In this document: piece after piece, positions 1 to 16,007 of the stretch | Position numbering within the stretch: position 1 is the stretch's first letter | Layout: each line of letters opens with the position of its first letter | Source of the DNA: a virus | Lineage: Duplodnaviria; Heunggongvirae; Uroviricota; Caudoviricetes | DNA length: 16,007 nucleotides | Reading direction: 5' to 3' (one strand) | Virus record (IMG/VR): IMGVR_UViG_2713896896_000011 | Coordinates: 1-16,007 of that record | The notes under the pieces: generated by a model | Databases searched by the model: none | The model's input: the letters and a program-made list of their open reading frames with translations, nothing else | Told to the model about the DNA's origin: nothing | Program-made: the position numbers and the translations under genes

Positions 1-159
1 ATGCTGTTTCCTTGCATCATTGATGGGGAGTCTAAAAGACAAACTATATTTGAAGTGATTCATAACGCAATGTTTTTATGTTTAAAAATTGATTTTATTT
101 ACAAGGCGATGGGGGATTGCTGAAAAAATACTTTTACCCAGTTTCGCCAGCAGCTGGTC

Positions 160-423
160 GTGCGCTGGGTTGAAGCGGGTGAAGGCGTATCGCCAATGTG
201 CTTTGCGGAGCTGCTGGCGTTACGCACAGAGACTGACGAACTGCTGGAATGTAAACAGCGTGCGGGTGAAGCGGAATATGGTCCGCGTCGTCCTTTGTTG
301 CATGTGTTTATTAGTACGGAACTGGTGCGCGGTGAGCTCCCTCCCATGTTACCGGATAGCAGGGACGGAGATGCCAGTGAGCTGGATGGGGTGTTGTATC
401 AAACGGTAATGCGCCGGGCGTAA
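160..423 (+). CDS. hypothetical small protein; start uncertain (GTG 160 or ATG 196); possibly a 3' gene remnant
   Basis: GC-rich ORF convergent on the tail operon. Its frame is open from 124, directly after an in-frame TGA at 121-123, and has no convincing Shine-Dalgarno. The stop (421-423) lies in the loop of the hairpin at 412-432. No family recognised. Confidence 0.3.
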   Translation: MRWVEAGEGVSPMCFAELLALRTETDELLECKQRAGEAEYGPRRPLLHVFISTELVRGELPPMLPDSRDGDASELDGVLYQTVMRRA

Positions 424-440
424 AGCCCGGCGTTATTTTA
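412..440 (+). terminator. rho-independent terminator between convergent genes
   Basis: 8-bp GC stem cgccgggc (412-419) / gcccggcg (425-432), 5-nt loop, then TTATTTTA (433-440). Strong on the plus strand. The same hairpin follows the stop of the minus-strand gene 438-893, but with a weak U-tract in that direction. Confidence 0.6.
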
Positions 441-893
441 CGGCTGATATTGCCAACTGCTGACTAAAGCATACAAATGGTTTGGGGAATAGCGCCAACT
501 CTCTTTTAACTGCAGAAACTCGGCGCAAAATTCACTGCAAAACAGACGATTGCGCTGTTCTTTATTGCCAGTGATAATTCCTAAGGCTCCGCGCCAGTCG
601 TATTTTTTGCCATTATGTTTATGGAAAAAAGCTTCCACATCCTGAAAGCTAGCCTGGAGCGGTAGCATATCCCACTTATCTGACGGTAGTGGCATTATCT
701 TTCCGCGTACACCGCGATCGCGCAGTGATGCAGAGTAGCAAAGGTAATTTTTTTCACCATGTACCACTGCTAACTCGCAGTGGGAATAACTGCCGCGTGT
801 GATTTTACGGGTAAGCCAGTCAGCTAGTTGCGCAATACCCCGGTGCTCTGTTCGGCCTTTATAGCAAGCGAGCCAGACAGTGGTTTTACTCAT
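438..893 (-). CDS. hypothetical protein, last gene of the tail operon; possible Cys/His hydrolase (permuted papain-like / NlpC-P60-like), unverified
   Basis: 151-aa ORF whose ATG (893-891) overlaps the tail fibre assembly stop (892-890) as ATGA, indicating translational coupling. Normal GC. Contains His-containing SYSHCELAVVHGE and Cys-containing LFCSEFCAEF motifs; the family guess is from motif resemblance only. Confidence 0.55.
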   Translation of the reverse strand: MSKTTVWLACYKGRTEHRGIAQLADWLTRKITRGSYSHCELAVVHGEKNYLCYSASLRDRGVRGKIMPLPSDKWDMLPLQASFQDVEAFFHKHNGKKYDWRGALGIITGNKEQRNRLFCSEFCAEFLQLKESWRYSPNHLYALVSSWQYQP

Positions 894-1504
894 GGTTGCC
901 AGCCTGTGGAGTAGTCGTAGTCGAGCACCGCCTGAATATCGCCCAGAGTTTCCACCGCCGCAATATGGCGCTGGGCGTTGGCAAACAGGCGCATATCGTG
1001 AGCCATGGTGACGGATTCAAACTGGGCGGCGATTTCATTGGTTAACTCAATCAGACCGTTATTTTTAGTTTTCCACATTAAACCTGGCGGAATTTGTTTT
1101 TCGGCTCCCATTTTTGTGAGTGAGAGTTGTTGGATTCGGCTATTTGTATCACTGTGGAAGTGATAGCCGTTGAGGATGATGTAATCGGTTGTGATGTAAT
1201 CTCGTTTGGATTTTATTCTTCTTATTATATCTTCTTTTATTTCTGAAATAAATTTAAGTATTGAATCTGTATCAACTATCCATTCTCCTTTTTTCAGTTT
1301 GTGAAATTTATCTGGTGGTGGCATAGAAATGAAGGATAAATCTTCACAGTTAATCCAAGTTGGAATATTATCTCTTGCATATATCTGCCATTGCTGATCA
1401 GTTATTTCAACTAAATGTTCTACTTTGGGATAGTTGTAACGTTCTGTATCGAACCAGTCCAAAACAACAAATGTTTCAGGATCAAAACATGCATATTTTG
1501 TCAT
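890..1504 (-). CDS. tail fibre assembly protein (Tfa-like chaperone)
   Basis: 204-aa ORF immediately downstream of the tail fibre gene (6-nt gap). Size and position match Mu U / P2 G / lambda Tfa-type proteins. The N-terminal-encoding half (about 1200-1504) is strongly AT-rich, the C-terminal half has host-like GC. Confidence 0.7.
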   Translation of the reverse strand: MTKYACFDPETFVVLDWFDTERYNYPKVEHLVEITDQQWQIYARDNIPTWINCEDLSFISMPPPDKFHKLKKGEWIVDTDSILKFISEIKEDIIRRIKSKRDYITTDYIILNGYHFHSDTNSRIQQLSLTKMGAEKQIPPGLMWKTKNNGLIELTNEIAAQFESVTMAHDMRLFANAQRHIAAVETLGDIQAVLDYDYSTGWQP

Positions 1505-1510
1505 TTTTAA

Positions 1511-3169
1511 TTACCATGATATTTTTACGAAACCAGAGGCACCTTTTGTTCCGCTAGTATTGCCTAAGTTTGTTAATTCATTATTGTCATATTCAAAAGG
1601 AGGCAAATAAGATCCTCCCGCTCCTCCAGAACCATAGCCTATTGCTGGTGTCGGATGTGTCATTATTGCCTTACTTCCACCATTATCCAGATATTCTGTA
1701 ATAACAGTGCCAGCGCTCCCTCCTTTTCCATATATGGAATTTTCACCATTCTTGCCAGGATAAAATTCTGCATATAACCGTATTGCGCCAGGTGCATAAG
1801 TATTTGGATGGTCAATGAATTTTATACAAGGCTGCGTAGTGTTAAAGTGATAAATGTTATATCCCCCATGACCTCCTTTGGCAATCATATTAGAAAATGA
1901 AGAGTCACCACCATCAAAGCTTTTTTGTGTTTTCTCTGTGTTATCCGATGAATACTTTACTTGTGAAACAGGTGGATTATTCCAAAATGGACCTCCATTA
2001 CCTCCAGCCCCAACCTTTACTGAAAAATGCTGGCTTGGTTCCACGTTTAAGTAACCAACGAGCAATTCACCTGTATTGCCACCACATGCTTCATAATATG
2101 ATGATTGTGCTCCTCCGGCACCACCACCACCGCCGCCCATAACTTCCACAAATAATGTAGTTACGCCATCAGGAACTGTAAATGTTCCATTTGTAGTATA
2201 AAAACTAGTGTGAGTATGATTAGCCGGAGCTGCAGCATTAGCCTTATCCATTGCCGCCTTAACCGCACTCGGCGTGGCTGCCTCCGTCGTGCTGTTGCTG
2301 TCCGTCGCATTATTCAGCTTCACAATCCCTTTTTGCGTCAGGGTGCCATCCTGAATACCCGTAATCTGCCCCCAGGGATGCGTATGACTGCCTGCAGCTT
2401 TACCATTTGCCAGGTCATACGCCGCCTTAACCGCGCTCGGTGTCGCTGCCTCCGTCGTGCTGGTGCTATTGGTCGCGTTATTTAGCTTCACAATTCCTTT
2501 TTGAGTCAGCGTACCATCTGGAATATCAGTAATTTGACTCCAGGTATGACGATGGTTTCGTGCCTCAATCATCGCCGCTTTCACCGCTTTTGACGTAGCC
2601 GCTTTAGTTTCGTCATCACTGTCAGTGGCGTTACTCAACTGCGTAAAGCCTTTTTGCATTAACGTAGCATCAGGATGATTAGTCGAACGTGCATGTTTAT
2701 CCAGTTGTGAATCAACATAATCACGTGTTGCCAGTACAATACTGGGATCAACGGTGAGTGTTACCGCAGTCGTGTTGGAAACTTCCATAATGAGACGAAT
2801 GCAAACTTGCTTACCGCTGCCGCCGGGTAATAGCGGTTTATACGATTCTGGGAATTTACCGATAGCAATAAGTTCGCCGTCAGTATCAAAAACGCCGACT
2901 TCACGTACATACCAGCCGCCGATATTTTCGGGCAGTACAAGTTCCGCAATTAACCAGTTAGGATTACTGGGTGCAACTGTTAATGTATTTAACTCACCAC
3001 GCCATACTTCATGACGTAATTTTGCTTGACTCGCCGAGGGTTCGTAATATTGCCCACCGCCGTCTCCAACGGCCATCTTTTGCAGATGTAGTTGTTTTTT
3101 ATCCGCAAGAGCACTGGCAATTTTTGCCATCCCCCTGTCGGTCAGGAGGGTATAAAACTCATTATCCAT
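1511..3169 (-). CDS. tail fibre protein (P2 H / Mu S-like N-terminal domain, fibre repeats, Gly-rich C-terminal domain)
   Basis: 552 aa. N-terminus (MDNEFYTLLTDRGMAKIASA...MAVGDGGG) resembles the tail-collar fibre N-domain. Three tandem ~56-aa repeats (TLTQKGIVKLNNATDSNSTTEAATPSAVKAA) follow, then a C-terminal domain with poly-Gly (GGGGGGAGG) encoded by low-GC DNA. SD GGAG precedes the ATG at 3169. Confidence 0.85.
   Translation of the reverse strand: MDNEFYTLLTDRGMAKIASALADKKQLHLQKMAVGDGGGQYYEPSASQAKLRHEVWRGELNTLTVAPSNPNWLIAELVLPENIGGWYVREVGVFDTDGELIAIGKFPESYKPLLPGGSGKQVCIRLIMEVSNTTAVTLTVDPSIVLATRDYVDSQLDKHARSTNHPDATLMQKGFTQLSNATDSDDETKAATSKAVKAAMIEARNHRHTWSQITDIPDGTLTQKGIVKLNNATNSTSTTEAATPSAVKAAYDLANGKAAGSHTHPWGQITGIQDGTLTQKGIVKLNNATDSNSTTEAATPSAVKAAMDKANAAAPANHTHTSFYTTNGTFTVPDGVTTLFVEVMGGGGGGAGGAQSSYYEACGGNTGELLVGYLNVEPSQHFSVKVGAGGNGGPFWNNPPVSQVKYSSDNTEKTQKSFDGGDSSFSNMIAKGGHGGYNIYHFNTTQPCIKFIDHPNTYAPGAIRLYAEFYPGKNGENSIYGKGGSAGTVITEYLDNGGSKAIMTHPTPAIGYGSGGAGGSYLPPFEYDNNELTNLGNTSGTKGASGFVKISW
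2204..2683 (-). repeat. three tandem ~168-bp coding repeats inside the tail fibre gene (third copy degenerate)
   Basis: gccgccttaaccgcactcgg at 2253-2272 recurs as gccgccttaaccgcgctcgg at 2421-2440, a 168-bp period, matching the repeated protein motif. Confidence 0.8.
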
Positions 3170-3171
3170 AA

Positions 3172-3804
3172 TTACTCCGGGTAAATAGATGTAATTTCAA
3201 GGCTCCATTGCCCTGTTCCGTAAAAGATTGTTGTGTTTTGTTGTACTTCCCGTATCTGGAAAGGTAAAAGCGTCGTCAGTTCACCCCCATAAAGCGCACA
3301 GCTAATAACAGGGATAGCACTTTGGTTAATGATCCAGACGATTAATGCTTCCAGTTTTGAACGTGTGTTTTTATATTCATGAATGAGTTCAACTAACTCA
3401 TTGAAAAGGTTTTCATCCATGCCTTTATCCACCAGTTCTATGTCAACCTTAAAAAAATAAGCTTTCCCGCCATATTCAAACCATTCGGCAATAGTTCCAG
3501 GCAATGAGAGTATTTCCAGTACTCGCCGTACCGCCCAAACTGTTCCTTTATATTTATGTAACTCAATGGCTTGCTTAATTAACTCACGCTTCTCTTGTTC
3601 ATCAGTAGTAAATAACCAACCTTCCAGCCCCTGAACGTGAAATTGTTCTGCAAGGGCAGGTAATGCCGAAGCATCAACCAGGTCGACCAGATAAACCATC
3701 AACGCCGTCAGATCGAGTTGCGCAAAACGTTCGGCGGCGATATTTGCCAGAGTTGAAAAACGCTCATCGCTGGTAAGCGGCGGCGGTAGCAGCAATTTAT
3801 CCAT
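3172..3804 (-). CDS. baseplate protein, P2 gpI / Mu gp48-like (YmfQ / DUF2313-like)
   Basis: Lies between the J-like gene and the tail fibre. The ORF track starts at TTG 3819; the likely true start is ATG 3804-3802 (MDKLLLPP...) preceded by GGAG and overlapping the upstream stop by 8 nt. Family call is from size, position and sequence resemblance. Confidence 0.7.
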   Translation of the reverse strand: MDKLLLPPPLTSDERFSTLANIAAERFAQLDLTALMVYLVDLVDASALPALAEQFHVQGLEGWLFTTDEQEKRELIKQAIELHKYKGTVWAVRRVLEILSLPGTIAEWFEYGGKAYFFKVDIELVDKGMDENLFNELVELIHEYKNTRSKLEALIVWIINQSAIPVISCALYGGELTTLLPFQIREVQQNTTIFYGTGQWSLEITSIYPE

Positions 3805-4912
3805 CGCTGACTCCGGCAATCGTGACGTCTATTACAGTGCATTCCGCCCATTCATGCGCCTGCAAAATACGTTTTGTAGGCATGTTCAGCACAACGTCAT
3901 AGACGCCATCGACTTGTAACACTTTGATTATCTGGTTTGGCACAATGTCCTGCCCCAGATGTTTCTGCCGCTGTTGCGTCCAGAGGCTAATCGCTTTACG
4001 CGCCGCAGTCAGTGTTGTCTCCTGATCGGCGGTGGTAAACAGCGTTAGCTGCGCACGAATTTCATACGGCACCCTGAGAGCACATTTCGCACTTACTTTG
4101 TCAGTCAGCGGACGTTTTTTCTCTTTACTCACTTCTTGTTCAATTTGCGCGAGTAGCTCGGTTCCCGGCAGACCATTCAGGGTTAGCGGGTAGAGCTCGA
4201 CGCAGCCTTCTGGCAACCCTTCATCTGGCCCCAGTACTGCAACGTCAATAATTGACTGGCTAACCGAAAGTGTATGAAAGCGATATGCGCCATAGCTGCC
4301 GGCATTACTGAAGCTTTCTGGCGCCAGTTGTATACGCTGGCGTAGTGCATCATCGTTCTCTTCACCGCAACCGCCGGTTGTGGGAGTCAGATTAGTCACG
4401 TTGATATCGTAATAACCGATCCTGTCAACAAGGGCGCTAATCTGTGCAGGCTGCCAGCCATTGCCCTGTTCACCTGCTGCGAGGCTGGTGGCCGGAACGG
4501 CGATATGCAAACTCCTGGCCGGAAGCAGAACATCTTCATCGGTGGCGAACATCACGCTGTCAGAGGCACTGGCCCGCGTCCCCTGGGGAATCAGGATATT
4601 GCTGGTATACGCACTGACGACCGAAAACTGCAACGTCGTTTTTGCCGGTTGCGCAGGTAAACGGTGAACACCCACCAGCTCCCCTAAATAATCCAACATT
4701 GGTGCGCGGGAATACGCGACCAGGTTTTGTTTCGCCGCTTCCTGAATGGCGATGCGCACAAGGTTTTCACGATAGGCAAACAGGTCGATGAGTAACCGTT
4801 CGGCCTGTGCCGGATAGAGTTTTTTACCGCTGGCATCTTCGTATTGCGCAATCATCTCGCTGGTAATTTGCGCAGGATCGCGGTCAATAAAATCGGGTTC
4901 GGCTATCGCCAT
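3797..4912 (-). CDS. baseplate J-like protein (P2 gpJ / Mu gp47-like)
   Basis: 371 aa. Strong SD GGAGG 4-5 nt before the ATG at 4912. Overlaps the upstream gp25-like gene by 10 nt. Conserved position in the baseplate module. Confidence 0.8.
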   Translation of the reverse strand: MAIAEPDFIDRDPAQITSEMIAQYEDASGKKLYPAQAERLLIDLFAYRENLVRIAIQEAAKQNLVAYSRAPMLDYLGELVGVHRLPAQPAKTTLQFSVVSAYTSNILIPQGTRASASDSVMFATDEDVLLPARSLHIAVPATSLAAGEQGNGWQPAQISALVDRIGYYDINVTNLTPTTGGCGEENDDALRQRIQLAPESFSNAGSYGAYRFHTLSVSQSIIDVAVLGPDEGLPEGCVELYPLTLNGLPGTELLAQIEQEVSKEKKRPLTDKVSAKCALRVPYEIRAQLTLFTTADQETTLTAARKAISLWTQQRQKHLGQDIVPNQIIKVLQVDGVYDVVLNMPTKRILQAHEWAECTVIDVTIAGVSDG

Positions 4913-5262
4913 AACACCTCCGTTGAGTTGATTACGCCGTCAGCGGCGCGCCATTGCACACGTAACGTCAGATGTTCACCGTCGATTATCGGTGCTACCT
5001 TCAGCAACCGACATCGCGGTTCCCACTGGCGGATGGCTTCCACCGACTCCCGTACCACATGCGGGATTGCCCGCTCGATGGGGTAATCGATGTAGTGCCA
5101 CAAGTTGCTGCCAAACAGCGGTCTGTGGGGATCACTGCCGCGCGGCGTGCGCAGAATGATGTGTATTGCCTGGTGAATATCATCCAGTCCGCAGACGTAT
5201 TCTTCAGGCCGCTGCAAGGCGGGTTGCCAGTGCAGCGTTGAGGGGCGTGTTTTTGTGTTCAT
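4903..5262 (-). CDS. baseplate wedge protein, gpW / gp25-like (Mu gp46-like)
   Basis: 119 aa. Contains RPLFGSNLWHYIDYP, resembling the gp25/W signature. Located between the spike and the J-like gene. Confidence 0.75.
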   Translation of the reverse strand: MNTKTRPSTLHWQPALQRPEEYVCGLDDIHQAIHIILRTPRGSDPHRPLFGSNLWHYIDYPIERAIPHVVRESVEAIRQWEPRCRLLKVAPIIDGEHLTLRVQWRAADGVINSTEVLWR

Positions 5263-5325
5263 GTGCTTATTTTCGCCCTGAACGGACAGTGGGGATATTA
5301 AAGCGATTTAGAAAACTGATTGATT

Positions 5326-5355
5326 AAAAAGAGAAAACCCGCCATCAGGCGGGTT
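5326..5355 (-). terminator. intrinsic terminator-like hairpin immediately after the spike gene
   Basis: Stem aacccgcc (5336-5343) / ggcgggtt (5348-5355), loop atca. On the minus-strand RNA it is followed by UUCUCUUUUU (plus 5326-5335). Sits in the 98-bp gap between the spike and gp25-like genes. Confidence 0.55.
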
Positions 5356-5360
5356 AAAAG

Positions 5361-6020
5361 CTAGTGTGAATGGTGATTTGAGTTACCACCGCTATCCTGC
5401 AATGTGCCGCTGGCCTGAACGTTACCAATCACATTGACATTGCCAGTTATCGTGGCGGCGTTACCGATGCCTCCACTTCCTGCCATGCCACCCAGCCAGG
5501 TGAGTTTTTTCATTACCGTGACGTTACCAGTAAAGGTGCTCATGGGCGCATCTACCGTCACTGTCGCCGCTTTAATATCGACGGTATCGGAAGTCACGGT
5601 GACCTGTTGGGCTTTAACCTCAACGTTGGGTGATGTCAGGTTAGTATGGTCAATAACCTCAATCACGATTTTCTCAATACCGCCGTTAATCGTAAGCTGG
5701 TGTGTGCTGCGGTCATATTCAAACGCTGCGCCATCAGAAAACTGGACGTAACGTTTATCTCGCGAGGCCACAGGCGCGGTGTCAACCGTAGAATAAACGG
5801 CCCCAAGTACCACGCCATCTTCGCCGTTGTCGTCCAGCAGAACTTCCACCTGCTCACCCATATCCGGTAGCCAGTAGTCTTTATTGTCCTGGGAATTACG
5901 TTGAAGTACCGCAAGCCAGTTACTCTTCAGATTGTCGCACTCTGGCAGTGTGACTCGCACCCGAACGCTGGTTTCGTCAATATCGCTGATAATCCCCGTT
6001 TGCCGGGTTACTCCCTTCAT
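5361..6020 (-). CDS. baseplate central spike / assembly protein V-like (Mu gp45-like)
   Basis: 219 aa. N-terminus GIISDIDETSVRVRVTLPECDNLKSNWL resembles gpV. C-terminal repetitive beta-helix-like region (GNVTV...GNVNVIGNVQASG) ends in the His-rich tip NSNHHSH. SD GGAGG 4 nt upstream of the ATG. Confidence 0.8.
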   Translation of the reverse strand: MKGVTRQTGIISDIDETSVRVRVTLPECDNLKSNWLAVLQRNSQDNKDYWLPDMGEQVEVLLDDNGEDGVVLGAVYSTVDTAPVASRDKRYVQFSDGAAFEYDRSTHQLTINGGIEKIVIEVIDHTNLTSPNVEVKAQQVTVTSDTVDIKAATVTVDAPMSTFTGNVTVMKKLTWLGGMAGSGGIGNAATITGNVNVIGNVQASGTLQDSGGNSNHHSH

Positions 6021-6029
6021 AGTGCCTCC

Positions 6030-7070
6030 TTACTGGCTGGTTGCTGGCCCGCGCGAAACGTCGATTTCAGTGGTATAGCCGCTGCGCACAAAACTGTGAG
6101 TAGATTTATCAATCAGCCATTGTCCAGAAAGAATACCAAAATCAATGAGTTCGATTTTATTGCCTGCTGTCAGTTCCGGGCAGCCCATCATCCTGAGTGT
6201 TCCGGTTTGCTGATATTCGTTGTGGCTGTCGAGTGCAGCGTTGGCCTTTGCCTGTGCCGCGCCAACATCCGTCGCCCGGCTGTTGAGTTTCAACGTGTCG
6301 GCACTGGTGCCGACTCCACGGGCTGACGGTTTTTGCTGGCTGTCGTGAGTGTAGATAACCAGTTCTTTTTTCTTACTATTTTGATGCTGTACGGTGGCGT
6401 TCTTGTAGATGCGATTAATGGTGTCTTTGAAGGTAAAGTGCGAAACCTCTTTGCGGTCGATGGTTTTCACTGGCGCCAGGCAGCGTAGTGTCGGCAGATG
6501 TGAAAAAATCAGCTCTTTTGTCGTCACTTTCACGGCATAGCCATATTCGCTGGCCAGACGCTTGAGAAATCCAACATCGGTTTCGCCGTACTGTGTCACC
6601 CGGTCAATCGCCAGCGGCTCGATTTTGCCCACCAGCTTCAGACCGTGAGTTTGCGCGATACGACTGGCGATGGCCGAAAGCGTCGTTTCTTCAAAGCCCT
6701 GACTGTTACGGGTACGCAGCGCCTGATTGACGGAAGTGGCAATGCCATCAATATTTACCGTGGAAGGTGGTGCTGAAATATCAATTTTATCAATAATATA
6801 CTGACCGCAATTGAGGAGCGTCTCCCCCTGATAACCCATATGCAGCGCCAGCGTATCGCCTTTGCCGGGATACCACTCTTTTATCCAACGTCCATCGGTG
6901 TCATCCAGTGTAATGGCGATGGTATCTGACTCGTTTTTGATGCTGTCGTGGTAACTGATGCTGGTGACATAGGGCGTGATGTCATAAGTGATATCTTTAT
7001 GCCCATACCAAAGGGTAAAAATGGGCGCGAGTGTGGCAAAGACGCCACCAGATACGCTTATCTCAGCCAT
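6030..7070 (-). CDS. baseplate hub / tail protein, P2 gpD / Mu P (gp44)-like
   Basis: 346 aa, placed between tail protein X and the spike as in Mu and P2 tail modules. Assignment by size, order and N-terminal resemblance. Confidence 0.7.
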   Translation of the reverse strand: MAEISVSGGVFATLAPIFTLWYGHKDITYDITPYVTSISYHDSIKNESDTIAITLDDTDGRWIKEWYPGKGDTLALHMGYQGETLLNCGQYIIDKIDISAPPSTVNIDGIATSVNQALRTRNSQGFEETTLSAIASRIAQTHGLKLVGKIEPLAIDRVTQYGETDVGFLKRLASEYGYAVKVTTKELIFSHLPTLRCLAPVKTIDRKEVSHFTFKDTINRIYKNATVQHQNSKKKELVIYTHDSQQKPSARGVGTSADTLKLNSRATDVGAAQAKANAALDSHNEYQQTGTLRMMGCPELTAGNKIELIDFGILSGQWLIDKSTHSFVRSGYTTEIDVSRGPATSQ

Positions 7071-7270
7071 GGTGGTATCTCCGATAAGGTTTTGTTGACG
7101 GAAATGACCGGAATAATGAGTTGAATACCGGAAGGCAGTACCGGGTAAATGGCGACATGTGGATTGGCGGCGATGATGCGTTCATAAGCCAGCGCATCGC
7201 CGTAGTAATACCATGCCAGATTATCCCAGCGTTCGCCGTCGGTGGTGATATGTTCAAGGTATCGCATCAC
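7058..7270 (-). CDS. tail protein X-like (LysM-like small tail protein)
   Basis: 70 aa. WYYYGDALAYERIIAANPHV...IQLIIP matches the LysM-like pattern of P2 gpX-type proteins. Start overlaps the upstream stop as ATGA. Confidence 0.7.
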   Translation of the reverse strand: MMRYLEHITTDGERWDNLAWYYYGDALAYERIIAANPHVAIYPVLPSGIQLIIPVISVNKTLSEIPPWLR

Positions 7271-8220
7271 CAGCTCCTCGTAATGGTCGCGGCAGCAAGC
7301 TGGCTCACTGCGGGAGTGGTTTGTTGTACCGTTGTTCGTGCCTGCTCAACCAACGTTGCGGCTTTATCGAACGTCGCTTCGGCGATGTCGTTGGTAATGT
7401 CGTCGAAAAGCGCCTGAGCATGGTCAACCAGCGTGCTGGCGTCTTTGGCGCAGTCCCGGATACCTGGCATGTTACCCAGTAAAGCGTTAATCTGCGCCGA
7501 TAACGCTTTTGGGAGTCCTGCCAGCGTTTGCAGATCCATGGGCTGTTTAAACAGGGTTTCGATGGCGTCGATAGTCTTTTTCAACGACGTAATTATCTTT
7601 TCACACTTTTCTTTTAACGCTTTGGCCTCTTTAACCAGTGCTTTCACTTTTGCCACCGTTTTTTTAATATCTTCAATGGCTTGAGTCAGCTCATCGAGCA
7701 TCTCTTTGGCCTTACGCATACCTTCTTCAATGGCGTTCAATATCTGATCAAACCAGGACTCCACCATGTCTGGAAAATCGCTCGCCTTTTCGTCAATATT
7801 CGGGTCTTGGGTAGTAATTGCCGGGGGCAAGAGTGGATTTTTAGGATCGCCGGTGTACTCCTGGAGCGACATTGTTCCGCTTTGAGCAATCACATTGCCC
7901 CAGGGATCGGTGTGCTGGTGGGTGGCGGTTAGCTCCGTAATCACAAACCAGCCGCGATAATCGCCATTGCCAAACACCAGAGCCATCGCTTTGTGGGCAA
8001 GCATGGCTTCACGCAGTCGATTCAGCTCTGTTGTGGGTTGGCAAAACTGGCTGTGCAAGGAAAATTCCAGTGCCAGCATATCCAGCTTATCGCCAATAAA
8101 CTGCACGCCGGGTTTGCCTTCTATACGGGCATGTGTGGCGTAGTCCACGCCCATTGTGCTTTTAAAGCCGTCCCAGAATGTGACAACCTTAAATTCAATC
8201 TCTCCTAAAACGGCATACAT
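7267..8220 (-). CDS. DNA circulation-like tail protein (Mu N / gp43-like, short form)
   Basis: 317 aa, immediately downstream of the tape measure; start overlaps the tape measure stop as TGATG. Central Lys/Glu-rich coiled-coil segment. Assignment mainly by synteny. Confidence 0.6.
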   Translation of the reverse strand: MYAVLGEIEFKVVTFWDGFKSTMGVDYATHARIEGKPGVQFIGDKLDMLALEFSLHSQFCQPTTELNRLREAMLAHKAMALVFGNGDYRGWFVITELTATHQHTDPWGNVIAQSGTMSLQEYTGDPKNPLLPPAITTQDPNIDEKASDFPDMVESWFDQILNAIEEGMRKAKEMLDELTQAIEDIKKTVAKVKALVKEAKALKEKCEKIITSLKKTIDAIETLFKQPMDLQTLAGLPKALSAQINALLGNMPGIRDCAKDASTLVDHAQALFDDITNDIAEATFDKAATLVEQARTTVQQTTPAVSQLAAATITRSW

Positions 8221-10595
8221 CAGGCATACCCCCGGCGCTGTTGTTGCGCCATTACGTCGTTAATCATTCTTTCCAGTTCGCGTTTACTTATCGTCAACAC
8301 GTTCTGAATGTCTTTAGTGGTGTTTTGTCCGTTACTCTGCACGGTAATTTGTGGCGAAAAATTCACCTGAACTTTTCCAGAGGAACGGGAGGGGAGCGTC
8401 GCCGGTTTGGTTACAGATTTACCAGGTAAAGAGGCCGATGCGGGTTTGGCGGCTGTATTTTTTGCCGCTGGTGTCGATGGCGACGTTGTCGTTTTACTGG
8501 ATGGCGCGAGTTGTTTGCCCACAGGAGGCGTTAAAATCGCTCCGGCAACGCCTGGAACAACGGTCGTGGGGGAGATTGATGCGGTATTCGTCGTGCTTGT
8601 AACAGCCGTAGCCGATCCTTCTGTGCTAATACCCATCGTGGTTTTTAGCCAGTCCGGTAAGGCGTTTTTGACCTGATCAATAATGCCTTTCAGAGCGGGG
8701 AAAGCATTCATTATGCCGTCAACCAGACTGCCCAGAAGATTGCTGCCGAACTCGCTAAAACTTGCAGGCATCTCGACACCAAACCAATTCATCACACTGG
8801 AAAAGGCGCTGTAGAACAACTCCAGCGGCGACCAGTCGAGAATTAACCGGCAAATCCCTGCAATGCCGCCGTCAAAGGCCGTGGTGATACGTTGCCAGAT
8901 GGCGGAAAAGAATCTGGAGATAGGTTCCCAGTGGCGATAGATCAGATAAGCAGCGCCCGCAATCGCGGTGATGACCAGACCAATGGGATTCATCAATAAA
9001 ACTCTACCCAACCAGAAGACGGTCTGACCTGCCAGTTTCAATGCGCCAATCAGGCCACGGCCAAGCAGTTGCGTTAGCCATTTTGCGCCGTTATATAATG
9101 ACTTAACCGCTGATAGCATCTTACTTGCCGCGCCTGTGAGCGTCAGACTTGCCCTGACTTTCAGGAAGATATCGACCAGACGAATAAACGGCGAGGCGAT
9201 GACGTTCGCGCCCAGCTTTAAAACATTCAGTGCGCCGTTAAACAGCCAAATCGCTCCGACGATTTTCGCAATGTTTTGCACCAGCGCCGGGTGTTCACGT
9301 AGCCAGGCGCTGAACTGGCGAATCACCGGAGTAAGGCTTTGCGCCAACTCGCCAATCAGCGGCATTAATTGCAAGCCAATGCTGAGCCATAAATCATTTA
9401 ACGCCAGTTGTAACGTTTTAGTTTGTTCAATGGGTGAGGCCATCTGCACAGAAAAATCGTTGTCAATCAGATTCTTACCGCTGTCTTGCATGGCGGAGGC
9501 TTTTAACTGGCGATACTCTTCCATATTCGCCAGCACAGGTGCCAGGAATTCCACTGTTTGCGCATCGCCGAACATTTCGCCCAGATTAAATTGCGTCACC
9601 ATCGATTGCAGTGCGTTGCTGCGAGCAGATAAATCTTCAATTTGCATGGTGCGTTTGAAGGTGTCGAGGATCGCCGGATTCATCTTCTCAAGTTGCGTTT
9701 GCACGATATGAATCATGGCTTCGCTAACACCCATGCCGTTTTGCTGATGTTCAAGCAGAGAGCCTTGCAGATCGACGCCCTGGCTGACGAACCAGTTATC
9801 GGTTTTTTTCGAAAAGATGGTTTGCAGAAAGTGGTCGAAATTCTCCGCCGCCACACTGGCGCTGGCACCATTTTTCATTGCGATCTGCATTGTGGCGGTC
9901 AGTTCAGCCATACCTTCTAAACCCTGTGCGCCAGTTTTAACTGCAAATTTGTCTATCCACTGTGTTTGCCCGGCAACGGTAGGCCCACCGTTTTTGCTAA
10001 TGCCGTACATCATGTTTTGCGCGGCGTGGAAATTTTCTGGCGCAATATTCAGTCGATCATGAGTCGCGAGCGCGGCATTCGCCCATGTTTCAGCACTTTC
10101 GCGCGTGGTGGTGGCCGCTTTGGCGATCTCCGGCATATAACGGTTGAGATCCTGCATCGACGACAAATTACCTTCGATTAGCACCTGGGCTGCGTTCTGT
10201 AAGGTGGTCTGCTGCTGGTTAAAATCCATGCTCCAGTCGCGCAGATTAAGGCTGAGTGTCTCGCGGGTTGTATCATTCATCCCACCTTTGGTCGCCAAAT
10301 TGACCATGTTGTCCTGAAACTCATACGGCAACTTCCAGTCAGGGATTTCAACATTGAATACTTTGCTAAATTGCCCGGCAAATGTTTGGGTTTTCTCCAT
10401 CAGATCAGCGCGGTTTCGGCTATTTTCCTCCAGGCGGAGAGCGGAATCGGCAAGTTGCTGCGTTAGTTTGATTACTGTCGCTTGCTGAGAAGAGAGTGCT
10501 AACAATGTTCTGGCGTTGAGTGAGCCGTAACGGGCTATTGCCTGCGTCAACGTCTCATTACGCGCCTGAAGCTGGGTAATAATATCGTTGGCCAA
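8220..10595 (-). CDS. tail tape measure protein
   Basis: 791 aa with internal hydrophobic segments and a Ser/Thr/Pro-rich C-terminal tract, located between chaperone and baseplate genes. Apparent start is TTG at 10595-10593 with AAGAG upstream; there is no in-frame ATG between the upstream stop (10634-10632) and the TTG. Confidence 0.85.
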   Translation of the reverse strand: MANDIITQLQARNETLTQAIARYGSLNARTLLALSSQQATVIKLTQQLADSALRLEENSRNRADLMEKTQTFAGQFSKVFNVEIPDWKLPYEFQDNMVNLATKGGMNDTTRETLSLNLRDWSMDFNQQQTTLQNAAQVLIEGNLSSMQDLNRYMPEIAKAATTTRESAETWANAALATHDRLNIAPENFHAAQNMMYGISKNGGPTVAGQTQWIDKFAVKTGAQGLEGMAELTATMQIAMKNGASASVAAENFDHFLQTIFSKKTDNWFVSQGVDLQGSLLEHQQNGMGVSEAMIHIVQTQLEKMNPAILDTFKRTMQIEDLSARSNALQSMVTQFNLGEMFGDAQTVEFLAPVLANMEEYRQLKASAMQDSGKNLIDNDFSVQMASPIEQTKTLQLALNDLWLSIGLQLMPLIGELAQSLTPVIRQFSAWLREHPALVQNIAKIVGAIWLFNGALNVLKLGANVIASPFIRLVDIFLKVRASLTLTGAASKMLSAVKSLYNGAKWLTQLLGRGLIGALKLAGQTVFWLGRVLLMNPIGLVITAIAGAAYLIYRHWEPISRFFSAIWQRITTAFDGGIAGICRLILDWSPLELFYSAFSSVMNWFGVEMPASFSEFGSNLLGSLVDGIMNAFPALKGIIDQVKNALPDWLKTTMGISTEGSATAVTSTTNTASISPTTVVPGVAGAILTPPVGKQLAPSSKTTTSPSTPAAKNTAAKPASASLPGKSVTKPATLPSRSSGKVQVNFSPQITVQSNGQNTTKDIQNVLTISKRELERMINDVMAQQQRRGYA

Positions 10596-10684
10596 AATTG
10601 TTTCTCTTATAGATTGGTGATGGCCCGCTGGTTAGTTTTCTGAAAAATGGGCTGGGAAGAAATAAACCTGGCGGGCTTTGAAGA

Positions 10685-10709
10685 ACTCGCAGACATCAGG
10701 TCTGCGAGT
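10685..10709. other. 10-bp perfect stem-loop in the chaperone-tape measure spacer
   Basis: actcgcagac (10685-10694) / gtctgcgagt (10700-10709), 5-nt loop. The loop contains the stop codon (10698-10696) of the +1-frame extension ORF. No adjacent U-tract on either strand. Confidence 0.5.
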
Positions 10710-10846
10710 CATATTCGATTTTTATTTGAGCGCTGGCTTCATCCAGCCAGTGACTAAAGTCATCTATCGTGAGCGCGTCAATCTCACTGGGTGGAAAGCG
10801 AAACCATCTCGCCAGTAGCGCCATTGCCTGCCATAGCAGGGGGGGA
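10696..10846 (-). other. candidate programmed-frameshift extension of the tail assembly chaperone
   Basis: A C7 run on the coding strand (plus 10839-10845) lies inside the chaperone gene. The +1 frame stays open from there to TGA at 10698-10696, 88 nt beyond the 0-frame stop; the -1 frame ends at 10766-10764. Chaperone-tape measure pairs with frameshift products are a conserved feature of tailed phages. Confidence 0.3.
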
Positions 10847-11101
10847 TTCTGTAGCCACGGTAAGCATGGATTGAAATCGTTTCTGCAACGCCTGGTAATC
10901 CAGCAAATCCATTTCAGCTAAATCTTCTGGTACCAGCCCGGTCATCGCTGCCATTAGCGGTTCATCCCATTCTTCCGGCTTTTCGCTGACCCGGCGTGCA
11001 TTACGCATATCTTTGACTTTCAGGCGACGTAATTGTAGCGTGTCGATATTATTTCCTGCTGCCGACGTAAAGGGAAACTGTAAGATATAATGCTCTTTCA
11101 T
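10784..11101 (-). CDS. tail assembly chaperone (Mu gp41 / P2 gpE-like)
   Basis: 105-aa acidic protein directly upstream of the tape measure, with SD AAGGA before the ATG at 11101. Conserved position. Confidence 0.7.
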   Translation of the reverse strand: MKEHYILQFPFTSAAGNNIDTLQLRRLKVKDMRNARRVSEKPEEWDEPLMAAMTGLVPEDLAEMDLLDYQALQKRFQSMLTVATESPPAMAGNGATGEMVSLSTQ

Positions 11102-11127
11102 TTTGTATCCTTATTTATTTTGCGGAG

Positions 11128-11147
11128 TTCGGGGCCGTAGCCCCGAA
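11128..11147. other. stable stem-loop between tube and chaperone genes
   Basis: ttcggggc (11128-11135) / gccccgaa (11140-11147), loop cgta, 4 nt after the tube stop. No U-tract follows on the minus-strand RNA, so it is not a canonical terminator. Confidence 0.5.
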
Positions 11148-11151
11148 TAAC

Positions 11152-11676
11152 TTAGCCACCGATGTTATTGCGATAGGTACTTAATTGATCCACGCCGTTA
11201 ACGCGGAAAATATTCGCCATATAATCCAGTTCAAGCAGCGTTTCACCATCGACTACTTGTTTAATATAAGTGCAGCCAAAGGCGCTGCTGAATTCCGGGT
11301 TTTCATTCTGTTTAAATGTGCCCAGTGGATTTTTTTTAAACATCACGGTTAAATGTGTGACTAACGCTAATTGATTCGCTTTCCCCTGAGAGTTATAACA
11401 ATCAATACTGGAGCGACACTGTAATGCTACAGCCTGCCACGGGTTTGCCGTTTTACGCATTACGTCCTGGTAAAAGGAGTTCCATTTAATTTCCCCCTCC
11501 AGTTTATCGAAACCAGCCGGGAGTTCTATTTTACCCACCATGCCCAGTGCTTTATGTTCCTGCATAATTAAACTGACATCTGGCAATTTAATTTCTGTTG
11601 CACGGCCTAAAAGATTATTACCATCGAGATAAATATTGGCGTTGGTAATACGGTTAATTTGAATTTTTCCAGCCAT
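11152..11676 (-). CDS. tail tube protein (Mu M / P2 FII-like)
   Basis: 174 aa, immediately after the sheath gene (TAATG overlap), in the conserved sheath-tube order of contractile tails. Confidence 0.8.
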   Translation of the reverse strand: MAGKIQINRITNANIYLDGNNLLGRATEIKLPDVSLIMQEHKALGMVGKIELPAGFDKLEGEIKWNSFYQDVMRKTANPWQAVALQCRSSIDCYNSQGKANQLALVTHLTVMFKKNPLGTFKQNENPEFSSAFGCTYIKQVVDGETLLELDYMANIFRVNGVDQLSTYRNNIGG

Positions 11677-13097
11677 TAGCGATTGCTCTCCAGAGAGACT
11701 AAATATTCAGAGGTAATTTCAGTTTCAAACGTCAGACGTTCCAGCGGCGGCGGTGGGGTAAATTTATAGCTGAGCAATAAATGCCCGGCACTGAGTTCAG
11801 CCGGTGAATTTCGCGCCGGATCGTACCAGCACTCAAAGCCAAGCAGTGCGCCGTCGGCAATCAGTTTTCGGCCCCAGGTATTTACCGATTCGGTCAGCGC
11901 GTCAATCAGTGCCTGATTGATCGGCATATCAATATACTGCTGACTGAAATAACGGATTGACTCATTAATTACATCGCCTGTCCGGCGAACGTTTTCAAAG
12001 TTACGCATATGAGTCACGGTTGGCCATGCCGCTGTGCGGTTGCCCCACAGGCGCAGACCAGAACCATAACTATTGAAAATAGTGGTAATACCGTTTTCGT
12101 TGAGCTGATTCACTTCGCTTTGTGGATCATCAATCATTGCGGAAAGCGAACGTTCGATACCGGTAATACCCTGAATTTCCTGGTTTGAGTTGCTCCACCA
12201 GAAACCTTTTTCGAGGTCTACTTTGGCACGTAGCCCGGCAGCGCGCGAAGAGAGAGGTTCAAGAATTTCCTGGTTAGTGATGCCATCGTAAACTTTGACG
12301 TGTGGGTAGCATAAACGTGCACGATCAGAGCTGGTATTGAAGTTGATTGCGCCTTGCGAACCGCGTCCAGCCAATACCTGCTGGAATGTAGTCCCAATTG
12401 GGGCATCAATGTAGGTAATCGCACCGAGTTTTTCCGCTTGTGCAATCAGCTCGGTAGTCACTGATTTTTGCGTACAAAAAACGGGTGCCAGCAGAATTTT
12501 GGCGTAGAAACCATACAAGTTATAAGTGTCCTGAAGGAGCCTCATCCCCGTGCGATCGCCTGCGGTATTAACGGCCCCGATAATATCGGCTGCGGTGACC
12601 TTTGTAGGGTCAACATAGGTATAAGTCGCGTAAACCTTTGCTCCTGCCGCAATTTCAGTTCCTGTACGGGTAATAACGCCGTCAGCGGCATTAACGCTGT
12701 ATGATGTATTTTTGTATGTAGTGGAACTGATACTTGCTCTTAGCGTTACCGAACTTACCCCCGGATGAGTTAATTTAGCTTTATCGTCACTATTGAACGT
12801 AATGGTTTCATTGGTAATGTGTAGTCCATGTTTTACTGGATCCAGCACATTAATTACCACCACTGTACCGGCACCGTGATCATAAATCGCCTTCAGCGCC
12901 TGCGGGATCGTAAAGTTAGCCTGAGTCGATCCAAACTGTGCCGCGTCACTTTCAGAAAGGCACAGCGTCGGTTGGTTTACCGGGCCACAGGGAGCGGTAC
13001 CGATTAAAGCGATTACAGCAGATTTTACTGCTTTTACCGGACGCGGGCCGGTTTCAATTTCAATGGTTTCTACACCGTGCAGATAATTAGCTGCCAT
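11676..13097 (-). CDS. contractile tail sheath protein (Mu L / P2 FI-like)
   Basis: About 473 aa. The ORF track starts at TTG 13103; the more likely start is ATG 13097-13095 (MAANYLHG...) preceded by GAGGAA. Size and position are typical of sheath proteins. Confidence 0.85.
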   Translation of the reverse strand: MAANYLHGVETIEIETGPRPVKAVKSAVIALIGTAPCGPVNQPTLCLSESDAAQFGSTQANFTIPQALKAIYDHGAGTVVVINVLDPVKHGLHITNETITFNSDDKAKLTHPGVSSVTLRASISSTTYKNTSYSVNAADGVITRTGTEIAAGAKVYATYTYVDPTKVTAADIIGAVNTAGDRTGMRLLQDTYNLYGFYAKILLAPVFCTQKSVTTELIAQAEKLGAITYIDAPIGTTFQQVLAGRGSQGAINFNTSSDRARLCYPHVKVYDGITNQEILEPLSSRAAGLRAKVDLEKGFWWSNSNQEIQGITGIERSLSAMIDDPQSEVNQLNENGITTIFNSYGSGLRLWGNRTAAWPTVTHMRNFENVRRTGDVINESIRYFSQQYIDMPINQALIDALTESVNTWGRKLIADGALLGFECWYDPARNSPAELSAGHLLLSYKFTPPPPLERLTFETEITSEYLVSLESNR

Positions 13098-13284
13098 GTA
13101 CAATTTCCTCTACGTTATTTTGTTCTTCCTGGGGAATGATGAGAATCAAGTGATTTCGGGCAATCATGGTCATAACCCACTCATTGTCTTCTGGCAGATC
13201 AATTTCACTGTTCGGCCATAATAAGATTTCTTGACCGTCGGCAAGGGTGACGCCGCTTGCCGGACCGTTGTAGATATATTTCAT
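13087..13284 (-). CDS. small conserved protein upstream of the sheath (Mu gp38 / DUF2635-like)
   Basis: 65 aa. Start overlaps the upstream stop as ATGA; overlaps the sheath start. Assignment by position and size only. Confidence 0.5.
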   Translation of the reverse strand: MKYIYNGPASGVTLADGQEILLWPNSEIDLPEDNEWVMTMIARNHLILIIPQEEQNNVEEIVHGS

Positions 13285-13736
13285 TCAGTTTCCTCGTAAT
13301 TAACTTCAGTAAGCAGGGGAAGATCCGTGCTGTCCTGTTCAGCGATAAACAGCGAGCTGGTCGCCATTTCCAGGATGTAGCGGCAGAAACCGTCGCTCTC
13401 ACCCGTATTAATTTCTTTTTCAAGCCAAATAAGATGATCGCAATCAGGAGGCTGAAGGCCTCCCAATGCGCTGCGTATGTGATCAAGTGCGTTTAACGCA
13501 TCACAATTTTTGCCAACAATAACGGTGGCGGTTAAGCGGAGTATTTGCTGTTGTACAATGGCATCACTACTTTCGGGCGTGGTGAAGACAGAACCGCTAT
13601 AATTAATAATCACCGTAATCTGTTGTGTCTGTGGAATATATTTTGGGGCATCCGTAGATGAAATGAATATGTCCATTTCAGGATGCCGATCACGTAATCT
13701 GACCACGACATAATTCATTACAGATAAAACTTTCAT
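13281..13736 (-). CDS. tail terminator / tail completion protein (Mu gp37 / K-like)
   Basis: 151 aa, first gene of the structural module after the terminator hairpin, with SD AAGG upstream of the ATG at 13736. Sits where Mu-like genomes encode gp37 before the sheath. Confidence 0.5.
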   Translation of the reverse strand: MKVLSVMNYVVVRLRDRHPEMDIFISSTDAPKYIPQTQQITVIINYSGSVFTTPESSDAIVQQQILRLTATVIVGKNCDALNALDHIRSALGGLQPPDCDHLIWLEKEINTGESDGFCRYILEMATSSLFIAEQDSTDLPLLTEVNYEETE

Positions 13737-13842
13737 ATGAGGTTTACCTTATTACCGCTCACTTCGTTATCGTTGAAATGTATTCTGAAGCAGTGAGAGT
13801 GAAGAATCTTTTAATGTGATTTAGAGAAAAAATTGAATGGTT

Positions 13843-13877
13843 ATAAAAAATCCCCACACTTACGTAAAGGTGGGGAT
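13843..13877 (-). terminator. rho-independent terminator separating the lysis cassette from the tail structural genes
   Basis: Near-palindromic 28-bp hairpin (13850-13877; arms atccccac / gtggggat) 5 nt after the stop of gene 13882-14196. On the minus-strand RNA it is followed by UUUUUUAU (plus 13843-13850). Confidence 0.65.
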
Positions 13878-13881
13878 GTAT

Positions 13882-14196
13882 TTAATAACTGCCACGTTGT
13901 AATAACTCTATTTTGCTATATAAGGCATCCAGCTTTGCTTCTAATACTGCTTGTCCACGAAGATAATCCTCTCTGCGGACATAATACAGTGGAAGTTCGG
14001 CACGAAATTCGAGAAATTCTCTTTCCAGTTTCGACCAGCTTGTTTCTGATTCCCTGCGGGCATTTTCCAGGGACTCAAAACGCTCATTAAGTCTTTTTTC
14101 AATTTGCGCTAACAGCAATTTTCCGGCAGCAAACATTAATCCAACGAATGAAAGCATAAAGGAGATCACTTCCCAAAAATCGATACTGAGTTTCAT
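13882..14196 (-). CDS. membrane-anchored coiled-coil lysis accessory protein (i-spanin-like or releasin-like)
   Basis: 104 aa. N-terminal hydrophobic segment (WEVISFMLSFVGLMFAAGKLLL) followed by a charged coiled-coil region. SD GAGGGG 4 nt before the ATG. Immediately downstream of the lytic enzyme. Confidence 0.5.
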   Translation of the reverse strand: MKLSIDFWEVISFMLSFVGLMFAAGKLLLAQIEKRLNERFESLENARRESETSWSKLEREFLEFRAELPLYYVRREDYLRGQAVLEAKLDALYSKIELLQRGSY

Positions 14197-14208
14197 CGGC
14201 CCCTCTGA

Positions 14209-14814
14209 TTAGTGAAGACAGCTTGCCTGTCCCCAGAGTAAGTAGCGGGCGGCGTGTTGATAGAGAATCATCTTCGGATAGTGACGATTTTCTCGCCAGT
14301 TTGCGGCGCTGCGCCCGGCGTTGACTTGCTCAACATGACCAAACCAGATGGCGGCATTTAACCCTTTTGTTGTCGCCAGTTTTTTATCCCGGTTAATCCA
14401 ACCCTGACCACCGTTATAGGCGCTTAGAGTAAACGCCATACGTTGACAATCATTTTTTGCAGAGATGTTGTTCCATAAATGCTGGTCGTACTGTACCAAC
14501 GCCCGGATTGCCCAGGTTGGGTTATACGGTTTGTTTTCATGTAGCTGTGGATACAGTTGGCTTATCCATGTCGCTGTGGCAGGCATAAATTGCGCCATAC
14601 CTTGTGCGCCAACGGGGGAACGTACCATTGGCTGCCAGGCGGACTCCTGGTGTAATTGCCCGGCAAAGTCAGCCACCGGAGCGTTCAGTCCCCAGACTTC
14701 TCGGGCGGTACGAATCAATTCATTTCTCCATGCCAGAGAGGCTTGTGGTGGTTCAGACGCGTTAAGCGGGAAAAGAACGAAAATAATCATAGGCGCGATA
14801 TATTTTAGCCACAT
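14209..14814 (-). CDS. lytic transglycosylase-type endolysin (SLT domain) with N-terminal signal or signal-anchor
   Basis: SLT-like motifs (QLHQESAWQP with the catalytic Glu context, GAQGMAQFMPATA, AYNGG). The likely start is ATG 14814-14812 (MWLKYIAPMIIFVLFPLNA...), abutting the holin-like stop in TAGTGATG. The ORF track's longer start at 14913 overlaps the upstream gene and is probably not used. Confidence 0.75.
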   Translation of the reverse strand: MWLKYIAPMIIFVLFPLNASEPPQASLAWRNELIRTAREVWGLNAPVADFAGQLHQESAWQPMVRSPVGAQGMAQFMPATATWISQLYPQLHENKPYNPTWAIRALVQYDQHLWNNISAKNDCQRMAFTLSAYNGGQGWINRDKKLATTKGLNAAIWFGHVEQVNAGRSAANWRENRHYPKMILYQHAARYLLWGQASCLH

Positions 14815-14816
14815 CA

Positions 14817-15104
14817 CTATAGCCCTAACGCGACGGAAAGGCAGACTGCAGCCACGATGATGGCGCGACGAATCATTGCCGCTGCGTAGCAACGCGGTTC
14901 CTTTCTGGGGCAAAAAAAGTCAGGCCGTGCCCAGGGGAACAAACTACGATCGAGCCAGTATCCCAGCACTGCAGAAAGTGAAACCAGGCTTAGTTTATAA
15001 ATGACGACCGGAATTTGTGCTGAAGATGTCCAGCCGATTAATGCGATCAGAGCAATGGCTGCAGCCAGCCAACCGGAAAGACGGGGAAAAGTGATTTTTC
15101 TCAT
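14817..15104 (-). CDS. holin-like small membrane protein, first gene of the leftward operon
   Basis: 95 aa with two or three hydrophobic segments. Strong SD AGGAGA (15116-15111) 6 nt before the ATG at 15104. Directly upstream of the lytic transglycosylase. Confidence 0.55.
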   Translation of the reverse strand: MRKITFPRLSGWLAAAIALIALIGWTSSAQIPVVIYKLSLVSLSAVLGYWLDRSLFPWARPDFFCPRKEPRCYAAAMIRRAIIVAAVCLSVALGL

Positions 15105-15659
15105 ACGATATCTCCTGATAAGTGAGATACCAGTGTCTGCTTATCTCTTTGCTGAAGAATGAAAAAAGCTTTAATAAATAACTTTAAAAAATGTGTTCTC
15201 TTCGAATTAACATGTTCGCCAATTAATCTCCCAACTCAAAATAGAGAACTAAGGATAAAATGGCTGCTAGTTAGATAAATCCTGCGTTATGTGTAATGAA
15301 GGGGATGACATATTGCAATCATGGTCATTACTTATTTGATTTTTAAAGTTTGTTTAAAAAAATCCTCGACTGTGAGGGAAACGAGCTTTTTGAAAAGTAG
15401 GCGATAAAAATGATAAATAGCACTGTATATGTATACAGTATCGTGTAAAATGGCACTCCTGTTGATAAGACATGTAATGAAAATAATATATTTGTTTTGT
15501 GAATTTATAATTCGTTTTAATTTTTATTGCATATACATTGTGATTATTTATTTGCGTGTTGAATGTATTGAAAAGCAGTAATTGCACCAACTTAGCGGAT
15601 ATCCGTGGTGTAACTCACATCAGAGTCCATACAGGGTGCAAGATATATGGAGATGAAAA
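15105..15659. promoter_or_regulatory. AT-rich divergent control region between the lysis/tail operon and the Mor-like gene
   Basis: About 555 bp at roughly 28% GC, flanked by divergently oriented start codons with good Shine-Dalgarno sequences on each side. Contains the LexA-like box and several dyad symmetries. Confidence 0.6.
15421..15440. promoter_or_regulatory. LexA (SOS) box
   Basis: CACTGTATATGTATACAGTA matches the E. coli LexA consensus TACTGTATATATATACAGTA at 18 of 20 positions, with intact CTGT-N8-ACAG (15423-15438). A TTGAAA -35-like hexamer at 15390-15395 and AT-rich -10-like sequence TGATAAAT (15411-15418) lie just upstream on the plus strand. Confidence 0.7.
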
Positions 15660-16007
15660 ATGATACAAAAAGCAAAAGAGATGACCCGGACACCGGAGAT
15701 CATTAACGATTTGGCGTTTCATGCTTCGCAAGTTCTGATTGAGAGCATCAATCTGGATAGCTCATCTGCGGAAAATGTTGGCTATGCCATTGCCGATCGC
15801 ATGATGCGAAACTGGGGCGGACAAAGCATTTATTTTCCAAAAGGAATCGCCAGGCGTGCCTCGGAGCGGGACTATCAAATCTATAGCGAGTGCGATGGGC
15901 GCAACTACGCCGAATTAGCGAAGAAATATAATCTGACGCTGCAATGGATTTATAAGATAGTAAAACGCGTGCATACAGAAAAGCAGCAACAGCGCCGTAT
16001 GCAGTAG
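15660..16007 (+). CDS. Mor/C-family transcriptional activator (Mu middle/late activator-like)
   Basis: 115 aa. C-terminal region GGQSIYFPKG...RDYQIYSECDGRNYAELAKKYNLTLQWIYKIVKR aligns by eye with Mu Mor (GGQVYIPRG...RIWNDFNGRNVSELTTRYGVTFNTVYKAIRR). SD GGAGA 6 nt before the ATG. The stop codon is the last triplet of the window. Confidence 0.7.
   Translation: MIQKAKEMTRTPEIINDLAFHASQVLIESINLDSSSAENVGYAIADRMMRNWGGQSIYFPKGIARRASERDYQIYSECDGRNYAELAKKYNLTLQWIYKIVKRVHTEKQQQRRMQ

Follow-up and report, generated by a model that had tools for sequence, protein, structure and literature searches.

A head-less BcepMu-like gene cluster beside lysC in Escherichia albertii and allied enterobacteria is a probable SOS-inducible R-type tailocin

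R-type pyocins of Pseudomonas aeruginosa originate from P2-like phages and are controlled by PrtR/PrtN rather than LexA/Mor. In carotovoricin Er, the R-type tailocin of Pectobacterium, control involves the Mor-family protein RdgB and fibre specificity is switched by DNA inversion. Carotovoricin is a Mu-type tailocin of Enterobacterales that is DNA-damage-inducible and bactericidal (PMC11974492, PMC13566846) and under SOS control (PMC13566846), and R-syringacin of P. syringae illustrates that Mu-like phages can be co-opted (PMC4542187). For E. coli and Salmonella, the searchable literature yielded engineered pyocins and head-less phages instead of any native contractile tailocin; the 'tailocin' of E. 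coli ST131 (PMC9205054) was set aside as an intact, unrelated P2-like prophage. The Salmonella ortholog of the locus described here has been called a phage remnant (PMC7380047), and the searchable literature treats it as a remnant, as the carrier of gtr and as the source of a PCR marker (STM4200), but not as a tailocin. The same literature gave no account of the present locus as a tailocin, and no report of particles or killing from it in any host.

The window, by which we mean the whole stretch of 16,007 nucleotides analysed, is matched by E. albertii assemblies at 100% identity, the species being assigned from protein names and from CP045690 in PMC10673567. The cluster spans positions 438-16007 and is encoded on the minus strand, apart from Mor on the plus strand. 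Its features, in descending coordinates, are:

15660..16007, plus strand, Mor/C-family late transcription activator, 115 aa (Pfam Mor, E 8e-38; PHROG 'late transcriptional activator', E 7e-36)
15421..15440, no strand assigned, predicted LexA (SOS) box, CACTGTATATGTATACAGTA, core CTGT-N8-ACAG at 15423-15438
15154..15194, minus strand, conserved AT-rich block upstream of the holin, candidate activator-dependent lysis promoter (ACATTTTTTAAAGTTATTTATTAAAGC...)
14817..15104, minus strand, holin, 95 aa (Pfam Holin_2-3, E 7e-26; PHROG holin, E 3e-34)
14209..14814, minus strand, lytic transglycosylase endolysin, 201 aa from ATG (Pfam SLT, E 4e-14; PHROG endolysin, E 3e-61)
13882..14196, minus strand, 104-aa N-terminal-TM coiled-coil protein, last gene of the lysis unit (phrog_462, E 3e-32)
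13843..13875, minus strand, intrinsic-terminator-like hairpin and U-run after the lysis unit (fold -15.5 kcal/mol, z -3.4)
13782..13825, minus strand, late-promoter-like element upstream of gp37 (TCTAAATCACATTAAAAG, 20 nt, CAGAAT; 0 mismatches to the shared 17-nt motif)
13281..13736, minus strand, Gp37-family protein (Pfam Gp37, E 1e-32; ortholog PDB 2GJV, E 8e-53)
13087..13284, minus strand, gp38-like protein, 65 aa (phrog_895, E 2e-32; position as BcepMu gp38)
11676..13103, minus strand, tail sheath (Pfam Phage_sheath_1, Phage_sheath_1C)
11152..11676, minus strand, tail tube (Pfam Phage_tube, E 4e-56)
10696..11101 (ORF 10784-11101), minus strand, tail assembly chaperone, 105 aa, with +1-frame extension (Pfam Phage_TAC_7, E 2e-19)
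8220..10595, minus strand, tape measure protein, 791 aa (Pfam PhageMin_Tail, E 1e-11)
7267..8220, minus strand, GpU-domain tail protein with coiled-coil extension, 317 aa (Pfam Phage_P2_GpU, E 6e-34; phrog_788, E 2e-130)
7058..7270, minus strand, tail protein X (Pfam Phage_tail_X, E 2e-22)
6030..7070, minus strand, gpD-type baseplate hub (Pfam Phage_GPD, E 1e-10)
5361..6020, minus strand, gpV-type spike with His-rich C-terminal tip, …NSNHHSH (Pfam Phage_base_V, E 8e-8)
5326..5355, minus strand, intrinsic-terminator-like hairpin and U-run after V (fold -15.3 kcal/mol, z -4.5)
5269..5312, minus strand, second late-promoter-like element, upstream of W (TCTAAATCGCTTTAATAT, 20 nt, GAAAAT; 0 mismatches to the motif)
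4903..5262, minus strand, gpW/gp25 baseplate wedge protein (Pfam GPW_gp25, E 1e-10)
3797..4912, minus strand, gpJ baseplate protein (Pfam Baseplate_J, E 2e-62)
3172..3819, minus strand, gpI baseplate/fibre-attachment protein (Pfam Tail_P2_I, E 3e-34)
1511..3169, minus strand, tail fibre, 552 aa (Pfam Phage_tail_fib, Phage_fiber_2, Gly_rich_2)
890..1504, minus strand, fibre assembly chaperone, DUF4376 (Pfam DUF4376, E 8e-13)
438..893, minus strand, 151-aa protein with a permuted papain-like (YiiX/C92-like) fold, last gene of the second tail unit (phrog_1128, E 2e-57)

An earlier note on this DNA had read it as a complete contractile-tail set with its own lysis genes and a dedicated activator, the architecture of tailocins. 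Profile searches of the ORFs bear this out: each tail gene named there matches a curated family, the tail and lysis genes form a complete and intact set, and the activator is Mor. The same searches gave no match to head, terminase, integrase or transposase families among the window ORFs, in agreement with the claim that no capsid, portal, terminase, integrase or transposase gene occurs in the 16 kb; nor was any cargo gene, toxin gene or ATPase present. Its 'terminator-like protein' exists and belongs to the BcepMu gp37 family, while the lysis cassette, whose holin, transglycosylase and membrane protein all match families, is without an Rz/Rz1 spanin. A Mu-like origin stands insofar as the source is a Mu-like transposable phage with P2-type tail genes, although Bcepmuvirus phages, and not Mu or SfV, are the closest relatives. 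Nothing relevant came from scanning the window for Rfam families, tRNAs and repeats.

Both flanks consist of host genes. In the E. albertii contigs Mor is followed by lysC-pgi-psiE-malGFE, and at the other end the 151-aa gene is followed by a nucleotidyltransferase remnant, a GT4 glycosyltransferase gene and then yjbD-rluF-sor; within 9-10 kb of the cluster neither flank contains a capsid, portal, terminase or transposase gene. Capsid, portal and terminase genes contiguous with the cluster just outside the window were named in the earlier note as what would refute a tailocin; the flanks examined are lysC-pgi and yjbD-rluF, without head genes, and the reading thus withstands this check. The orthologous E. 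coli and Salmonella loci likewise lack head, packaging and transposition genes in their flanks, and early and head proteins of BcepMu and PhiKM gave no tblastn matches in the window or the source-strain flanks. PADLOC was negative for the left-flank slipin and nucleotidyltransferase of an E. coli locus (L001), the GT4 glycosyltransferase (L011) and a 242-aa ORF (L010), and also for the 151-aa protein and Mor.

In order and homology, the genes for lysis and tail agree with those of Bcepmuvirus (Burkholderia phage BcepMu, Escherichia phage PhiKM and Klebsiella phage KP12), Mor/C lies on the opposite strand in both, and the sheaths are 70-75% identical. Bcepmuvirus is, judged by sequence, the parent phage type: the proteins of both modules fall inside its radiation, and the gene order is shared. 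In contrast to these phages, the cluster is without transposase A/B, GemA, repressor, Rz/Rz1, gp26, TerS and TerL, and without portal, MuF, G, protease/scaffold, major capsid, gp35 and gp36, and so does not have the transposase, repressor, terminase, portal and capsid genes of a functional Bcepmuvirus prophage. The missing genes form two blocks, the early genes gp02-gp20 and a stretch comprising Rz/Rz1 and gp26-gp36.

Head-less clusters of Pectobacterium in our scan, which we infer to be carotovoricin, have the same BcepMu-like ancestry and structural complement, with a holin and an SLT endolysin upstream of gp37-gp38-sheath-tube-chaperone-TMP-U-X-D-V-W-J-I-fibre, and sheaths 73-76% identical to that of the present cluster. 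They differ in their deletion junction, which is gp26|gp37 and leaves Rz in place, whereas in the present cluster it is gp25-like|gp37 and Rz is gone; they are not located at lysC, have no adjacent Mor, and show no LexA box within about 7 kb upstream. In the tree the lysC-linked group is monophyletic (100/100 bootstraps), whereas these Pectobacterium loci group with full phages, and an exclusive clade of the two was recovered in 0/100 bootstraps. Clade, junction and locus are thus not shared, and because the clade is separate and the junction different, the lysC-linked cluster represents a second domestication, independent of the putative carotovoricin loci. The suggestion that a Mu-type tail in this background would be independently derived accordingly stands with respect to pyocins and to these loci, but a Mu-type tailocin of Enterobacterales was already known in carotovoricin. 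No invertase is present in the cluster, unlike the fibre-DNA inversion of carotovoricin. R-type pyocins and R-syringacin follow the same logic as this cluster (head-less contractile tail, lysis cassette, and an activator with DNA-damage control, the last being predicted here), but have no orthology with it and occupy other loci in other hosts. By comparison, STM4198-STM4219 of Salmonella enterica LT2 is an ortholog with the lysC site, gene order and LexA box in common and proteins 58-96% identical; it differs in carrying the gtrABC O-antigen glucosylation operon (STM4204-4206) between V and W and in its fibre tip.

Mor is complete, with its stop codon ending the window, is oriented divergently to the lysis genes, and is 94% identical to its E. 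coli ortholog and 90% to Salmonella STM4219. The predicted LexA box lies in the Mor-holin spacer, directly followed by a conserved GTGTAAAATG; CTGT-N8-ACAG occurs once in the window against 0.16 expected by chance. All lysC-linked loci (7/7) have a near-consensus box in this spacer, which lies upstream of the Mor ATG by 238-249 bp, or by 310 bp in one of the seven. The box shares bases with the -10 of TTTACA-16-TACAGT, a promoter-like site that points leftward. In phage, carotovoricin-type, Brenneria, Lelliottia and Chromobacterium relatives the equivalent region contains no AT-rich LexA box, the few CTGT-N8-ACAG matches in these relatives being GC-rich and placed elsewhere. Such a conserved box would add the SOS control typical of bacteriocins. 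Nearer the holin, block 15154-15194 is conserved in six genera although the rest of the spacer cannot be aligned, and is a candidate activator-dependent lysis promoter. Both late-promoter-like elements stand after terminator-like hairpins, of which that at 13843-13875 is kept in most lysC-linked loci. The element at 13782-13825 is conserved across genera, and that at 5269-5312 is kept in 7/7 lysC-linked loci, in Salmonella still downstream of the gtrABC insertion. The geometry of the element upstream of gp37 (about -50 to -33) would match that of the Mor site at Mu Pm, and by this analogy it may be a Mor site. The shared 17-nt motif occurs twice at 0 mismatches and three times at <=3 mismatches; as the latter count is not above chance, the holin-upstream block is only loosely related to the other two elements.

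Within the lysis unit, the endolysin has a hydrophobic N-terminus and is a homolog of BcepMu gp22 and of the protein at the PhiKM SLT position. The 104-aa protein is a homolog of the protein in the gp25 position of BcepMu-like phages, and of the 'membrane protein' that comes after Rz in PhiKM. No Rz1-type lipoprotein ORF is embedded in or follows the 104-aa gene. The lack of a spanin sets the cluster apart from the phages and the carotovoricin-type loci, and particle release may consequently be inefficient.

In the first tail unit, gp37 is a putative head-proximal, tail terminator-like protein and matches PDB 2GJV in sequence; 2GJV is presumably STM4215, with which a locus-tag note on the Salmonella gp37 ortholog agrees. 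An AF2 model of gp37 was discarded (pLDDT 52, built from nine near-identical sequences). The sheath is likely to start at the ATG at 13097, giving 473 aa, and the tube protein is 100% identical to its E. coli ortholog. The overlapping +1-frame extension of the chaperone, LLARWFRFPPSEIDAL...WLDEA, shows amino-acid conservation in all relatives including BcepMu, which points to an E/E'-type frameshift product; a C7 run was dropped as its slip site, other genera not conserving it. The codons of the V tip are conserved in the six genera aligned.

In the fibre, a collar domain at the N-terminus is followed by three fibre repeats and, at the C-terminus, a glycine-rich domain; a 168-nt direct repeat at 2211-2546 is the coding region of the fibre repeats. 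Between strains the C-terminal half of the fibre is replaced and the N-terminal half of its chaperone is swapped along with the tip, so that tip and chaperone N-terminus differ between E. albertii clusters otherwise ~99% identical, as expected of a targeting module under diversifying selection. The last gene encodes a 151-aa protein (STM4198 in Salmonella) with invariant His38 and Cys119, whose AF2 model (pLDDT 82) has the cysteine peptidase 3KW0 as its sole PDB match (E 1.4e-4).

The same architecture stands beside pgi-lysC in six genera, the relatives including E. coli, Salmonella, Superficieibacter, Phytobacter and Dryocola, and the cluster genes are under purifying selection, with dN/dS of 0.00-0.26 against E. 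coli and 0.04-0.28 against Salmonella. These observations bear on whether the locus is merely an inert remnant, a BcepMu-like prophage from which deletion removed the head and early genes and which is decaying without particles or selected function. The remnant label given to the Salmonella ortholog (PMC7380047) would fit such a history, as would the loss of the spanin, the patchy carriage in E. coli (191-244/5426 genomes, near full length in 191/5426 complete genomes, ~3.5%) and the Phytobacter copy, which appears damaged (67% coverage of J, a stop within I). Yet the copies of E. albertii, E. coli, Salmonella, Superficieibacter and Dryocola all keep about 20 intact ORFs, premature stops being absent from the last four, and dN/dS stays at 0.00-0.28 while synonymous divergence reaches saturation; measured against E. 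coli, the cluster (dS 0.11-0.67) and the flanking core genes (dS 0.26-0.89) have diverged to a similar extent. Neutral decay is disfavoured because most genes would have broken over such divergence, and with the LexA box, promoter-like elements, terminators and frameshift extension also conserved we regard an inert remnant as quite improbable. That the locus is a still-mobile or complete phage, with head and transposition genes elsewhere or just outside the window, is scarcely credible: Lelliottia and Brenneria relatives do keep transposase genes beside a head-less tail cluster, but here there is no transposase, lysC-pgi and yjbD-rluF directly flank the cluster in the source strain and six genera, and one chromosomal site is common to all genera.

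A selected function need not be killing. SOS-triggered lysis could release colicins, toxins, vesicles or DNA, as might suit a lysis unit that is a separate transcription unit directly beside the LexA box, and tailocin endolysins are reported to drive vesicle production in other species. Alternatively the tails could be given to the capsids of another element, with which the retention of gp37, presumably head-proximal, is consistent. Against these jobs, the head-tail adaptor gp36 is deleted, the cluster carries neither cargo or toxin gene nor ATPase, and baseplate, spike, fibre and chaperone are selected as strongly as the lysis genes while the fibre tip is actively exchanged; the last two points argue for receptor-directed action by the particle itself, and we consider a role other than killing unlikely.

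We favour the reading that the cluster is probably a chromosomally fixed, head-less BcepMu-like prophage derivative acting as an SOS-inducible R-type tailocin. Upon DNA damage LexA would leave the box in the Mor-holin spacer and Mor would be made, which in turn would switch on three units (holin, endolysin and the 104-aa gene; gp37 to V; W to the 151-aa gene). Head-less tails of roughly 120 nm, as estimated from the 791-aa tape measure, would assemble, and the producer would be lysed by holin and transglycosylase. The released particles would then bind related bacteria via the exchangeable fibre tip, contract and pierce the envelope with the gpV spike. Gene content, the lack of head, packaging and transposition genes, the flanks, the conservation, the purifying selection and the LexA box are observed in the sequences, whereas the LexA-Mor-late promoter circuit, particle production and killing are predictions. 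Points against this reading are the missing spanin, the overlap of the LexA box with a leftward -10, the apparently damaged Phytobacter copy and the carriage of the full-length cluster by only about 3.5% of complete E. coli genomes. In addition, Bunny, Liu and Roth (2002) reportedly obtained viable lexA null mutants in Salmonella LT2 free of Fels-2, which argues against lethal lysis from the ortholog upon the loss of LexA by itself.

More tentatively, and as a possibility rather than an expectation, the lysC-linked loci may together descend from one old domestication of a BcepMu-like phage at this site, giving a native R-type tailocin of Escherichia, Salmonella and allied genera that is either older than the split of the genera or spread by recombination in the flanks, with minimal LexA-to-Mor control and swapped targeting; in Salmonella, the acquired gtr operon could protect the producer against its own particles. 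To our knowledge, no native contractile tailocin has previously been described for these model and pathogen species. Our comparisons support at least three separate events of head loss from one phage genus, in addition to head-less Chromobacterium loci, followed by differing regulation: here a linked Mor together with predicted direct control by LexA, in carotovoricin-type loci no linked regulator. If active, the cluster would give E. albertii, Salmonella and a subset of E. coli a natural means of strain-specific killing, relevant to competition in the gut, to sensitivity linked to serovar or O-antigen, and to the engineering of tailocins in a native chassis.

The gene list in the earlier note, which had proposed a Mu-like tail cluster with its own lysis cassette and activator at 438-16007, was borne out by ORF listing and family scans. 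The features are given below, with the minus-strand genes in order of transcription.

15660-16007, plus strand: complete Mor-family activator, diverging from the holin gene
14817-15104, minus strand: holin (family scan)
14209-14814, minus strand: SLT lytic transglycosylase (family scan)
13882-14196, minus strand: 104-aa protein with a coiled coil and an N-terminal membrane segment
13281-13736, minus strand: Gp37-family protein (family scan)
3' of the Gp37 gene, minus strand: gp38-like protein, 65 aa
minus strand: sheath, tube, TAC_7 chaperone (family scans)
minus strand: tape measure, 791 aa
minus strand: GpU-domain protein, X, D hub, V spike
minus strand: W/gp25, J, I
minus strand: fibre, 552 aa
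minus strand: DUF4376 fibre chaperone
438-893, minus strand: 151-aa protein, the cluster's last gene

Mor and holin are separated by an AT-rich spacer of 555 bp. The same scans gave no match in the window to a capsid, portal, protease, terminase, integrase or transposase, and no spanin was found in the cluster, unlike in the phages and carotovoricin-type loci. Overlapping the chaperone gene is a +1-frame extension; its peptide, LLARWFRFPPSEIDAL...WLDEA, is kept from the window to BcepMu, so that an E/E'-type frameshift product seems to be retained. Directly 3' of the tube gene lies a GC-rich hairpin without a U-run (11128-11147, minus strand; -17.8 kcal/mol, z -3.7), its stem kept in all seven lysC-linked head-less loci (class 1, including the window); it may stabilise or attenuate the transcript and so set how much sheath and tube is made relative to later products. 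The 151-aa protein is predicted to adopt a permuted papain-like fold of the YiiX/C92-type cysteine hydrolases (AF2, pLDDT 82); the model's sole PDB match is to cysteine peptidase 3KW0 (E 1.4e-4). His38 and Cys119 of the protein are invariant. Homologs of its gene in Pasteurellaceae prophages are often annotated as enoyl-CoA hydratase.

Exact-protein look-up recovered two contigs with 100% identity to the window, ABZSLW010000003.1 over 4817-16007 and BBVE01000025.1 over 1-10893. A Gp37 protein identical to the window's is named Escherichia albertii at NCBI, and the carrier CP045690 is likewise an E. albertii genome. Past Mor the right flank holds lysC, pgi, psiE and malGFE; past the 151-aa gene the left flank holds a nucleotidyltransferase 3' remnant (212-437), a GT4 glycosyltransferase, yjbD, rluF and the sorbose operon. 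This flank check, set beforehand, thus met chromosomal genes on both sides and no head, packaging or transposition gene within 9-10 kb either way in the identical contigs: the cluster really is head-less, as had been claimed.

Between the 151-aa gene and yjbD the gene content varies (window 1-437; 13287-15211 in the E. coli carrier locus L001; 10471-12209 in L011, which carries the GT4 gene). Some strains have a slipin (Band_7) and an RlaP-type nucleotidyltransferase here, others, including the window's own, the GT4 glycosyltransferase (Pfam GT4-conflict); PADLOC returned no match in this segment. On the other side, the Mor-adjacent lysC is 85% identical in nucleotides between E. albertii and E. 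coli carriers (dS 0.89; L004 7700-9049 versus L001 31047-32396), much more diverged than pgi, psiE and malG (92-94%, dS 0.26-0.38), which suggests recombination or hitch-hiking at the cluster edge.

By sheath, the closest phages are Bcepmuvirus (Escherichia phage PhiKM, Klebsiella phage KP12, BcepMu and phiE255; 70-75% amino acid identity). In BcepMu a leftward early operon that includes the transposase ends with Mor (gp01), and gp17 is the repressor; rightward follow holin gp21, SLT gp22, Rz/Rz1 gp23/24, gp25, gp26, TerS, TerL, portal, MuF, G, protease/scaffold, major capsid, gp35, gp36, gp37, gp38 and sheath through to the fibre. The window corresponds to this map once two blocks are taken out, one being gp02-gp20 and the other Rz/Rz1 with gp26-gp36; as a result Mor and the holin stand back-to-back, and the gp25-like gene and gp37 are neighbours.

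Among complete E. coli genomes 244 of 5426 match, 191 of them with 80% or more of the window covered, at ~91% identity and chromosomal in every case; in an annotated example the cluster is flanked by the nucleotidyltransferase/slipin/yjbD group and lysC. The Salmonella enterica ortholog occupies the same site (STM4198-STM4219, with STM4219 as Mor and STM4213 as sheath) and is presumably the source of PDB 2GJV. Inside it, between V and W and upstream of the conserved W promoter-like element, lies the gtrABC O-antigen glucosylation operon (STM4204-STM4206; L090 28118-30953 in Salmonella Infantis SARB27). As fibres of such tails often bind LPS, gtrABC could modify the producer's own receptor.

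Codon-level comparison of all 20 genes put dN/dS at 0.00-0.26 when set against E. coli and at 0.04-0.28 against Salmonella; premature stops were absent from the copies in E. coli, Salmonella, Superficieibacter and Dryocola. The Phytobacter massiliensis copy (L017 18562-19939), in which J is covered at 67% only and I has an in-frame stop, seems partly degraded. Cluster dS against E. coli (0.11-0.67) is comparable in range to that of flanking core genes (0.26-0.89), which fits long co-residence with the chromosome. Recombination may also have played a part, given the mosaic values and a class 1 tree that imperfectly matches the relationships of the genera. Of the structural proteins Gp37 evolves fastest (dN/dS 0.26-0.28; 58% identity to Salmonella and 41-52% to Superficieibacter, Phytobacter and Dryocola, versus 79-94% for sheath and tube), perhaps because constraint was relaxed once its head-joining partner gp36 was lost. 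Between E. albertii clusters ~99% identical elsewhere, the C-terminal half of the fibre and the N-terminal half of its chaperone are replaced, and most 50-residue blocks at the C-terminal end share only 0-28% identity; one E. coli strain has a fibre closer to the window's. Maintenance of the machine together with exchange of its receptor-binding tip is the pattern of tailocins and phages under diversifying selection.

The Mor-holin spacer is largely unalignable across genera except for two conserved islands. Island 1, CACTGTATATGTATACAGTA (15421-15440) followed by GTGTAAAATG, agrees with the LexA consensus at 18 of 20 positions (19 of 20 in Salmonella), and is the only CTGT-N8-ACAG in the window (chance expectation 0.16). 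Each of the seven class 1 loci has the box, which precedes the Mor ATG by 238-249 bp (by 310 bp in a single locus). No AT-rich LexA box was found in the corresponding region of the phages or the Lelliottia, Brenneria, carotovoricin-type and Chromobacterium loci, where the few CTGT-N8-ACAG matches are GC-rich and at other places. The box of island 1 overlaps the -10 of a promoter-like site that points leftward (TTTACA-16-TACAGT) and lies just 5' of rightward candidates (TAAAAT, 15446-15451; TTGATA-16-TAATAT, 15462-15489). SOS control of the cluster, with LexA repressing one or other of the two divergent units, is well supported as a prediction from sequence. Further conserved elements precede the minus-strand units:

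15154-15194: island 2, an AT-rich block upstream of holin
13782-13825: TCTAAATCNCNTTAANA element, 20 nt before a -10-like hexamer, upstream of gp37
5269-5312: TCTAAATCNCNTTAANA element, 20 nt before a -10-like hexamer, upstream of W

The latter two share the TCTAAATCNCNTTAANA sequence, lie just 3' of stable U-run hairpins (13843-13875 and 5326-5355), and are placed at -50 to -33, the Mor-binding position at Mu Pm. From these features we infer Mor-dependent transcription of the cluster in three units, one of lysis genes, one from gp37 to V and one from W to the 151-aa gene. LexA loss may not suffice by itself for lethal induction, since lexA null Salmonella without Fels-2 is reportedly viable; silencing by H-NS, acting on the AT-rich spacer, could plausibly add a further layer.

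The interpretation as a candidate tailocin is supported as such, with function predicted from the genes. We postulate that DNA damage would lead to LexA cleavage and Mor production, possibly with leftward transcription also started directly, after which the lysis and tail units would be transcribed. Tails would be built on the baseplate to a length of ~120 nm set by the tape measure (0.15 nm per residue x 791 aa), and the producer lysed by holin and transglycosylase. Upon fibre binding to a target the sheath would contract, and the gpV spike, which retains its His-rich tip, would pierce the envelope.

R-type tailocins are a known kind, with carotovoricin as a known Mu-type example in Enterobacterales. 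The Salmonella ortholog appears in the literature as a phage remnant, gtr carrier and PCR marker; no treatment of the lysC-linked cluster as a tailocin, nor of its distribution, LexA box or independence from carotovoricin, was found in the searchable literature. A sheath query with one genome per species yielded 74 loci, which were sorted by tblastn with window proteins and BcepMu and PhiKM early/head proteins. Class 1, every member of which adjoins pgi-lysC, runs Mor, holin, SLT, gp25-like, then gp37, gp38 and sheath through to fibre; it is made up of the window and the loci of E. coli, Salmonella, two Superficieibacter, Phytobacter massiliensis and Dryocola. In ten Pectobacterium species and in Samsonia, holin, SLT, Rz, gp25 and gp26 are joined to gp37; this is probably the carotovoricin cluster, described as a Mu-type tailocin of most Pectobacterium genomes (PMC11974492, PMC13566846). 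Lelliottia wanjuensis (L016) has a head-less cluster with the gp25-to-gp37 junction of class 1, and two Brenneria loci (L019, L025) are head-less with early genes kept; transposase genes are still present in both, so these look like intermediate stages. In three Chromobacterium loci (L062, L065, L068), head-less as well, Mor abuts gp37 with no lysis genes in between, and the remaining loci are full prophages. In a neighbour-joining tree of concatenated sheath, tube, D, W and J (100 bootstraps), class 1 and the carotovoricin class were each monophyletic in 100/100 replicates and formed an exclusive clade in 0/100. PhiKM-type full phages joined the carotovoricin class with class 1 left outside (100/100), and the Brenneria head-less loci were nested among full Brenneria and Pectobacterium prophages (100/100). 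These groupings uphold the proposal of an independent derivation: head loss has occurred at least three times in Bcepmuvirus, and the tree places the lysC-linked cluster as a head-loss event of its own.

Follow-up and report, generated by a model that had tools for sequence, protein, structure and literature searches.

A putative exchangeable targeting cassette, made of a tail-fibre tip and the N-terminal domain of its chaperone, in a headless contractile-tail cluster of Escherichia albertii

The stretch of DNA analysed here in full (the window; 16,007 nucleotides, positions 1 to 16,007 of IMG/VR record IMGVR_UViG_2713896896_000011) carries a 15.6-kb tail cluster that lies in the E. albertii chromosome between lysC and RlaP-slipin-yjbD-rluF. 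The window runs from Mor to RlaP. Following lysC, the order is Mor, holin, SLT, Gp37, sheath, tube, TMP, baseplate, fibre, chaperone and a hypothetical protein of 151 aa, with RlaP after it, and this order is kept in E. albertii and E. coli S10. The contractile-tail set is complete (sheath, tube, TAC, tape measure, GpU, X, D, V, W, J, I and fibre); Mor, Holin_2-3 and SLT were assigned by precomputed Pfam and RefSeq annotation. The cluster lacks genes for capsid, portal, terminase, integrase and replication, in E. albertii as in E. coli S10, and host genes lie at both of its ends. A tail set without head genes, accompanied by regulator and lysis genes, is the gene content of an R-type tailocin, and the cluster may make bactericidal particles. 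A literature search returned no description of the locus as a tailocin and no documented killing by this Escherichia/Salmonella cluster. The "tailocin" of ST131 (PMC9205054) was ruled out as the same locus, being a different, prophage-associated region.

The features at the fibre end of the cluster are collected in Table 1. Genes encoding Baseplate_J and Tail_P2_I proteins are located directly upstream of the fibre gene. The chaperone gene begins 6 nt past the fibre stop codon, and the start of the 151-aa gene overlaps the chaperone stop codon by 4 nt. The 151-aa gene follows the chaperone in every allele and genus examined; its sole match is PHROG 1128, with none in Pfam, NCBIfam or the PDB.

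Table 1. Features of the fibre and chaperone region (window positions).
Feature	Position	Strand	Basis
Specificity cassette (fibre tip, 6-nt spacer, chaperone N-domain)	1193..2239	-	Homology breaks, GC3 minimum
Tail fibre gene, 552 aa	1511-3169	-	ORF list
Fibre-assembly protein (chaperone) gene, 204 aa	890-1504	-	ORF list
Fibre distal domain, putative receptor-binding, aa 311-552	1514..2239	-	Gly_rich_2, AF2/Foldseek, GC3
Fibre stop codon	1511-1513	-	
Chaperone variable N-terminal domain, aa 1-104	1193..1504	-	N-modules, AF2, GC3, co-variation
Chaperone conserved C-terminal DUF4376 domain, aa 105-204	893..1192	-	Pfam, conservation, GC3
Chaperone stop codon	890-892	-	
Fibre shaft, three Phage_fiber_2 repeats, ending ...TEAATPSAVKAAMDKA	2240..2719	-	Pfam
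Fibre N-terminal baseplate-attachment domain, aa 1-150	2720..3169	-	Phage_tail_fib
Conserved 151-aa gene, last of cluster	438..893	-	ORF list
Baseplate protein gpI (Tail_P2_I)	3172..3819	-	Pfam

The N-terminal domain of the fibre matches Phage_tail_fib (PF12571) with E = 8e-61 and 204.8 bits against a cut-off of 23, the three Phage_fiber_2 repeats of the shaft score 177 bits in Pfam, and the repeat stretch matches the Mu fibre S (5yvq). With its collar domain, shaft repeats and place after gpJ/gpI, the protein is a P2/Mu-type fibre. The shaft contains a 168-nt direct repeat (2211-2378 and 2379-2546) whose number is polymorphic, E. coli S10 having one more 168-nt unit. Conservation of the fibre stops at aa 310. 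Beyond this point Gly_rich_2 (PF21722) aligns with aa 325-552 (34.4 bits against a gathering cut-off of 24.3), and the tip carries the motifs GGGGGGAGG (aa 345), GGNGG (389), GGHGG (432) and GGAGG (515). The AF2 model of the tip has a pLDDT of 87.8. Its best PDB match in Foldseek is the fibre gp24 of cyanophage Pam3 (7ypx_A, E = 1.8e-6, probability 1.0, TM 0.50), with the Bxb1 tail tip and the ALK/LTK glycine-rich domain next at E < 1e-3; the TM-scores to the Pam3 fibre are moderate (0.50). Pam3 gp24, S16 gp38 and the ALK GRD represent a glycine-rich/TNF-like class of tips. From the Pfam score, the Gly motifs and the similarity of the modelled fold, the window's tip is predicted to belong to this class and to bind a receptor. 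A first reading of this DNA, made from the sequence only, had proposed that the Gly-rich domain sets the target range, and the likeness to the receptor-binding Pam3 gp24 tip (PMC9608196) supports this, by analogy only.

In the chaperone, DUF4376 (PF14301) covers aa 88-196 with 49.3 bits against a cut-off of 25. The AF2 model shows a beta-rich segment, aa 1-77, and then a long helix, residues 79-105. The 204-aa protein has no match to Caudo_TAP (PF02413) in Pfam, and no structural match to TfaMu (5YVQ) or to Pam3 gp25 was detectable. DUF4376 proteins are annotated as tail-fibre chaperones of the Alteromonas phages V22 and A5 (PMC10579305), and for V22 the need for such a chaperone in fibre folding or activity has been reported (PMC7289586). 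By its PF14301 domain, its small size and the position of its gene just behind a tail-fibre gene, the 204-aa protein would be a DUF4376 chaperone, probably with folding activity.

At the same chromosomal locus, E. albertii, E. coli and Salmonella carry at least three unrelated or distant cassettes, which share two junction places, one inside each gene. On both flanks the window shares 84-92% identity with E. coli KK19-02 and CLSC36, with homology lost at ~1190-1205 and regained at ~2240 or later. An E. albertii strain with the type-B cassette is 98.3% identical upstream, over 3296-7508 (the N-terminal part of gpI and the baseplate genes up to gpU), yet its tip and chaperone N-domain are unrelated to those of the window. 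Over 2232-3220 this strain is 69% identical; in this comparison the replaced block is larger, taking in the whole fibre and the gpI C-terminus, so that the cassette edges are not the sole recombination points. By this comparison and by GC3 (see below), the C-terminal part of gpI and the fibre N-domain form a second, weaker exchangeable block. Across alleles, identities to the window for tip, chaperone N-domain and chaperone C-domain were 82/88/91, 67/52/82, 43/36/80, 38/32/90 and 26/23/93%, respectively; the values for the tip and the N-domain co-vary, while the identity of the C-domain holds at 80-93% in every cassette type and genus. This one near-invariant C-domain is combined with at least four unrelated N-modules. 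The type-B alleles combine a Collar-domain tip with an N-module that is the N-half of a lambda-type Caudo_TAP, their chaperones matching positions 1-74 of that profile with 31 bits. E. albertii L017 is a carrier of type B and E. coli KK19-02 of type C. Judged by its variable N-terminus, its conserved C-terminus and its gene directly after the fibre, the window's chaperone follows the functional logic of Caudo_TAP proteins without belonging to the family. The sequence-only reading had postulated an exchangeable cassette with junctions inside both genes. The alternative alleles, breaking at ~1190-1205 and ~2240, bear this out, and the proposed alignment of related clusters in search of the exact junctions yielded the cassette of Table 1.

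The same segment is AT-rich. Its GC content is 0.372 at 1190-2200 vs 0.475 for the whole window, with a mean of 0.484 (sd 0.035) outside the block. Windows of 200 nt give 0.295-0.44 at 1101-2100 vs 0.50-0.555 at 701-1100 and 2101-2600, and of all 1000-nt windows in the 16 kb the one with the lowest GC (0.363) begins at 1031. This agrees with the drop over ~1200-2150 that had been read from the sequence, also in the sliding-window plot suggested as a check. The block had been said to encode exactly the distal fibre domain and the N-half of the chaperone, which is correct within ~40 nt: the left edge given, 1190, is at most 3 nt from the homology junction, while the right edge, 2200, is close to the start of Gly_rich_2 (aa 325, nt 2197) and falls ~40 nt before the junction at 2239. 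The drop sits at synonymous sites. GC3 is 0.228 in cassette codons (n=347) vs 0.510 elsewhere (n=4334; Fisher p = 2.9e-25), and an unbiased slide of 347-codon windows has its GC3 minimum at 1196-2243. By segment, GC3 is 0.236 in fibre aa 311-552, 0.212 in chaperone aa 1-104, 0.442 in fibre aa 1-310 and 0.560 in chaperone aa 105-204. The fall begins at ~1000-1190, within the conserved chaperone half, and the compositional edge in this gene thus lies ~100-190 nt inside the conserved domain and not precisely at the homology junction. A second, weaker trough (0.32-0.43) spans 2480-3560. The fibre N-domain, part of what had been called host-like, lies in this weaker trough and is therefore not fully so. 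That amino-acid composition or ordinary intragenic variance accounts for the dip is most improbable. The tip is indeed unusual, being 18% Gly overall and rich in Asn, Ser, Thr and Tyr. Yet it is the third codon positions that lose GC, whereas the tip's GC2 stands high at 0.50, Gly being encoded by GGN, and no other part of the 16 kb is as extreme (Fisher p = 3e-25). The GC3 analysis rules this cause out.

Another explanation takes the low GC as the signature of a low-GC donor species or phage, from which the cassette was recently imported. The edges are sharp, and a GC3 of 0.21-0.24 contrasts with 0.51 in the other genes of the locus, as a recent import would predict. The age of the cassette argues against it: the version in E. 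coli S10 is 87-92% identical with a dS of 0.23-0.32, similar to or slightly below that of the flanks (0.28-0.63), so the cassette is about as old as the species split. A version 66-67% identical is present at the same locus in Salmonella, an outgroup that is saturated (dS > 1). Moreover, no donor taxon or phage emerged from protein, genome-collection, phage-record or IMG/VR searches. Protein and profile searches with the tip brought up no close relatives outside this element of Escherichia and Salmonella, whose fibres have the same architecture; the remaining hits were very distant Gly_rich_2 proteins. In a tblastn search of 50,697 phage records only a 6-kb fragment, "Salmonella phage S.Kent 1-2-1", matched the tip (32% identity), and this appears to come from the same element; distant DUF4376 proteins were found in Moraxella and Acidovorax phages in the same search. 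IMG/VR matches were limited to contigs of at most 18 kb. The one match of the genome-collection scan, a "Bacillota MAG" contig, was rejected as mis-binned, being 99.8% identical to E. coli S10. Nor does composition alone prove a foreign donor, since every alternative allele has low GC3 as well: 0.21-0.26 in type A, 0.27-0.37 in type B, 0.36-0.37 in type C and 0.30-0.34 in Salmonella, where the cassette value is raised together with the GC-richer flanks (0.63-0.76). We therefore consider a recent import very unlikely. Of the horizontal acquisition originally proposed, allele replacement by recombination stands and recent import does not. The low GC3 could also have arisen in place, with the cassette still the unit of exchange: segments specific to one allele, unable to recombine with the population's other alleles, would be out of reach of GC-biased repair or conversion and of efficient codon selection. 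Under universally AT-biased mutation they would then move toward AT, and their composition would carry no information on a donor. Low GC3 in every allele here, whatever the fold or host, favours this possibility, as does the age of the alleles, in which a purely foreign signature should have faded. On the other hand, a shared AT-rich pool of tail-fibre genes for all alleles predicts the same pattern, and GC-biased conversion in enterobacteria is an assumption here. We regard an origin in place, with this mechanism, as possible but somewhat doubtful.

If the cluster were a decaying prophage remnant, the AT-rich block could be relaxed and non-functional. Some observations point that way: the fibre is split into pseudogenes in some E. 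coli genomes, the cassette has a higher dN/dS than the flanks, and in an S. Typhimurium-type locus the genes from the sheath to gpV have been lost to a gtr operon, a replacement of upstream tail genes which means that the element is not functional everywhere. However, the window's tail genes, lysis genes and Mor are all intact, with lengths as in E. coli S10, the cassette ORFs are intact, an identical 552-aa fibre turns up in 93 indexed blocks of the assembly collection, and one chromosomal site is kept across genera. The dN/dS values against E. coli (tip 0.31, chaperone N-domain 0.21, flanks 0.03-0.13) are all below 1, and those of the cassette, 0.21-0.31, still indicate purifying selection. 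Decay is thus an unlikely account of the block. Programmed variation, with the fibre tip switched by a diversity-generating retroelement or by an invertible segment like Mu G or P1 C, is brought to mind by the Mu-like tail genes and the Mor regulator, and the Mu and P1 fibres have the same tip-plus-chaperone unit in their invertible segments. It is hardly conceivable at this locus, and both the Gin/G or Cin/C type of inversion and a retroelement were rejected. No meaningful inverted repeats were found around 1-3400 (the best was 17 nt at 82%), and the sole long direct repeat is the 168-nt shaft repeat. The cluster has no second tip and chaperone in opposite orientation. None of its ORFs matched, or is annotated as, an invertase or reverse transcriptase; three small ORFs are without family assignment.

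We propose, with a probability of about 80%, that 1193-2239 on the minus strand serves a headless contractile-tail cluster of P2/Mu type in E. albertii as its exchangeable targeting module. The proposal builds on the observed coordinates and composition, the alternative alleles with their junctions and co-variation, the domain families and the headless gene content. The module encodes two segments that would need mutual fit, fibre aa 311-552 and the first ~104 residues of the chaperone. The N-domain of the chaperone probably binds the fibre tip, and in physical contact with it could clasp the tip during folding and trimerisation of the fibre, both proceeding from the fibre C-terminus, leaving the generic oligomerisation job to the conserved C-domain; the tip would determine the cell surface bound by the particle. 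Tip and N-domain would co-adapt and so be inherited as one unit. Homology for replacement of the whole unit could be provided by the last Phage_fiber_2 repeat as the right arm and the DUF4376 domain as the left arm. Types A, B, C and others persist at the locus across Escherichia and Salmonella, the window representing type A, and the low GC3 would mark a history of the unit separate from that of the rest of the cluster. Within type A, and likewise within type B, the cassettes of E. coli and E. albertii differ to a species-level extent, which suggests that the allele classes predate the species, as a trans-species polymorphism. Synonymous sites that are AT-rich despite this age point to a process beyond simple foreign origin, e.g., recombination-cold alleles or regulation by way of AT-rich DNA. 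As a tentative extension, the lysC-yjbD cluster might be an old domesticated R-type tailocin of Escherichia, Salmonella and probably related genera, its spectrum kept polymorphic by balancing selection.

The cassette provides sequence-defined swap points, ~1192/1193 and 2239/2240, for retargeting a contractile-tail particle, and shows which half of the chaperone must go with which fibre tip. It extends the Caudo_TAP rule of variable N-terminus and conserved C-terminus to DUF4376 chaperones, and chaperones joining a Caudo_TAP N-half to a DUF4376 C-half occur naturally at the locus. The forward primer and probe of a published STM4200 qPCR map within the variable tip of the orthologous Salmonella fibre; the homologous cassette position in Salmonella is thus already serving, unknowingly, as a serovar marker. 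Patterns of killing between strains of E. albertii, E. coli and Salmonella could be predicted from the cassette types, should the cluster turn out to act as a tailocin.

Modular swaps of this kind are well known; here one is found in a little-studied element. Among the R-pyocin subtypes of Pseudomonas aeruginosa, what varies is the fibre C-terminus together with the matching chaperone (Prf15, Prf16), and the R-pyocin tip has a lectin fold. R-type pyocins and the cluster have in common a headless contractile-tail gene set at a fixed chromosomal site, with regulator and lysis genes; they differ in tip fold and chaperone family. In Mu S/U (Tfa, 5YVQ), P2 H/G and lambda Stf/Tfa, as here, the tip and the chaperone N-domain are one mosaic unit and the C-domain is conserved. 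The similarity to Mu S extends to the shaft repeats, which match, and to the Caudo_TAP N-half of the type-B alleles; in contrast to these systems, the conserved C-domain of the window's chaperone is DUF4376 and not the Caudo_TAP C-domain, and unlike Mu and P1 the cluster has no Gin/Cin inversion system. The Pam3 chaperone gp25 adjoins the fibre gp24 and pairs a conserved C-domain with a variable N-domain that travels with the tip; the same pattern has been described for Mu Tfa (PMC9608196). Pam3 gp24/gp25 (7YPX) thus resembles the window's pair in having a TNF-like, glycine-rich tip with GGGGxGG motifs and a chaperone beside the fibre. However, fibre identity is only ~18%, the Pam3 fibre has a simple helical stalk whereas the window's has a P2/Mu-type collar and a Phage_fiber_2 shaft, and the window's chaperone is a DUF4376 protein without a detectable structural match to gp25. 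In Alteromonas V22 gp27 and A5 gp9, DUF4376 is likewise C-terminal in a protein of ~200 aa encoded right after the fibre. A fibre-plus-chaperone module common to unrelated phages is a further shared trait. The hosts and fibres of V22 and A5 are unrelated to those of the window, whose module resides in a chromosomal headless cluster.

The drop in GC at about 1190-2200, read from the sequence alone as an acquired specificity cassette covering the fibre tip and the N-terminal half of its chaperone, was confirmed: GC is 0.295-0.44 at 1101-2100 as compared with 0.50-0.555 on either side, and the lowest-GC 1000-nt window of the entire 16 kb begins at 1031. GC3 is 0.236 in fibre aa 311-552 (GC2 of the same segment, 0.50) and 0.212 in chaperone aa 1-104, as against 0.442 in fibre aa 1-310 and 0.560 in chaperone aa 105-204. 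Over all genes of the window, GC3 is 0.228 in the 347 cassette codons and 0.510 in the 4334 others (Fisher p = 3e-25). When a 347-codon window was slid blindly along these genes, the GC3 minimum fell at 1196-2243; the dip thus exceeds the normal variance that had been named as the alternative. The low-GC signal is synonymous and therefore not explicable by amino-acid composition. All alleles found at the cassette position have low GC3 (0.21-0.37, versus 0.44-0.76 in their own flanks). The composition marks a separate history of the cassette, in which low GC3 would derive either from an AT-rich fibre gene pool or from AT drift of rarely recombining alleles. Another strongly AT-rich stretch (GC 0.34-0.35, window 15000-15750) separates the divergently oriented Mor gene from the holin/lysis genes and probably serves as the cluster's regulatory region.

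Genes and domains at the fibre end of the window
Feature	Position	Strand	Length	Remarks
Cassette	1193-2239	-		fibre aa 311-552 and chaperone aa 1-104
Fibre gene	1511-3169	-	552 aa	
P2/Mu-type N-terminal fibre domain	fibre aa 1-150			Pfam
Phage_fiber_2 repeats, three	fibre gene			Pfam
Shaft tandem repeat	2211-2546		168-nt (56-aa) unit	copies 77 % identical
Gly_rich_2 domain	fibre aa 325-552			Pfam
Chaperone gene	890-1504	-	204 aa	6 nt downstream of fibre
DUF4376 domain	chaperone aa 88-196			Pfam
hyp151, conserved	438-893	-	151 aa	closes operon; 4-nt overlap with chaperone stop

The window comes from Escherichia albertii: proteins identical to those of the window carry E. albertii as source name, and in the assembly collection 93 blocks contain the exact 552-aa fibre. 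Part of E. coli has the cluster at the same chromosomal site: of 5426 complete E. coli genomes, 243 gave a match, 47 of them at only 60-80 % identity; in the weakest of the E. coli matches listed, the neighbouring RlaP gene alone was covered. The window's cassette (type A) is present in 39 of the 243. E. coli KK19-02 and CLSC36, which carry the alternative types C and B, respectively, match the window at 84-92 % identity in two flanks, 95-1205 and from about 2210-3296 onward, and share no nucleotide homology with it in between. Resolved in 30-nt windows, the loss of identity falls at about 1190-1205 and its return at about 2240. Conservation of the fibre proteins runs to ...TEAATPSAVKAAMDKA (aa 310), and that of the chaperones starts at ...TTDYII (aa 105) and continues onward. 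The junctions thus lie within both genes, as had been proposed, and these comparisons show the cassette to be a unit of exchange.

Within E. albertii, strain GCA_005404705.1 keeps 98.3 % identity to the window across 3296-7508 but has a Collar domain as its tip and an N-module of Caudo_TAP_N type in its chaperone. In an E. albertii type-B strain, window 2232-3220 is just 69 % identical, with 98.3 % identity from 3296 onward. GC3 also dips, less deeply (0.32-0.43), at window 2480-3560, in a second trough that spans the N-terminal domain of the fibre and the C-terminal part of gpI. This trough and the 69 % block suggest a second co-varying interface, between baseplate gpI and the fibre N-domain.

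Identities of each allele to the window for tip, chaperone N-half and chaperone C-half, respectively, were 82, 88 and 91 % for E. coli type A; 67, 52 and 82 % for Salmonella type A; 43, 36 and 80 % for the S. Typhimurium type; 38, 32 and 90 % for E. coli type C; and 26, 23 and 93 % for E. coli type B. The values show that the tip and the chaperone N-half, which make up the cassette, co-vary. When 28 chaperones from the genera Escherichia, Salmonella, Enterobacter, Citrobacter, Superficieibacter and Scandinavium were aligned, the C-domain proved near-invariant, with at least four unrelated N-modules attached to it. Among these N-modules is the N-half of the Caudo_TAP family of lambda, P2 and Mu (31 bits); modules have therefore been swapped at the junction even between chaperone families.

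The sequence-only reading is supported overall, with a caveat on the word "acquired": past allele replacement stands, whereas import in recent times from a low-GC donor that could be recognised does not. Measured against E. coli S10, the window's cassette has dS 0.23-0.32, near the 0.28-0.63 of its flanks, and searches of the protein database, the genome collection, phage records and IMG/VR gave no donor. E. albertii and E. coli share about 90.5 % identity along the whole of their type-B loci. Together with the dS values, this makes both the type-A and the type-B class roughly the age of the species split, so the cassette is not a fresh import. Values of dN/dS are 0.31 for the tip, 0.21 for the chaperone N-domain and 0.03-0.13 elsewhere, all well below 1. 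Inversion and DGR were excluded because the cassette has no meaningful inverted repeats around it, a second tip set is absent, and none of the cluster's ORFs was identified as an invertase or reverse transcriptase. The sole long repeat is the shaft unit. One more copy of it is present in E. coli S10 and KK19-02 than in the window, and fibre length is therefore polymorphic.

All genes of the window lie on the minus strand (Mor is elsewhere given as divergently oriented), and 438-16007 is a single 15.6-kb tail-only cluster. Genes in E. albertii run in the order pgi and lysC; Mor, holin, SLT, a 104-aa protein, Gp37 and a 65-aa protein; sheath, tube, TAC, tape measure, GpU, X, D, V, W, J and I; fibre, chaperone and hyp151; then RlaP, slipin, yjbD and rluF. 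E. coli S10 has the identical order (cluster at 13024-24001 of locus L013; 6099-14288 of E. albertii locus L033). Head, terminase, integrase and replication genes are absent from the cluster in both. Both species have the cluster fixed at one site, between lysC and RlaP/yjbD/rluF, and in Salmonella the fibre, chaperone and hyp151 likewise adjoin yjbD-rluF. The overlap couples hyp151 translationally to the chaperone; the gene was found in every allele and genus examined, with PHROG 1128 as its sole match and none in Pfam, NCBIfam or PDB. The E. albertii host-side flank beside hyp151 varies (loci L010 and L012 at 12733-14700 versus L009 and L011), with RlaP and slipin (Band_7) in some strains and a GT4 glycosyltransferase instead in others.

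An S. Typhimurium-type locus has gtr genes in place of the upstream tail genes: in S. enterica locus L020, a gtrA/gtrB/gtrC-like O-antigen modification operon (1-2744) abuts gpW, where the sheath-to-gpV genes would be. The forward primer and probe of the STM4200 qPCR, published as S. Typhimurium-specific (PMC6201931), match exactly within the variable fibre tip of this orthologous locus (L020 6168-6228). JAEZCC010000043.1 ("MAG: Bacillota bacterium", 6.7 kb) looks like a mis-binned Escherichia contig, since its whole length matches E. coli S10 at 99.8 % identity. OR850896.1 and OR850955.1 ("Salmonella phage S.Kent 1-2-1") are 4-6-kb records that match the baseplate, fibre and chaperone genes at 79-90 % nucleotide identity or, for the chaperone protein, 58 %; they seem to be pieces of this chromosomal element, not a phage genome.

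The tip model (fibre aa 300-552, 33-sequence alignment, pLDDT 87.8) matched best, among solved structures, the cyanophage Pam3 fibre gp24 (7ypx; E = 1.8e-6, probability 1.0, TM 0.50), followed by the mycobacteriophage Bxb1 tail tip and the ALK/LTK glycine-rich domain. [quoted passage not shown] Tail-fibre chaperones annotated in Alteromonas phages V22 and A5 are DUF4376 proteins (PMC10579305; PMC7289586). In the chaperone model (pLDDT 91), a beta-rich N-domain (aa 1-77) is followed by a long helix (79-105) and then by an alpha/beta C-domain. The chaperone has no significant relative among solved structures and cannot be placed in Caudo_TAP. By every genomic criterion, the chaperone would work like a Tfa.

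Judged by its genes, the cluster would be R-type tailocin-like, sharing the headless tail-gene architecture of these particles. Our literature search found no paper describing the lysC-RlaP cluster, which is apparently an uncharacterised enterobacterial tail cluster. P2, Mu, lambda, Pam3 and R-pyocins provide well-known cases of the mosaic unit of tip and cognate chaperone, and the phenomenon seen here is the same; what is new is a cleanly delimited example that pairs a DUF4376 chaperone with a glycine-rich tip.

Follow-up and report, generated by a model that had tools for sequence, protein, structure and literature searches.

What separates the baseplate spike gene from the genes that follow it in this element, and are the latter transcribed on their own? 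The window, that is the whole stretch of 16,007 nt that was analysed, carries a tail operon read on the minus strand, in which a gap of 98 nt (5263..5360) lies between the spike gene V and the gp25/W-like wedge gene. The initial annotation had pointed out that nearly all other gene junctions overlap or abut. This holds: the remaining junctions either overlap or leave gaps of 2-12 nt, the exceptions being the lysis-gp37 interval (145 nt), the tube-chaperone interval (50 nt) and the chaperone-tape measure interval (188 nt), the last of which is probably a frameshift extension.

Gene content of the element

The genes of the window are ordered holin, SLT-type transglycosylase, membrane protein, gp37, sheath, tube, tail chaperone, tape measure and GpU/N-like protein, and then X, D, V, W, J, I, fibre, a DUF4376 assembly protein and an unknown protein of 151 aa. 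No head genes were found among them. The genes that matter most for what follows are:

5361..6020, minus strand: baseplate spike gene V (219 aa, Mu gp45-like), with which the upstream unit ends
4903..5262, minus strand: gp25/W-like baseplate wedge gene (119 aa), with which the distal unit begins
438..5262, minus strand: distal unit, made of W, J, I, fibre, tfa and the 151-aa cargo gene
15660..16007, plus strand: Mor/C-family activator gene (Pfam Mor, 8.2e-38), divergent from the operon

The spike gene (5361..6020) was recognised by the Pfam family Phage_base_V at 7.7e-08, and its E. coli orthologue bears the RefSeq name 'phage baseplate assembly protein V'. Within the distal unit, the Pfam families GPW_gp25, Baseplate_J, Tail_P2_I, Phage_tail_fib and DUF4376 were found. 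The tail genes are closest to those of the BcepMu-like phages (Bcepmuvirus), for example PhiKM and KP12. With the late activator of PhiKM the Mor-like protein shares 44% identity, the recognition helix being conserved, and with Mu C it shares 36% over 61 aa; the product of this gene is presumed to be the activator of the promoter units described below.

Of 5,426 complete E. coli genomes, 197 have the same element, located between lysC and yjbD, and its Salmonella counterpart corresponds to the LT2 tags STM4198-STM4219. No published account of it as a tail-derived bacteriocin (tailocin) was found in the literature searched.

A hairpin and a U-rich tract directly follow the spike gene

Read on the minus strand, the gap has the sequence TAG-CTTTT-AACCCGCC-TGAT-GGCGGGTT-TTCTCTTTTT-AATCAATCAGTTTTCTAAATCGCTTTAATATCCCCACTGTCCGTTCAGGGCGAAAATAAGCAC-ATG, where the TAG is the stop codon of V (5363..5361) and the ATG the start codon of W. 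Its first part contains two features:

5355..5336, minus strand: predicted terminator hairpin AACCCGCC-TGAT-GGCGGGTT, with an 8-bp stem including 6 GC pairs and a 4-nt loop
5335..5326, minus strand: U-rich tail TTCTCTTTTT, directly 3' of the hairpin stem

The hairpin begins on the coding strand only 5 nt past the stop codon, and is followed by UUCUCUUUUU. Taken together with the last two bases of the stem, the U-rich tail reads UUUUCUCUUUUU; 8 of the 10 bases past the stem are U, with two C residues as interruptions. The hairpin has an energy of its own of -14.8 kcal/mol, and is included in the minimum-free-energy fold of the region. On the plus strand it is followed by AAAAGC, with no T-run, so that it would act one way, for the operon strand only.

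When both strands of the 16-kb window were scanned with strict criteria (perfect stem of 7 bp or more, 5 or more of them GC, a loop of 3-8, and no fewer than 7 T in the 10 bases that follow), this hairpin was the sole site returned, against a mean of 0.02 per 16 kb in 300 shuffles. The hairpin and U-rich tract which the initial annotation had placed after the spike gene in the 98-bp gap are therefore borne out. A lenient consensus terminator scan of the window, which listed this hairpin and its tail as well, gave no overall enrichment (23 sites vs 18.7 expected from shuffles). With its GC-rich stem and short loop, its U-tract, its position just past the stop codon and its occurrence above chance, the V hairpin has the features of an intrinsic (rho-independent) terminator, and termination is predicted at this place.

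The hypothesis of a dispersed repeat was ruled out, as hairpin and tail together occur just once, at this locus, in each of 189 complete E. coli genomes. An Rfam search of the gap returned no family, the best hit being a sub-threshold match to Trp_leader (16.9 bits, for a gathering score of 41). A plus-strand ORF of 53 aa with a TTG start (5166..5327) spans the gap; the conserved features of the gap are all read on the minus strand. Literature searches, including with the LT2 locus tags, returned no mapping of 5' or 3' transcript ends for the V-W locus.

The comparison of V-W junctions drew on 18 genomes, on records of E. coli and Salmonella, on BcepMu-like phages and on 80 IMG/VR contigs. A CCCGCC/GGCGGG stem with a T-run was found directly after V at all of the 21 IMG/VR loci with a gap of 96-100 nt (contigs of 13-18 kb, of the tail-only type), with seven different loops. 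Superficieibacter has the same arrangement of stem and T-run after V. In Phytobacter an insert splits the stem, yet the fold still ends in a hairpin then a T-run, and in Dryocola half of the old stem is kept and a different hairpin with a T-run is present, followed by an insert. Judged by eye, the Phytobacter insert looks REP-like and the Dryocola insert ERIC-like.

A conserved promoter-like block separates the U-tract from the wedge gene

Gap length varied from 45 nt to ~3.3 kb among the V-W junctions compared, and the last ~63 nt before the W ATG were constant. In the window these correspond to the block 5325..5263, which is conserved from Escherichia to Pandoraea, Chromobacterium and the BcepMu-like phages. 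Across gamma- and beta-proteobacterial elements this conservation persists even where the remainder of the gap is unrelated or kilobases long. The fragment 5263-5330, which the initial annotation had put forward for a promoter-probe fusion, matches this block. Its parts are:

5323..5318 (-61..-56 from the W ATG), minus strand: TCAA(T/C) block, from column conservation among 18 non-redundant sequences
5310..5299, centre between 5305 and 5304, minus strand: imperfect dyad TAAATC/GCTTTA (TAAATC|GCTTTA), predicted site of a Mor/C-family activator
5274..5269 (-12..-7), minus strand: predicted -10 hexamer GAAAAT, from the invariance of A-11 and T-7
5262, minus strand: predicted transcription start, on the A of the W start codon, deduced from geometry

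The TCAA, at -61..-58 relative to the W ATG, would be the upstream edge of the promoter unit, possibly as an UP-like element or a second activator contact. For the dyad, the consensus across relatives is TAAAKC|GCTTTA, within a segment CTAAnnnnCTTTAAnAnCC at -49..-31 that is shared by Escherichia, Salmonella, Phytobacter, Dryocola, Superficieibacter, Pandoraea, Chromobacterium and the BcepMu-like phages; in one Pandoraea sequence (L008) the dyad is a perfect 14-bp palindrome, TTAAAGCGCTTTAA. Mor and C of Mu bind 16-bp imperfect dyads centred at -43.5, at promoters which have a -10 and no -35 element (PMC2582627; PMC4390567). If the A of the W ATG is counted as +1, the dyad of the window is centred at -42.5, 1 bp off the position in Mu, it being kept in mind that this +1 is itself predicted. 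The Mor-like protein may well bind this dyad, the half-sites of which differ from those of Mu.

A GC-rich spacer connects the dyad to the hexamer, which has the form nAnnAT. In 49 distinct sequences A-11 and T-7 were invariant and G-14 was at least 90% conserved; the distance from hexamer to ATG was 6 nt in 43 of them and 7 nt in the other six. It is on A-11 and T-7 that a sigma-70 -10 element depends most. A -35 element is poorly matched (TATCCC, 5297..5292, 2/6 match), and a generic sigma-70 scan did not call the site upstream of W.

Among the BcepMu-like phage contigs the gaps measure 45-63 nt, which corresponds to the promoter block alone and leaves no room for the hairpin. As these phages have the promoter block without the terminator, the terminator is not required for the arrangement. 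From this distribution, the promoter appears ancestral to the tail module, and the terminator looks like a conserved addition in the enterobacterial tail-only elements.

The same signal recurs in front of other late operons

A position weight matrix (PWM) was made from positions -62..-28 and -14..-6, and was trained on non-Escherichia W-upstream sequences only. The matches in the window were as follows:

W site: 42.3 bits
13836..13775, minus strand: sister promoter unit before gp37, non-homologous, 25.7 bits
next best match: 7.6 bits
20 nt before the holin ATG: weak third copy, 5.4 bits, within the shuffle range in this window

In 100 shuffles of the window the maximum score had a mean of 3.6 (sd 3.4), with 16.2 as the highest value. 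The W, gp37 and holin-proximal positions also ranked first in E. coli (40.1, 30.4 and 11.4, respectively) and in Salmonella (51.9, 30.8 and 17.2). The gp37 site is made of the same parts, namely TTCAAT(T), a dyad TAAATC|ACATTA with its centre at 13818|13817 and a hexamer CAGAAT (13787..13782); its predicted start is at 13775, and the gp37 ATG at 13736. The lysis-gp37 gap also contains a hairpin upstream of this unit:

13877..13845, minus strand: sister terminator-like hairpin ATCCCCAC..GTGGGGAT followed by TTTTT, -15.5 kcal/mol

A hairpin with a T-run and then a promoter unit are thus paired at this junction as they are in the V-W gap.

In the complete genome of PhiKM, the five best matches were all on the coding strand and in front of operons:

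lysis cassette: 27.4 bits
W: 19.1 bits, the +1 coinciding exactly with the annotated ATG
G-head protease interval, the place of PI in Mu: 15.5 bits
tail chaperone: 15.3 bits
DNA adenine methylase: 9.8 bits

The maximum score in 200 PhiKM shuffles had a mean of 3.9 and a highest value of 15.6. The four strongest PhiKM sites have in common a block nAnACTGyCyCC, which covers the -10 and the discriminator. The literature searched did not yield a published account of BcepMu late promoters.

The predicted start of the W transcript coincides with its start codon

A C at -1 and an A at +1 are conserved at the W start. The Shine-Dalgarno match of W is weak (-3.7 kcal/mol; most ATG-start genes of the operon are at roughly -6 to -12), and it is weak in most relatives too. 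At the PhiKM sites other than W, the predicted start falls 19-38 nt before a start codon equipped with an ordinary ribosome site, which means that the model does not impose the coincidence of +1 and ATG, and that this coincidence is peculiar to W. The W mRNA is probably leaderless, judging from the distance between hexamer and ATG, the weak Shine-Dalgarno match and the precedent of P2 (see below).

Proposed organisation of the gap and competing explanations

Taking these elements together, we think it probable that the gap is an intrinsic terminator followed by a late promoter of the Mor/C activator-dependent type, and that the W mRNA has no leader. The terminator (5355..5326) would end, or strongly reduce, the transcript that comes from gp37 through sheath, tube, tape measure, hub and spike, and the promoter (5325..5263) would restart transcription for the baseplate-wedge, fibre and cargo genes. 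The Mor/C-family activator would act from the dyad, ~43 bp upstream of the start, in combination with the -10 GAAAAT and without a usable -35. Transcription would begin with the first base of the gp25-like gene, the A of its ATG, and give a leaderless mRNA.

An inverted repeat made of a G-run and a C-run, which flanks the hexamer and ends beside the ATG, and a second -10-like hexamer, TAATAT (5300..5295), which lies within the conserved block in enterobacterial and Pandoraea sequences, call for another explanation to be weighed. Transcription could start near 5288 from a promoter using TAATAT as its -10, and produce a 26-nt leader with a GC-rich hairpin at its 5' end, before the AUG, the dyad then being an operator placed in the spacer. 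TAATAT or TAAAAT is indeed found at that position in the enterobacterial, Pandoraea and several PhiKM sites, and pairing and covariation of the inverted repeat would be sensible if the region were transcribed. Across relatives 68% of the cells were paired vs 60.7% in shuffles, with a covariation of 0.204 vs 0.108, a modest signal that hints at an RNA function which a start at +1 would leave untranscribed. Against this, the pairing slid by +1 was still 64% paired, nearly as good, so that the covariation may reflect composition, and RNAalifold, applied to 18 sequences from the dyad to the ATG, found no pairs and no consensus structure. The symmetry may correspond to an RNA structure on read-through transcripts, or to promoter composition alone. 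Furthermore, the Chromobacterium W sites and the gp37 site of the window read TAAAAG, without the critical final T, while the downstream hexamer keeps A-11 and T-7 in 49 out of 49 sequences; nAnACTGyCyCC is present at four different PhiKM promoters without the hairpin, and Mor/C activators acting from the spacer are not known. We consider a start at this upstream hexamer unlikely.

It may also be asked whether the gap contains a promoter at all. The hairpin could be a terminator or an RNA 3'-end element and nothing more, the distal genes being transcribed from the upstream promoter and the block serving as a signal on the read-through mRNA, for instance for processing or for translation initiation without a Shine-Dalgarno. 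Read-through must happen in those phages of the family that have no V-W terminator, W lacks a good Shine-Dalgarno, and a hairpin-like symmetry abuts its AUG. The two-block signal is nevertheless found, with equal spacing, before four other PhiKM operons and before gp37 of the window, at 19-38 nt from start codons with ordinary ribosome sites, a distance that fits a DNA promoter and not an RNA signal close to the start codon. A strong terminator without a promoter would moreover starve the essential wedge and fibre genes, and cargo of up to 3.3 kb, with signals of its own, is tolerated upstream of the block. These points make such an RNA signal quite improbable. Conversely, the hairpin could be passive, with little effect on the distal genes, either as the scar or terminator of a lost inserted gene or as a 3' stabiliser of the V transcript. 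Accessory inserts commonly bring terminators, the junction is an insertion hotspot (see below), the U-tract is imperfect, and phages of the family do without the hairpin. However, it starts 5 nt past the V stop, its stem is kept at 21 of 21 short-gap loci with a loop free to change, the different or expanded hairpins with T-runs after V in Dryocola and Phytobacter suggest selection for function, and hairpin and promoter are paired likewise at the lysis-gp37 junction. A passive hairpin is in our opinion very unlikely, and a terminator followed by an activator-dependent late promoter is the reading retained below.

Cargo genes accumulate at the spike/wedge junction

In Salmonella, gtrABC (LT2 tags STM4204-4206) and small ORFs lie between V and the promoter block. 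The gtrABC cassette is flanked by direct repeats of ~46 bp, each with a REP-like hairpin. Two of the loci compared represent the two states of this site: L002 is occupied, with the 46-bp repeats on either side, and L055 is an empty-site allele of 176 nt with a single copy of the repeat. Six IMG/VR phage contigs have at the junction a gene for a 283-aa AbiJ_NTD4 protein (Pfam, 1.1e-35), another IMG/VR contig an 88-aa antisense ORF, and Pandoraea and Chromobacterium sphagni three unrelated small ORFs. Three Chromobacterium loci (L017-L019) were left out of these cargo cases, because their gene order is permuted and places the fibre and I-like genes ahead of W. The promoter block was always downstream of the cargo; the window itself has nothing in this slot.

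With its unrelated cargo genes and a known empty-site allele, the junction has the marks of an accessory-gene insertion hotspot. The moron and defence hotspots of temperate phages are similar, in that unrelated accessory genes are likewise found at one junction between conserved structural genes. No description of a hotspot at the spike/wedge junction of BcepMu-like tail modules was found in the papers searched. If the distal genes have a promoter of their own, DNA could be inserted between the spike gene and this promoter without polar effect, which would explain the presence of cargo at exactly this junction in relatives.

The distal genes: proposed separate initiation and joint regulation

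The initial annotation had suggested that the genes after the gap form a separately controlled unit. Two aspects have to be distinguished here. The gp25-like, J, I, fibre, tfa and cargo genes very likely make up a transcription unit by themselves, because the 63 nt from the U-run to the ATG are a deeply conserved promoter-like block. Separate control is not what the data favour: since the same signal precedes gp37, the distal and upstream units both appear to be under one and the same Mor-family activator, that is to say initiated separately and regulated jointly.

It had also been suggested that the distal unit was exchanged as a module at the gap. This does not fit with the comparison to the closest relatives, in which identity is unbroken across the gap. 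Six genomes with an identical V protein (L021-L026) are ~98.8% identical to the window without interruption over 9020..3296. From ~3296, in the C-terminal part of the I-like gene, similarity falls to ~68% and this continues into the fibre gene, whose length varies from 470 to 582 aa among these genomes. The recombination boundary is at I/fibre, not at the V-W gap, and what varies among relatives at the V-W gap is inserted cargo, not the downstream module.

Comparison with Mu and P2

The site upstream of W resembles the Mu promoters Pm, Plys, PI, PP and Pmom, with a Mor/C-family activator, a -10, no -35 and an imperfect dyad. According to the Mu record, the genes mor, C and G each have a predicted terminator after them, and a Mor- or C-dependent promoter (Pm, Plys and PI, respectively) comes directly after that terminator or overlaps it; the baseplate and fibre genes of Mu are, as proposed here, on a separate late transcript, from PP. 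There are differences too. PP lies within gene N, at 335 nt from the hub gene P downstream of it, and neither an intergenic gap nor a terminator is present there; gp45 overlaps gp46 in Mu; and the C sites of Mu are of the TTAT-N6-ATAA type, with a dyad-to-hexamer distance that is 1 bp shorter in the window. A PWM scan of Mu found nothing, with a best score of 0.2 bits. To judge from its sequence, the site of the window has a Mu-type architecture with a different specificity, and falls outside the Mu regulon. The late transcripts of Mu are not known to be leaderless.

In the P2 record (AF063097), a rho-independent terminator after the tail gene S is followed by the nonessential orf30, the pV activator site and the start. 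The 'transcription start site for V operon; encodes V, W, J, I, H, G' has the coordinate 10308, where the coding sequence of V begins. P2 thus already provides a known case of a leaderless operon for baseplate and fibre genes that is preceded by a terminator and a slot for accessory genes, and the window has the same order of parts, with a predicted leaderless start and an operon of baseplate wedge and fibre genes. The sequences of the binding sites, in contrast, are unrelated. The P2 activator Ogr is a zinc-finger protein, and the activator of the window is of the Mor family, not of the Ogr/Delta type. Moreover, the P2 unit opens with the spike gene V, whereas in the window V is upstream of the break, which comes one gene later, before the gp25-like gene that is first in the unit. 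Among the systems compared, P2 pV is the closest in layout, and the terminator/promoter junctions of Mu are likewise among the closest precedents.

Significance of the arrangement

The terminator alone is ordinary; the junction draws its main interest from the deep conservation of the promoter signature, from a start that is predicted to be leaderless and from the slot for cargo. In broader terms, and as a tentative proposal about which we keep some reserve, the spike/wedge junction of the BcepMu type could be a conserved cargo slot insulated by a promoter, in phages as well as in chromosomal tail-only elements of gamma- and beta-proteobacteria, with the downstream genes expressed from a leaderless mRNA independently of the insert. 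If this is true, placing the promoter so that its hexamer is 6 nt (in a minority 7 nt) from the start codon would free the downstream genes from defence, O-antigen or terminator inserts. It would suggest why gtrABC and AbiJ-like defence genes gather at one point in an essential tail operon. The symmetry of the G-run and the C-run may in addition provide a second control, at the RNA level, on read-through transcripts.

The junction also gives a sequence signature for late promoters of the BcepMu-like phages and of the E. coli and Salmonella tail-only elements, from which induction and operon structure would become predictable. It would offer, beside P2 pV, a second and independent leaderless baseplate operon with which to ask whether this feature plays any part in tail assembly. 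For the engineering of tail-only particles, the junction would provide a safe insertion site, along with a control element that should be kept.

Additional copies of the promoter signal

The promoter signal found between the baseplate spike gene, V, and the gp25-like wedge gene, W, recurs in the gap separating the lysis genes from gp37 (13775-13877, minus strand), and the layout there is the same as in the V-W gap, with a hairpin and a T-run followed by a promoter unit. The two parts are as follows.

13877..13845, minus strand: terminator-like hairpin and T-run, -15.5 kcal/mol.
Predicted start at 13775, minus strand: promoter unit made of TTCAAT, the dyad TAAATC/ACATTA and the hexamer CAGAAT, scoring 25.7 bits with the weight matrix of the promoter signal.

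A weak third copy is located 20 nt 5′ of the holin ATG (15125-15190, minus strand), where the matrix gives 5.4 bits, inside the range of the shuffled windows. The holin-proximal copy scores 11.4 bits in the E. coli locus L001 and 17.2 bits in the Salmonella locus L027.

The -10 hexamer upstream of W is flanked by a G-run on its upstream side and a C-run on its downstream side, ending beside the W ATG (window 5263-5280 and homologous positions in the 49 distinct W-upstream sequences of alignment A3). Pairings such as GGGGGC-AATACT-GCCCCC, TAGGG/CCCTA and GAGGC/GCCTC are found in this alignment. Covariation between the two runs is modest, a control in which the pairing was slid scoring almost equally well, and the pairing is mostly missing in the window's own sequence.

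Gene order and cargo around W in relatives

In the Chromobacterium loci L017-L019 (2860-7000), gene order is permuted, with a V-like gene, a fibre gene, a 196-aa ORF and an I-like gene immediately 5′ of W; despite this permutation, the promoter block stays with W. The IMG/VR contig L054 carries 5′ of W (60-127) the sequence AATTGTGAGCGGATAACAATTCC...AAGAAGGAGATATACCATG, which resembles the lac operator and ribosome site of a T7 expression vector, and the contig seems to derive from a cloned construct, not from a natural locus.

The V-W gap also houses cargo. In Salmonella (L002, 8464-11791) it holds gtrABC between direct repeats of ~46 bp, each with a REP-like hairpin, and L055 (2325-2500) has the matching empty site, with a single repeat copy. 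Six BcepMu-like phage contigs (L081, L083, L088, L094, L109 and L110) have in this gap, ahead of the W promoter block and ~945 nt 5′ of W, a gene for a 283-aa AbiJ_NTD4 protein (Pfam, 1.1e-35), likely an abortive-infection defence gene.

Other candidate signals in the window

Two further elements were recorded.

15423-15438: LexA-box-like palindrome CTGTATATGTATACAG, unique, within the AT-rich stretch of 555 nt that separates the holin gene from the Mor-family gene.
411-433, plus strand: strong terminator-like hairpin GCGCCGGGC-GTAAA-GCCCGGCG(T), immediately past the last gene of the element.

The palindrome lies across the spacer and the -10 of a sigma-70-like site, TTTACA-16-TACAGT (15449..15422, minus strand), which suggests SOS control of the element. 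The hairpin at 411-433 presumably terminates a convergent flanking gene. As for the 188-nt "gap" between the tail-chaperone and tape-measure genes (10596-10783), it is probably coding, an extension of the chaperone reading frame reached by frameshifting, as happens in Mu and P2.

Divergence in V, I-like and fibre genes

The V protein has 219 aa in the window (5361-6020), against the 233 aa found in the majority of E. coli genomes (L001, 12559-13260), and alignments span 240-261 residues in other genera. This length variation lies in the C-terminal part, and conservation is lower in V than in W. Where the I-like gene encodes the C-terminal part of its product (window ~3220-3296), identity to the closest relatives drops sharply, from 98.8% to ~68%, and among genomes encoding an identical V protein the fibre genes vary in length, from 470 to 582 aa. 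Judging from this similarity breakpoint and from the fibre length variation, we place host-range module exchange at ~3220-3296, within the I-like gene.

What the first reader, a model, noticed from the sequence alone, without database searches (positions are those of the whole stretch)
10696..10846. Possible programmed frameshift at a C7 tract in the tail assembly chaperone
Chaperone-tape measure pairs normally produce a frameshifted longer chaperone isoform. Here a C7 run sits in the 3' part of the chaperone gene. The +1 frame is open from the run to 10696, which would replace the last 17 residues with about 50 alternative ones, while the -1 frame closes sooner (10766-10764). A +1 shift at a CCC-C site would be less common than the usual -1 heptamer, so the direction is unresolved. 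Phase variation by slipped-strand mispairing at the homopolymer is an alternative.
Basis: partly seen in the sequence, partly recalled or inferred. Interest (0 to 1): 0.5.

Follow-up and report, generated by a model that had tools for sequence, protein, structure and literature searches.

The report
Tail-chaperone frameshift; C7 run incidental
The phage-tail chaperone gene here almost certainly makes a longer second protein by a programmed +1 ribosomal slip, but the conserved slip site is a UUU_C motif 31 bases upstream of the C7 run, which is a strain-specific coincidence.

Summary
The sequence facts are right. There is a C7 run at 10845-10839 (minus strand). The +1 frame is open to the TGA at 10698-10696, and the -1 frame closes at 10766-10764.

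The gene is a P2 gpE-type tail assembly chaperone lying between the tube and tape-measure genes. The +1 ORF encodes a domain homologous to P2 E'. It is conserved, under purifying selection and has no start codon of its own in more than 80 related loci. A programmed shift into the +1 frame is therefore well supported.

The C7 run is not the conserved site:
- One such run is expected by chance in this window.
- Close relatives carry TCCTCCCCT, TCCGCCACT or CCCACAGCA at that position, with no change in length. These changes are synonymous in the +1 frame.
- In several relatives frame 0 stops upstream of the C7-equivalent position.

Every +1-type locus examined (84 of 84, about 11 divergent lineages, including high-GC hosts) has TTT followed by C at the Phe that ends the chaperone domain. 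Here that is CGA_UUU_CAA at 10879-10871.

This points to P-site +1 slippage of tRNA-Phe, as in influenza PA-X. It differs from P2 (-1 at T_TTT_TTG) and Mu (-2 at CGG_GGG_CGA). Nothing supports phase variation. There is no experimental proof.

The parts
11152..11676 (-). Tail tube gene (P2 FII type), immediately upstream of the chaperone
   Evidence: PF04985 Phage_tube, E = 3.7e-56.
10784..11101 (-). Tail assembly chaperone gene, gpE type, 105 aa in frame 0. The conserved domain ends at Phe76; the C-terminal tail is variable.
   Evidence: PF10109 Phage_TAC_7, E = 2e-19, residues 6-80. Frame-0 purifying selection extends to nt 229-240 only.
10871..10879 (-). Proposed programmed +1 shift cassette CGA_UUU_CAA: E-site CGA 10879-10877, P-site UUU 10876-10874, then C at 10873.
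   Evidence: TTT followed by C at this Phe in 84 of 84 non-redundant +1-type loci. The preceding Arg codon is CGA in 76 of 78, against 16 of 355 elsewhere in E. Stop codons in relatives bracket the shift to -8..+24 nt around the TTT.
10839..10845 (-). The C7 run (frame 0 UCC_CCC_CCU; +1 frame AAU_CCC_CCC_CUG), in the unconstrained linker. Incidental, though it may be a minor secondary slip site.
   Evidence: One match against 1.05 expected. Not conserved in relatives. The variants are synonymous in the +1 frame. CCC-C is a known error-prone +1 motif (PMC4519876).
10696..10872 (-). +1-frame part of the predicted E+E' product (58 codons plus the TGA stop). The conserved E' domain LWQAMALLARWFRFPPSEID..WLDEA..QIK runs from about 10836 to 10699. 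Predicted E+E' = join(11101..10874, 10872..10696), 134 aa.
   Evidence: PF06528 Phage_P2_GpE at 17.5-19.4 bits, below the cut-off of 23. hhalign against P2 E': probability 88%, E = 2.9e-6. Purifying selection in the +1 frame from nt 257/266 onward, upstream of any ATG.
10684..10710 (-). Stable hairpin whose loop holds the E' stop codon, between E' and the tape-measure gene
   Evidence: -21.9 kcal/mol, z = -4.5. The stem is kept through compensatory changes in relatives. Function not determined.
8220..10595 (-). Tape measure gene, 791 aa
   Evidence: PF10145, E = 1.3e-11. Annotated as tape measure in E. coli homologues.

Best explanation
The gene at 11101..10784 is a P2 gpE-type tail assembly chaperone. 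Most ribosomes read frame 0 to the TGA at 10786-10784 and make the 105-aa gpE-like protein. A minority shift +1 and make a 134-aa E+E' fusion that ends at the TGA at 10698-10696.

By analogy with lambda G/GT and P2 E/E+E', the shared N-terminal domain binds the tape measure protein and the E' domain recruits the tube protein.

The shift is proposed to occur at CGA_UUU_C (10879-10873). Peptidyl-tRNA-Phe (anticodon GAA) in the P site re-pairs from UUU to the better-matched UUC, and decoding resumes at AAU. The rare CGA codon then sits in the E site, with a weak I:A wobble pair, and is proposed to favour the slip.

The C7 run lies 31 nt downstream in an unconstrained linker. It arose by point substitutions that are silent in the +1 frame and is not part of the conserved signal. 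At most it adds low-level, unprogrammed tRNA-Pro slippage in this strain.

Shown: gene identity, the frame of E', homology of E', conservation and selection patterns, and the bracketing of the shift window by stop codons. Inferred: that the shift is ribosomal, that it occurs at UUU_C, the role of CGA, and the protein functions.
For: Context and identity. The gene order is sheath, tube, chaperone, tape measure, U, X, D. The chaperone matches PF10109 at 2e-19.

The +1 ORF.
- It matches P2 E' (PF06528 at 19.4 bits; hhalign probability 88%, E = 2.9e-6).
- It is open and conserved in +1 phase in all 36 close loci and in 81 of 82 non-redundant loci of a wider set; the exception, L181, is an in-frame fusion.
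- The wider set includes BcepMu, KP12, PhiKM and Ralstonia and Pseudomonas phages.

Selection. Per-codon analysis of 29 unique sequences shows that frame 0 has synonymous-only variation up to Gln77 and only amino-acid-changing variation afterwards. The +1 frame has synonymous-only variation from L-W-Q-A onward, which is upstream of the only ATG.

Shift window. The +1 frame opens only 8 nt before the TTT in 6 loci. Frame 0 stops 24-30 nt after it in L186, L127, L136, L179, L187 and L041. That is before the C7-equivalent position at +31..+37.

The site.
- TTT followed by C occurs at this Phe in 81 of 81 and 84 of 84 loci.
- It holds across 9 clusters at 60% amino-acid identity, plus Komp_PAO1_1 (GTG TTT CGG) and L190/L191 (ACT TTT CGG), which that script did not capture. 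Several lineages come from 59-66% GC loci where TTC predominates.
- Elsewhere in E, TTT accounts for 55 of 126 Phe codons.
- The preceding Arg codon is CGA in 76 of 78 loci, against 16 of 355 elsewhere in E.

Mechanistic precedent.
- UUU_C P-site +1 slippage was proven by mass spectrometry for influenza PA-X, UCC_UUU_CGU (PMC3498833). BcepMu has UCC_UUU_CGC.
- UUU_Ynn is described as especially prone to +1 shifting in bacteria (PMC5009743).
- Tail chaperones are known to use -1, -2 or +1 shifts in different phages (PMC5009743). Mu's -2 site is annotated in AF083977.
Against: - There is no experimental evidence for this family: no junction peptide and no reporter assay.
- No stimulatory element was found beyond the codon context. 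Alifold gives about 0 kcal/mol for a consensus structure, there is no Shine-Dalgarno-like motif, and there is no Rfam hit. The efficiency is therefore unknown.
- Phe is also a conserved residue of the E domain, and Gln, Arg (CGN) and Leu (CTN) codons all start with C. Part of the TTT_C conservation could therefore reflect protein constraint.
- The loci are not phylogenetically independent; there are about 11 lineages.
- In the window itself the selection pattern alone cannot separate a shift at UUU_C from one at the C7. Both lie at the edges of the same unconstrained linker.
- The PF06528 match is below Pfam's gathering score.
Confidence: 0.7

Rival explanations
1. The C7 run is the programmed shift site. 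Either tRNA-Pro slips +1 on CCC_C, or it slips -2 on C_CCC_CCC as at the G-run of Mu.
For: The run is in the right part of the gene and the +1 frame is open across it. CCC-C is a documented +1-prone motif, up to about 1% in E. coli (PMC4519876). Mu uses a homopolymer (CGG_GGG_CGA) for its -2 shift. The run sits at the 3' edge of the linker between the two constrained regions.
Against: The run is found only in this window, with C6TT in two near-identical contigs. All other relatives keep the +1 ORF without any run. In L127 and L136, frame 0 ends 4 nt upstream of the C7-equivalent position. Variants at the run are synonymous in the +1 frame and change the amino acid in frame 0. One C7 is expected by chance.
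Confidence: 0.06
2. There are two sites in this strain. UUU_C is the programmed site, and the C7 run adds unprogrammed slippage that changes the E:E+E' ratio. It could move frame-0 ribosomes into +1. It could also move ribosomes already in +1 into the dead-end -1 frame at AAU_CCC_CCC_C.
For: CCC_C motifs occur in both frames at the run. Such motifs are known to be slippery. Both shifts would give products with intact E and E' domains that differ only in a roughly 10-residue unconstrained linker.
Against: No data on efficiency. m1G37 and EF-P normally keep such slippage at or below 1%. The run is absent from relatives, so any effect is not selected for.
Confidence: 0.3
3. The homopolymer is a phase-variation (contingency) tract. 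Slipped-strand mispairing would switch the gene between an E-only form and a fused E-E' form.
For: Loss of one C would fuse E and E' in frame. Two such fused proteins exist in public data: P0001 (C6 to C5) and P0002 (C4 to C3).
Against: Both fused proteins are rare, against clusters of 78-289 members for the normal 105-aa allele. They come from assemblies in which neighbouring sheath, tube and tape-measure genes are also broken. In L195 all three indels relative to L045 lie in homopolymers, which is the signature of sequencing error. Seven bases is short for a contingency tract. Lambda needs both products in a balanced ratio (PMC5009743).
Confidence: 0.03
4. E' is made as a separate small protein from the internal ATG at 10824, as PGAP annotates in some E. 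coli genomes ('GpE family phage tail protein', 42 aa), with no frameshift.
For: PGAP annotation in E. coli Z226-1. An ATG with a weak AGG upstream is present in this subfamily.
Against: Purifying selection in the +1 frame extends upstream of that ATG, across L-W-Q-A and the preceding Pro. Other lineages have no start codon at or near that position: KP12, Ralstonia-like loci, L186, BcepMu. In P2 the homologous E' is made only as the E+E' fusion (GenBank AF063097 annotation; PMC3091744).
Confidence: 0.07
5. RNA polymerase slips on the C7/G7 tract, producing a fraction of mRNAs with one C fewer that encode the fusion directly.
For: A homopolymer is present, and loss of one C gives the in-frame fusion.
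Against: The tract is not conserved, yet relatives still need E+E'. By general knowledge, known bacterial slippage tracts are mostly A/T runs of 9 or more.
Confidence: 0.03

Closest known systems
Bacteriophage P2 gpE / gpE+E' (-1 frameshift at T_TTT_TTG in the FETUD tail operon)
   Same: Same gene position (tube, E, T, U, D). The same chaperone family (PF10109) and a homologous E' extension. The shift site lies within a few residues of the end of the chaperone domain. The result is two proteins sharing an N-terminus.
   Different: Here E' is in the +1 frame, not -1. There is no T7 heptamer. The proposed site is a UUU_C tetranucleotide with single-tRNA P-site slippage instead of tandem -1 slippage.
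Phage Mu gp41 / Mu_56 (verified -2 frameshift at CGG_GGG_CGA)
   Same: Both use the PF10109 chaperone family. The extension is in the same frame (-2 is equivalent to +1). A rare CGA codon is part of the site context in both.
   Different: Mu slips back 2 nt on a G-run with CGA in the A site. This family has no conserved homopolymer run, and CGA precedes the slip codon. Mu's extension shows no evident similarity to this E' (read by eye from the translation, not tested).
Influenza A virus PA-X +1 frameshift (UCC_UUU_CGU)
   Same: The same proposed slippery tetranucleotide UUU_C, with tRNA-Phe re-pairing to UUC. Flanking E- and A-site codons are conserved. No RNA structure is needed and efficiency is low (PMC3498833). 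BcepMu has UCC_UUU_CGC.
   Different: PA-X is eukaryotic and viral and the gene is unrelated. Here the usual E-site codon is CGA and the A-site codon is CAA, CAG, CUG or CGN. The case is unproven experimentally.
BcepMu-type (Bcepmuvirus) tail modules and their tail-only derivatives
   Same: These are the closest phage relatives of the chaperone and E' (PhiKM, KP12, BcepMu, phiE255). The layout is the same, with E' in +1 and TTT_C.
   Different: The window and its E. coli counterpart carry only tail and lysis genes plus a Mor-type activator, with no head or transposition genes. GenBank annotates BcepMu gp42/gp43 differently from the E to E' model.

Membership tests
Frameshift-extended tail assembly chaperone pair (lambda G/GT, P2 E/E+E', Mu gp41) | Located between the major tail/tube gene and the tape measure gene | tested here: met
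   Tube 11676..11152, chaperone 11101..10784, tape measure 10595..8220.
Frameshift-extended tail assembly chaperone pair (lambda G/GT, P2 E/E+E', Mu gp41) | The upstream ORF belongs to a tail-assembly-chaperone family | tested here: met
   PF10109 Phage_TAC_7, 69.8 bits against a cut-off of 25.
Frameshift-extended tail assembly chaperone pair (lambda G/GT, P2 E/E+E', Mu gp41) | An overlapping ORF in another frame that extends past the stop, is conserved as protein, and has no conserved start codon of its own | tested here: met
   The +1 ORF is conserved in 81 of 82 loci. Selection in the +1 frame extends upstream of the ATG. hhalign against P2 E' gives E = 2.9e-6. Caveat: PF06528 scores 17.5-19.4 bits, below its gathering score of 23.
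Frameshift-extended tail assembly chaperone pair (lambda G/GT, P2 E/E+E', Mu gp41) | A conserved slippery sequence within the overlap | tested here: met
UUU_C is conserved in 84 of 84 loci.
Frameshift-extended tail assembly chaperone pair (lambda G/GT, P2 E/E+E', Mu gp41) | Two proteins with a common N-terminus made in a fixed ratio, both needed for tail assembly | not testable with these tools
   Needs protein analysis and genetics.
P2-type -1 frameshift (X_XXY_YYZ heptamer, E' in the -1 frame) | The extension lies in the -1 frame behind a tandem-slippage heptamer | tested here: not met
   The -1 frame closes at 10766-10764 and has no homology. E' is in +1. Only the Pasteurella phage AFS-2018a relative uses -1, at A_AAG_GGA.
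Mu-type -2 frameshift on a homopolymer run | A conserved run that allows P-site re-pairing 2 nt upstream | tested here: not met
   Only this window has a run (C7). Relatives have none in the bracketed interval.
UUU_C P-site +1 frameshift cassette (PA-X type) | UUU in frame 0 followed by C, conserved at synonymous sites, at the 5' end of the +1 ORF | tested here: met
UUU_C P-site +1 frameshift cassette (PA-X type) | A junction peptide showing Phe followed by +1-frame residues, and loss of the shift on changing UUU to UUC | not testable with these tools
   Experimental test required.
Phase-variable homopolymeric tract (contingency locus) | Tract-length polymorphism among close relatives or within populations that switches expression | tested here: not met
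   No length variants in IMG/VR, metagenome or genome loci. The only fused variants are in indel-ridden assemblies.

The most novel reading that the evidence does not exclude
P2-E-type tail chaperones of BcepMu-like phages and of enterobacterial tail-only elements share a compact, structure-independent bacterial +1 frameshift cassette (usually CGA_UUU_CAR). It is mechanistically equivalent to influenza PA-X, with the rare I:A-decoded CGA codon acting as an E-site stimulator. Within one homologous gene family the same regulatory outcome would then have been re-solved three ways: -1 in P2, -2 in Mu, +1 here. The E' ORF is currently annotated in public genomes as a stand-alone gene or not at all.
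Probability: 0.55. Interest if true: 0.55.

Novelty: new variant of a known kind. Interest (0 to 1): 0.42.

Why it matters
- Tail-chaperone frameshifting is a textbook case of recoding, but most documented sites are -1 heptamers. A conserved UUU_C +1 site in a widespread family would add a simple, testable prokaryotic example of the PA-X-type cassette. The family spans phages and prophage-like or tail-only viral contigs, with named hosts including Escherichia, Salmonella, Klebsiella, Burkholderia, Ralstonia and Pseudomonas.
- It would give a natural system for testing E-site (CGA) effects on +1 slippage.
- It would correct genome annotation. PGAP either omits E' or calls it a separate 42-aa protein.
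- For the finding as written, the lesson is cautionary: a conspicuous homopolymer in the right place is not the signal.

Tried and rejected
- **Downstream RNA stimulator.** RNAalifold on 61 unique sequences gave essentially no consensus structure, about -1.5 to 0 kcal/mol. A local CCAUGC-UUA-GCGUGG hairpin exists only in part of the enterobacterial subfamily.
- **Shine-Dalgarno-like stimulator upstream.** No conserved stimulator is visible in the alignments.
- **Rfam.** No hit at gathering thresholds in the window. Only a chance snoRNA match (E = 0.47) near the site.
- **NCBIfam.** No model matched E, E' or the fusion.
- **Eight-lineage E' alignment.** It was too divergent for the search for related loci. 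A four-sequence alignment worked.
- **Metagenome scan with a 16-mer through the C-run.** It returned 67 loci, of which 66 were chance matches. Only L109 was a true homologue, and it has C6TT.
- **-1 frame product.** Short, unconserved and without homology.
- **Independent initiation of E'.** Rejected because selection extends upstream of the ATG and other lineages have no start codon.
- **Phase variation.** Rejected after tracing the fused variants to error-prone assemblies.
- **Primary papers.** Xu et al. 2004 and Christie et al. 2002 are not in the held library. I could not check whether they already list a +1 or UUU_C site for this subfamily.

Full report
**Observation.** The genes of the window run on the minus strand. 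The ORF at 11101..10784 (105 aa) contains CCCCCCC at 10845-10839, read in frame 0 as GAA TCC CCC CCT.

- Frame 0 ends at the TGA at 10786-10784.
- The +1 frame is open from 10917 to the TGA at 10698-10696.
- The -1 frame ends at the TAG at 10766-10764.

The run is the only C/G homopolymer of 6 or more in the window. One such run is what dinucleotide shuffles predict: 1 observed against 1.05 expected, with 114 of 200 shuffles having at least one.

**What the genes are.** Pfam assigns the following.

| Coordinates (minus strand) | Assignment | Pfam match |
|---|---|---|
| 13103..11676 | Tail sheath | PF04984 / PF17482 |
| 11676..11152 | P2 FII tail tube | PF04985, 3.7e-56 |
| 11101..10784 | Tail assembly chaperone 'E, or 41 or 14' | PF10109, 2e-19 |
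| 10595..8220 | Tape measure | PF10145 |
| 8220..7267 | gpU | PF06995 |
| 7070..6030 | gpD | PF05954 |

The rest of the window holds baseplate, tail fibre and lysis genes. The +1-frame ORF gives a sub-threshold match to PF06528, 'Phage P2 GpE', which models the E' part (19.4 bits against a cut-off of 23). A profile of four E' lineages aligns to P2 E' with hhalign probability 88% and E = 2.9e-6. BLASTP of the two predicted fusions gives E = 8e-4 over the same segment.

This is a P2 E/E+E'-type pair. In P2 the extension is reached by a -1 shift at TTTTTTG (GenBank annotation; PMC3091744). In Mu it is reached by a verified -2 shift (annotation of AF083977), at CGG_GGG_CGA. The review by Atkins et al. 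states that tailed phages use -1, -2 or +1 for this purpose (PMC5009743).

**The +1 ORF is real.** I collected 36 close loci from E. coli, Salmonella, other Enterobacteriaceae and IMG/VR. In every one the +1 frame is open and encodes ...LWQAMALLARWFRFPPSEID..WL.EA..QIK.., while the -1 frame is short and variable.

A per-codon count of codon types against amino-acid types in 29 unique sequences shows the following.

- Frame 0 has synonymous-only variation up to Gln77 (...DYQALQKRFQ). After that, nearly every variable codon changes the amino acid.
- The +1 frame shows the reverse. It has no synonymous-only codons upstream, and a continuous run of them from nt 266 (L, W, Q, A, M, A, L, L, A, .., W, F) onward. 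Pro at nt 257 is also nearly fixed, through five different codons.
- Selection in +1 therefore begins upstream of the only ATG (10824). This argues against PGAP's occasional annotation of a free-standing 42-aa 'GpE family' protein.

More distant relatives have the same layout with E' in +1: PhiKM, KP12, Phi06, BcepMu, a Ralstonia phage and two Pseudomonas phages. One Pasteurella phage has E' in -1, behind A_AAG_GGA.

**The C7 run is not the conserved site.**

- At the aligned position the closest relatives read TCCCCCCTT, TCCTCCCCT, TCCTCCCCA, TCCGCCACT, CCCACAGCA and so on, always with the same length.
- In the +1 frame these variants are CCC CCC CTG, CCC CCC TTG, CCT CCC CTG and CCG CCA CTG, all encoding Pro-Pro-Leu. 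In frame 0 they change the amino acid: SPP, SPL, SSP, SAT. Ribosomes making the selected product are therefore already in +1 at the run.
- Exact-pattern scans of IMG/VR and of the metagenome collection found only C6TT relatives (L045, L109). They found no C7 and no length variants.
- Stop codons in relatives bracket the shift. The +1 frame opens only 8 nt upstream of the Phe76 codon in six loci (L040, L180, L182-L185). Frame 0 terminates 24-30 nt downstream of it in L186, L127, L136, L179, L187 and L041.
- L127 and L136 belong to the window's own subfamily, with identical spacing. Their TAA aligns with the window's GAA at 10849-10847, immediately 5' of the run.
- If the site is positionally conserved, it lies within about -8 to +24 nt of the TTT. 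The C7 run is at +31 to +37.

**The conserved candidate is UUU_C.** Within that interval the only motif allowing P-site re-pairing in +1 is TTT followed by C. In the window this is CGA TTT CAA (10879-10871).

- Among non-redundant +1-type loci, 81 of 81 and 84 of 84 with a slightly different filter have TTT followed by C at this Phe.
- The A-site codon is CAG, CAA, CTG, CTT, CGG, CGT or CGC.
- The loci fall into 9 clusters at 60% amino-acid identity. Komp_PAO1_1 (GTG TTT CGG) and L190/L191 (ACT TTT CGG) add two more lineages. Several lineages come from loci of 59-66% GC, where TTC predominates.
- Elsewhere in the same E domains Phe is TTT in only 55 of 126 cases.
- The preceding Arg codon is CGA in 76 of 78 loci, against 16 of 355 Arg codons elsewhere in E. 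CGA is rare in E. coli (3.8 per 1000; table in PMC3498833).

In all these phages the shift site lies 0-8 residues after the last conserved helix of the chaperone domain, whatever the direction: P2 -1, Mu -2, Pasteurella -1, this family +1.

**Mechanism (inferred).** tRNA-Phe has the anticodon GAA, which pairs better with UUC than with UUU. [quoted passage not shown]

- Firth et al. proved exactly this by mass spectrometry for influenza PA-X at UCC_UUU_CGU. They noted effects of the E-site and A-site codons, and they predicted a wider class of UUU_C cassettes (PMC3498833). BcepMu carries UCC_UUU_CGC.
- Weak E-site pairing is reported to favour +1 shifting at the RF2 site (discussed). CGA, read through an I:A wobble, would fit that role. 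This last step is my inference.
- I found no conserved RNA structure, no Rfam family and no Shine-Dalgarno-like element. The efficiency is probably low, which suffices for this system: lambda makes G and GT at about 30:1, and Mu's shift is about 2.2% efficient.

The predicted product is join(11101..10874, 10872..10696), 134 aa: ...LQKRF-NPCLPWLQNPPLLWQAMALLARWF...

**What the C7 may still do.** CC[C/U]-[C/U] is a known error-prone +1 motif, reaching up to about 1% in wild-type E. coli in the most sensitive context (PMC4519876). The run offers CCC_C in frame 0 (UCC_CCC_CCU) and also in the +1 frame (AAU_CCC_CCC_CUG).

In this strain it could therefore move a few frame-0 ribosomes into +1. That product would differ from the UUU_C product only in the unconstrained 10-residue linker. 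It could also knock some +1 ribosomes into the dead-end -1 frame. This is plausible, but it is untested and not selected for.

**Phase variation.** Searching the protein collection with the predicted fusion found the normal 105-aa allele in large clusters (78-289 members). It also found a few rare in-frame fusions.

- Two fusions correspond to loss of one C at this tract: P0001 (...TESPLLWQAM, C6 to C5) and P0002 (...TESSLLWQAM, C4 to C3).
- Their contigs have broken sheath, tube and tape-measure genes.
- L195, which encodes P0001, is 99.6% identical to the window. Its three indels relative to L045 all lie in homopolymers (A7, C6, A7). This is the signature of long-read homopolymer error, not of biological switching.
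- P0002 recurs in three assemblies and could be a real degenerate allele. Those elements also carry broken genes.

I find no support for a contingency locus.

**Comparison and novelty.** The kind of system, a frameshift-extended tail assembly chaperone, is well known, and so is the existence of -1, -2 and +1 versions.

The new elements are, within what I could search:

- the direction (+1) in a P2-E-type family;
- the specific conserved UUU_C site with its CGA context.

No paper in the held library links UUU_C to tail assembly genes. GenBank annotates BcepMu gp42/gp43 differently. PGAP either omits E' or calls it a separate gene. I rate this a new variant of a known kind, of moderate interest. 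The C7 hypothesis itself is ordinary and mostly wrong.

**Verdict.**

| Claim | Confidence |
|---|---|
| The observation as described | Confirmed |
| A programmed shift into the +1 frame exists | About 0.85-0.9 |
| The shift occurs at CGA_UUU_C (10879-10873) | About 0.7 |
| The C7 is the programmed site | About 0.06 |
| Phase variation | About 0.03 |

Noticed in passing
window 1-16007; L199 (E. coli ws5-3, NZ_CP110511.1 2675986-2704587): The window looks like a tail-only element of about 16 kb. In E. coli the homologous cluster sits between lysC and yjbD/rluF. It holds a Mor-family activator, holin, lytic transglycosylase, a membrane protein, a Gp37-family protein, then sheath through tail fibre and fibre-assembly genes. 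It has no head, packaging, integrase or transposase genes. It occurs in 195 of 5426 complete E. coli genomes, and IMG/VR relatives are 13-18 kb contigs. Salmonella homologues are STM4212/STM4213. This suggests a BcepMu-derived R-type tailocin or a domesticated tail cluster.
   Followed up: partly
window 10684-10710 (minus strand): A stable hairpin (11-bp stem, -21.9 kcal/mol, z = -4.5) has the E' stop codon in its loop, just before the 100-nt gap to the tape-measure gene. The stem is kept by compensatory changes in relatives (CAGAC/GUCUG to CAGGC/GCCUG). More distant relatives have other hairpins downstream of E'. It was not called a terminator by the consensus scan. Its function is unknown; it could be an attenuator, a stability element or a coupling element.
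   Followed up: partly
L181 (IMGVR_UViG_3300002920_000058) vs L186; P0003, P0004, P0005, P0023, P0042: One metagenomic relative (L181) has E and E' fused in frame by a net 1-nt difference in the linker relative to L186, downstream of its TTT_C. Several singleton proteins in the big collection are in-frame deletion fusions of E and E'. Whether these are real alleles or assembly errors is not known.
   Followed up: partly
L002 937-1065 (E. coli Z226-1); L038 666-1171 (BcepMu): Annotation is inconsistent across public records. PGAP calls the E' ORF a separate 42-aa 'GpE family phage tail protein' in some genomes and omits it in others. BcepMu's GenBank record treats the E' ORF (gp42) as the lambda G analogue that slips into a further ORF (gp43), not as an E to E' extension. 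BcepMu does have an extra ORF between E' and the tape measure.
   Followed up: no
window 11330-11337 (A8 on the minus strand, inside the tube gene): The longest homopolymer in the window is an A8 run in the tube gene (..ATG TTT AAA AAA AAT CCA..). It is one of the three places where the error-prone assembly L195 has a 1-nt deletion. I did not examine it for slippage.
   Followed up: no
Mu (L037 1459-1467) and window 10877-10879: The rare Arg codon CGA is part of the shift context both in Mu (A-site codon of CGG_GGG_CGA, -2) and in this family (codon preceding UUU_C, +1). This may be coincidence or a shared use of the weak I:A-decoded codon.
   Followed up: no

Follow-up and report, generated by a model that had tools for sequence, protein, structure and literature searches.

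How does a phage-tail gene cluster that lacks head genes divide its transcription between the genes for lysis and those for the tail? The question is raised by positions 13737-13881 of the 16,007-nt stretch of Escherichia albertii DNA analysed here (the window). The initial annotation had placed a 28-bp near-palindrome with a U-tract 5 nt after the last lysis gene and had interpreted it as an intrinsic terminator, such that the structural genes would require either a promoter of their own in 13737-13842 or an antitermination mechanism.

Gene content and chromosomal site of the cluster

All genes of the window are encoded on the minus strand with the exception of the gene for a Mor-family activator. 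Read from right to left, this plus-strand gene is followed by a 555-bp divergent region and by the genes for a holin, an SLT-domain endolysin and a 104-aa membrane protein (Table 1). The segment 13737-13881 is the exact intergenic region between the TAA stop codon of the 104-aa gene and the ATG of the Gp37-family gene at 13736. Downstream of it are the genes for Gp37, a 65-aa protein, the sheath, the tube, the assembly chaperone, the tape measure, gpU, X, D and V, and, beyond a 98-bp gap after gpV, those for gpW, J, I, the fibre and the fibre chaperone. The tail, baseplate and fibre ORFs are all intact, and Pfam and PHROG identified no gene for head formation, packaging, replication or integration in the window. 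A full contractile-tail set accompanied by a lysis cassette corresponds to the gene content of an R-type tailocin.

The 104-aa protein is a homolog (45% identity) as well as the positional equivalent of BcepMu gp25. It had no match in Pfam or NCBIfam and no BLASTP similarity to the Mu gp25 'releasin', and its label as a putative lysis protein derives from its position only. The lysis region of the window (13882-15104), consisting of the genes for the holin, the SLT endolysin and the 104-aa protein, has no room for spanin genes; Rz/Rz1 of BcepMu sit between the endolysin and the gp25 homolog, and the Pectobacterium loci have a gap of ~650 bp at this position.

The same cluster is present with 88% identity in 197 of 5426 complete E. 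coli genomes (~4%), where it is flanked by lysC on one side and, beyond two unrelated non-phage genes, by yjbD/rluF on the other. Its Salmonella counterpart is STM4198-STM4219. The same chromosomal site adjoining lysC is occupied in at least 8 genera, among them Citrobacter, Enterobacter, Dryocola and Superficieibacter, which suggests an old and largely vertical inheritance of the headless cluster. Among the loci inspected individually, lysC adjoins the headless cluster in L001, L002, L085-L090 and L092, with yjbD/rluF near the far side where that flank was seen. Copies in decay were encountered as well: L086 is without the genes from the tape measure to gpW, and a transposase has inserted in the 104-aa gene of L088.

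Relatives for comparison were the 80 loci fetched by sheath homology; with Gp37 as the query, the single-protein locus search found nothing and the homolog search reached Escherichia only. Literature searches by Salmonella STM42xx tag and by Mor in combination with tailocin yielded no publication on this cluster or on its transcription. A paper on an E. coli ST131 'tailocin' was rejected as an account of this cluster, as it concerns a different, P2-like prophage.

Hairpins and predicted promoters in the two intergenic gaps

Table 1. Position and strand of the genes and of the observed or predicted regulatory features of the window.
Feature	Position	Strand	Remarks
Mor/C-family transcription activator gene	15660-16007	+	PF08765, E = 8e-38; only one in the cluster; divergent transcription
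LexA-box-like palindrome CTGTATATGTATACAG	15423-15438		Mor-holin divergent region; near-consensus
Holin gene	14817-15104	-	Upstream of hairpin
SLT-domain endolysin gene	14209-14814	-	Upstream of hairpin
Gene for 104-aa protein, last of the lysis-region operon	13882-14196	-	PHROG 462; N-terminal hydrophobic segment
Terminator hairpin AUCCCCAC-CUUUACGUAAGU-GUGGGGAU, 28 nt	13877-13850	-	-14.9 to -15.5 kcal/mol; conserved with compensatory changes
U-run of terminator, UUUUU-A-U	13849-13843	-	Six consecutive U counting the closing U at 13850
A/T-rich spacer directly upstream of dyad	13842-13826	-	Position of the Mu Pm proximal UP subsite (PMC4390567); putative role
16-bp dyad TCTAA-ATCACA-TTAAA, predicted Mor-family activator site	13825-13810	-	Arms 4/5 complementary
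Predicted -10 hexamer CAGAAT	13787-13782	-	22 bp past dyad; matches consensus 4/6
Predicted 5' leader of tail operon	13775-13737	-	Start predicted near 13775/13774 from the -10
Shine-Dalgarno AAGG	13750-13747	-	In predicted tail-operon leader
Gp37-family gene, first of the tail operon (Gp37, 65-aa gene, sheath, tube ... gpV)	13281-13736	-	
Second terminator hairpin AACCCGCC UGAU GGCGGGUU and U-rich tail	5355-5336	-	-15.3 kcal/mol, z = -3.5
Second dyad TCTAA-ATCGCT-TTAAT	5312-5297	-	
Second predicted -10, GAAAAT	5274-5269	-	22 bp past dyad; 6 nt before the gpW ATG at 5262

The near-palindrome and its U-tract were confirmed at the expected length, and the gap that separates them on the coding (minus) strand from the TAA stop codon of the 104-aa gene (13884-13882) was found to be 4 nt instead of 5. 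RNAfold predicted 11 pairs, one bulge and a 5-nt loop with -15.5 kcal/mol, compared to a mean of -7.4 kcal/mol for shuffled sequences (z = -3.5), and none of 200 shuffles was as stable. A simple terminator scan of the window did not list this hairpin, because the scan demands an uninterrupted stem with a loop of 3-8 nt and the stem is interrupted by the bulge; its 8-bp outer stem encloses 12 nt.

Orthologous hairpins followed by a T-run were present with -15 to -19 kcal/mol in 10 of the 14 loci of the same architecture, representing Escherichia, Salmonella, Citrobacter, one Enterobacter, Superficieibacter and Phytobacter. The T-run was invariant in the ortholog alignment, and the seven outer pairs exhibited standard pairing in 100% of 56 cells, including two compensatory pairs and one wobble, compared to just 29-60% of cells in slid controls. 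The sequences of the inner stem and the loop varied among lineages with pairing retained. Among the remaining four loci, Dryocola, E. cloacae and E. cancerogenus had a weak hairpin or none, and that of Lelliottia was different. The Pectobacterium loci carry at the same position an unrelated, equally strong hairpin (GCGCCAGCAC...GUGCUGGCGU followed by U7, -16 to -19 kcal/mol). As judged from the alignments, this conservation shows that the hairpin is not a product of chance, and since the structure has been kept while the sequence changed, selection appears to have acted on a structure, as for a terminator, and not on a protein-binding palindrome. The G+C-rich stem-loop, the U-run directly 3' of it, the location just past a stop codon on the coding strand and the conserved structure are all those of an intrinsic terminator, and the initial proposal is thus supported computationally by hairpin anatomy, position and covariation; that it would be a strong one is suggested by the structure. 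The absence or weakness of the hairpin in some genera indicates that termination is probably not indispensable.

Cross-genus alignment of the intergenic region revealed a block that is better conserved than the hairpin and consists of yCTAA-N6-TTAAA followed, after 22-23 bp, by nAnAAT, with CATAAT, CAAAAT, GATAAT and AATAAT as variants of the -10 among the orthologs. The predicted leader contains a conserved block of its own, GAACGATAACGAAG. No usable -35 element precedes Gp37 (best candidate 2/6), a scan for the sigma-70 -35/-10 consensus returned no site in the Gp37 promoter region, and RefSeq has no annotation in the intergenic region. The E. albertii and E. coli versions of the intergenic region share 94-95% identity, compared to 88% for the surrounding 3 kb, which argues that it is under selection.

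The promoters activated by Mor or C in phage Mu combine a -10 element with a 16-bp dyad centred at -43.5, in which 6 bp separate two inverted repeats of 5 bp each, and have no -35; the published Mor site of Pm extends from -51 to -36 (PMC4390567, PMC2582627, PMC4287176). The region upstream of Gp37 displays a 16-bp imperfect dyad of 5-bp repeats and a 6-bp spacer, the 22-bp gap to the -10, the missing -35 and, encoded by the same element, an activator of the matching family. The predicted centre of the dyad is near -43.5 relative to +1, and the arrangement is found again where other late operons begin, in the element as well as in its relatives, with the exception of the window's own holin promoter. 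The comparison supports the presence of a conserved Mor/C-activated promoter in 13737-13842, and with it the suggestion that the structural genes have a promoter of their own. This promoter is near-universal among the relatives, and the terminator is missing in some genera; as several genera keep the promoter and have lost or weakened the hairpin, the former would be the obligatory element and the latter an optional insulator.

When read from the Mu genome, Pm has the composition AGTAA-AGCCGG-TTAAT, 22 bp and TATCCT. Mu and the window share the form of the dyad, the distance of ~22 bp to the -10, the lack of a -35, a Mor/C-family activator and a terminator at or before the promoter. In contrast, the window has a half-site that deviates in its details and a spacer that is not rich in G/C, its hairpin lies ~25 bp upstream of the dyad whereas the Mor site of Pm overlaps a terminator hairpin, and the two-activator cascade of Mu (Mor, then C) has its counterpart in a single activator that is 26% identical to Mu Mor. 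According to the Mu GenBank record, predicted terminators overlap Pm and stand just before Plys and P_I, so that the combination of a terminator with an activator-dependent promoter is the standard design of this phage group. The division of the operons is also alike, into lysis, heads plus tail shaft, and baseplate plus fibres; in Mu, heads, sheath, tube and tape measure belong to the I transcript, and the baseplate and fibres to a P transcript of their own.

The gap between gpV and gpW is the only other sizeable one in the gene array. Hairpin, dyad and -10 are repeated there (5355-5269), the motif site again just after the terminator, and the two intergenic regions align end to end. A search with the composite motif found two sites in the window versus 0.06 expected, a number reached by none of 300 shuffles; as the dyad pattern was defined from the Gp37 site, only the other occurrences count as tests. 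The hairpin between gpV and gpW was present in all eight headless loci examined and absent from the complete prophage. Given the short distance between GAAAAT and the gpW start codon, a leaderless or nearly leaderless mRNA is predicted. GAAAAT(A) also forms the loop of a small inverted repeat (5280-5262 on the minus strand, e.g. GGGGC GAAAATA GCCCC), with the ATG directly after it. This repeat is conserved from BcepMu to the enterobacteria, with 82% of cells paired and three compensatory pairs, and is degraded in E. albertii itself. Either a leaderless mRNA or an RNA structure is predicted for the start of gpW, and the repeat complicates the reading of the second -10.

Further elements were observed in other gaps and loci. 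A G+C-rich 8-bp hairpin with a UACG loop and without a U-run is located right after the tube stop codon in the gap between the tube and assembly chaperone genes (11128-11147, minus strand). A dyad and -10 module occupies this gap in Pectobacterium, Brenneria and the complete prophage L091, and none is found there in the window. In Salmonella Infantis (L002, ~4980-8310; STM4204-4206), gpV is separated from the gpW promoter by an insert that comprises the gtrABC genes for O-antigen glucosylation and a small ORF and is bordered by copies of the REP-like sequence GCCCGGTAAGCGCAGAAGCGCCACCGGGC; the gpV terminator has lost its 3' half there, and the dyad and -10 before gpW are intact. Short repeat elements have inserted in L087 (17749-18015, Dryocola gpV/gpW gap), in L006 (4127-4210, Phytobacter) and in the Mor-holin region of L090, in all three cases outside the dyad and -10 modules. 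In Dryocola the insert is reminiscent of an ERIC-type element.

Relatives, ancestry and the activator gene

BcepMu (Bcepmuvirus) shares with the window the order of the tail genes, a single Mor/C activator (48% identity), gp25 as the homolog of the 104-aa protein and the motif nnTAA-N6-TTAAA, 22 bp, -10. In BcepMu this motif is located on the coding strand directly upstream of the holin gene and of the head gene equivalent to Mu I, with one weaker extra match at 10452 and a variant in the V/W gap. Unlike the window, BcepMu possesses the head, packaging and transposition genes of a complete transposable phage, and its Gp37 comes directly after Gp36, with neither gap nor promoter between them. 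As the head genes have been lost from the window, the head-operon promoter would now drive Gp37.

In Pectobacterium and Brenneria the motif was found upstream of the holin, Gp37 and TAC genes. The Pectobacterium loci, which we take to be carotovoricin-type tail clusters, resemble the window in their lysis cassette, terminator hairpin, dyad and -10, Gp37, sheath and tube, with sheath proteins that are 74-76% identical. Unlike the window, they have extra genes between the endolysin and Gp37, namely probable spanin genes in a gap and, besides these, a winged-helix ORF resembling gp26, as well as a further module separating tube from TAC, a terminator hairpin of unrelated sequence as detailed above, and no Mor gene within 5 kb upstream. 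Two Chromobacterium loci carry the motif in the divergent region between Mor and Gp37, where no upstream gene could supply transcripts.

The 80 loci were surveyed for the motif within 420 bp upstream of Gp37. It was present in 22 of the 23 loci in which a lysis cassette precedes Gp37 and in none of the ~48 loci that lacked both a lysis-cassette match and a Mor match upstream of Gp37, which appear to be mostly complete phages. In the complete Mu-like prophage L091 of E. coli, the head genes separate the 104-aa gene homolog from Gp36/Gp37, and the Lelliottia counterpart of the intergenic region can be aligned with the sequence preceding the I-like head gene of this prophage. The match takes in the ribosome-binding site and the initial eight codons before it stops. 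Lelliottia thus keeps the head-operon promoter together with the first I-like codons, which argues that the Gp37 promoter is the ancestral late promoter of the head operon, left behind after deletion of the head genes. To judge from these alignments, the cluster is probably a headless derivative of a BcepMu-like transposable phage and the Gp37 promoter the analogue of Mu P_I.

The activator encoded in the window is 48% identical to BcepMu gp01, with a nearly identical helix-turn-helix, 26% identical to Mu Mor and 36% identical over 61 aa to Mu C. In the divergent region between its gene and the holin gene, CTGT-N8-ACAG has its single occurrence in the window (0.16 expected) in the form of the LexA-like box. 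This box overlaps a promoter-like minus-strand sequence pointing toward the holin gene (TTTACA-N16-TACAGT, 15449-15422). The box and TTTACA are kept in 10 of 12 loci of the same architecture and lost in E. cloacae and E. cancerogenus, and suggest a likely SOS control input to the cluster. A short hairpin with a T-run, CCCTC ACAGTC GAGG ATTTTTTT, lies ~50 nt downstream of the LexA-overlapped promoter (~15377-15350, minus strand). Its stem changes among genera (CTCACG ATCG CGTGAG TTTTT in Salmonella) and is adjoined by the conserved TTAAACAAACTTTAAAAATCAA; it could belong to a short SOS-induced RNA or to an attenuated leader.

The canonical module of dyad, 22 bp and -10 is absent upstream of the holin gene of the window, unlike the holin genes of BcepMu and Pectobacterium, which do carry this geometry. 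The region at ~15194-15130 (minus strand) consists of the invariant A/T-rich CATTTTTTAAAGTTATTTATTAAAGC followed by TTCTTC and a conserved nAyACT (GACACT). Its consensus is composed of an invariant ATTTTTTAAAsTTATTTATTAAAsC, the -35-like TTCTTC and nAyACT ~32 bp past TTAAA. The lysis promoter seems to have been rewired to a different architecture in this lineage. With a holin promoter of this kind, not all three units need be driven by Mor, and lysis and tails need not answer to one activator.

Predicted transcription units and alternative readings

In the scheme that we propose, 13737-13881 would be the boundary between two transcription units of the type found in Mu-like phages. The transcript of the lysis region, encoding the holin, the SLT endolysin and the 104-aa protein, would end at the hairpin and U-run, at 13845-13843. 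Some 18 bp downstream, the dyad at 13825-13810 would be bound by the Mor-family protein as a dimer or higher oligomer and would stand in for a -35 element, and the activator would recruit sigma-70 RNA polymerase to CAGAAT at 13787-13782. The tail-shaft operon from Gp37 to gpV would then start near 13775 and end at the hairpin after gpV, and the second module (5355-5269) would start the baseplate and fibre operon at gpW from a second Mor-type promoter. With the terminators in place, the level of each unit would be determined by its own promoter, and the terminators might also shield weak activator-dependent promoters from incoming polymerases. The efficiency of termination, the start of transcription, the binding of the Mor-like protein and the dependence on it are what the arrangement would predict. 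Separate timing or dosing of the lysis and tail units is plausible by analogy and matches the Mu precedent. We consider it probable that the boundary as a whole, a terminator followed by a Mor-type activator-dependent tail promoter, has been read correctly; the sequence anatomy, its conservation, covariation and recurrence and the presence of the activator gene are observed.

A single long operon with a leaky hairpin would be an alternative arrangement in which the hairpin merely attenuates transcription or stabilises the processed 3' end of the lysis mRNA, the tail genes are expressed mainly by read-through from the upstream promoter and the conserved downstream block is a relic of an ancestral promoter that no longer functions. 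The loss of the hairpin in some genera with no other visible change and the weak -10 in the window speak for it, and as the promoter module was inherited from an ancestral phage, its presence alone is no proof of activity. However, dyad, spacing and -10 have been kept across many genera while the flanking intergenic sequence diverged, the conservation of the intergenic region between E. albertii and E. coli exceeds that of its coding flanks, and in the two Chromobacterium loci this module is all that lies upstream of Gp37, so that we regard a read-through operon as unlikely. Somewhat less likely still is that the elements are fossils in a decaying prophage remnant that is no longer expressed. 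Decay is indeed evident in related loci, namely the IS insertion in the 104-aa gene of L088, the tail-gene deletion of L086 and the degenerate dyad and -10 of E. cancerogenus, but the intact tail, baseplate and fibre ORFs of the window, the occupation of the same lysC-adjacent site in at least 8 genera and the conservation of the regulatory sequences and the LexA box are at odds with it.

Polymerase could also pass the hairpins by processive antitermination, as with lambda Q/N or AlpA of P. aeruginosa, and the lysis and tail genes would then form one regulated unit. Two strong terminator-like hairpins inside a co-directional gene array would fit such a mechanism, and other phage-derived systems do employ antitermination (AlpA, PMC7969949; BaGTA preprint). 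This alternative, which the initial annotation had offered beside a separate promoter, found no backing in the window, where no antiterminator family was detected among the proteins (Pfam, PHROG) and no match to Rfam occurred anywhere; moreover, with a promoter module placed after every hairpin there is no need for read-through, and we judge this alternative very unlikely. We give next to no credence to the palindrome as a DNA operator for the Mor-like protein or a repressor in place of an RNA terminator. In favour of an operator, the outer arms ATCCC/GGGAT do not vary from one enterobacterial locus to another and the Mor site of Mu overlaps a terminator hairpin, but the arm spacing varies between 26 and 29 nt, the inner stems differ with pairing kept, a T-run always follows, Pectobacterium has a hairpin of unrelated sequence at the same position, and the centre of the palindrome is near -85 from the predicted start and not at -43.5, the geometry that the separate dyad fits. 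The 28-nt palindrome had also been tried as a Mor site centred at -43.5 and was rejected on the grounds of a missing -10 at the right distance, the variable arm spacing, the covariation of the inner stem and the better fit of the downstream dyad.

The proposed terminator and Mor-type promoter can be set beside other tail systems. The tail genes of phage P2 are distributed over several late operons, each with an Ogr-dependent promoter that lacks a good -35. Ogr is a zinc-finger activator and differs from Mor in family and site; we know of no Ogr homolog in the window. The R-type pyocin of P. aeruginosa resembles the cluster as a phage-tail-derived, DNA-damage-inducible system with its own lysis cassette. 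In contrast to what is proposed for the cluster, the related alp lysis pathway is governed by the antiterminator AlpA (PMC7969949) instead of a Mor-type activator acting on internal promoters, and the regulators belong to different gene families.

The window provides a further example of a known design, the Mu-type boundary between late operons, in a headless tail cluster that is uncharacterised, and the understanding of phage-type late regulation is unchanged by this case. We tentatively put forward, as a possibility that could well prove wrong, that the lysC-adjacent cluster is a long-domesticated tailocin of many Enterobacteriaceae, triggered by SOS/LexA and activated by Mor. It would have kept the BcepMu-like scheme of three units, with the shaft operon on a recycled head-operon promoter, terminators that insulate the separately dosed lysis, shaft and baseplate/fibre units, and a rewired lysis promoter. 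For the cluster itself, the analysis yields a testable regulatory map of three transcription units, two terminator-promoter modules and one Mor-family activator, as well as nnTAA-N6-TTAAA as a candidate recognition motif for the activators of BcepMu-like phages, and the map shows which elements to keep or mutate when these particles are to be induced or engineered.

Follow-up and report, generated by a model that had tools for sequence, protein, structure and literature searches.

The control region between the divergent holin and mor genes of a tail-only, R-tailocin-like gene cluster contains a very good predicted LexA operator at positions 15421-15440. The site was found in a 16,007-nucleotide stretch of viral (Caudoviricetes) DNA, referred to as the window throughout (IMG/VR record IMGVR_UViG_2713896896_000011, positions 1 to 16,007). 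This arrangement most likely places the Mor-like activator under SOS control. Further, we consider it probable, though well short of certain, that the box acts as a functional operator for host LexA which represses a rightward mor promoter, and that Mor would then activate the lysis and tail promoters.

By its predicted gene content, the cluster is tail-only and R-tailocin-like (Table 1). The tail set comprises a Gp37-family gene, sheath, tube, assembly chaperone, tape measure, GpU, X, D, V and W genes, baseplate genes J and I, a tail fibre gene, a gene for a DUF4376 protein and one hypothetical gene. As in R-type tailocins, a contractile-tail set is combined with a lysis cassette, and neither Pfam searches nor annotation revealed any gene for head formation, packaging, replication or integration, be it in the window or across the complete E. 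coli locus. A repressor-like gene was also not found in either, the neighbours of mor being the holin gene and lysC. The homologous E. coli cluster sits between yjbD and lysC with only tail, lysis and mor genes in between, occurs in 197 of 5426 complete E. coli genomes (ca. 83% identity), and corresponds to STM4212-STM4219 (tail, lysis, mor) of Salmonella. The exact Mor protein of the window is encoded in many NCBI genomes, one of which (L007) has a lysC-pgi region ca. 90% identical to that of E. coli, so that the window derives from an Escherichia other than E. coli, perhaps E. albertii. Assignment of Mor to PF08765 is secure (E 8e-38, 129 bits against a cutoff of 24.9, residues 10-114 covered); it shares 26% identity with Mu Mor (BLASTP 3e-14) and 36% identity over 61 aa with Mu C (3e-11). 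Between the holin ATG at 15104 and mor lies a 555-bp spacer with a G+C content of 32%, compared with a window mean of 47.5%.

Table 1. Predicted genes and candidate regulatory elements, in window coordinates
Feature	Position	Strand	Remarks
Candidate LexA operator (SOS box) cACTGTATATgTATACAGTA	15421..15440	.	Core CTGT-N8-ACAG 15423-15438
Candidate rightward -10 TAAAAT of the putative LexA-controlled mor promoter	15446..15451	+	In 19/22 sequences; part of GTGTAAAATG
A-rich tract upstream of box (ggcgataaaaatgataaatag)	15400..15420	+	Possibly UP-like element
Alternative or overlapping leftward promoter (putative)	15422..15449	-	-35 TTTACA 15449-15444, 16-nt spacer, -10 TACAGT 15427-15422
Second rightward promoter-like site TTGATA-16-TAATAT (or TTGATA-19-TATATT)	15462..15492	+	22 nt right of box
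Promoter named in the sequence-only reading: TTGAAA, 16 nt, GATAAA	15390..15417	+	In window; not conserved
Candidate activator-dependent lysis-cassette promoter TTTTTTAAAG, N20, CATTCT	15144..15209	-	-10 15161-15156, no -35
Candidate activator-dependent tail-operon promoter ATTAAAAG, N20, CAGAAT	13770..13835	-	-10 13787-13782, no -35
mor, Mor/C-family transcription activator, 115 aa	15660..16007	+	PF08765
Holin, first gene of the divergent lysis cassette	14817..15104	-	PF13272 Holin_2-3, E 7e-26; homologue annotation
SLT-domain lytic transglycosylase (endolysin)	14209..14814	-	PF01464; 201-aa gene called in L007
104-aa membrane protein, last lysis-cassette gene	13882..14196	-	No Pfam family
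Contractile-tail genes	438..13736	-	Pfam and syntenic E. coli annotation

The 20-mer at 15421-15440, CACTGTATATGTATACAGTA, matches the LexA consensus TACTGTATATATATACAGTA at 18 of 20 positions. Mismatches fall on box positions 1 and 11, and the CTGT and ACAG half-sites are perfect, so that an earlier sequence-only reading, which had reported this match, is borne out by the letters. Gammaproteobacterial SOS boxes are defined as 20-bp imperfect palindromes of the form TACTGT(AT)4ACAGTA with a CTGT-N8-ACAG core, and the box has this form. The core pattern alone occurs once in the 16 kb window, where 0.16 occurrences are expected, and at least once in 31 of 200 shuffles; a 20-mer with no more than three mismatches from the consensus also occurs once, and in none of 200 shuffles of the window. 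Weight-matrix scoring, which the sequence-only reading had suggested as a check, was carried out with a matrix of 28 E. coli LexA sites that were not drawn from a database. By this matrix the box is the best site of the window at 25.4 bits (runner-up 10.4; top of 200 window shuffles 19.6) and scores above the recA (21.9 bits) and sulA (21.8 bits) boxes. An approximate heterology index calculated with the same matrix was 2.9 for the box, 5.1 for recA and 4.3 for sulA. On this scale, the box is on par with the strongest E. coli SOS boxes. Its distances to mor (220 nt) and to the holin gene (317 nt) exceed those of most SOS boxes.

For comparison, the region upstream of mor was collected from 40 loci sharing the holin/mor architecture. 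A contig search with a single protein had given five loci, and the wider sample came from IMG/VR and exact-protein look-ups. The set consists of the window, E. coli (L001), Salmonella Infantis (L013), one Phytobacter, one Dryocola and two Superficieibacter loci (L002-L005), six NCBI genomes with identical Mor (L007-L012), 25 IMG/VR contigs (L014-L038) and two Enterobacter hormaechei-type contigs (L046, L047). A CTG-N10-CAG box was present upstream of mor in 35 of them, with carriers in Escherichia (the window, L001, L007-L012), Salmonella (L013, L022-L028), Phytobacter, Dryocola and Superficieibacter. The distance from its end to the mor ATG is 219-244 nt, except for two loci with 291 nt. The 22 distinct operator sequences all share CTGT and ACAG: positions 3-6, 8, 13, 15-18 and 20 of the box never change, and variation is confined to positions 1, 2, 7, 9-12, 14 and 19. 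Fixed half-sites around a free centre are the substitution pattern that LexA tolerates. No other part of the 555-bp spacer is as well conserved as the box when several genera are aligned, and its flanks are rich in substitutions and indels.

To the right of the box, a conserved 10-mer, GTGTAAAATG, occupies positions 15443-15452. The TAAAAT within it is found at +6 to +11 from the box end in 19 of the 22 distinct sequences despite indels in the flanks. An Enterobacter-type clade (L034, L037, L038, L046, L047) has neither box nor TAAAAT and keeps the other conserved blocks of the region. The exact spacing of box and GTGTAAAATG together with their joint loss in this clade indicates that the box acts as a single module with the sequence to its right. 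In Salmonella copies in which the tail cluster is deleted or the locus is decaying (L042 and L040/L041), the box is deleted or broken.

A rightward promoter can be fitted to this module. Its putative -35, CTGTAT (15423-15428), would lie inside the box and be separated by a 17-nt spacer from the candidate -10 TAAAAT, which matches at five of six positions; the predicted start is near 15458. The hexamer score is only 7.6 because of the weak -35, and is lower than that of an overlapping leftward promoter, TTTACA-16-TACAGT. The 22-nt stretch preceding the box on its left has a mean content of 76% A+T and 55% A across all taxa, and this tract may possibly serve as an UP-like element of the rightward promoter, a function we infer only. 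We favour the rightward promoter toward mor as the biologically relevant one since no feature other than mor is found downstream of the box in all taxa, no element on its left is shared by all box-bearing taxa, and no conserved RNA structure or Rfam family is found on that side. The predicted mor leader of ca. 200 nt has no recognisable function.

Several other features of the spacer were considered and rejected. For a conserved RNA fold in the mor leader, a single-sequence fold gave z = 0.27 and RNAalifold on 14 taxa returned no pairs, and a TTGCACC/GGTGCAA pairing seen by eye is broken in E. coli. Two spacer open reading frames, of 50 aa on the plus and 78 aa on the minus strand, belong to no family, lie in an indel-rich region and are not conserved. 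Finally, no acceptable -10 for a proximal sigma-70 promoter was found in the conserved block at 15536-15590, either by eye or by promoter scan.

Published Salmonella expression data provide an indirect indication of SOS inducibility. STM14_5073, a 348-bp plus-strand gene between yjbD and malE of S. Typhimurium 14028, is by size, strand and synteny probably the orthologue of STM4219/mor, and was upregulated 4.08-fold by nalidixic acid (PMC8072944, Dataset S1). None of the tail and lysis genes STM14_5042-5072 appears in the differential list of that study, in which 1091 genes were up and STM14_5073 was not among the LexA-box genes (PMC8072944). Given this large number of induced genes, the four-fold rise of mor lends modest support. 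The cascade outlined in the sequence-only reading, from DNA damage through LexA cleavage and activator expression to the lysis and tail operons, agrees with these data at the level of the activator, but not at its last step, since the tail and lysis genes were not induced.

In a differential RNA-seq map of uninduced, late-stationary SL1344 cells, transcription of STM4219 begins 120 nt ahead of the ATG (PMC3963941, supplementary file 13), and a leftward start, attributed to the STM4218 operon, lies 24 nt further left (PMC3963941). Both 51-nt promoter strings occur exactly in L024, a box-bearing Salmonella contig, where 106 nt separate the end of the box from the mor start downstream of it, and the leftward start is located 82 nt to the right of the box. 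A mor start so far downstream of the box in uninduced cells implies that mor also has a LexA-independent promoter in the AT-rich leader, and the position of the leftward start places the box inside the leftward leader. In the window, the Escherichia-specific site TTGATA-16-TAATAT (15462-15489), which is strong only in this genus, could be such a LexA-independent mor promoter. No start site at the box itself appears in the uninduced SL1344 map, which is expected for a LexA-repressed promoter, though it is not proof of one.

Control of the overlapping leftward promoter, either alone or together with the rightward one, is an unlikely but substantial alternative. A single operator would then shut face-to-face divergent promoters, as for uvrA and ssb, which share one box between divergent genes (cited in PMC8072944). 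The leftward RNA would be either a short transcript ending at a dyad and T-run at ca. 15364-15377 or a long leader into the holin operon. TTTACA-16-TACAGT has nine of 12 matches, recurs in 23 of 26 distinct sequences, is the best-scoring recurrent promoter-like site by simple hexamer scoring, and is reported by a consensus promoter scan in the window and in Salmonella. The box covers its spacer and -10, while the conserved TGTAAA represents its -35. Moreover, GTGTAAAATG is the exact union of TGTAAA and TAAAAT, which would fit use of both promoters, and its full conservation is best explained if TTTACA on the minus and TAAAAT on the plus strand both matter. The minus strand of Salmonella additionally has a 6-bp hairpin followed by T5. 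Each hexamer of one promoter, however, falls under the box or under a hexamer of the other, so that conservation does not separate the two directions, and TACAGT, as part of the operator, would be conserved anyway. The Dryocola and Superficieibacter loci and the contig L032 keep the box but do not have the GTGAGG..ACGATC block to its left, no consensus RNA structure was detected on either strand and no Rfam match was obtained; a small RNA transcribed leftward under LexA control and terminated at the dyad and T-run was rejected on these grounds. Nalidixic acid, further, induces mor and not the holin and tail genes in Salmonella.

The rightward promoter favoured here is not the one originally named. 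In the sequence-only reading, TTGAAA (15390-15395) and an AT-rich -10-like element, here GATAAA (15412-15417), were taken as the promoter under LexA control; in this geometry the start would fall on the left border of the box, with LexA as a block just downstream of the -10. The window does contain both hexamers upstream of the box, 16 nt apart; TTGA also occurs within a conserved CTTTTTGA block in several taxa, with an A-rich stretch ca. 17-19 nt later, and Phytobacter and L022 have TTGATC-17-TAAAAA. As a promoter, however, the pair is not conserved: E. coli carries TTACAC and has lost 10 bp here, and the sequence at this place is unrelated in Dryocola, Superficieibacter and L032, all of which keep the box. 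The site is also absent from the consensus promoter scan output, and its -10 has no final T. The CTTTNTGA block persists in the Enterobacter-type clade despite the loss of the box, which shows that the two are not one unit. We therefore regard this promoter as an improbable target. Occlusion by LexA of a rightward promoter toward mor stands as the most likely mechanism, but the conserved promoter element is on the other side of the box.

It is very improbable that LexA instead serves as a roadblock or architectural element in the leader of a leftward transcript coming from the AT-rich region, limiting read-through into the lysis and tail operon. The leftward SL1344 start 82 nt to the right of the box, which makes the box a transcribed sequence, speaks for this explanation. 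The AT-rich region with that start site is, however, poorly conserved between genera, nalidixic acid does not induce the holin operon, terminator-like dyads are found further along the same leader, and the conserved adjacent GTGTAAAATG is left unexplained. That the box is a chance or decayed palindrome of no present function, for which its long distances from mor and the holin gene might speak, can practically be dismissed, as no window shuffle reaches such a match, the box recurs at the equivalent place in 35 of 40 loci with half-sites invariant over five genera in a fast-evolving AT-rich spacer, and it decays or is deleted in decaying copies of the locus.

Two candidate targets for Mor were identified, one upstream of the lysis cassette and one upstream of the Gp37-family gene at the head of the tail operon, the latter being conserved across four genera. 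They share the pattern T(T/A)AAAG-N20-CAnnnT, which was derived post hoc from these same two regions, and have a weak -10 and no -35. The Pm promoter of phage Mu likewise has a -10 and no -35, with the Mor site overlapping the -35 region (PMC4287176), and activation of Mor type as at Mu Pm would fit the candidate late promoters. The candidate Mor sites show no likeness to the Mu Pm dyad: the Mu site is a G+C-rich dyad, whereas the candidates here are A+T-rich and direct-repeat-like. A plus-strand copy of TTTTTAAAGTT at 15340-15350 was considered as a rightward Mor-dependent promoter and rejected, since no -10 is present at the N20 position.

In the circuit we propose, the regulatory module would consist of the A-rich tract, the box, 5 nt and TAAAAT, with the box filling the -35 and spacer of a rightward sigma-70 promoter. 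In the undamaged cell, a LexA dimer bound to the box would exclude RNA polymerase from the mor promoter. After DNA damage, RecA-stimulated self-cleavage of LexA would allow mor transcription to rise, and Mor would then act at the divergent -35-less promoters of the holin/SLT lysin/membrane-protein cassette and of the tail operon. Headless contractile tails would be made and the cell would lyse. No phage repressor would be involved, the host SOS repressor taking that role.

The box resembles the classical SOS boxes of recA, sulA, umuDC and uvrA/ssb in being a 20-bp CTGT-N8-ACAG palindrome with a predicted affinity in the strongest range, and in its predicted overlap with core promoter hexamers. 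Its target, unlike theirs, is a phage-derived activator and not a repair gene. Liu, Chatterjee and Chatterjee reportedly described in 1994 that RecA, RdgA and RdgB of Pectobacterium control pectin lyase, carotovoricin and lysis. RdgB is a Mor-like activator that is induced by DNA damage and turns on bacteriocin and lysis functions, and RdgA is a cI-like, RecA-sensitive repressor of rdgB. The path from DNA damage through a Mor-like activator to bacteriocin and lysis would be the same here, but no RdgA-type repressor gene is present and a candidate host LexA operator is found in its place. In the chromosomal R/F-pyocin tailocin of P. aeruginosa, the SOS-cleavable PrtR controls the activator PrtN, which turns on the tail and lysis genes (PMC12297226). 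A two-step repressor-activator cascade is also proposed here, although PrtR is element-encoded and PrtN is not of the Mor family, whereas the present system would combine LexA with a PF08765 activator. An element-encoded, RecA-cleavable repressor beside the activator, as in both PrtR/PrtN and RdgA/RdgB, was not found in this locus. The proposed circuit is a mild variant of the known tailocin switches, without an element-encoded repressor.

Phage Mu shares with the cluster the activator family and target promoters with a -10 and no -35, the latter being candidates here. In Mu and Mu-like prophages, however, the early operon ends with mor, which follows gemA and has no promoter of its own. Distant homologues of the window's Mor (45-49% identity) are likewise encoded after gemA in early operons of Mu type, where no LexA box occurs, so that a free-standing, LexA-linked mor is specific to the domesticated tail-only element. 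Direct gating of a lethal, mobile-element-derived programme by host LexA would be shared with colicin operons, tum of phage 186 and the dinI-linked antirepressors of Gifsy prophages (Gifsy examples in PMC8072944). Their targets are toxins or antirepressors, while here it would be the late-gene activator of a tail-only element. Full-text literature searching turned up no paper that describes this locus or links LexA, Mor and a tailocin; the LexA boxes in a paper on ExPEC vesicles belong to other prophage endolysins.

Promoter occlusion by LexA is textbook knowledge, and what the analysis adds is a candidate member of the regulon and a testable circuit, not a new principle. If LexA binds the box, a lethal tail-and-lysis programme would be a direct member of the SOS regulon in ca. 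4% of complete E. coli genomes, in many Salmonella and in the non-coli Escherichia of the window. Quinolones and other antibiotics that induce the SOS response could then provoke lysis, the release of tailocins and killing between strains in the gut. The system would also represent a minimal domesticated phage weapon, made up of a host repressor, one activator and late genes. More tentatively, and with less than even confidence, we suggest that the yjbD-lysC tailocin, fixed in the chromosome of several enterobacterial genera, has discarded any phage repressor and placed a Mu-type late activator directly under LexA, with one operator possibly gating two overlapping divergent promoters and an Enterobacter-type sister lineage having no LexA input. 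Should this be true, the lineages with and without the box would constitute a natural experiment in rewiring a suicidal weapon to and from the SOS response.

The tail-only cluster found in the window is also present in a sister clade of three IMG/VR contigs (L034, L037 and L038) and two Enterobacter hormaechei-type contigs (L046 and L047), with its position at lysC confirmed for the latter two. Mor proteins of this clade are 83-86% identical to that of the window. Their holin-mor spacers carry neither the LexA box nor the neighbouring TAAAAT, while the remaining conserved spacer blocks are kept. Among Salmonella loci, two members of Mor cluster P0003 (L040 and L041) retain only mor beside lysC. 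Here, both tail cluster and LexA box have given way to a hexapeptide-repeat acetyltransferase gene, and homology stops ca. 150 nt upstream of mor. A third locus (L042) is a decaying copy in which the LexA box is broken and genes are frameshifted.

In a Salmonella nalidixic acid/SOS study, STM14_5073, the probable mor orthologue of S. Typhimurium 14028, was induced 4-fold by nalidixic acid (PMC8072944 Dataset S1). Judging by the Salmonella locus L024, a near-consensus LexA box would precede its start codon by ca. 245 nt. STM14_5073 is missing from Table 1 of the same study, a list of genes for which a LexA box lies within 400 bp.

Published start sites of uninduced SL1344 at 4459135 (minus) and 4459159 (plus) correspond to L024 positions 2357 and 2381 (PMC3963941). 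These divergent promoters lie in the AT-rich mor leader, separated by 24 nt; they have the palindromic TTTATAATTAAA in common and are both active without SOS induction (PMC3963941). Conservation of this region does not extend to the window, where other promoter-like sites stand in the mor leader (see table).

Two sets of repeats were found in the holin-mor spacer. A perfect 11-nt inverted repeat, its arms 149 nt apart, places one arm inside the candidate late (holin) promoter and the other inside a conserved block on the left side of the LexA box. The latter block also holds one copy of a 28-nt direct repeat (75% identity), the second copy of which lies in a conserved block ca. 100 nt upstream of mor. 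Both repeats may represent additional activator sites.

Overlapping dyads followed by T-runs on both strands were located within the spacer and may insulate the divergent units. Their Salmonella equivalents (L013 5389-5414) have terminator-like scores on both strands, and no covariation of the dyads was found across genera. A further hairpin directly follows the lysis cassette and precedes the tail-operon promoter; it resembles an intrinsic terminator dividing the two late units. Owing to the long loop it was not reported by the terminator scan, and the E. coli homologue has lost it by deletion.

Sequence features of the window
Feature	Position	Strand	Sequence or detail
Hairpin	13845-13875	minus	tCCCCACctttacgtaagtGTGGGGa then TTTTTT
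SLT lysin, longest ORF	14209-14913	minus	TTG start, 234 aa
Inverted repeat	15180-15190, 15340-15350		AACTTTAAAAA / TTTTTAAAGTT
Direct repeat	15320-15347, 15536-15563		
Dyad	within 15364-15395	minus	CCTC..GAGG then TTTTTTT
Dyad	within 15364-15395	plus	CTCG..CGAG then CTTTTT
Promoter-like site	15462-15489		TTGATA-16-TAATAT
Promoter-like site	15506-15511		TATAAT

Within the lysis cassette, the longest SLT lysin ORF overlaps the holin gene (14817-15104) by 97 nt. Homologues are annotated as a 201-aa product, corresponding to a start at 14814, 3 nt past the holin stop, and this start is more likely than the TTG. The SL1344 gene STM4206 carries the annotation gtrA (phage glycosyl transferase, O-antigen modification) and has its own start site (PMC3963941 supplementary file 13, entry 831). 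Its gene number suggests a possible location inside or next to the Salmonella tail cluster; no counterpart was seen in the window.

The nearest more distant Mor homologues (L043 1296-1664 and L045 1680-2063) show 45-49% identity and are encoded directly after gemA. As this is likewise the arrangement of the phage Mu early operon, gene order suggests that the activator is of Mu-like origin, while the tail genes (GpU, gpD, baseplate J and tube FII) are P2-like.

Follow-up and report, generated by a model that had tools for sequence, protein, structure and literature searches.

The Mor-like gene at one end of this contractile-tail gene cluster raises two questions: which genes does it switch on, and what switches on the gene itself? 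It occupies 15660..16007 on the plus strand of the window, as we call the whole 16,007-nucleotide stretch of viral-record DNA analysed here, and encodes 115 amino acids from an ATG start to a TAG stop codon on which the window closes. The initial annotation had read it as a Mor/C-type activator and had proposed a profile search as the check that could overturn this assignment. The search returned a full-length match to Pfam PF08765 (E = 8.2e-38; 129 bits against a cut-off of 24.9; profile positions 2–105 of 107), and PHROG 532, 'late transcriptional activator', matched with E = 7e-36. Against the PDB, phmmer recovered Mu Mor (1RR7, E = 5e-9 over residues 46–111) and Mu C (9L0X, E = 3e-5). In the alignment of the ORF with Mu Mor/C, the WGGQ..Y.P motif and the C-terminal helix-turn-helix match up. 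An identical protein, named 'Mor transcription activator family protein [Escherichia albertii]', is found on 206 contigs. Judged by its family, the product of 15660–16007 is a genuine activator of the Mu Mor type. Comparison between genera further indicates that the gene is under purifying selection, because its dN/dS is 0.03–0.06 with synonymous sites saturated.

The geometry of the locus was also described correctly at the outset. The nearest gene, encoding a holin (14817–15104), lies on the minus strand, so that Mor is divergent from the lysis and tail genes, and the spacer between them (15105–15659) measures 555 bp and is AT-rich, with 31.9% GC against 47.5% for the window. The description of those neighbours as late genes of a Mu-like phage did not survive, since no phage is present. 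A Pfam scan of the cluster found no head, terminase, portal, transposase or integrase gene, and host genes flank it on both sides. Pfam families were assigned to 18 of the 21 large ORFs, all of them tail, baseplate or lysis families; two had no match, and the profile-library scans covered all but the 151-aa ORF at 438–893. Three gene groups, all on the minus strand, could be delimited. The lysis cassette (13882..15104; Pfam Holin_2-3 and SLT; PHROG holin, endolysin and phrog_462) comprises the holin, an SLT-type endolysin (14209–14814) and a BcepMu gp25-like membrane protein (13882–14196), with gene starts that agree with the RefSeq annotation of locus L001. The tail operon (5361..13736) encodes, by Pfam, gp37, a 65-aa ORF, sheath, tube, tail assembly chaperone, tape measure and gpU-, X-, D- and V-like proteins, and the baseplate and fibre operon (438..5262) encodes W/gp25, J, I, the tail fibre, a DUF4376 protein and the 151-aa ORF. 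Contractile tail, baseplate, fibre and lysis genes are thus present in a chromosomally fixed cluster devoid of capsid, packaging, replication and integration genes, which is the gene set of an R-type tailocin. On this gene content, Mor resides in a headless contractile-tail and lysis island of the BcepMu/carotovoricin type, an R-type tailocin gene cluster, from which we infer that tail-like particles could be produced.

The island is about 15.5 kb long and adjoins lysC in Escherichia albertii; the lysC neighbourhood is its site in at least seven genera. Relatives were collected with an alignment of Mor as the query, a single-protein gp37 query of genome contigs having given none. The island is carried by 197 of 5426 complete E. 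coli genomes (~4%), corresponds in Salmonella to STM4198–4219 (LT2 numbering), and is also found in Citrobacter and other genera; in the window, as in at least seven genera, every gene is intact. The literature searched contained no paper on this lysC-island locus and no report of tail-like or killing particles from it. A paper on a 'tailocin' of ST131 deals with a P2-like prophage, and a CRISPR preprint and a review of Salmonella prophages had no bearing on the island.

Mor is the last gene of the island, and whether it acts by itself had been left open, with either a one-step activator or a second activator beyond the window edge being envisaged. A tblastn search revealed no Mor paralog elsewhere in the window. 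Extension past position 16007 yielded lysC, about 49 bp after Mor in the source genome (seen in L001 and L002–L009), and no Mor/C paralog. Nearly all related islands have a convergent lysC 49–130 bp past Mor, the case of Enterobacter cancerogenus being one in which two host genes lie between the two. Because convergent lysC follows Mor, no second activator lies past the edge, and the sole-activator option is the one that holds. Two paralogs in series, as in a Mu-like two-step passage from Mor to C, were not found. Nor does the layout need to be seen as a rewired version of that of Mu, as had been suggested: BcepMu already carries a single Mor/C gene opposite its late genes, and, by gene order, the BcepMu arrangement minus the early genes is the present layout.

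If Mor acts alone, its sites should be found upstream of the operons, and three places had been named for it: the region upstream of the holin gene, 13737–13842 and 5263–5325. The latter two are real intergenic gaps whose true limits are slightly wider (13737–13881 and 5263–5360), and both contain a shared 20-bp box, nnnTAAA-N5-TTAAAAGn, placed 19 nt from a -10-like hexamer and directly after an intrinsic terminator; the holin-proximal region has only the left half of this element. The promoter of the tail operon (gp37 to V; 13782..13826, minus strand) consists of the box CTCTAAATCACATTAAAAGA (13826–13807), the 19-nt spacer and a -10 element CAGAAT (13787–13782), in which ATTAAAAG and nAnAAT are invariant in seven taxa. 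The preceding terminator, which ends the lysis operon (13844..13877, minus strand), is a hairpin followed by a U-run (-15.5 kcal/mol, z = -3.5); it is found in six of the seven aligned taxa and is mostly deleted in Dryocola. The promoter of the baseplate and fibre operon (5263..5313, minus strand) has the box TTCTAAATCGCTTTAATATC (5313–5294), the same 19-nt spacer and a -10 element GAAAAT (5274–5269), and follows a terminator that ends the tail operon (5326..5355, minus strand; 8-bp stem with six GC pairs and a U-run; -15.3 kcal/mol, z = -3.9). The W start codon lies 6 nt past the -10 element, so the W mRNA is probably leaderless. This promoter is kept in E. coli and Salmonella (three taxa), with a gtr operon inserted upstream in Salmonella.

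The tailocin islands and BcepMu were scanned reciprocally. A position weight matrix (PWM) trained on tailocin sites only, when applied to BcepMu, ranked the regions upstream of gp21 (holin), gp32 and gp49 (W) as its top three, with scores of 24.5, 22.8 and 15.4 and a maximum of 19.9 in 100 shuffles. Conversely, the two best matches of a BcepMu-only PWM were the gp37 site and then the W site, in the window as well as in E. coli and Salmonella; the gp37 site was the best match in the window with either matrix, and the W site the second best. The box also occurs in Chromobacterium and at other loci. The recognition helix LQWIYKI is invariant among the Mor ORF, BcepMu gp01 and two more homologs, P0022 and P0025, of 43–46% identity. 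Mor/C promoters have been described as a dyad upstream of a suboptimal -35 element with a good -10 element (bioRxiv 10.1101/2025.05.02.651988). The gp37 and W promoters, with their nAnAAT hexamer and no -35 consensus, match this architecture at the sequence level, and we expect Mor to bind the boxes at both.

The lysis operon differs in its promoter region (15132..15192, minus strand). A -10-like GACACT, the complement of 15132–15137, is conserved in seven taxa, and at the canonical register (15157–15176) the left half of the box, TATTAAAG, is preserved within the 20-mer while the right half has been lost; an additional upstream AT-rich element extends to 15192. Half-site PWM scores were +4 to +6 for the left half and -4 to -14 for the right, and with none of three PWMs did a third canonical box emerge ahead of the holin gene. 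In carotovoricin the box at the holin promoter is complete and stands in the same register.

What controls Mor may be found within the 555-bp gap, of which the initial annotation gave an incomplete account in that it missed a conserved LexA box. This new element, a near-consensus site within a conserved promoter module, has the sequence CACTGTATATGTATACAGTA (15421..15440, no strand assigned) and agrees at 18 of 20 positions with TACTGTATATATATACAGTA, the 20-bp LexA consensus. Its core, CTGT-N8-ACAG at 15423–15438, occurs once in the window against 0.16 expected by chance. A LexA box precedes Mor by 237–309 nt in 15 of 15 loci of the lysC island, drawn from six genera, and also in C. freundii; the only lysC-island loci examined that have none are two of Enterobacter. 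Upstream of Mor at 65 other Mor loci there was none. In those two islands, of E. cloacae and E. cancerogenus, the LexA module is missing although Mor and the tail genes are still there. Control by LexA is therefore not universal, and there must be a further layer, perhaps blocks 2 and 4 described below.

Two promoter candidates overlap the box. The leftward sigma-70 candidate (15422..15449, minus strand) combines a -35 element TTTACA (15449–15444), a 16-nt spacer and a -10 element TACAGT (15427–15422), scores 9/12 in the promoter scan and 9.8 by PWM, and outscores every other minus-strand promoter in seven of seven taxa, always at this position; the flank GTGTAAAATG of the module is invariant. 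The weaker rightward, Mor-ward candidate (15423..15451, plus strand) has a -10 element TAAAAT (15446–15451), a poor -35 element CTGTAT and a PWM score of 6.4, and is likewise conserved. The LexA box covers the -10 element and spacer of the former and the -35 element and spacer of the latter, and identical invariant bases serve, depending on the strand read, as a -35 or as a -10 element. The promoter with the best overlap, which is conserved in all seven taxa, faces away from Mor, and E. albertii and E. coli have a decent rightward sigma-70 promoter at 15462–15489, beyond LexA coverage. Even so, LexA may control Mor transcription itself. A promoter across the left flank of the box was rejected, as E. 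albertii and E. coli differ by a 10-bp indel that alters its geometry. Small ORFs in the gap were dismissed because alignments showed no conservation across taxa, as was an RNA element: Rfam gave no credible match and RNAalifold gave no conserved structure in block 2 or the Mor leader. The noncoding boxes, the terminators and the LexA site stand out as invariant amid otherwise scrambled spacers.

Two further conserved blocks lie in the gap and are retained in the Enterobacter islands that have no LexA module. Block 2 (15341..15385, plus strand) contains a Mor-box-like element (15341–15360) facing Mor, with a -10-like hexamer 18–19 nt on, and is a candidate promoter for Mor autoactivation on the strength of this resemblance. 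Its PWM score on the Mor strand is 19.4 in Dryocola and 7.7, 11.5 and 12.6 in L095, L096 and L098, and the hexamer reads TACGAT in Citrobacter and Enterobacter. The version in the window is the weakest, with TTTAAAAA lacking the G, the hexamer AACGAG and a score below shuffle maxima, and the half-site spacing is one off in most taxa. Block 4 (15543..15592, plus strand), which reads TATTTATT...TTGAATGTATTG...GCACC, is conserved 70–115 nt upstream of Mor and shows no consensus promoter and no conserved RNA structure. Comparison by eye of blocks 1, 2 and 4 with the consensus sites of several known host regulators gave no convincing fit.

Taking these observations together, we propose, with a probability of about 0.6, that Mor is the sole Mor-family activator of a domesticated, headless R-type tailocin island of the BcepMu/carotovoricin type, and that signals pass from the SOS response through Mor to the tail operons. 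In undamaged cells, LexA bound at 15423–15438 would occlude the compact invariant promoter module in the Mor–holin gap. DNA damage would lead to LexA self-cleavage and Mor synthesis, whereupon Mor would bind nnnTAAA-N5-TTAAAAGn upstream of a poor -35 element, 19 nt from the -10 element, as Mu Mor and C do. It would thereby switch on two terminator-insulated operons, one from gp37 to V (sheath, tube, tape measure and hub) and one from W to the fibre. The lysis operon may be weakly Mor-dependent through its half-degenerate box, such that lysis is delayed, or may be fed by the leftward LexA-controlled promoter.

The orientation of that leftward promoter also permits another account, in which LexA gates the lysis operon and not Mor: TTTACA/16/TACAGT would give rise to SOS-induced transcripts with a 310-nt leader running into the holin, SLT and gp25-like genes, while Mor would be under other control, for example by blocks 2 and 4, a host factor or autoactivation. 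This combined account is possible, if doubtful. It gains from the leftward promoter being the best-scoring and the sole positionally invariant one around the box in seven taxa, from the loss of the canonical right half of the holin Mor box in the present lineage only, and from the retention of blocks 2 and 4 where the LexA module is missing. However, with no repressor gene in the island, an unrepressed Mor would turn the tail genes on constitutively; a conserved GAYACT and the left half of the box, in register near the holin gene, argue for a proximal promoter; nothing else is conserved across the intervening 130 nt; and the Mor-ward direction is that of the early promoter in BcepMu-type genomes. 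LexA might instead shut two overlapping divergent promoters at once, with Mor, after release, amplifying its own synthesis from block 2 and the half-degenerate lysis box holding lysis back until Mor has become plentiful. The double use of the invariant bases as -35 and -10 elements fits such an arrangement, as do the Mor-box-like block 2 facing Mor with a TACGAT-like hexamer 18–19 nt off in up to ten taxa and the Lelliottia-type locus L097, where the corresponding position still has a repressor gene together with a divergent early operon. The weakness of block 2 in the window and its shifted spacing in most taxa speak against it, and the LexA box would sit downstream of the block 2 start site; we consider this arrangement unlikely. 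Similarly speculative is the view that the Mor–holin gap combines phage parts with a host repressor into a minimal commitment switch, in which the half-degenerate lysis box would serve as a concentration-dependent timer; were it correct, tails would be built before the cell bursts.

Two other explanations appear weaker than these. A decaying prophage remnant, in which Mor and its boxes are functionless relics, could account for the IS insertions of some strains (IS1 in the sheath gene of L005, a DDE transposase within the L096 lysis cassette), for the restriction of the island to just 197 of 5426 complete E. coli genomes, and for the lack of the spanin genes that BcepMu and carotovoricin possess. 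It is improbable given intact genes in the window and at least seven genera, the low dN/dS of Mor, and boxes, terminators and a LexA site that remain unchanged within scrambled spacers. In Mu, Mor and then C act in series, and this is the precedent for a two-step cascade whose second Mor/C paralog would be encoded elsewhere. That lysC follows Mor, that the window has no paralog, that BcepMu makes do with a single Mor/C gene and that the late promoters of BcepMu and carotovoricin all share one type of box make such a cascade highly improbable. The SOS-to-Mor model remains the reading we prefer.

Among the known systems with which this model can be compared is carotovoricin of Pectobacterium carotovorum, where the rdgA/rdgB pair links DNA damage to pectin lyase and carotovoricin. 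RdgB belongs to the Mor family and is 50% identical to the present Mor. The carotovoricin cluster (P0093; P0084, initially considered, was rejected as a complete Pectobacterium prophage) has the same headless layout of holin and SLT, gap, gp37 to V, gap, and W to fibre, with a sheath 75% identical to the present one. It has the same Mor box, with a full copy at four of four promoters, whereas the present lysis box is half-degenerate. The control input also differs: rdgB is unlinked to the tail cluster and adjoins rdgA, a gene for a cI/LexA-like S24-peptidase repressor, whereas the present Mor gene lies in cis, divergent from the lysis genes and with no private repressor, the LexA box taking the repressor's place. 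No LexA box was found upstream of rdgB or in the 21-kb carotovoricin stretch examined. According to the passage of PMC13566846 that cites Liu et al. 1994, RdgA and RdgB mediate the induction of pectin lyase and carotovoricin by DNA damage.

The closest sequenced phage type is BcepMu, whose gp01 is 48% identical to the present Mor with an identical recognition helix; in both systems there is only one Mor/C gene, encoded opposite to the late genes. BcepMu has the same box and spacing upstream of holin, gp32 and W, and the geometry at gp49 equals that of the W promoter. In contrast to the present island, which is without early and head genes, BcepMu is a complete transposable phage in which gp01 ends a repressor-controlled early operon with transposase, B and GemA; the gp37-operon promoter is absent at that position in BcepMu. 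Mu Mor and C are of the same protein family and fold class as the present Mor, and their promoters likewise place the activator site just upstream of a weak -35 and a good -10 element. They differ in that Mu deploys a pair of paralogs one after the other, both encoded on the late-gene strand and without LexA input, and in their recognition helices and binding sites.

PrtN, the pyocin activator, is not known to be a Mor-family protein. The PrtR/PrtN logic is the same as the one proposed here in that loss of a repressor frees a single activator of tailocin and lysis genes; the repressor PrtR is a dedicated LexA-like protein and not LexA itself, and the pyocin tail genes are of the P2 and lambda types. 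For the R- and F-pyocins of Pseudomonas aeruginosa, RecA-dependent loss of PrtR is reported to release PrtN, which turns on the tailocin and lysis genes (PMC5411513). The passage from SOS through an activator to a tailocin is thus already known from pyocins and carotovoricin, and no general principle is changed by our model. What it offers is a compact circuit, specified in full and open to testing, for an unstudied tailocin-like island, in which a LexA box is combined with a single activator of the Mor type, two promoters with defined boxes and a lysis promoter of variant form. It also supplies a candidate DNA box for Mor-family proteins of the BcepMu/RdgB branch. As conservation of this box reaches from a Burkholderia phage to carotovoricin, it could help in annotating late promoters and in engineering tailocins whose production is inducible. 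The circuit is relevant to E. albertii, to the ~4% of complete E. coli genomes with the island, to Salmonella and to other Enterobacteriaceae. As a separate observation on the Salmonella version, STM4216 and STM4219 appear among the hits of a motility screen.

The open reading frame at 15660-16007 on the plus strand encodes a 115-aa product from an ATG preceded by GGAG (15649-15652), and its TAG stop codon ends on the final base of the window. The product covers the entire Pfam Mor profile (PF08765; E = 8.2e-38, 129 bits against a cut-off of 24.9), bearing out the Mor/C homology proposed in the initial annotation. A further match is to PHROG 532 (‘late transcriptional activator’). Among solved structures, it hits Mu Mor (1RR7, E = 5e-9); its similarity to Mu C (9L0X, E = 3e-5) is weaker. 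One recognition helix, LQWIYKI, is shared without change by this product, gp01 of the transposable Burkholderia phage BcepMu and two more homologs at 43-46% identity, and is unlike that of Mu Mor and Mu C. The gene is under purifying selection (dN/dS 0.03-0.06), with synonymous sites saturated between genera. Its divergence from the holin gene (14817-15104, minus strand) was likewise confirmed, the two being separated by 555 bp with a GC content of 31.9% (whole window, 47.5%); a tblastn search of the window revealed no other Mor-like sequence. The finding is genuine; the gene already carries an annotation and is of a known kind. Public databases list the exact protein on 206 contigs under the name ‘Mor transcription activator family protein [Escherichia albertii]’, and NCBI assembly GCA_051396155.1 is 100% identical to the window.

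The remaining genes lie on the minus strand and comprise a lysis group (holin, SLT endolysin and a BcepMu gp25-like membrane protein), a tail group (Gp37, a 65-aa protein, sheath, tube, tail assembly chaperone, tape measure and gpU-, X-, D- and V-like proteins) and a baseplate/fibre group (W/gp25, J, I, tail fibre and a DUF4376 protein). Genes for capsid, portal, terminase, transposase, integrase or a repressor are missing from the island; the cluster is a headless tail island, not a phage. In E. coli S10, whose DNA is 88% identical, the same block is flanked by host genes, with Mor last and a convergent lysC 61 bp away. lysC starts 49 bp past Mor in 8 genomes with the exact Mor protein and also follows Mor in the Salmonella island (STM4198-STM4219, LT2 numbering), Citrobacter freundii and Enterobacter cloacae, while two host genes intervene in E. 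cancerogenus. The island is present in 197 of 5426 complete E. coli genomes. The proposal of a rewired Mu-like phage with a possible second activator past the window edge is therefore wrong in context, as host lysC adjoins Mor and nothing phage-like follows position 16007.

Nor does the layout require rewiring of Mu. Eighty loci with Mor relatives were typed by tblastn; in transposable prophages, the early operon consists of transposase, B, gp05, GemA and Mor, with Mor last. In BcepMu, gp01 (48% identity to Mor) is the only Mor/C gene and is found at the genome's left end, encoded on the strand that carries none of the late genes. Removing the early and head genes from a BcepMu-type genome yields exactly the arrangement in the window, so the divergence is inherited. 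An apparent evolutionary intermediate is a Lelliottia-like locus (Logan DRR741398, L097 1-5400), which still has, beside the holin gene, a divergent early operon encoding an rve transposase as well as an HTH_3 repressor gene; its lysis genes run directly into gp37, so the head genes have already been lost. The carotovoricin cluster of Pectobacterium has the same headless layout and a 75% identical sheath but lacks a Mor gene in cis. Headless gp37-sheath-tube clusters were also found in Chromobacterium (L035, L036, L037, L044) and Rivihabitans (L070), where Mor is directly divergent from gp37 and a canonical Mor box, the candidate activator site described below, occupies the short gap between them; these clusters lack both a LexA box and lysis genes between Mor and gp37 (in Chromobacterium, three of the four contigs stop no more than ~1 kb past Mor).

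Strong intrinsic terminators on the minus strand open both the lysis-gp37 gap (13877-13850, -15.5 kcal/mol) and the V-W gap (5355-5336, -15.3 kcal/mol), dividing the cluster into three transcription units. Directly past them, on the same strand, lie the 20-bp boxes CTCTAAATCACATTAAAAGA (13826-13807, gp37) and TTCTAAATCGCTTTAATATC (5313-5294, W), each exactly 19 nt from a -10-like hexamer (CAGAAT and GAAAAT, respectively). No -35 consensus is present at either promoter, and a box plus -10 without this consensus is the architecture reported for Mor-/C-dependent promoters (bioRxiv 10.1101/2025.05.02.651988). The gp37 element is kept in seven taxa, with the rest of the spacers scrambled, and the W element is kept in Salmonella despite a gtrABC operon inserted just upstream. 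When a position weight matrix (PWM) derived only from tailocin sites was applied to the 36.7-kb BcepMu genome, the top three sites fell upstream of gp21 (holin), gp32 and gp49 (W), with scores of 24.5, 22.8 and 15.4 (the highest score among 100 shuffles was 19.9); conversely, a PWM from these three BcepMu sites ranked the gp37 site first and the W site second in the window, E. coli and Salmonella. In carotovoricin, the box precedes holin, gp37, the tail assembly chaperone and W, each time 19 nt from a GAYAMT hexamer, and it also occurs in Chromobacterium and other Mu-like prophages. We infer that the consensus from 19 sites, nnnTAAA-N5-TTAA(A/T)A(G/T)n, is the sequence recognised by the BcepMu/RdgB branch within the Mor family, and that Mor binds both boxes in the island.

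The activator had been expected to act at three places, and the shared box was indeed found in the gp37 and W regions; the holin region holds only a conserved variant. Its canonical register (15157-15176) has an intact left half, TATTAAAG, and a right half that reads TTTTC(A/G)TTC in 7/7 taxa and is also T-rich, by eye, in two Enterobacter islands. This right half scores -4 to -14, compared with +11 to +14 for canonical sites, and no PWM gave a significant match to a third box upstream of holin. The variant is accompanied by an extra AT-rich element 13 bp further upstream and is followed by a conserved -10-like GAYACT (complement of 15132-15137, minus strand), the positional ortholog of the carotovoricin holin -10. 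Mor dependence of this site is uncertain.

The gap between Mor and holin contains a LexA box that the initial annotation overlooked. CACTGTATATGTATACAGTA (15421-15440) matches the LexA consensus at 18/20 positions, and CTGT-N8-ACAG occurs once in the window (0.16 expected). A box occupies the same position, 237-309 nt ahead of Mor, in each of the 15 lysC-island loci surveyed initially (E. albertii, E. coli, Salmonella, Phytobacter, Dryocola and two Superficieibacter) and in C. freundii. Among 65 other loci, 64 have none within 1.2 kb upstream of Mor; the sole exception, a Pseudomonas locus, has a box at -557 that is off-consensus outside the CTGT/ACAG core. The box and adjoining GTGTAAAATG are invariant, whereas synonymous sites in Mor are saturated between genera.

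The best-supported reading is a pathway from SOS through Mor to the tail operons. DNA damage would trigger LexA cleavage, derepressing the module so that Mor is made; Mor would then switch on the gp37-to-V and W-to-fibre operons via the two canonical boxes, and the lysis genes would be turned on by the variant promoter, SOS-driven read-in or both, presumably leading to particle production. LexA control of Mor itself is favoured because the island has no repressor gene, but our confidence in this step is only moderate, since promoter scores favour the leftward reading of the module. Read leftward, it gives TTTACA/16/TACAGT (score 9.8 in 6/7 taxa), the best and only positionally conserved candidate; read towards Mor, it gives a -10 TAAAAT with the LexA box over a poor -35 (score 6.4). 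LexA bound at this position would block both promoters alike. The Enterobacter islands of E. cloacae (L096 2389-2853) and E. cancerogenus (L098 3503-4006) have neither the LexA box nor any of the TGTAAAAT module, yet retain Mor, block 2 and block 4, two conserved elements of the gap; LexA control is thus lineage-specific, and another input must exist. E. albertii and E. coli additionally carry, 24 bp right of the LexA box, a fairly good rightward sigma-70 promoter (15462-15489, TTGATA/16/TAATAT) that the other genera do not conserve; Mor expression from it, were it active, would escape LexA control.

Block 2 (15341-15360) is Mor-box-like, weakly so in this window, and faces Mor; a hexamer resembling TACGAT follows at a distance of 18-19 nt. 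As a Mor box, block 2 would imply autoactivation. Block 4 (15543-15592, TATTTATT..TTGAATGTATTG) is conserved and ends in TTGCACC, an inverted repeat of GGTGCAA (15634-15640) 25 nt ahead of the Mor start. GCACC/GGTGC is retained in most taxa and absent from E. coli S10; RNAalifold gave no support for a hairpin, and no RNA family or conserved fold was found in the gap.

The closest functional precedent is RdgA/RdgB of Pectobacterium, where Mor homologs (50% identity) adjoin an HTH + S24-peptidase repressor gene between host genes; this pair is rdgA-rdgB. The rdgA-rdgB pair is linked to carotovoricin. The two genes are reported to mediate the induction of pectin lyase by DNA damage (Liu et al. 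1994, as cited in PMC13566846), and carotovoricin has been termed a ‘Mu-type tailocin’ (PMC13566846). In contrast to that system, the island has its activator in cis, a host LexA site instead of a private repressor, and a degenerate lysis-promoter box. It differs from Mu in being one-step and in its DNA specificity, and shares the logic of pyocin PrtR/PrtN (PMC5411513) with different proteins. Our analysis adds the conserved LexA site, a Mor box common to BcepMu through carotovoricin, and the three-operon anatomy, which combine into a testable circuit for a so far unstudied tailocin-like island of Escherichia and Salmonella. The lysis cassette also differs in its spanins: BcepMu has Rz/Rz1 (gp23/24) and carotovoricin an Rz-like gene, whereas neither was found within 13882-14814, where no minus-strand frame holds a lipobox ORF of at least 26 aa.

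Within 5260-5274, the W start codon lies only 6 nt past the -10-like hexamer with no Shine-Dalgarno sequence, so the W mRNA is probably leaderless. BcepMu gp49 and gp32 (L010 30811-30825 and 18848-18853) share this geometry, as does carotovoricin with an 8-nt gap, and the close spacing may be a lineage-wide feature. The V terminator/W promoter junction is a cargo insertion site, holding the gtrABC O-antigen glucosylation operon in Salmonella Infantis (L011 4451-7604; LT2 STM4204-4206) and an AbiJ-like gene in a BcepMu-like prophage of Pectobacterium (L092 18123-18977), with the promoter box still joined to W. Some strains have IS elements inside the island: in one E. albertii genome the sheath gene is cut short by IS1 (L005 5396-6093), and an E. 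cloacae contig has a DDE_3 transposase in its lysis cassette (L096 4037-5068). The island is thus being inactivated in some lineages. At the opposite end from Mor, a GC-rich hairpin (411-433; 9 bp, 8 of them GC pairs) separates the last island gene from a neighbour annotated in E. coli S10 as a nucleotidyltransferase domain protein; this hairpin probably terminates transcription from both directions and marks the island's left border.
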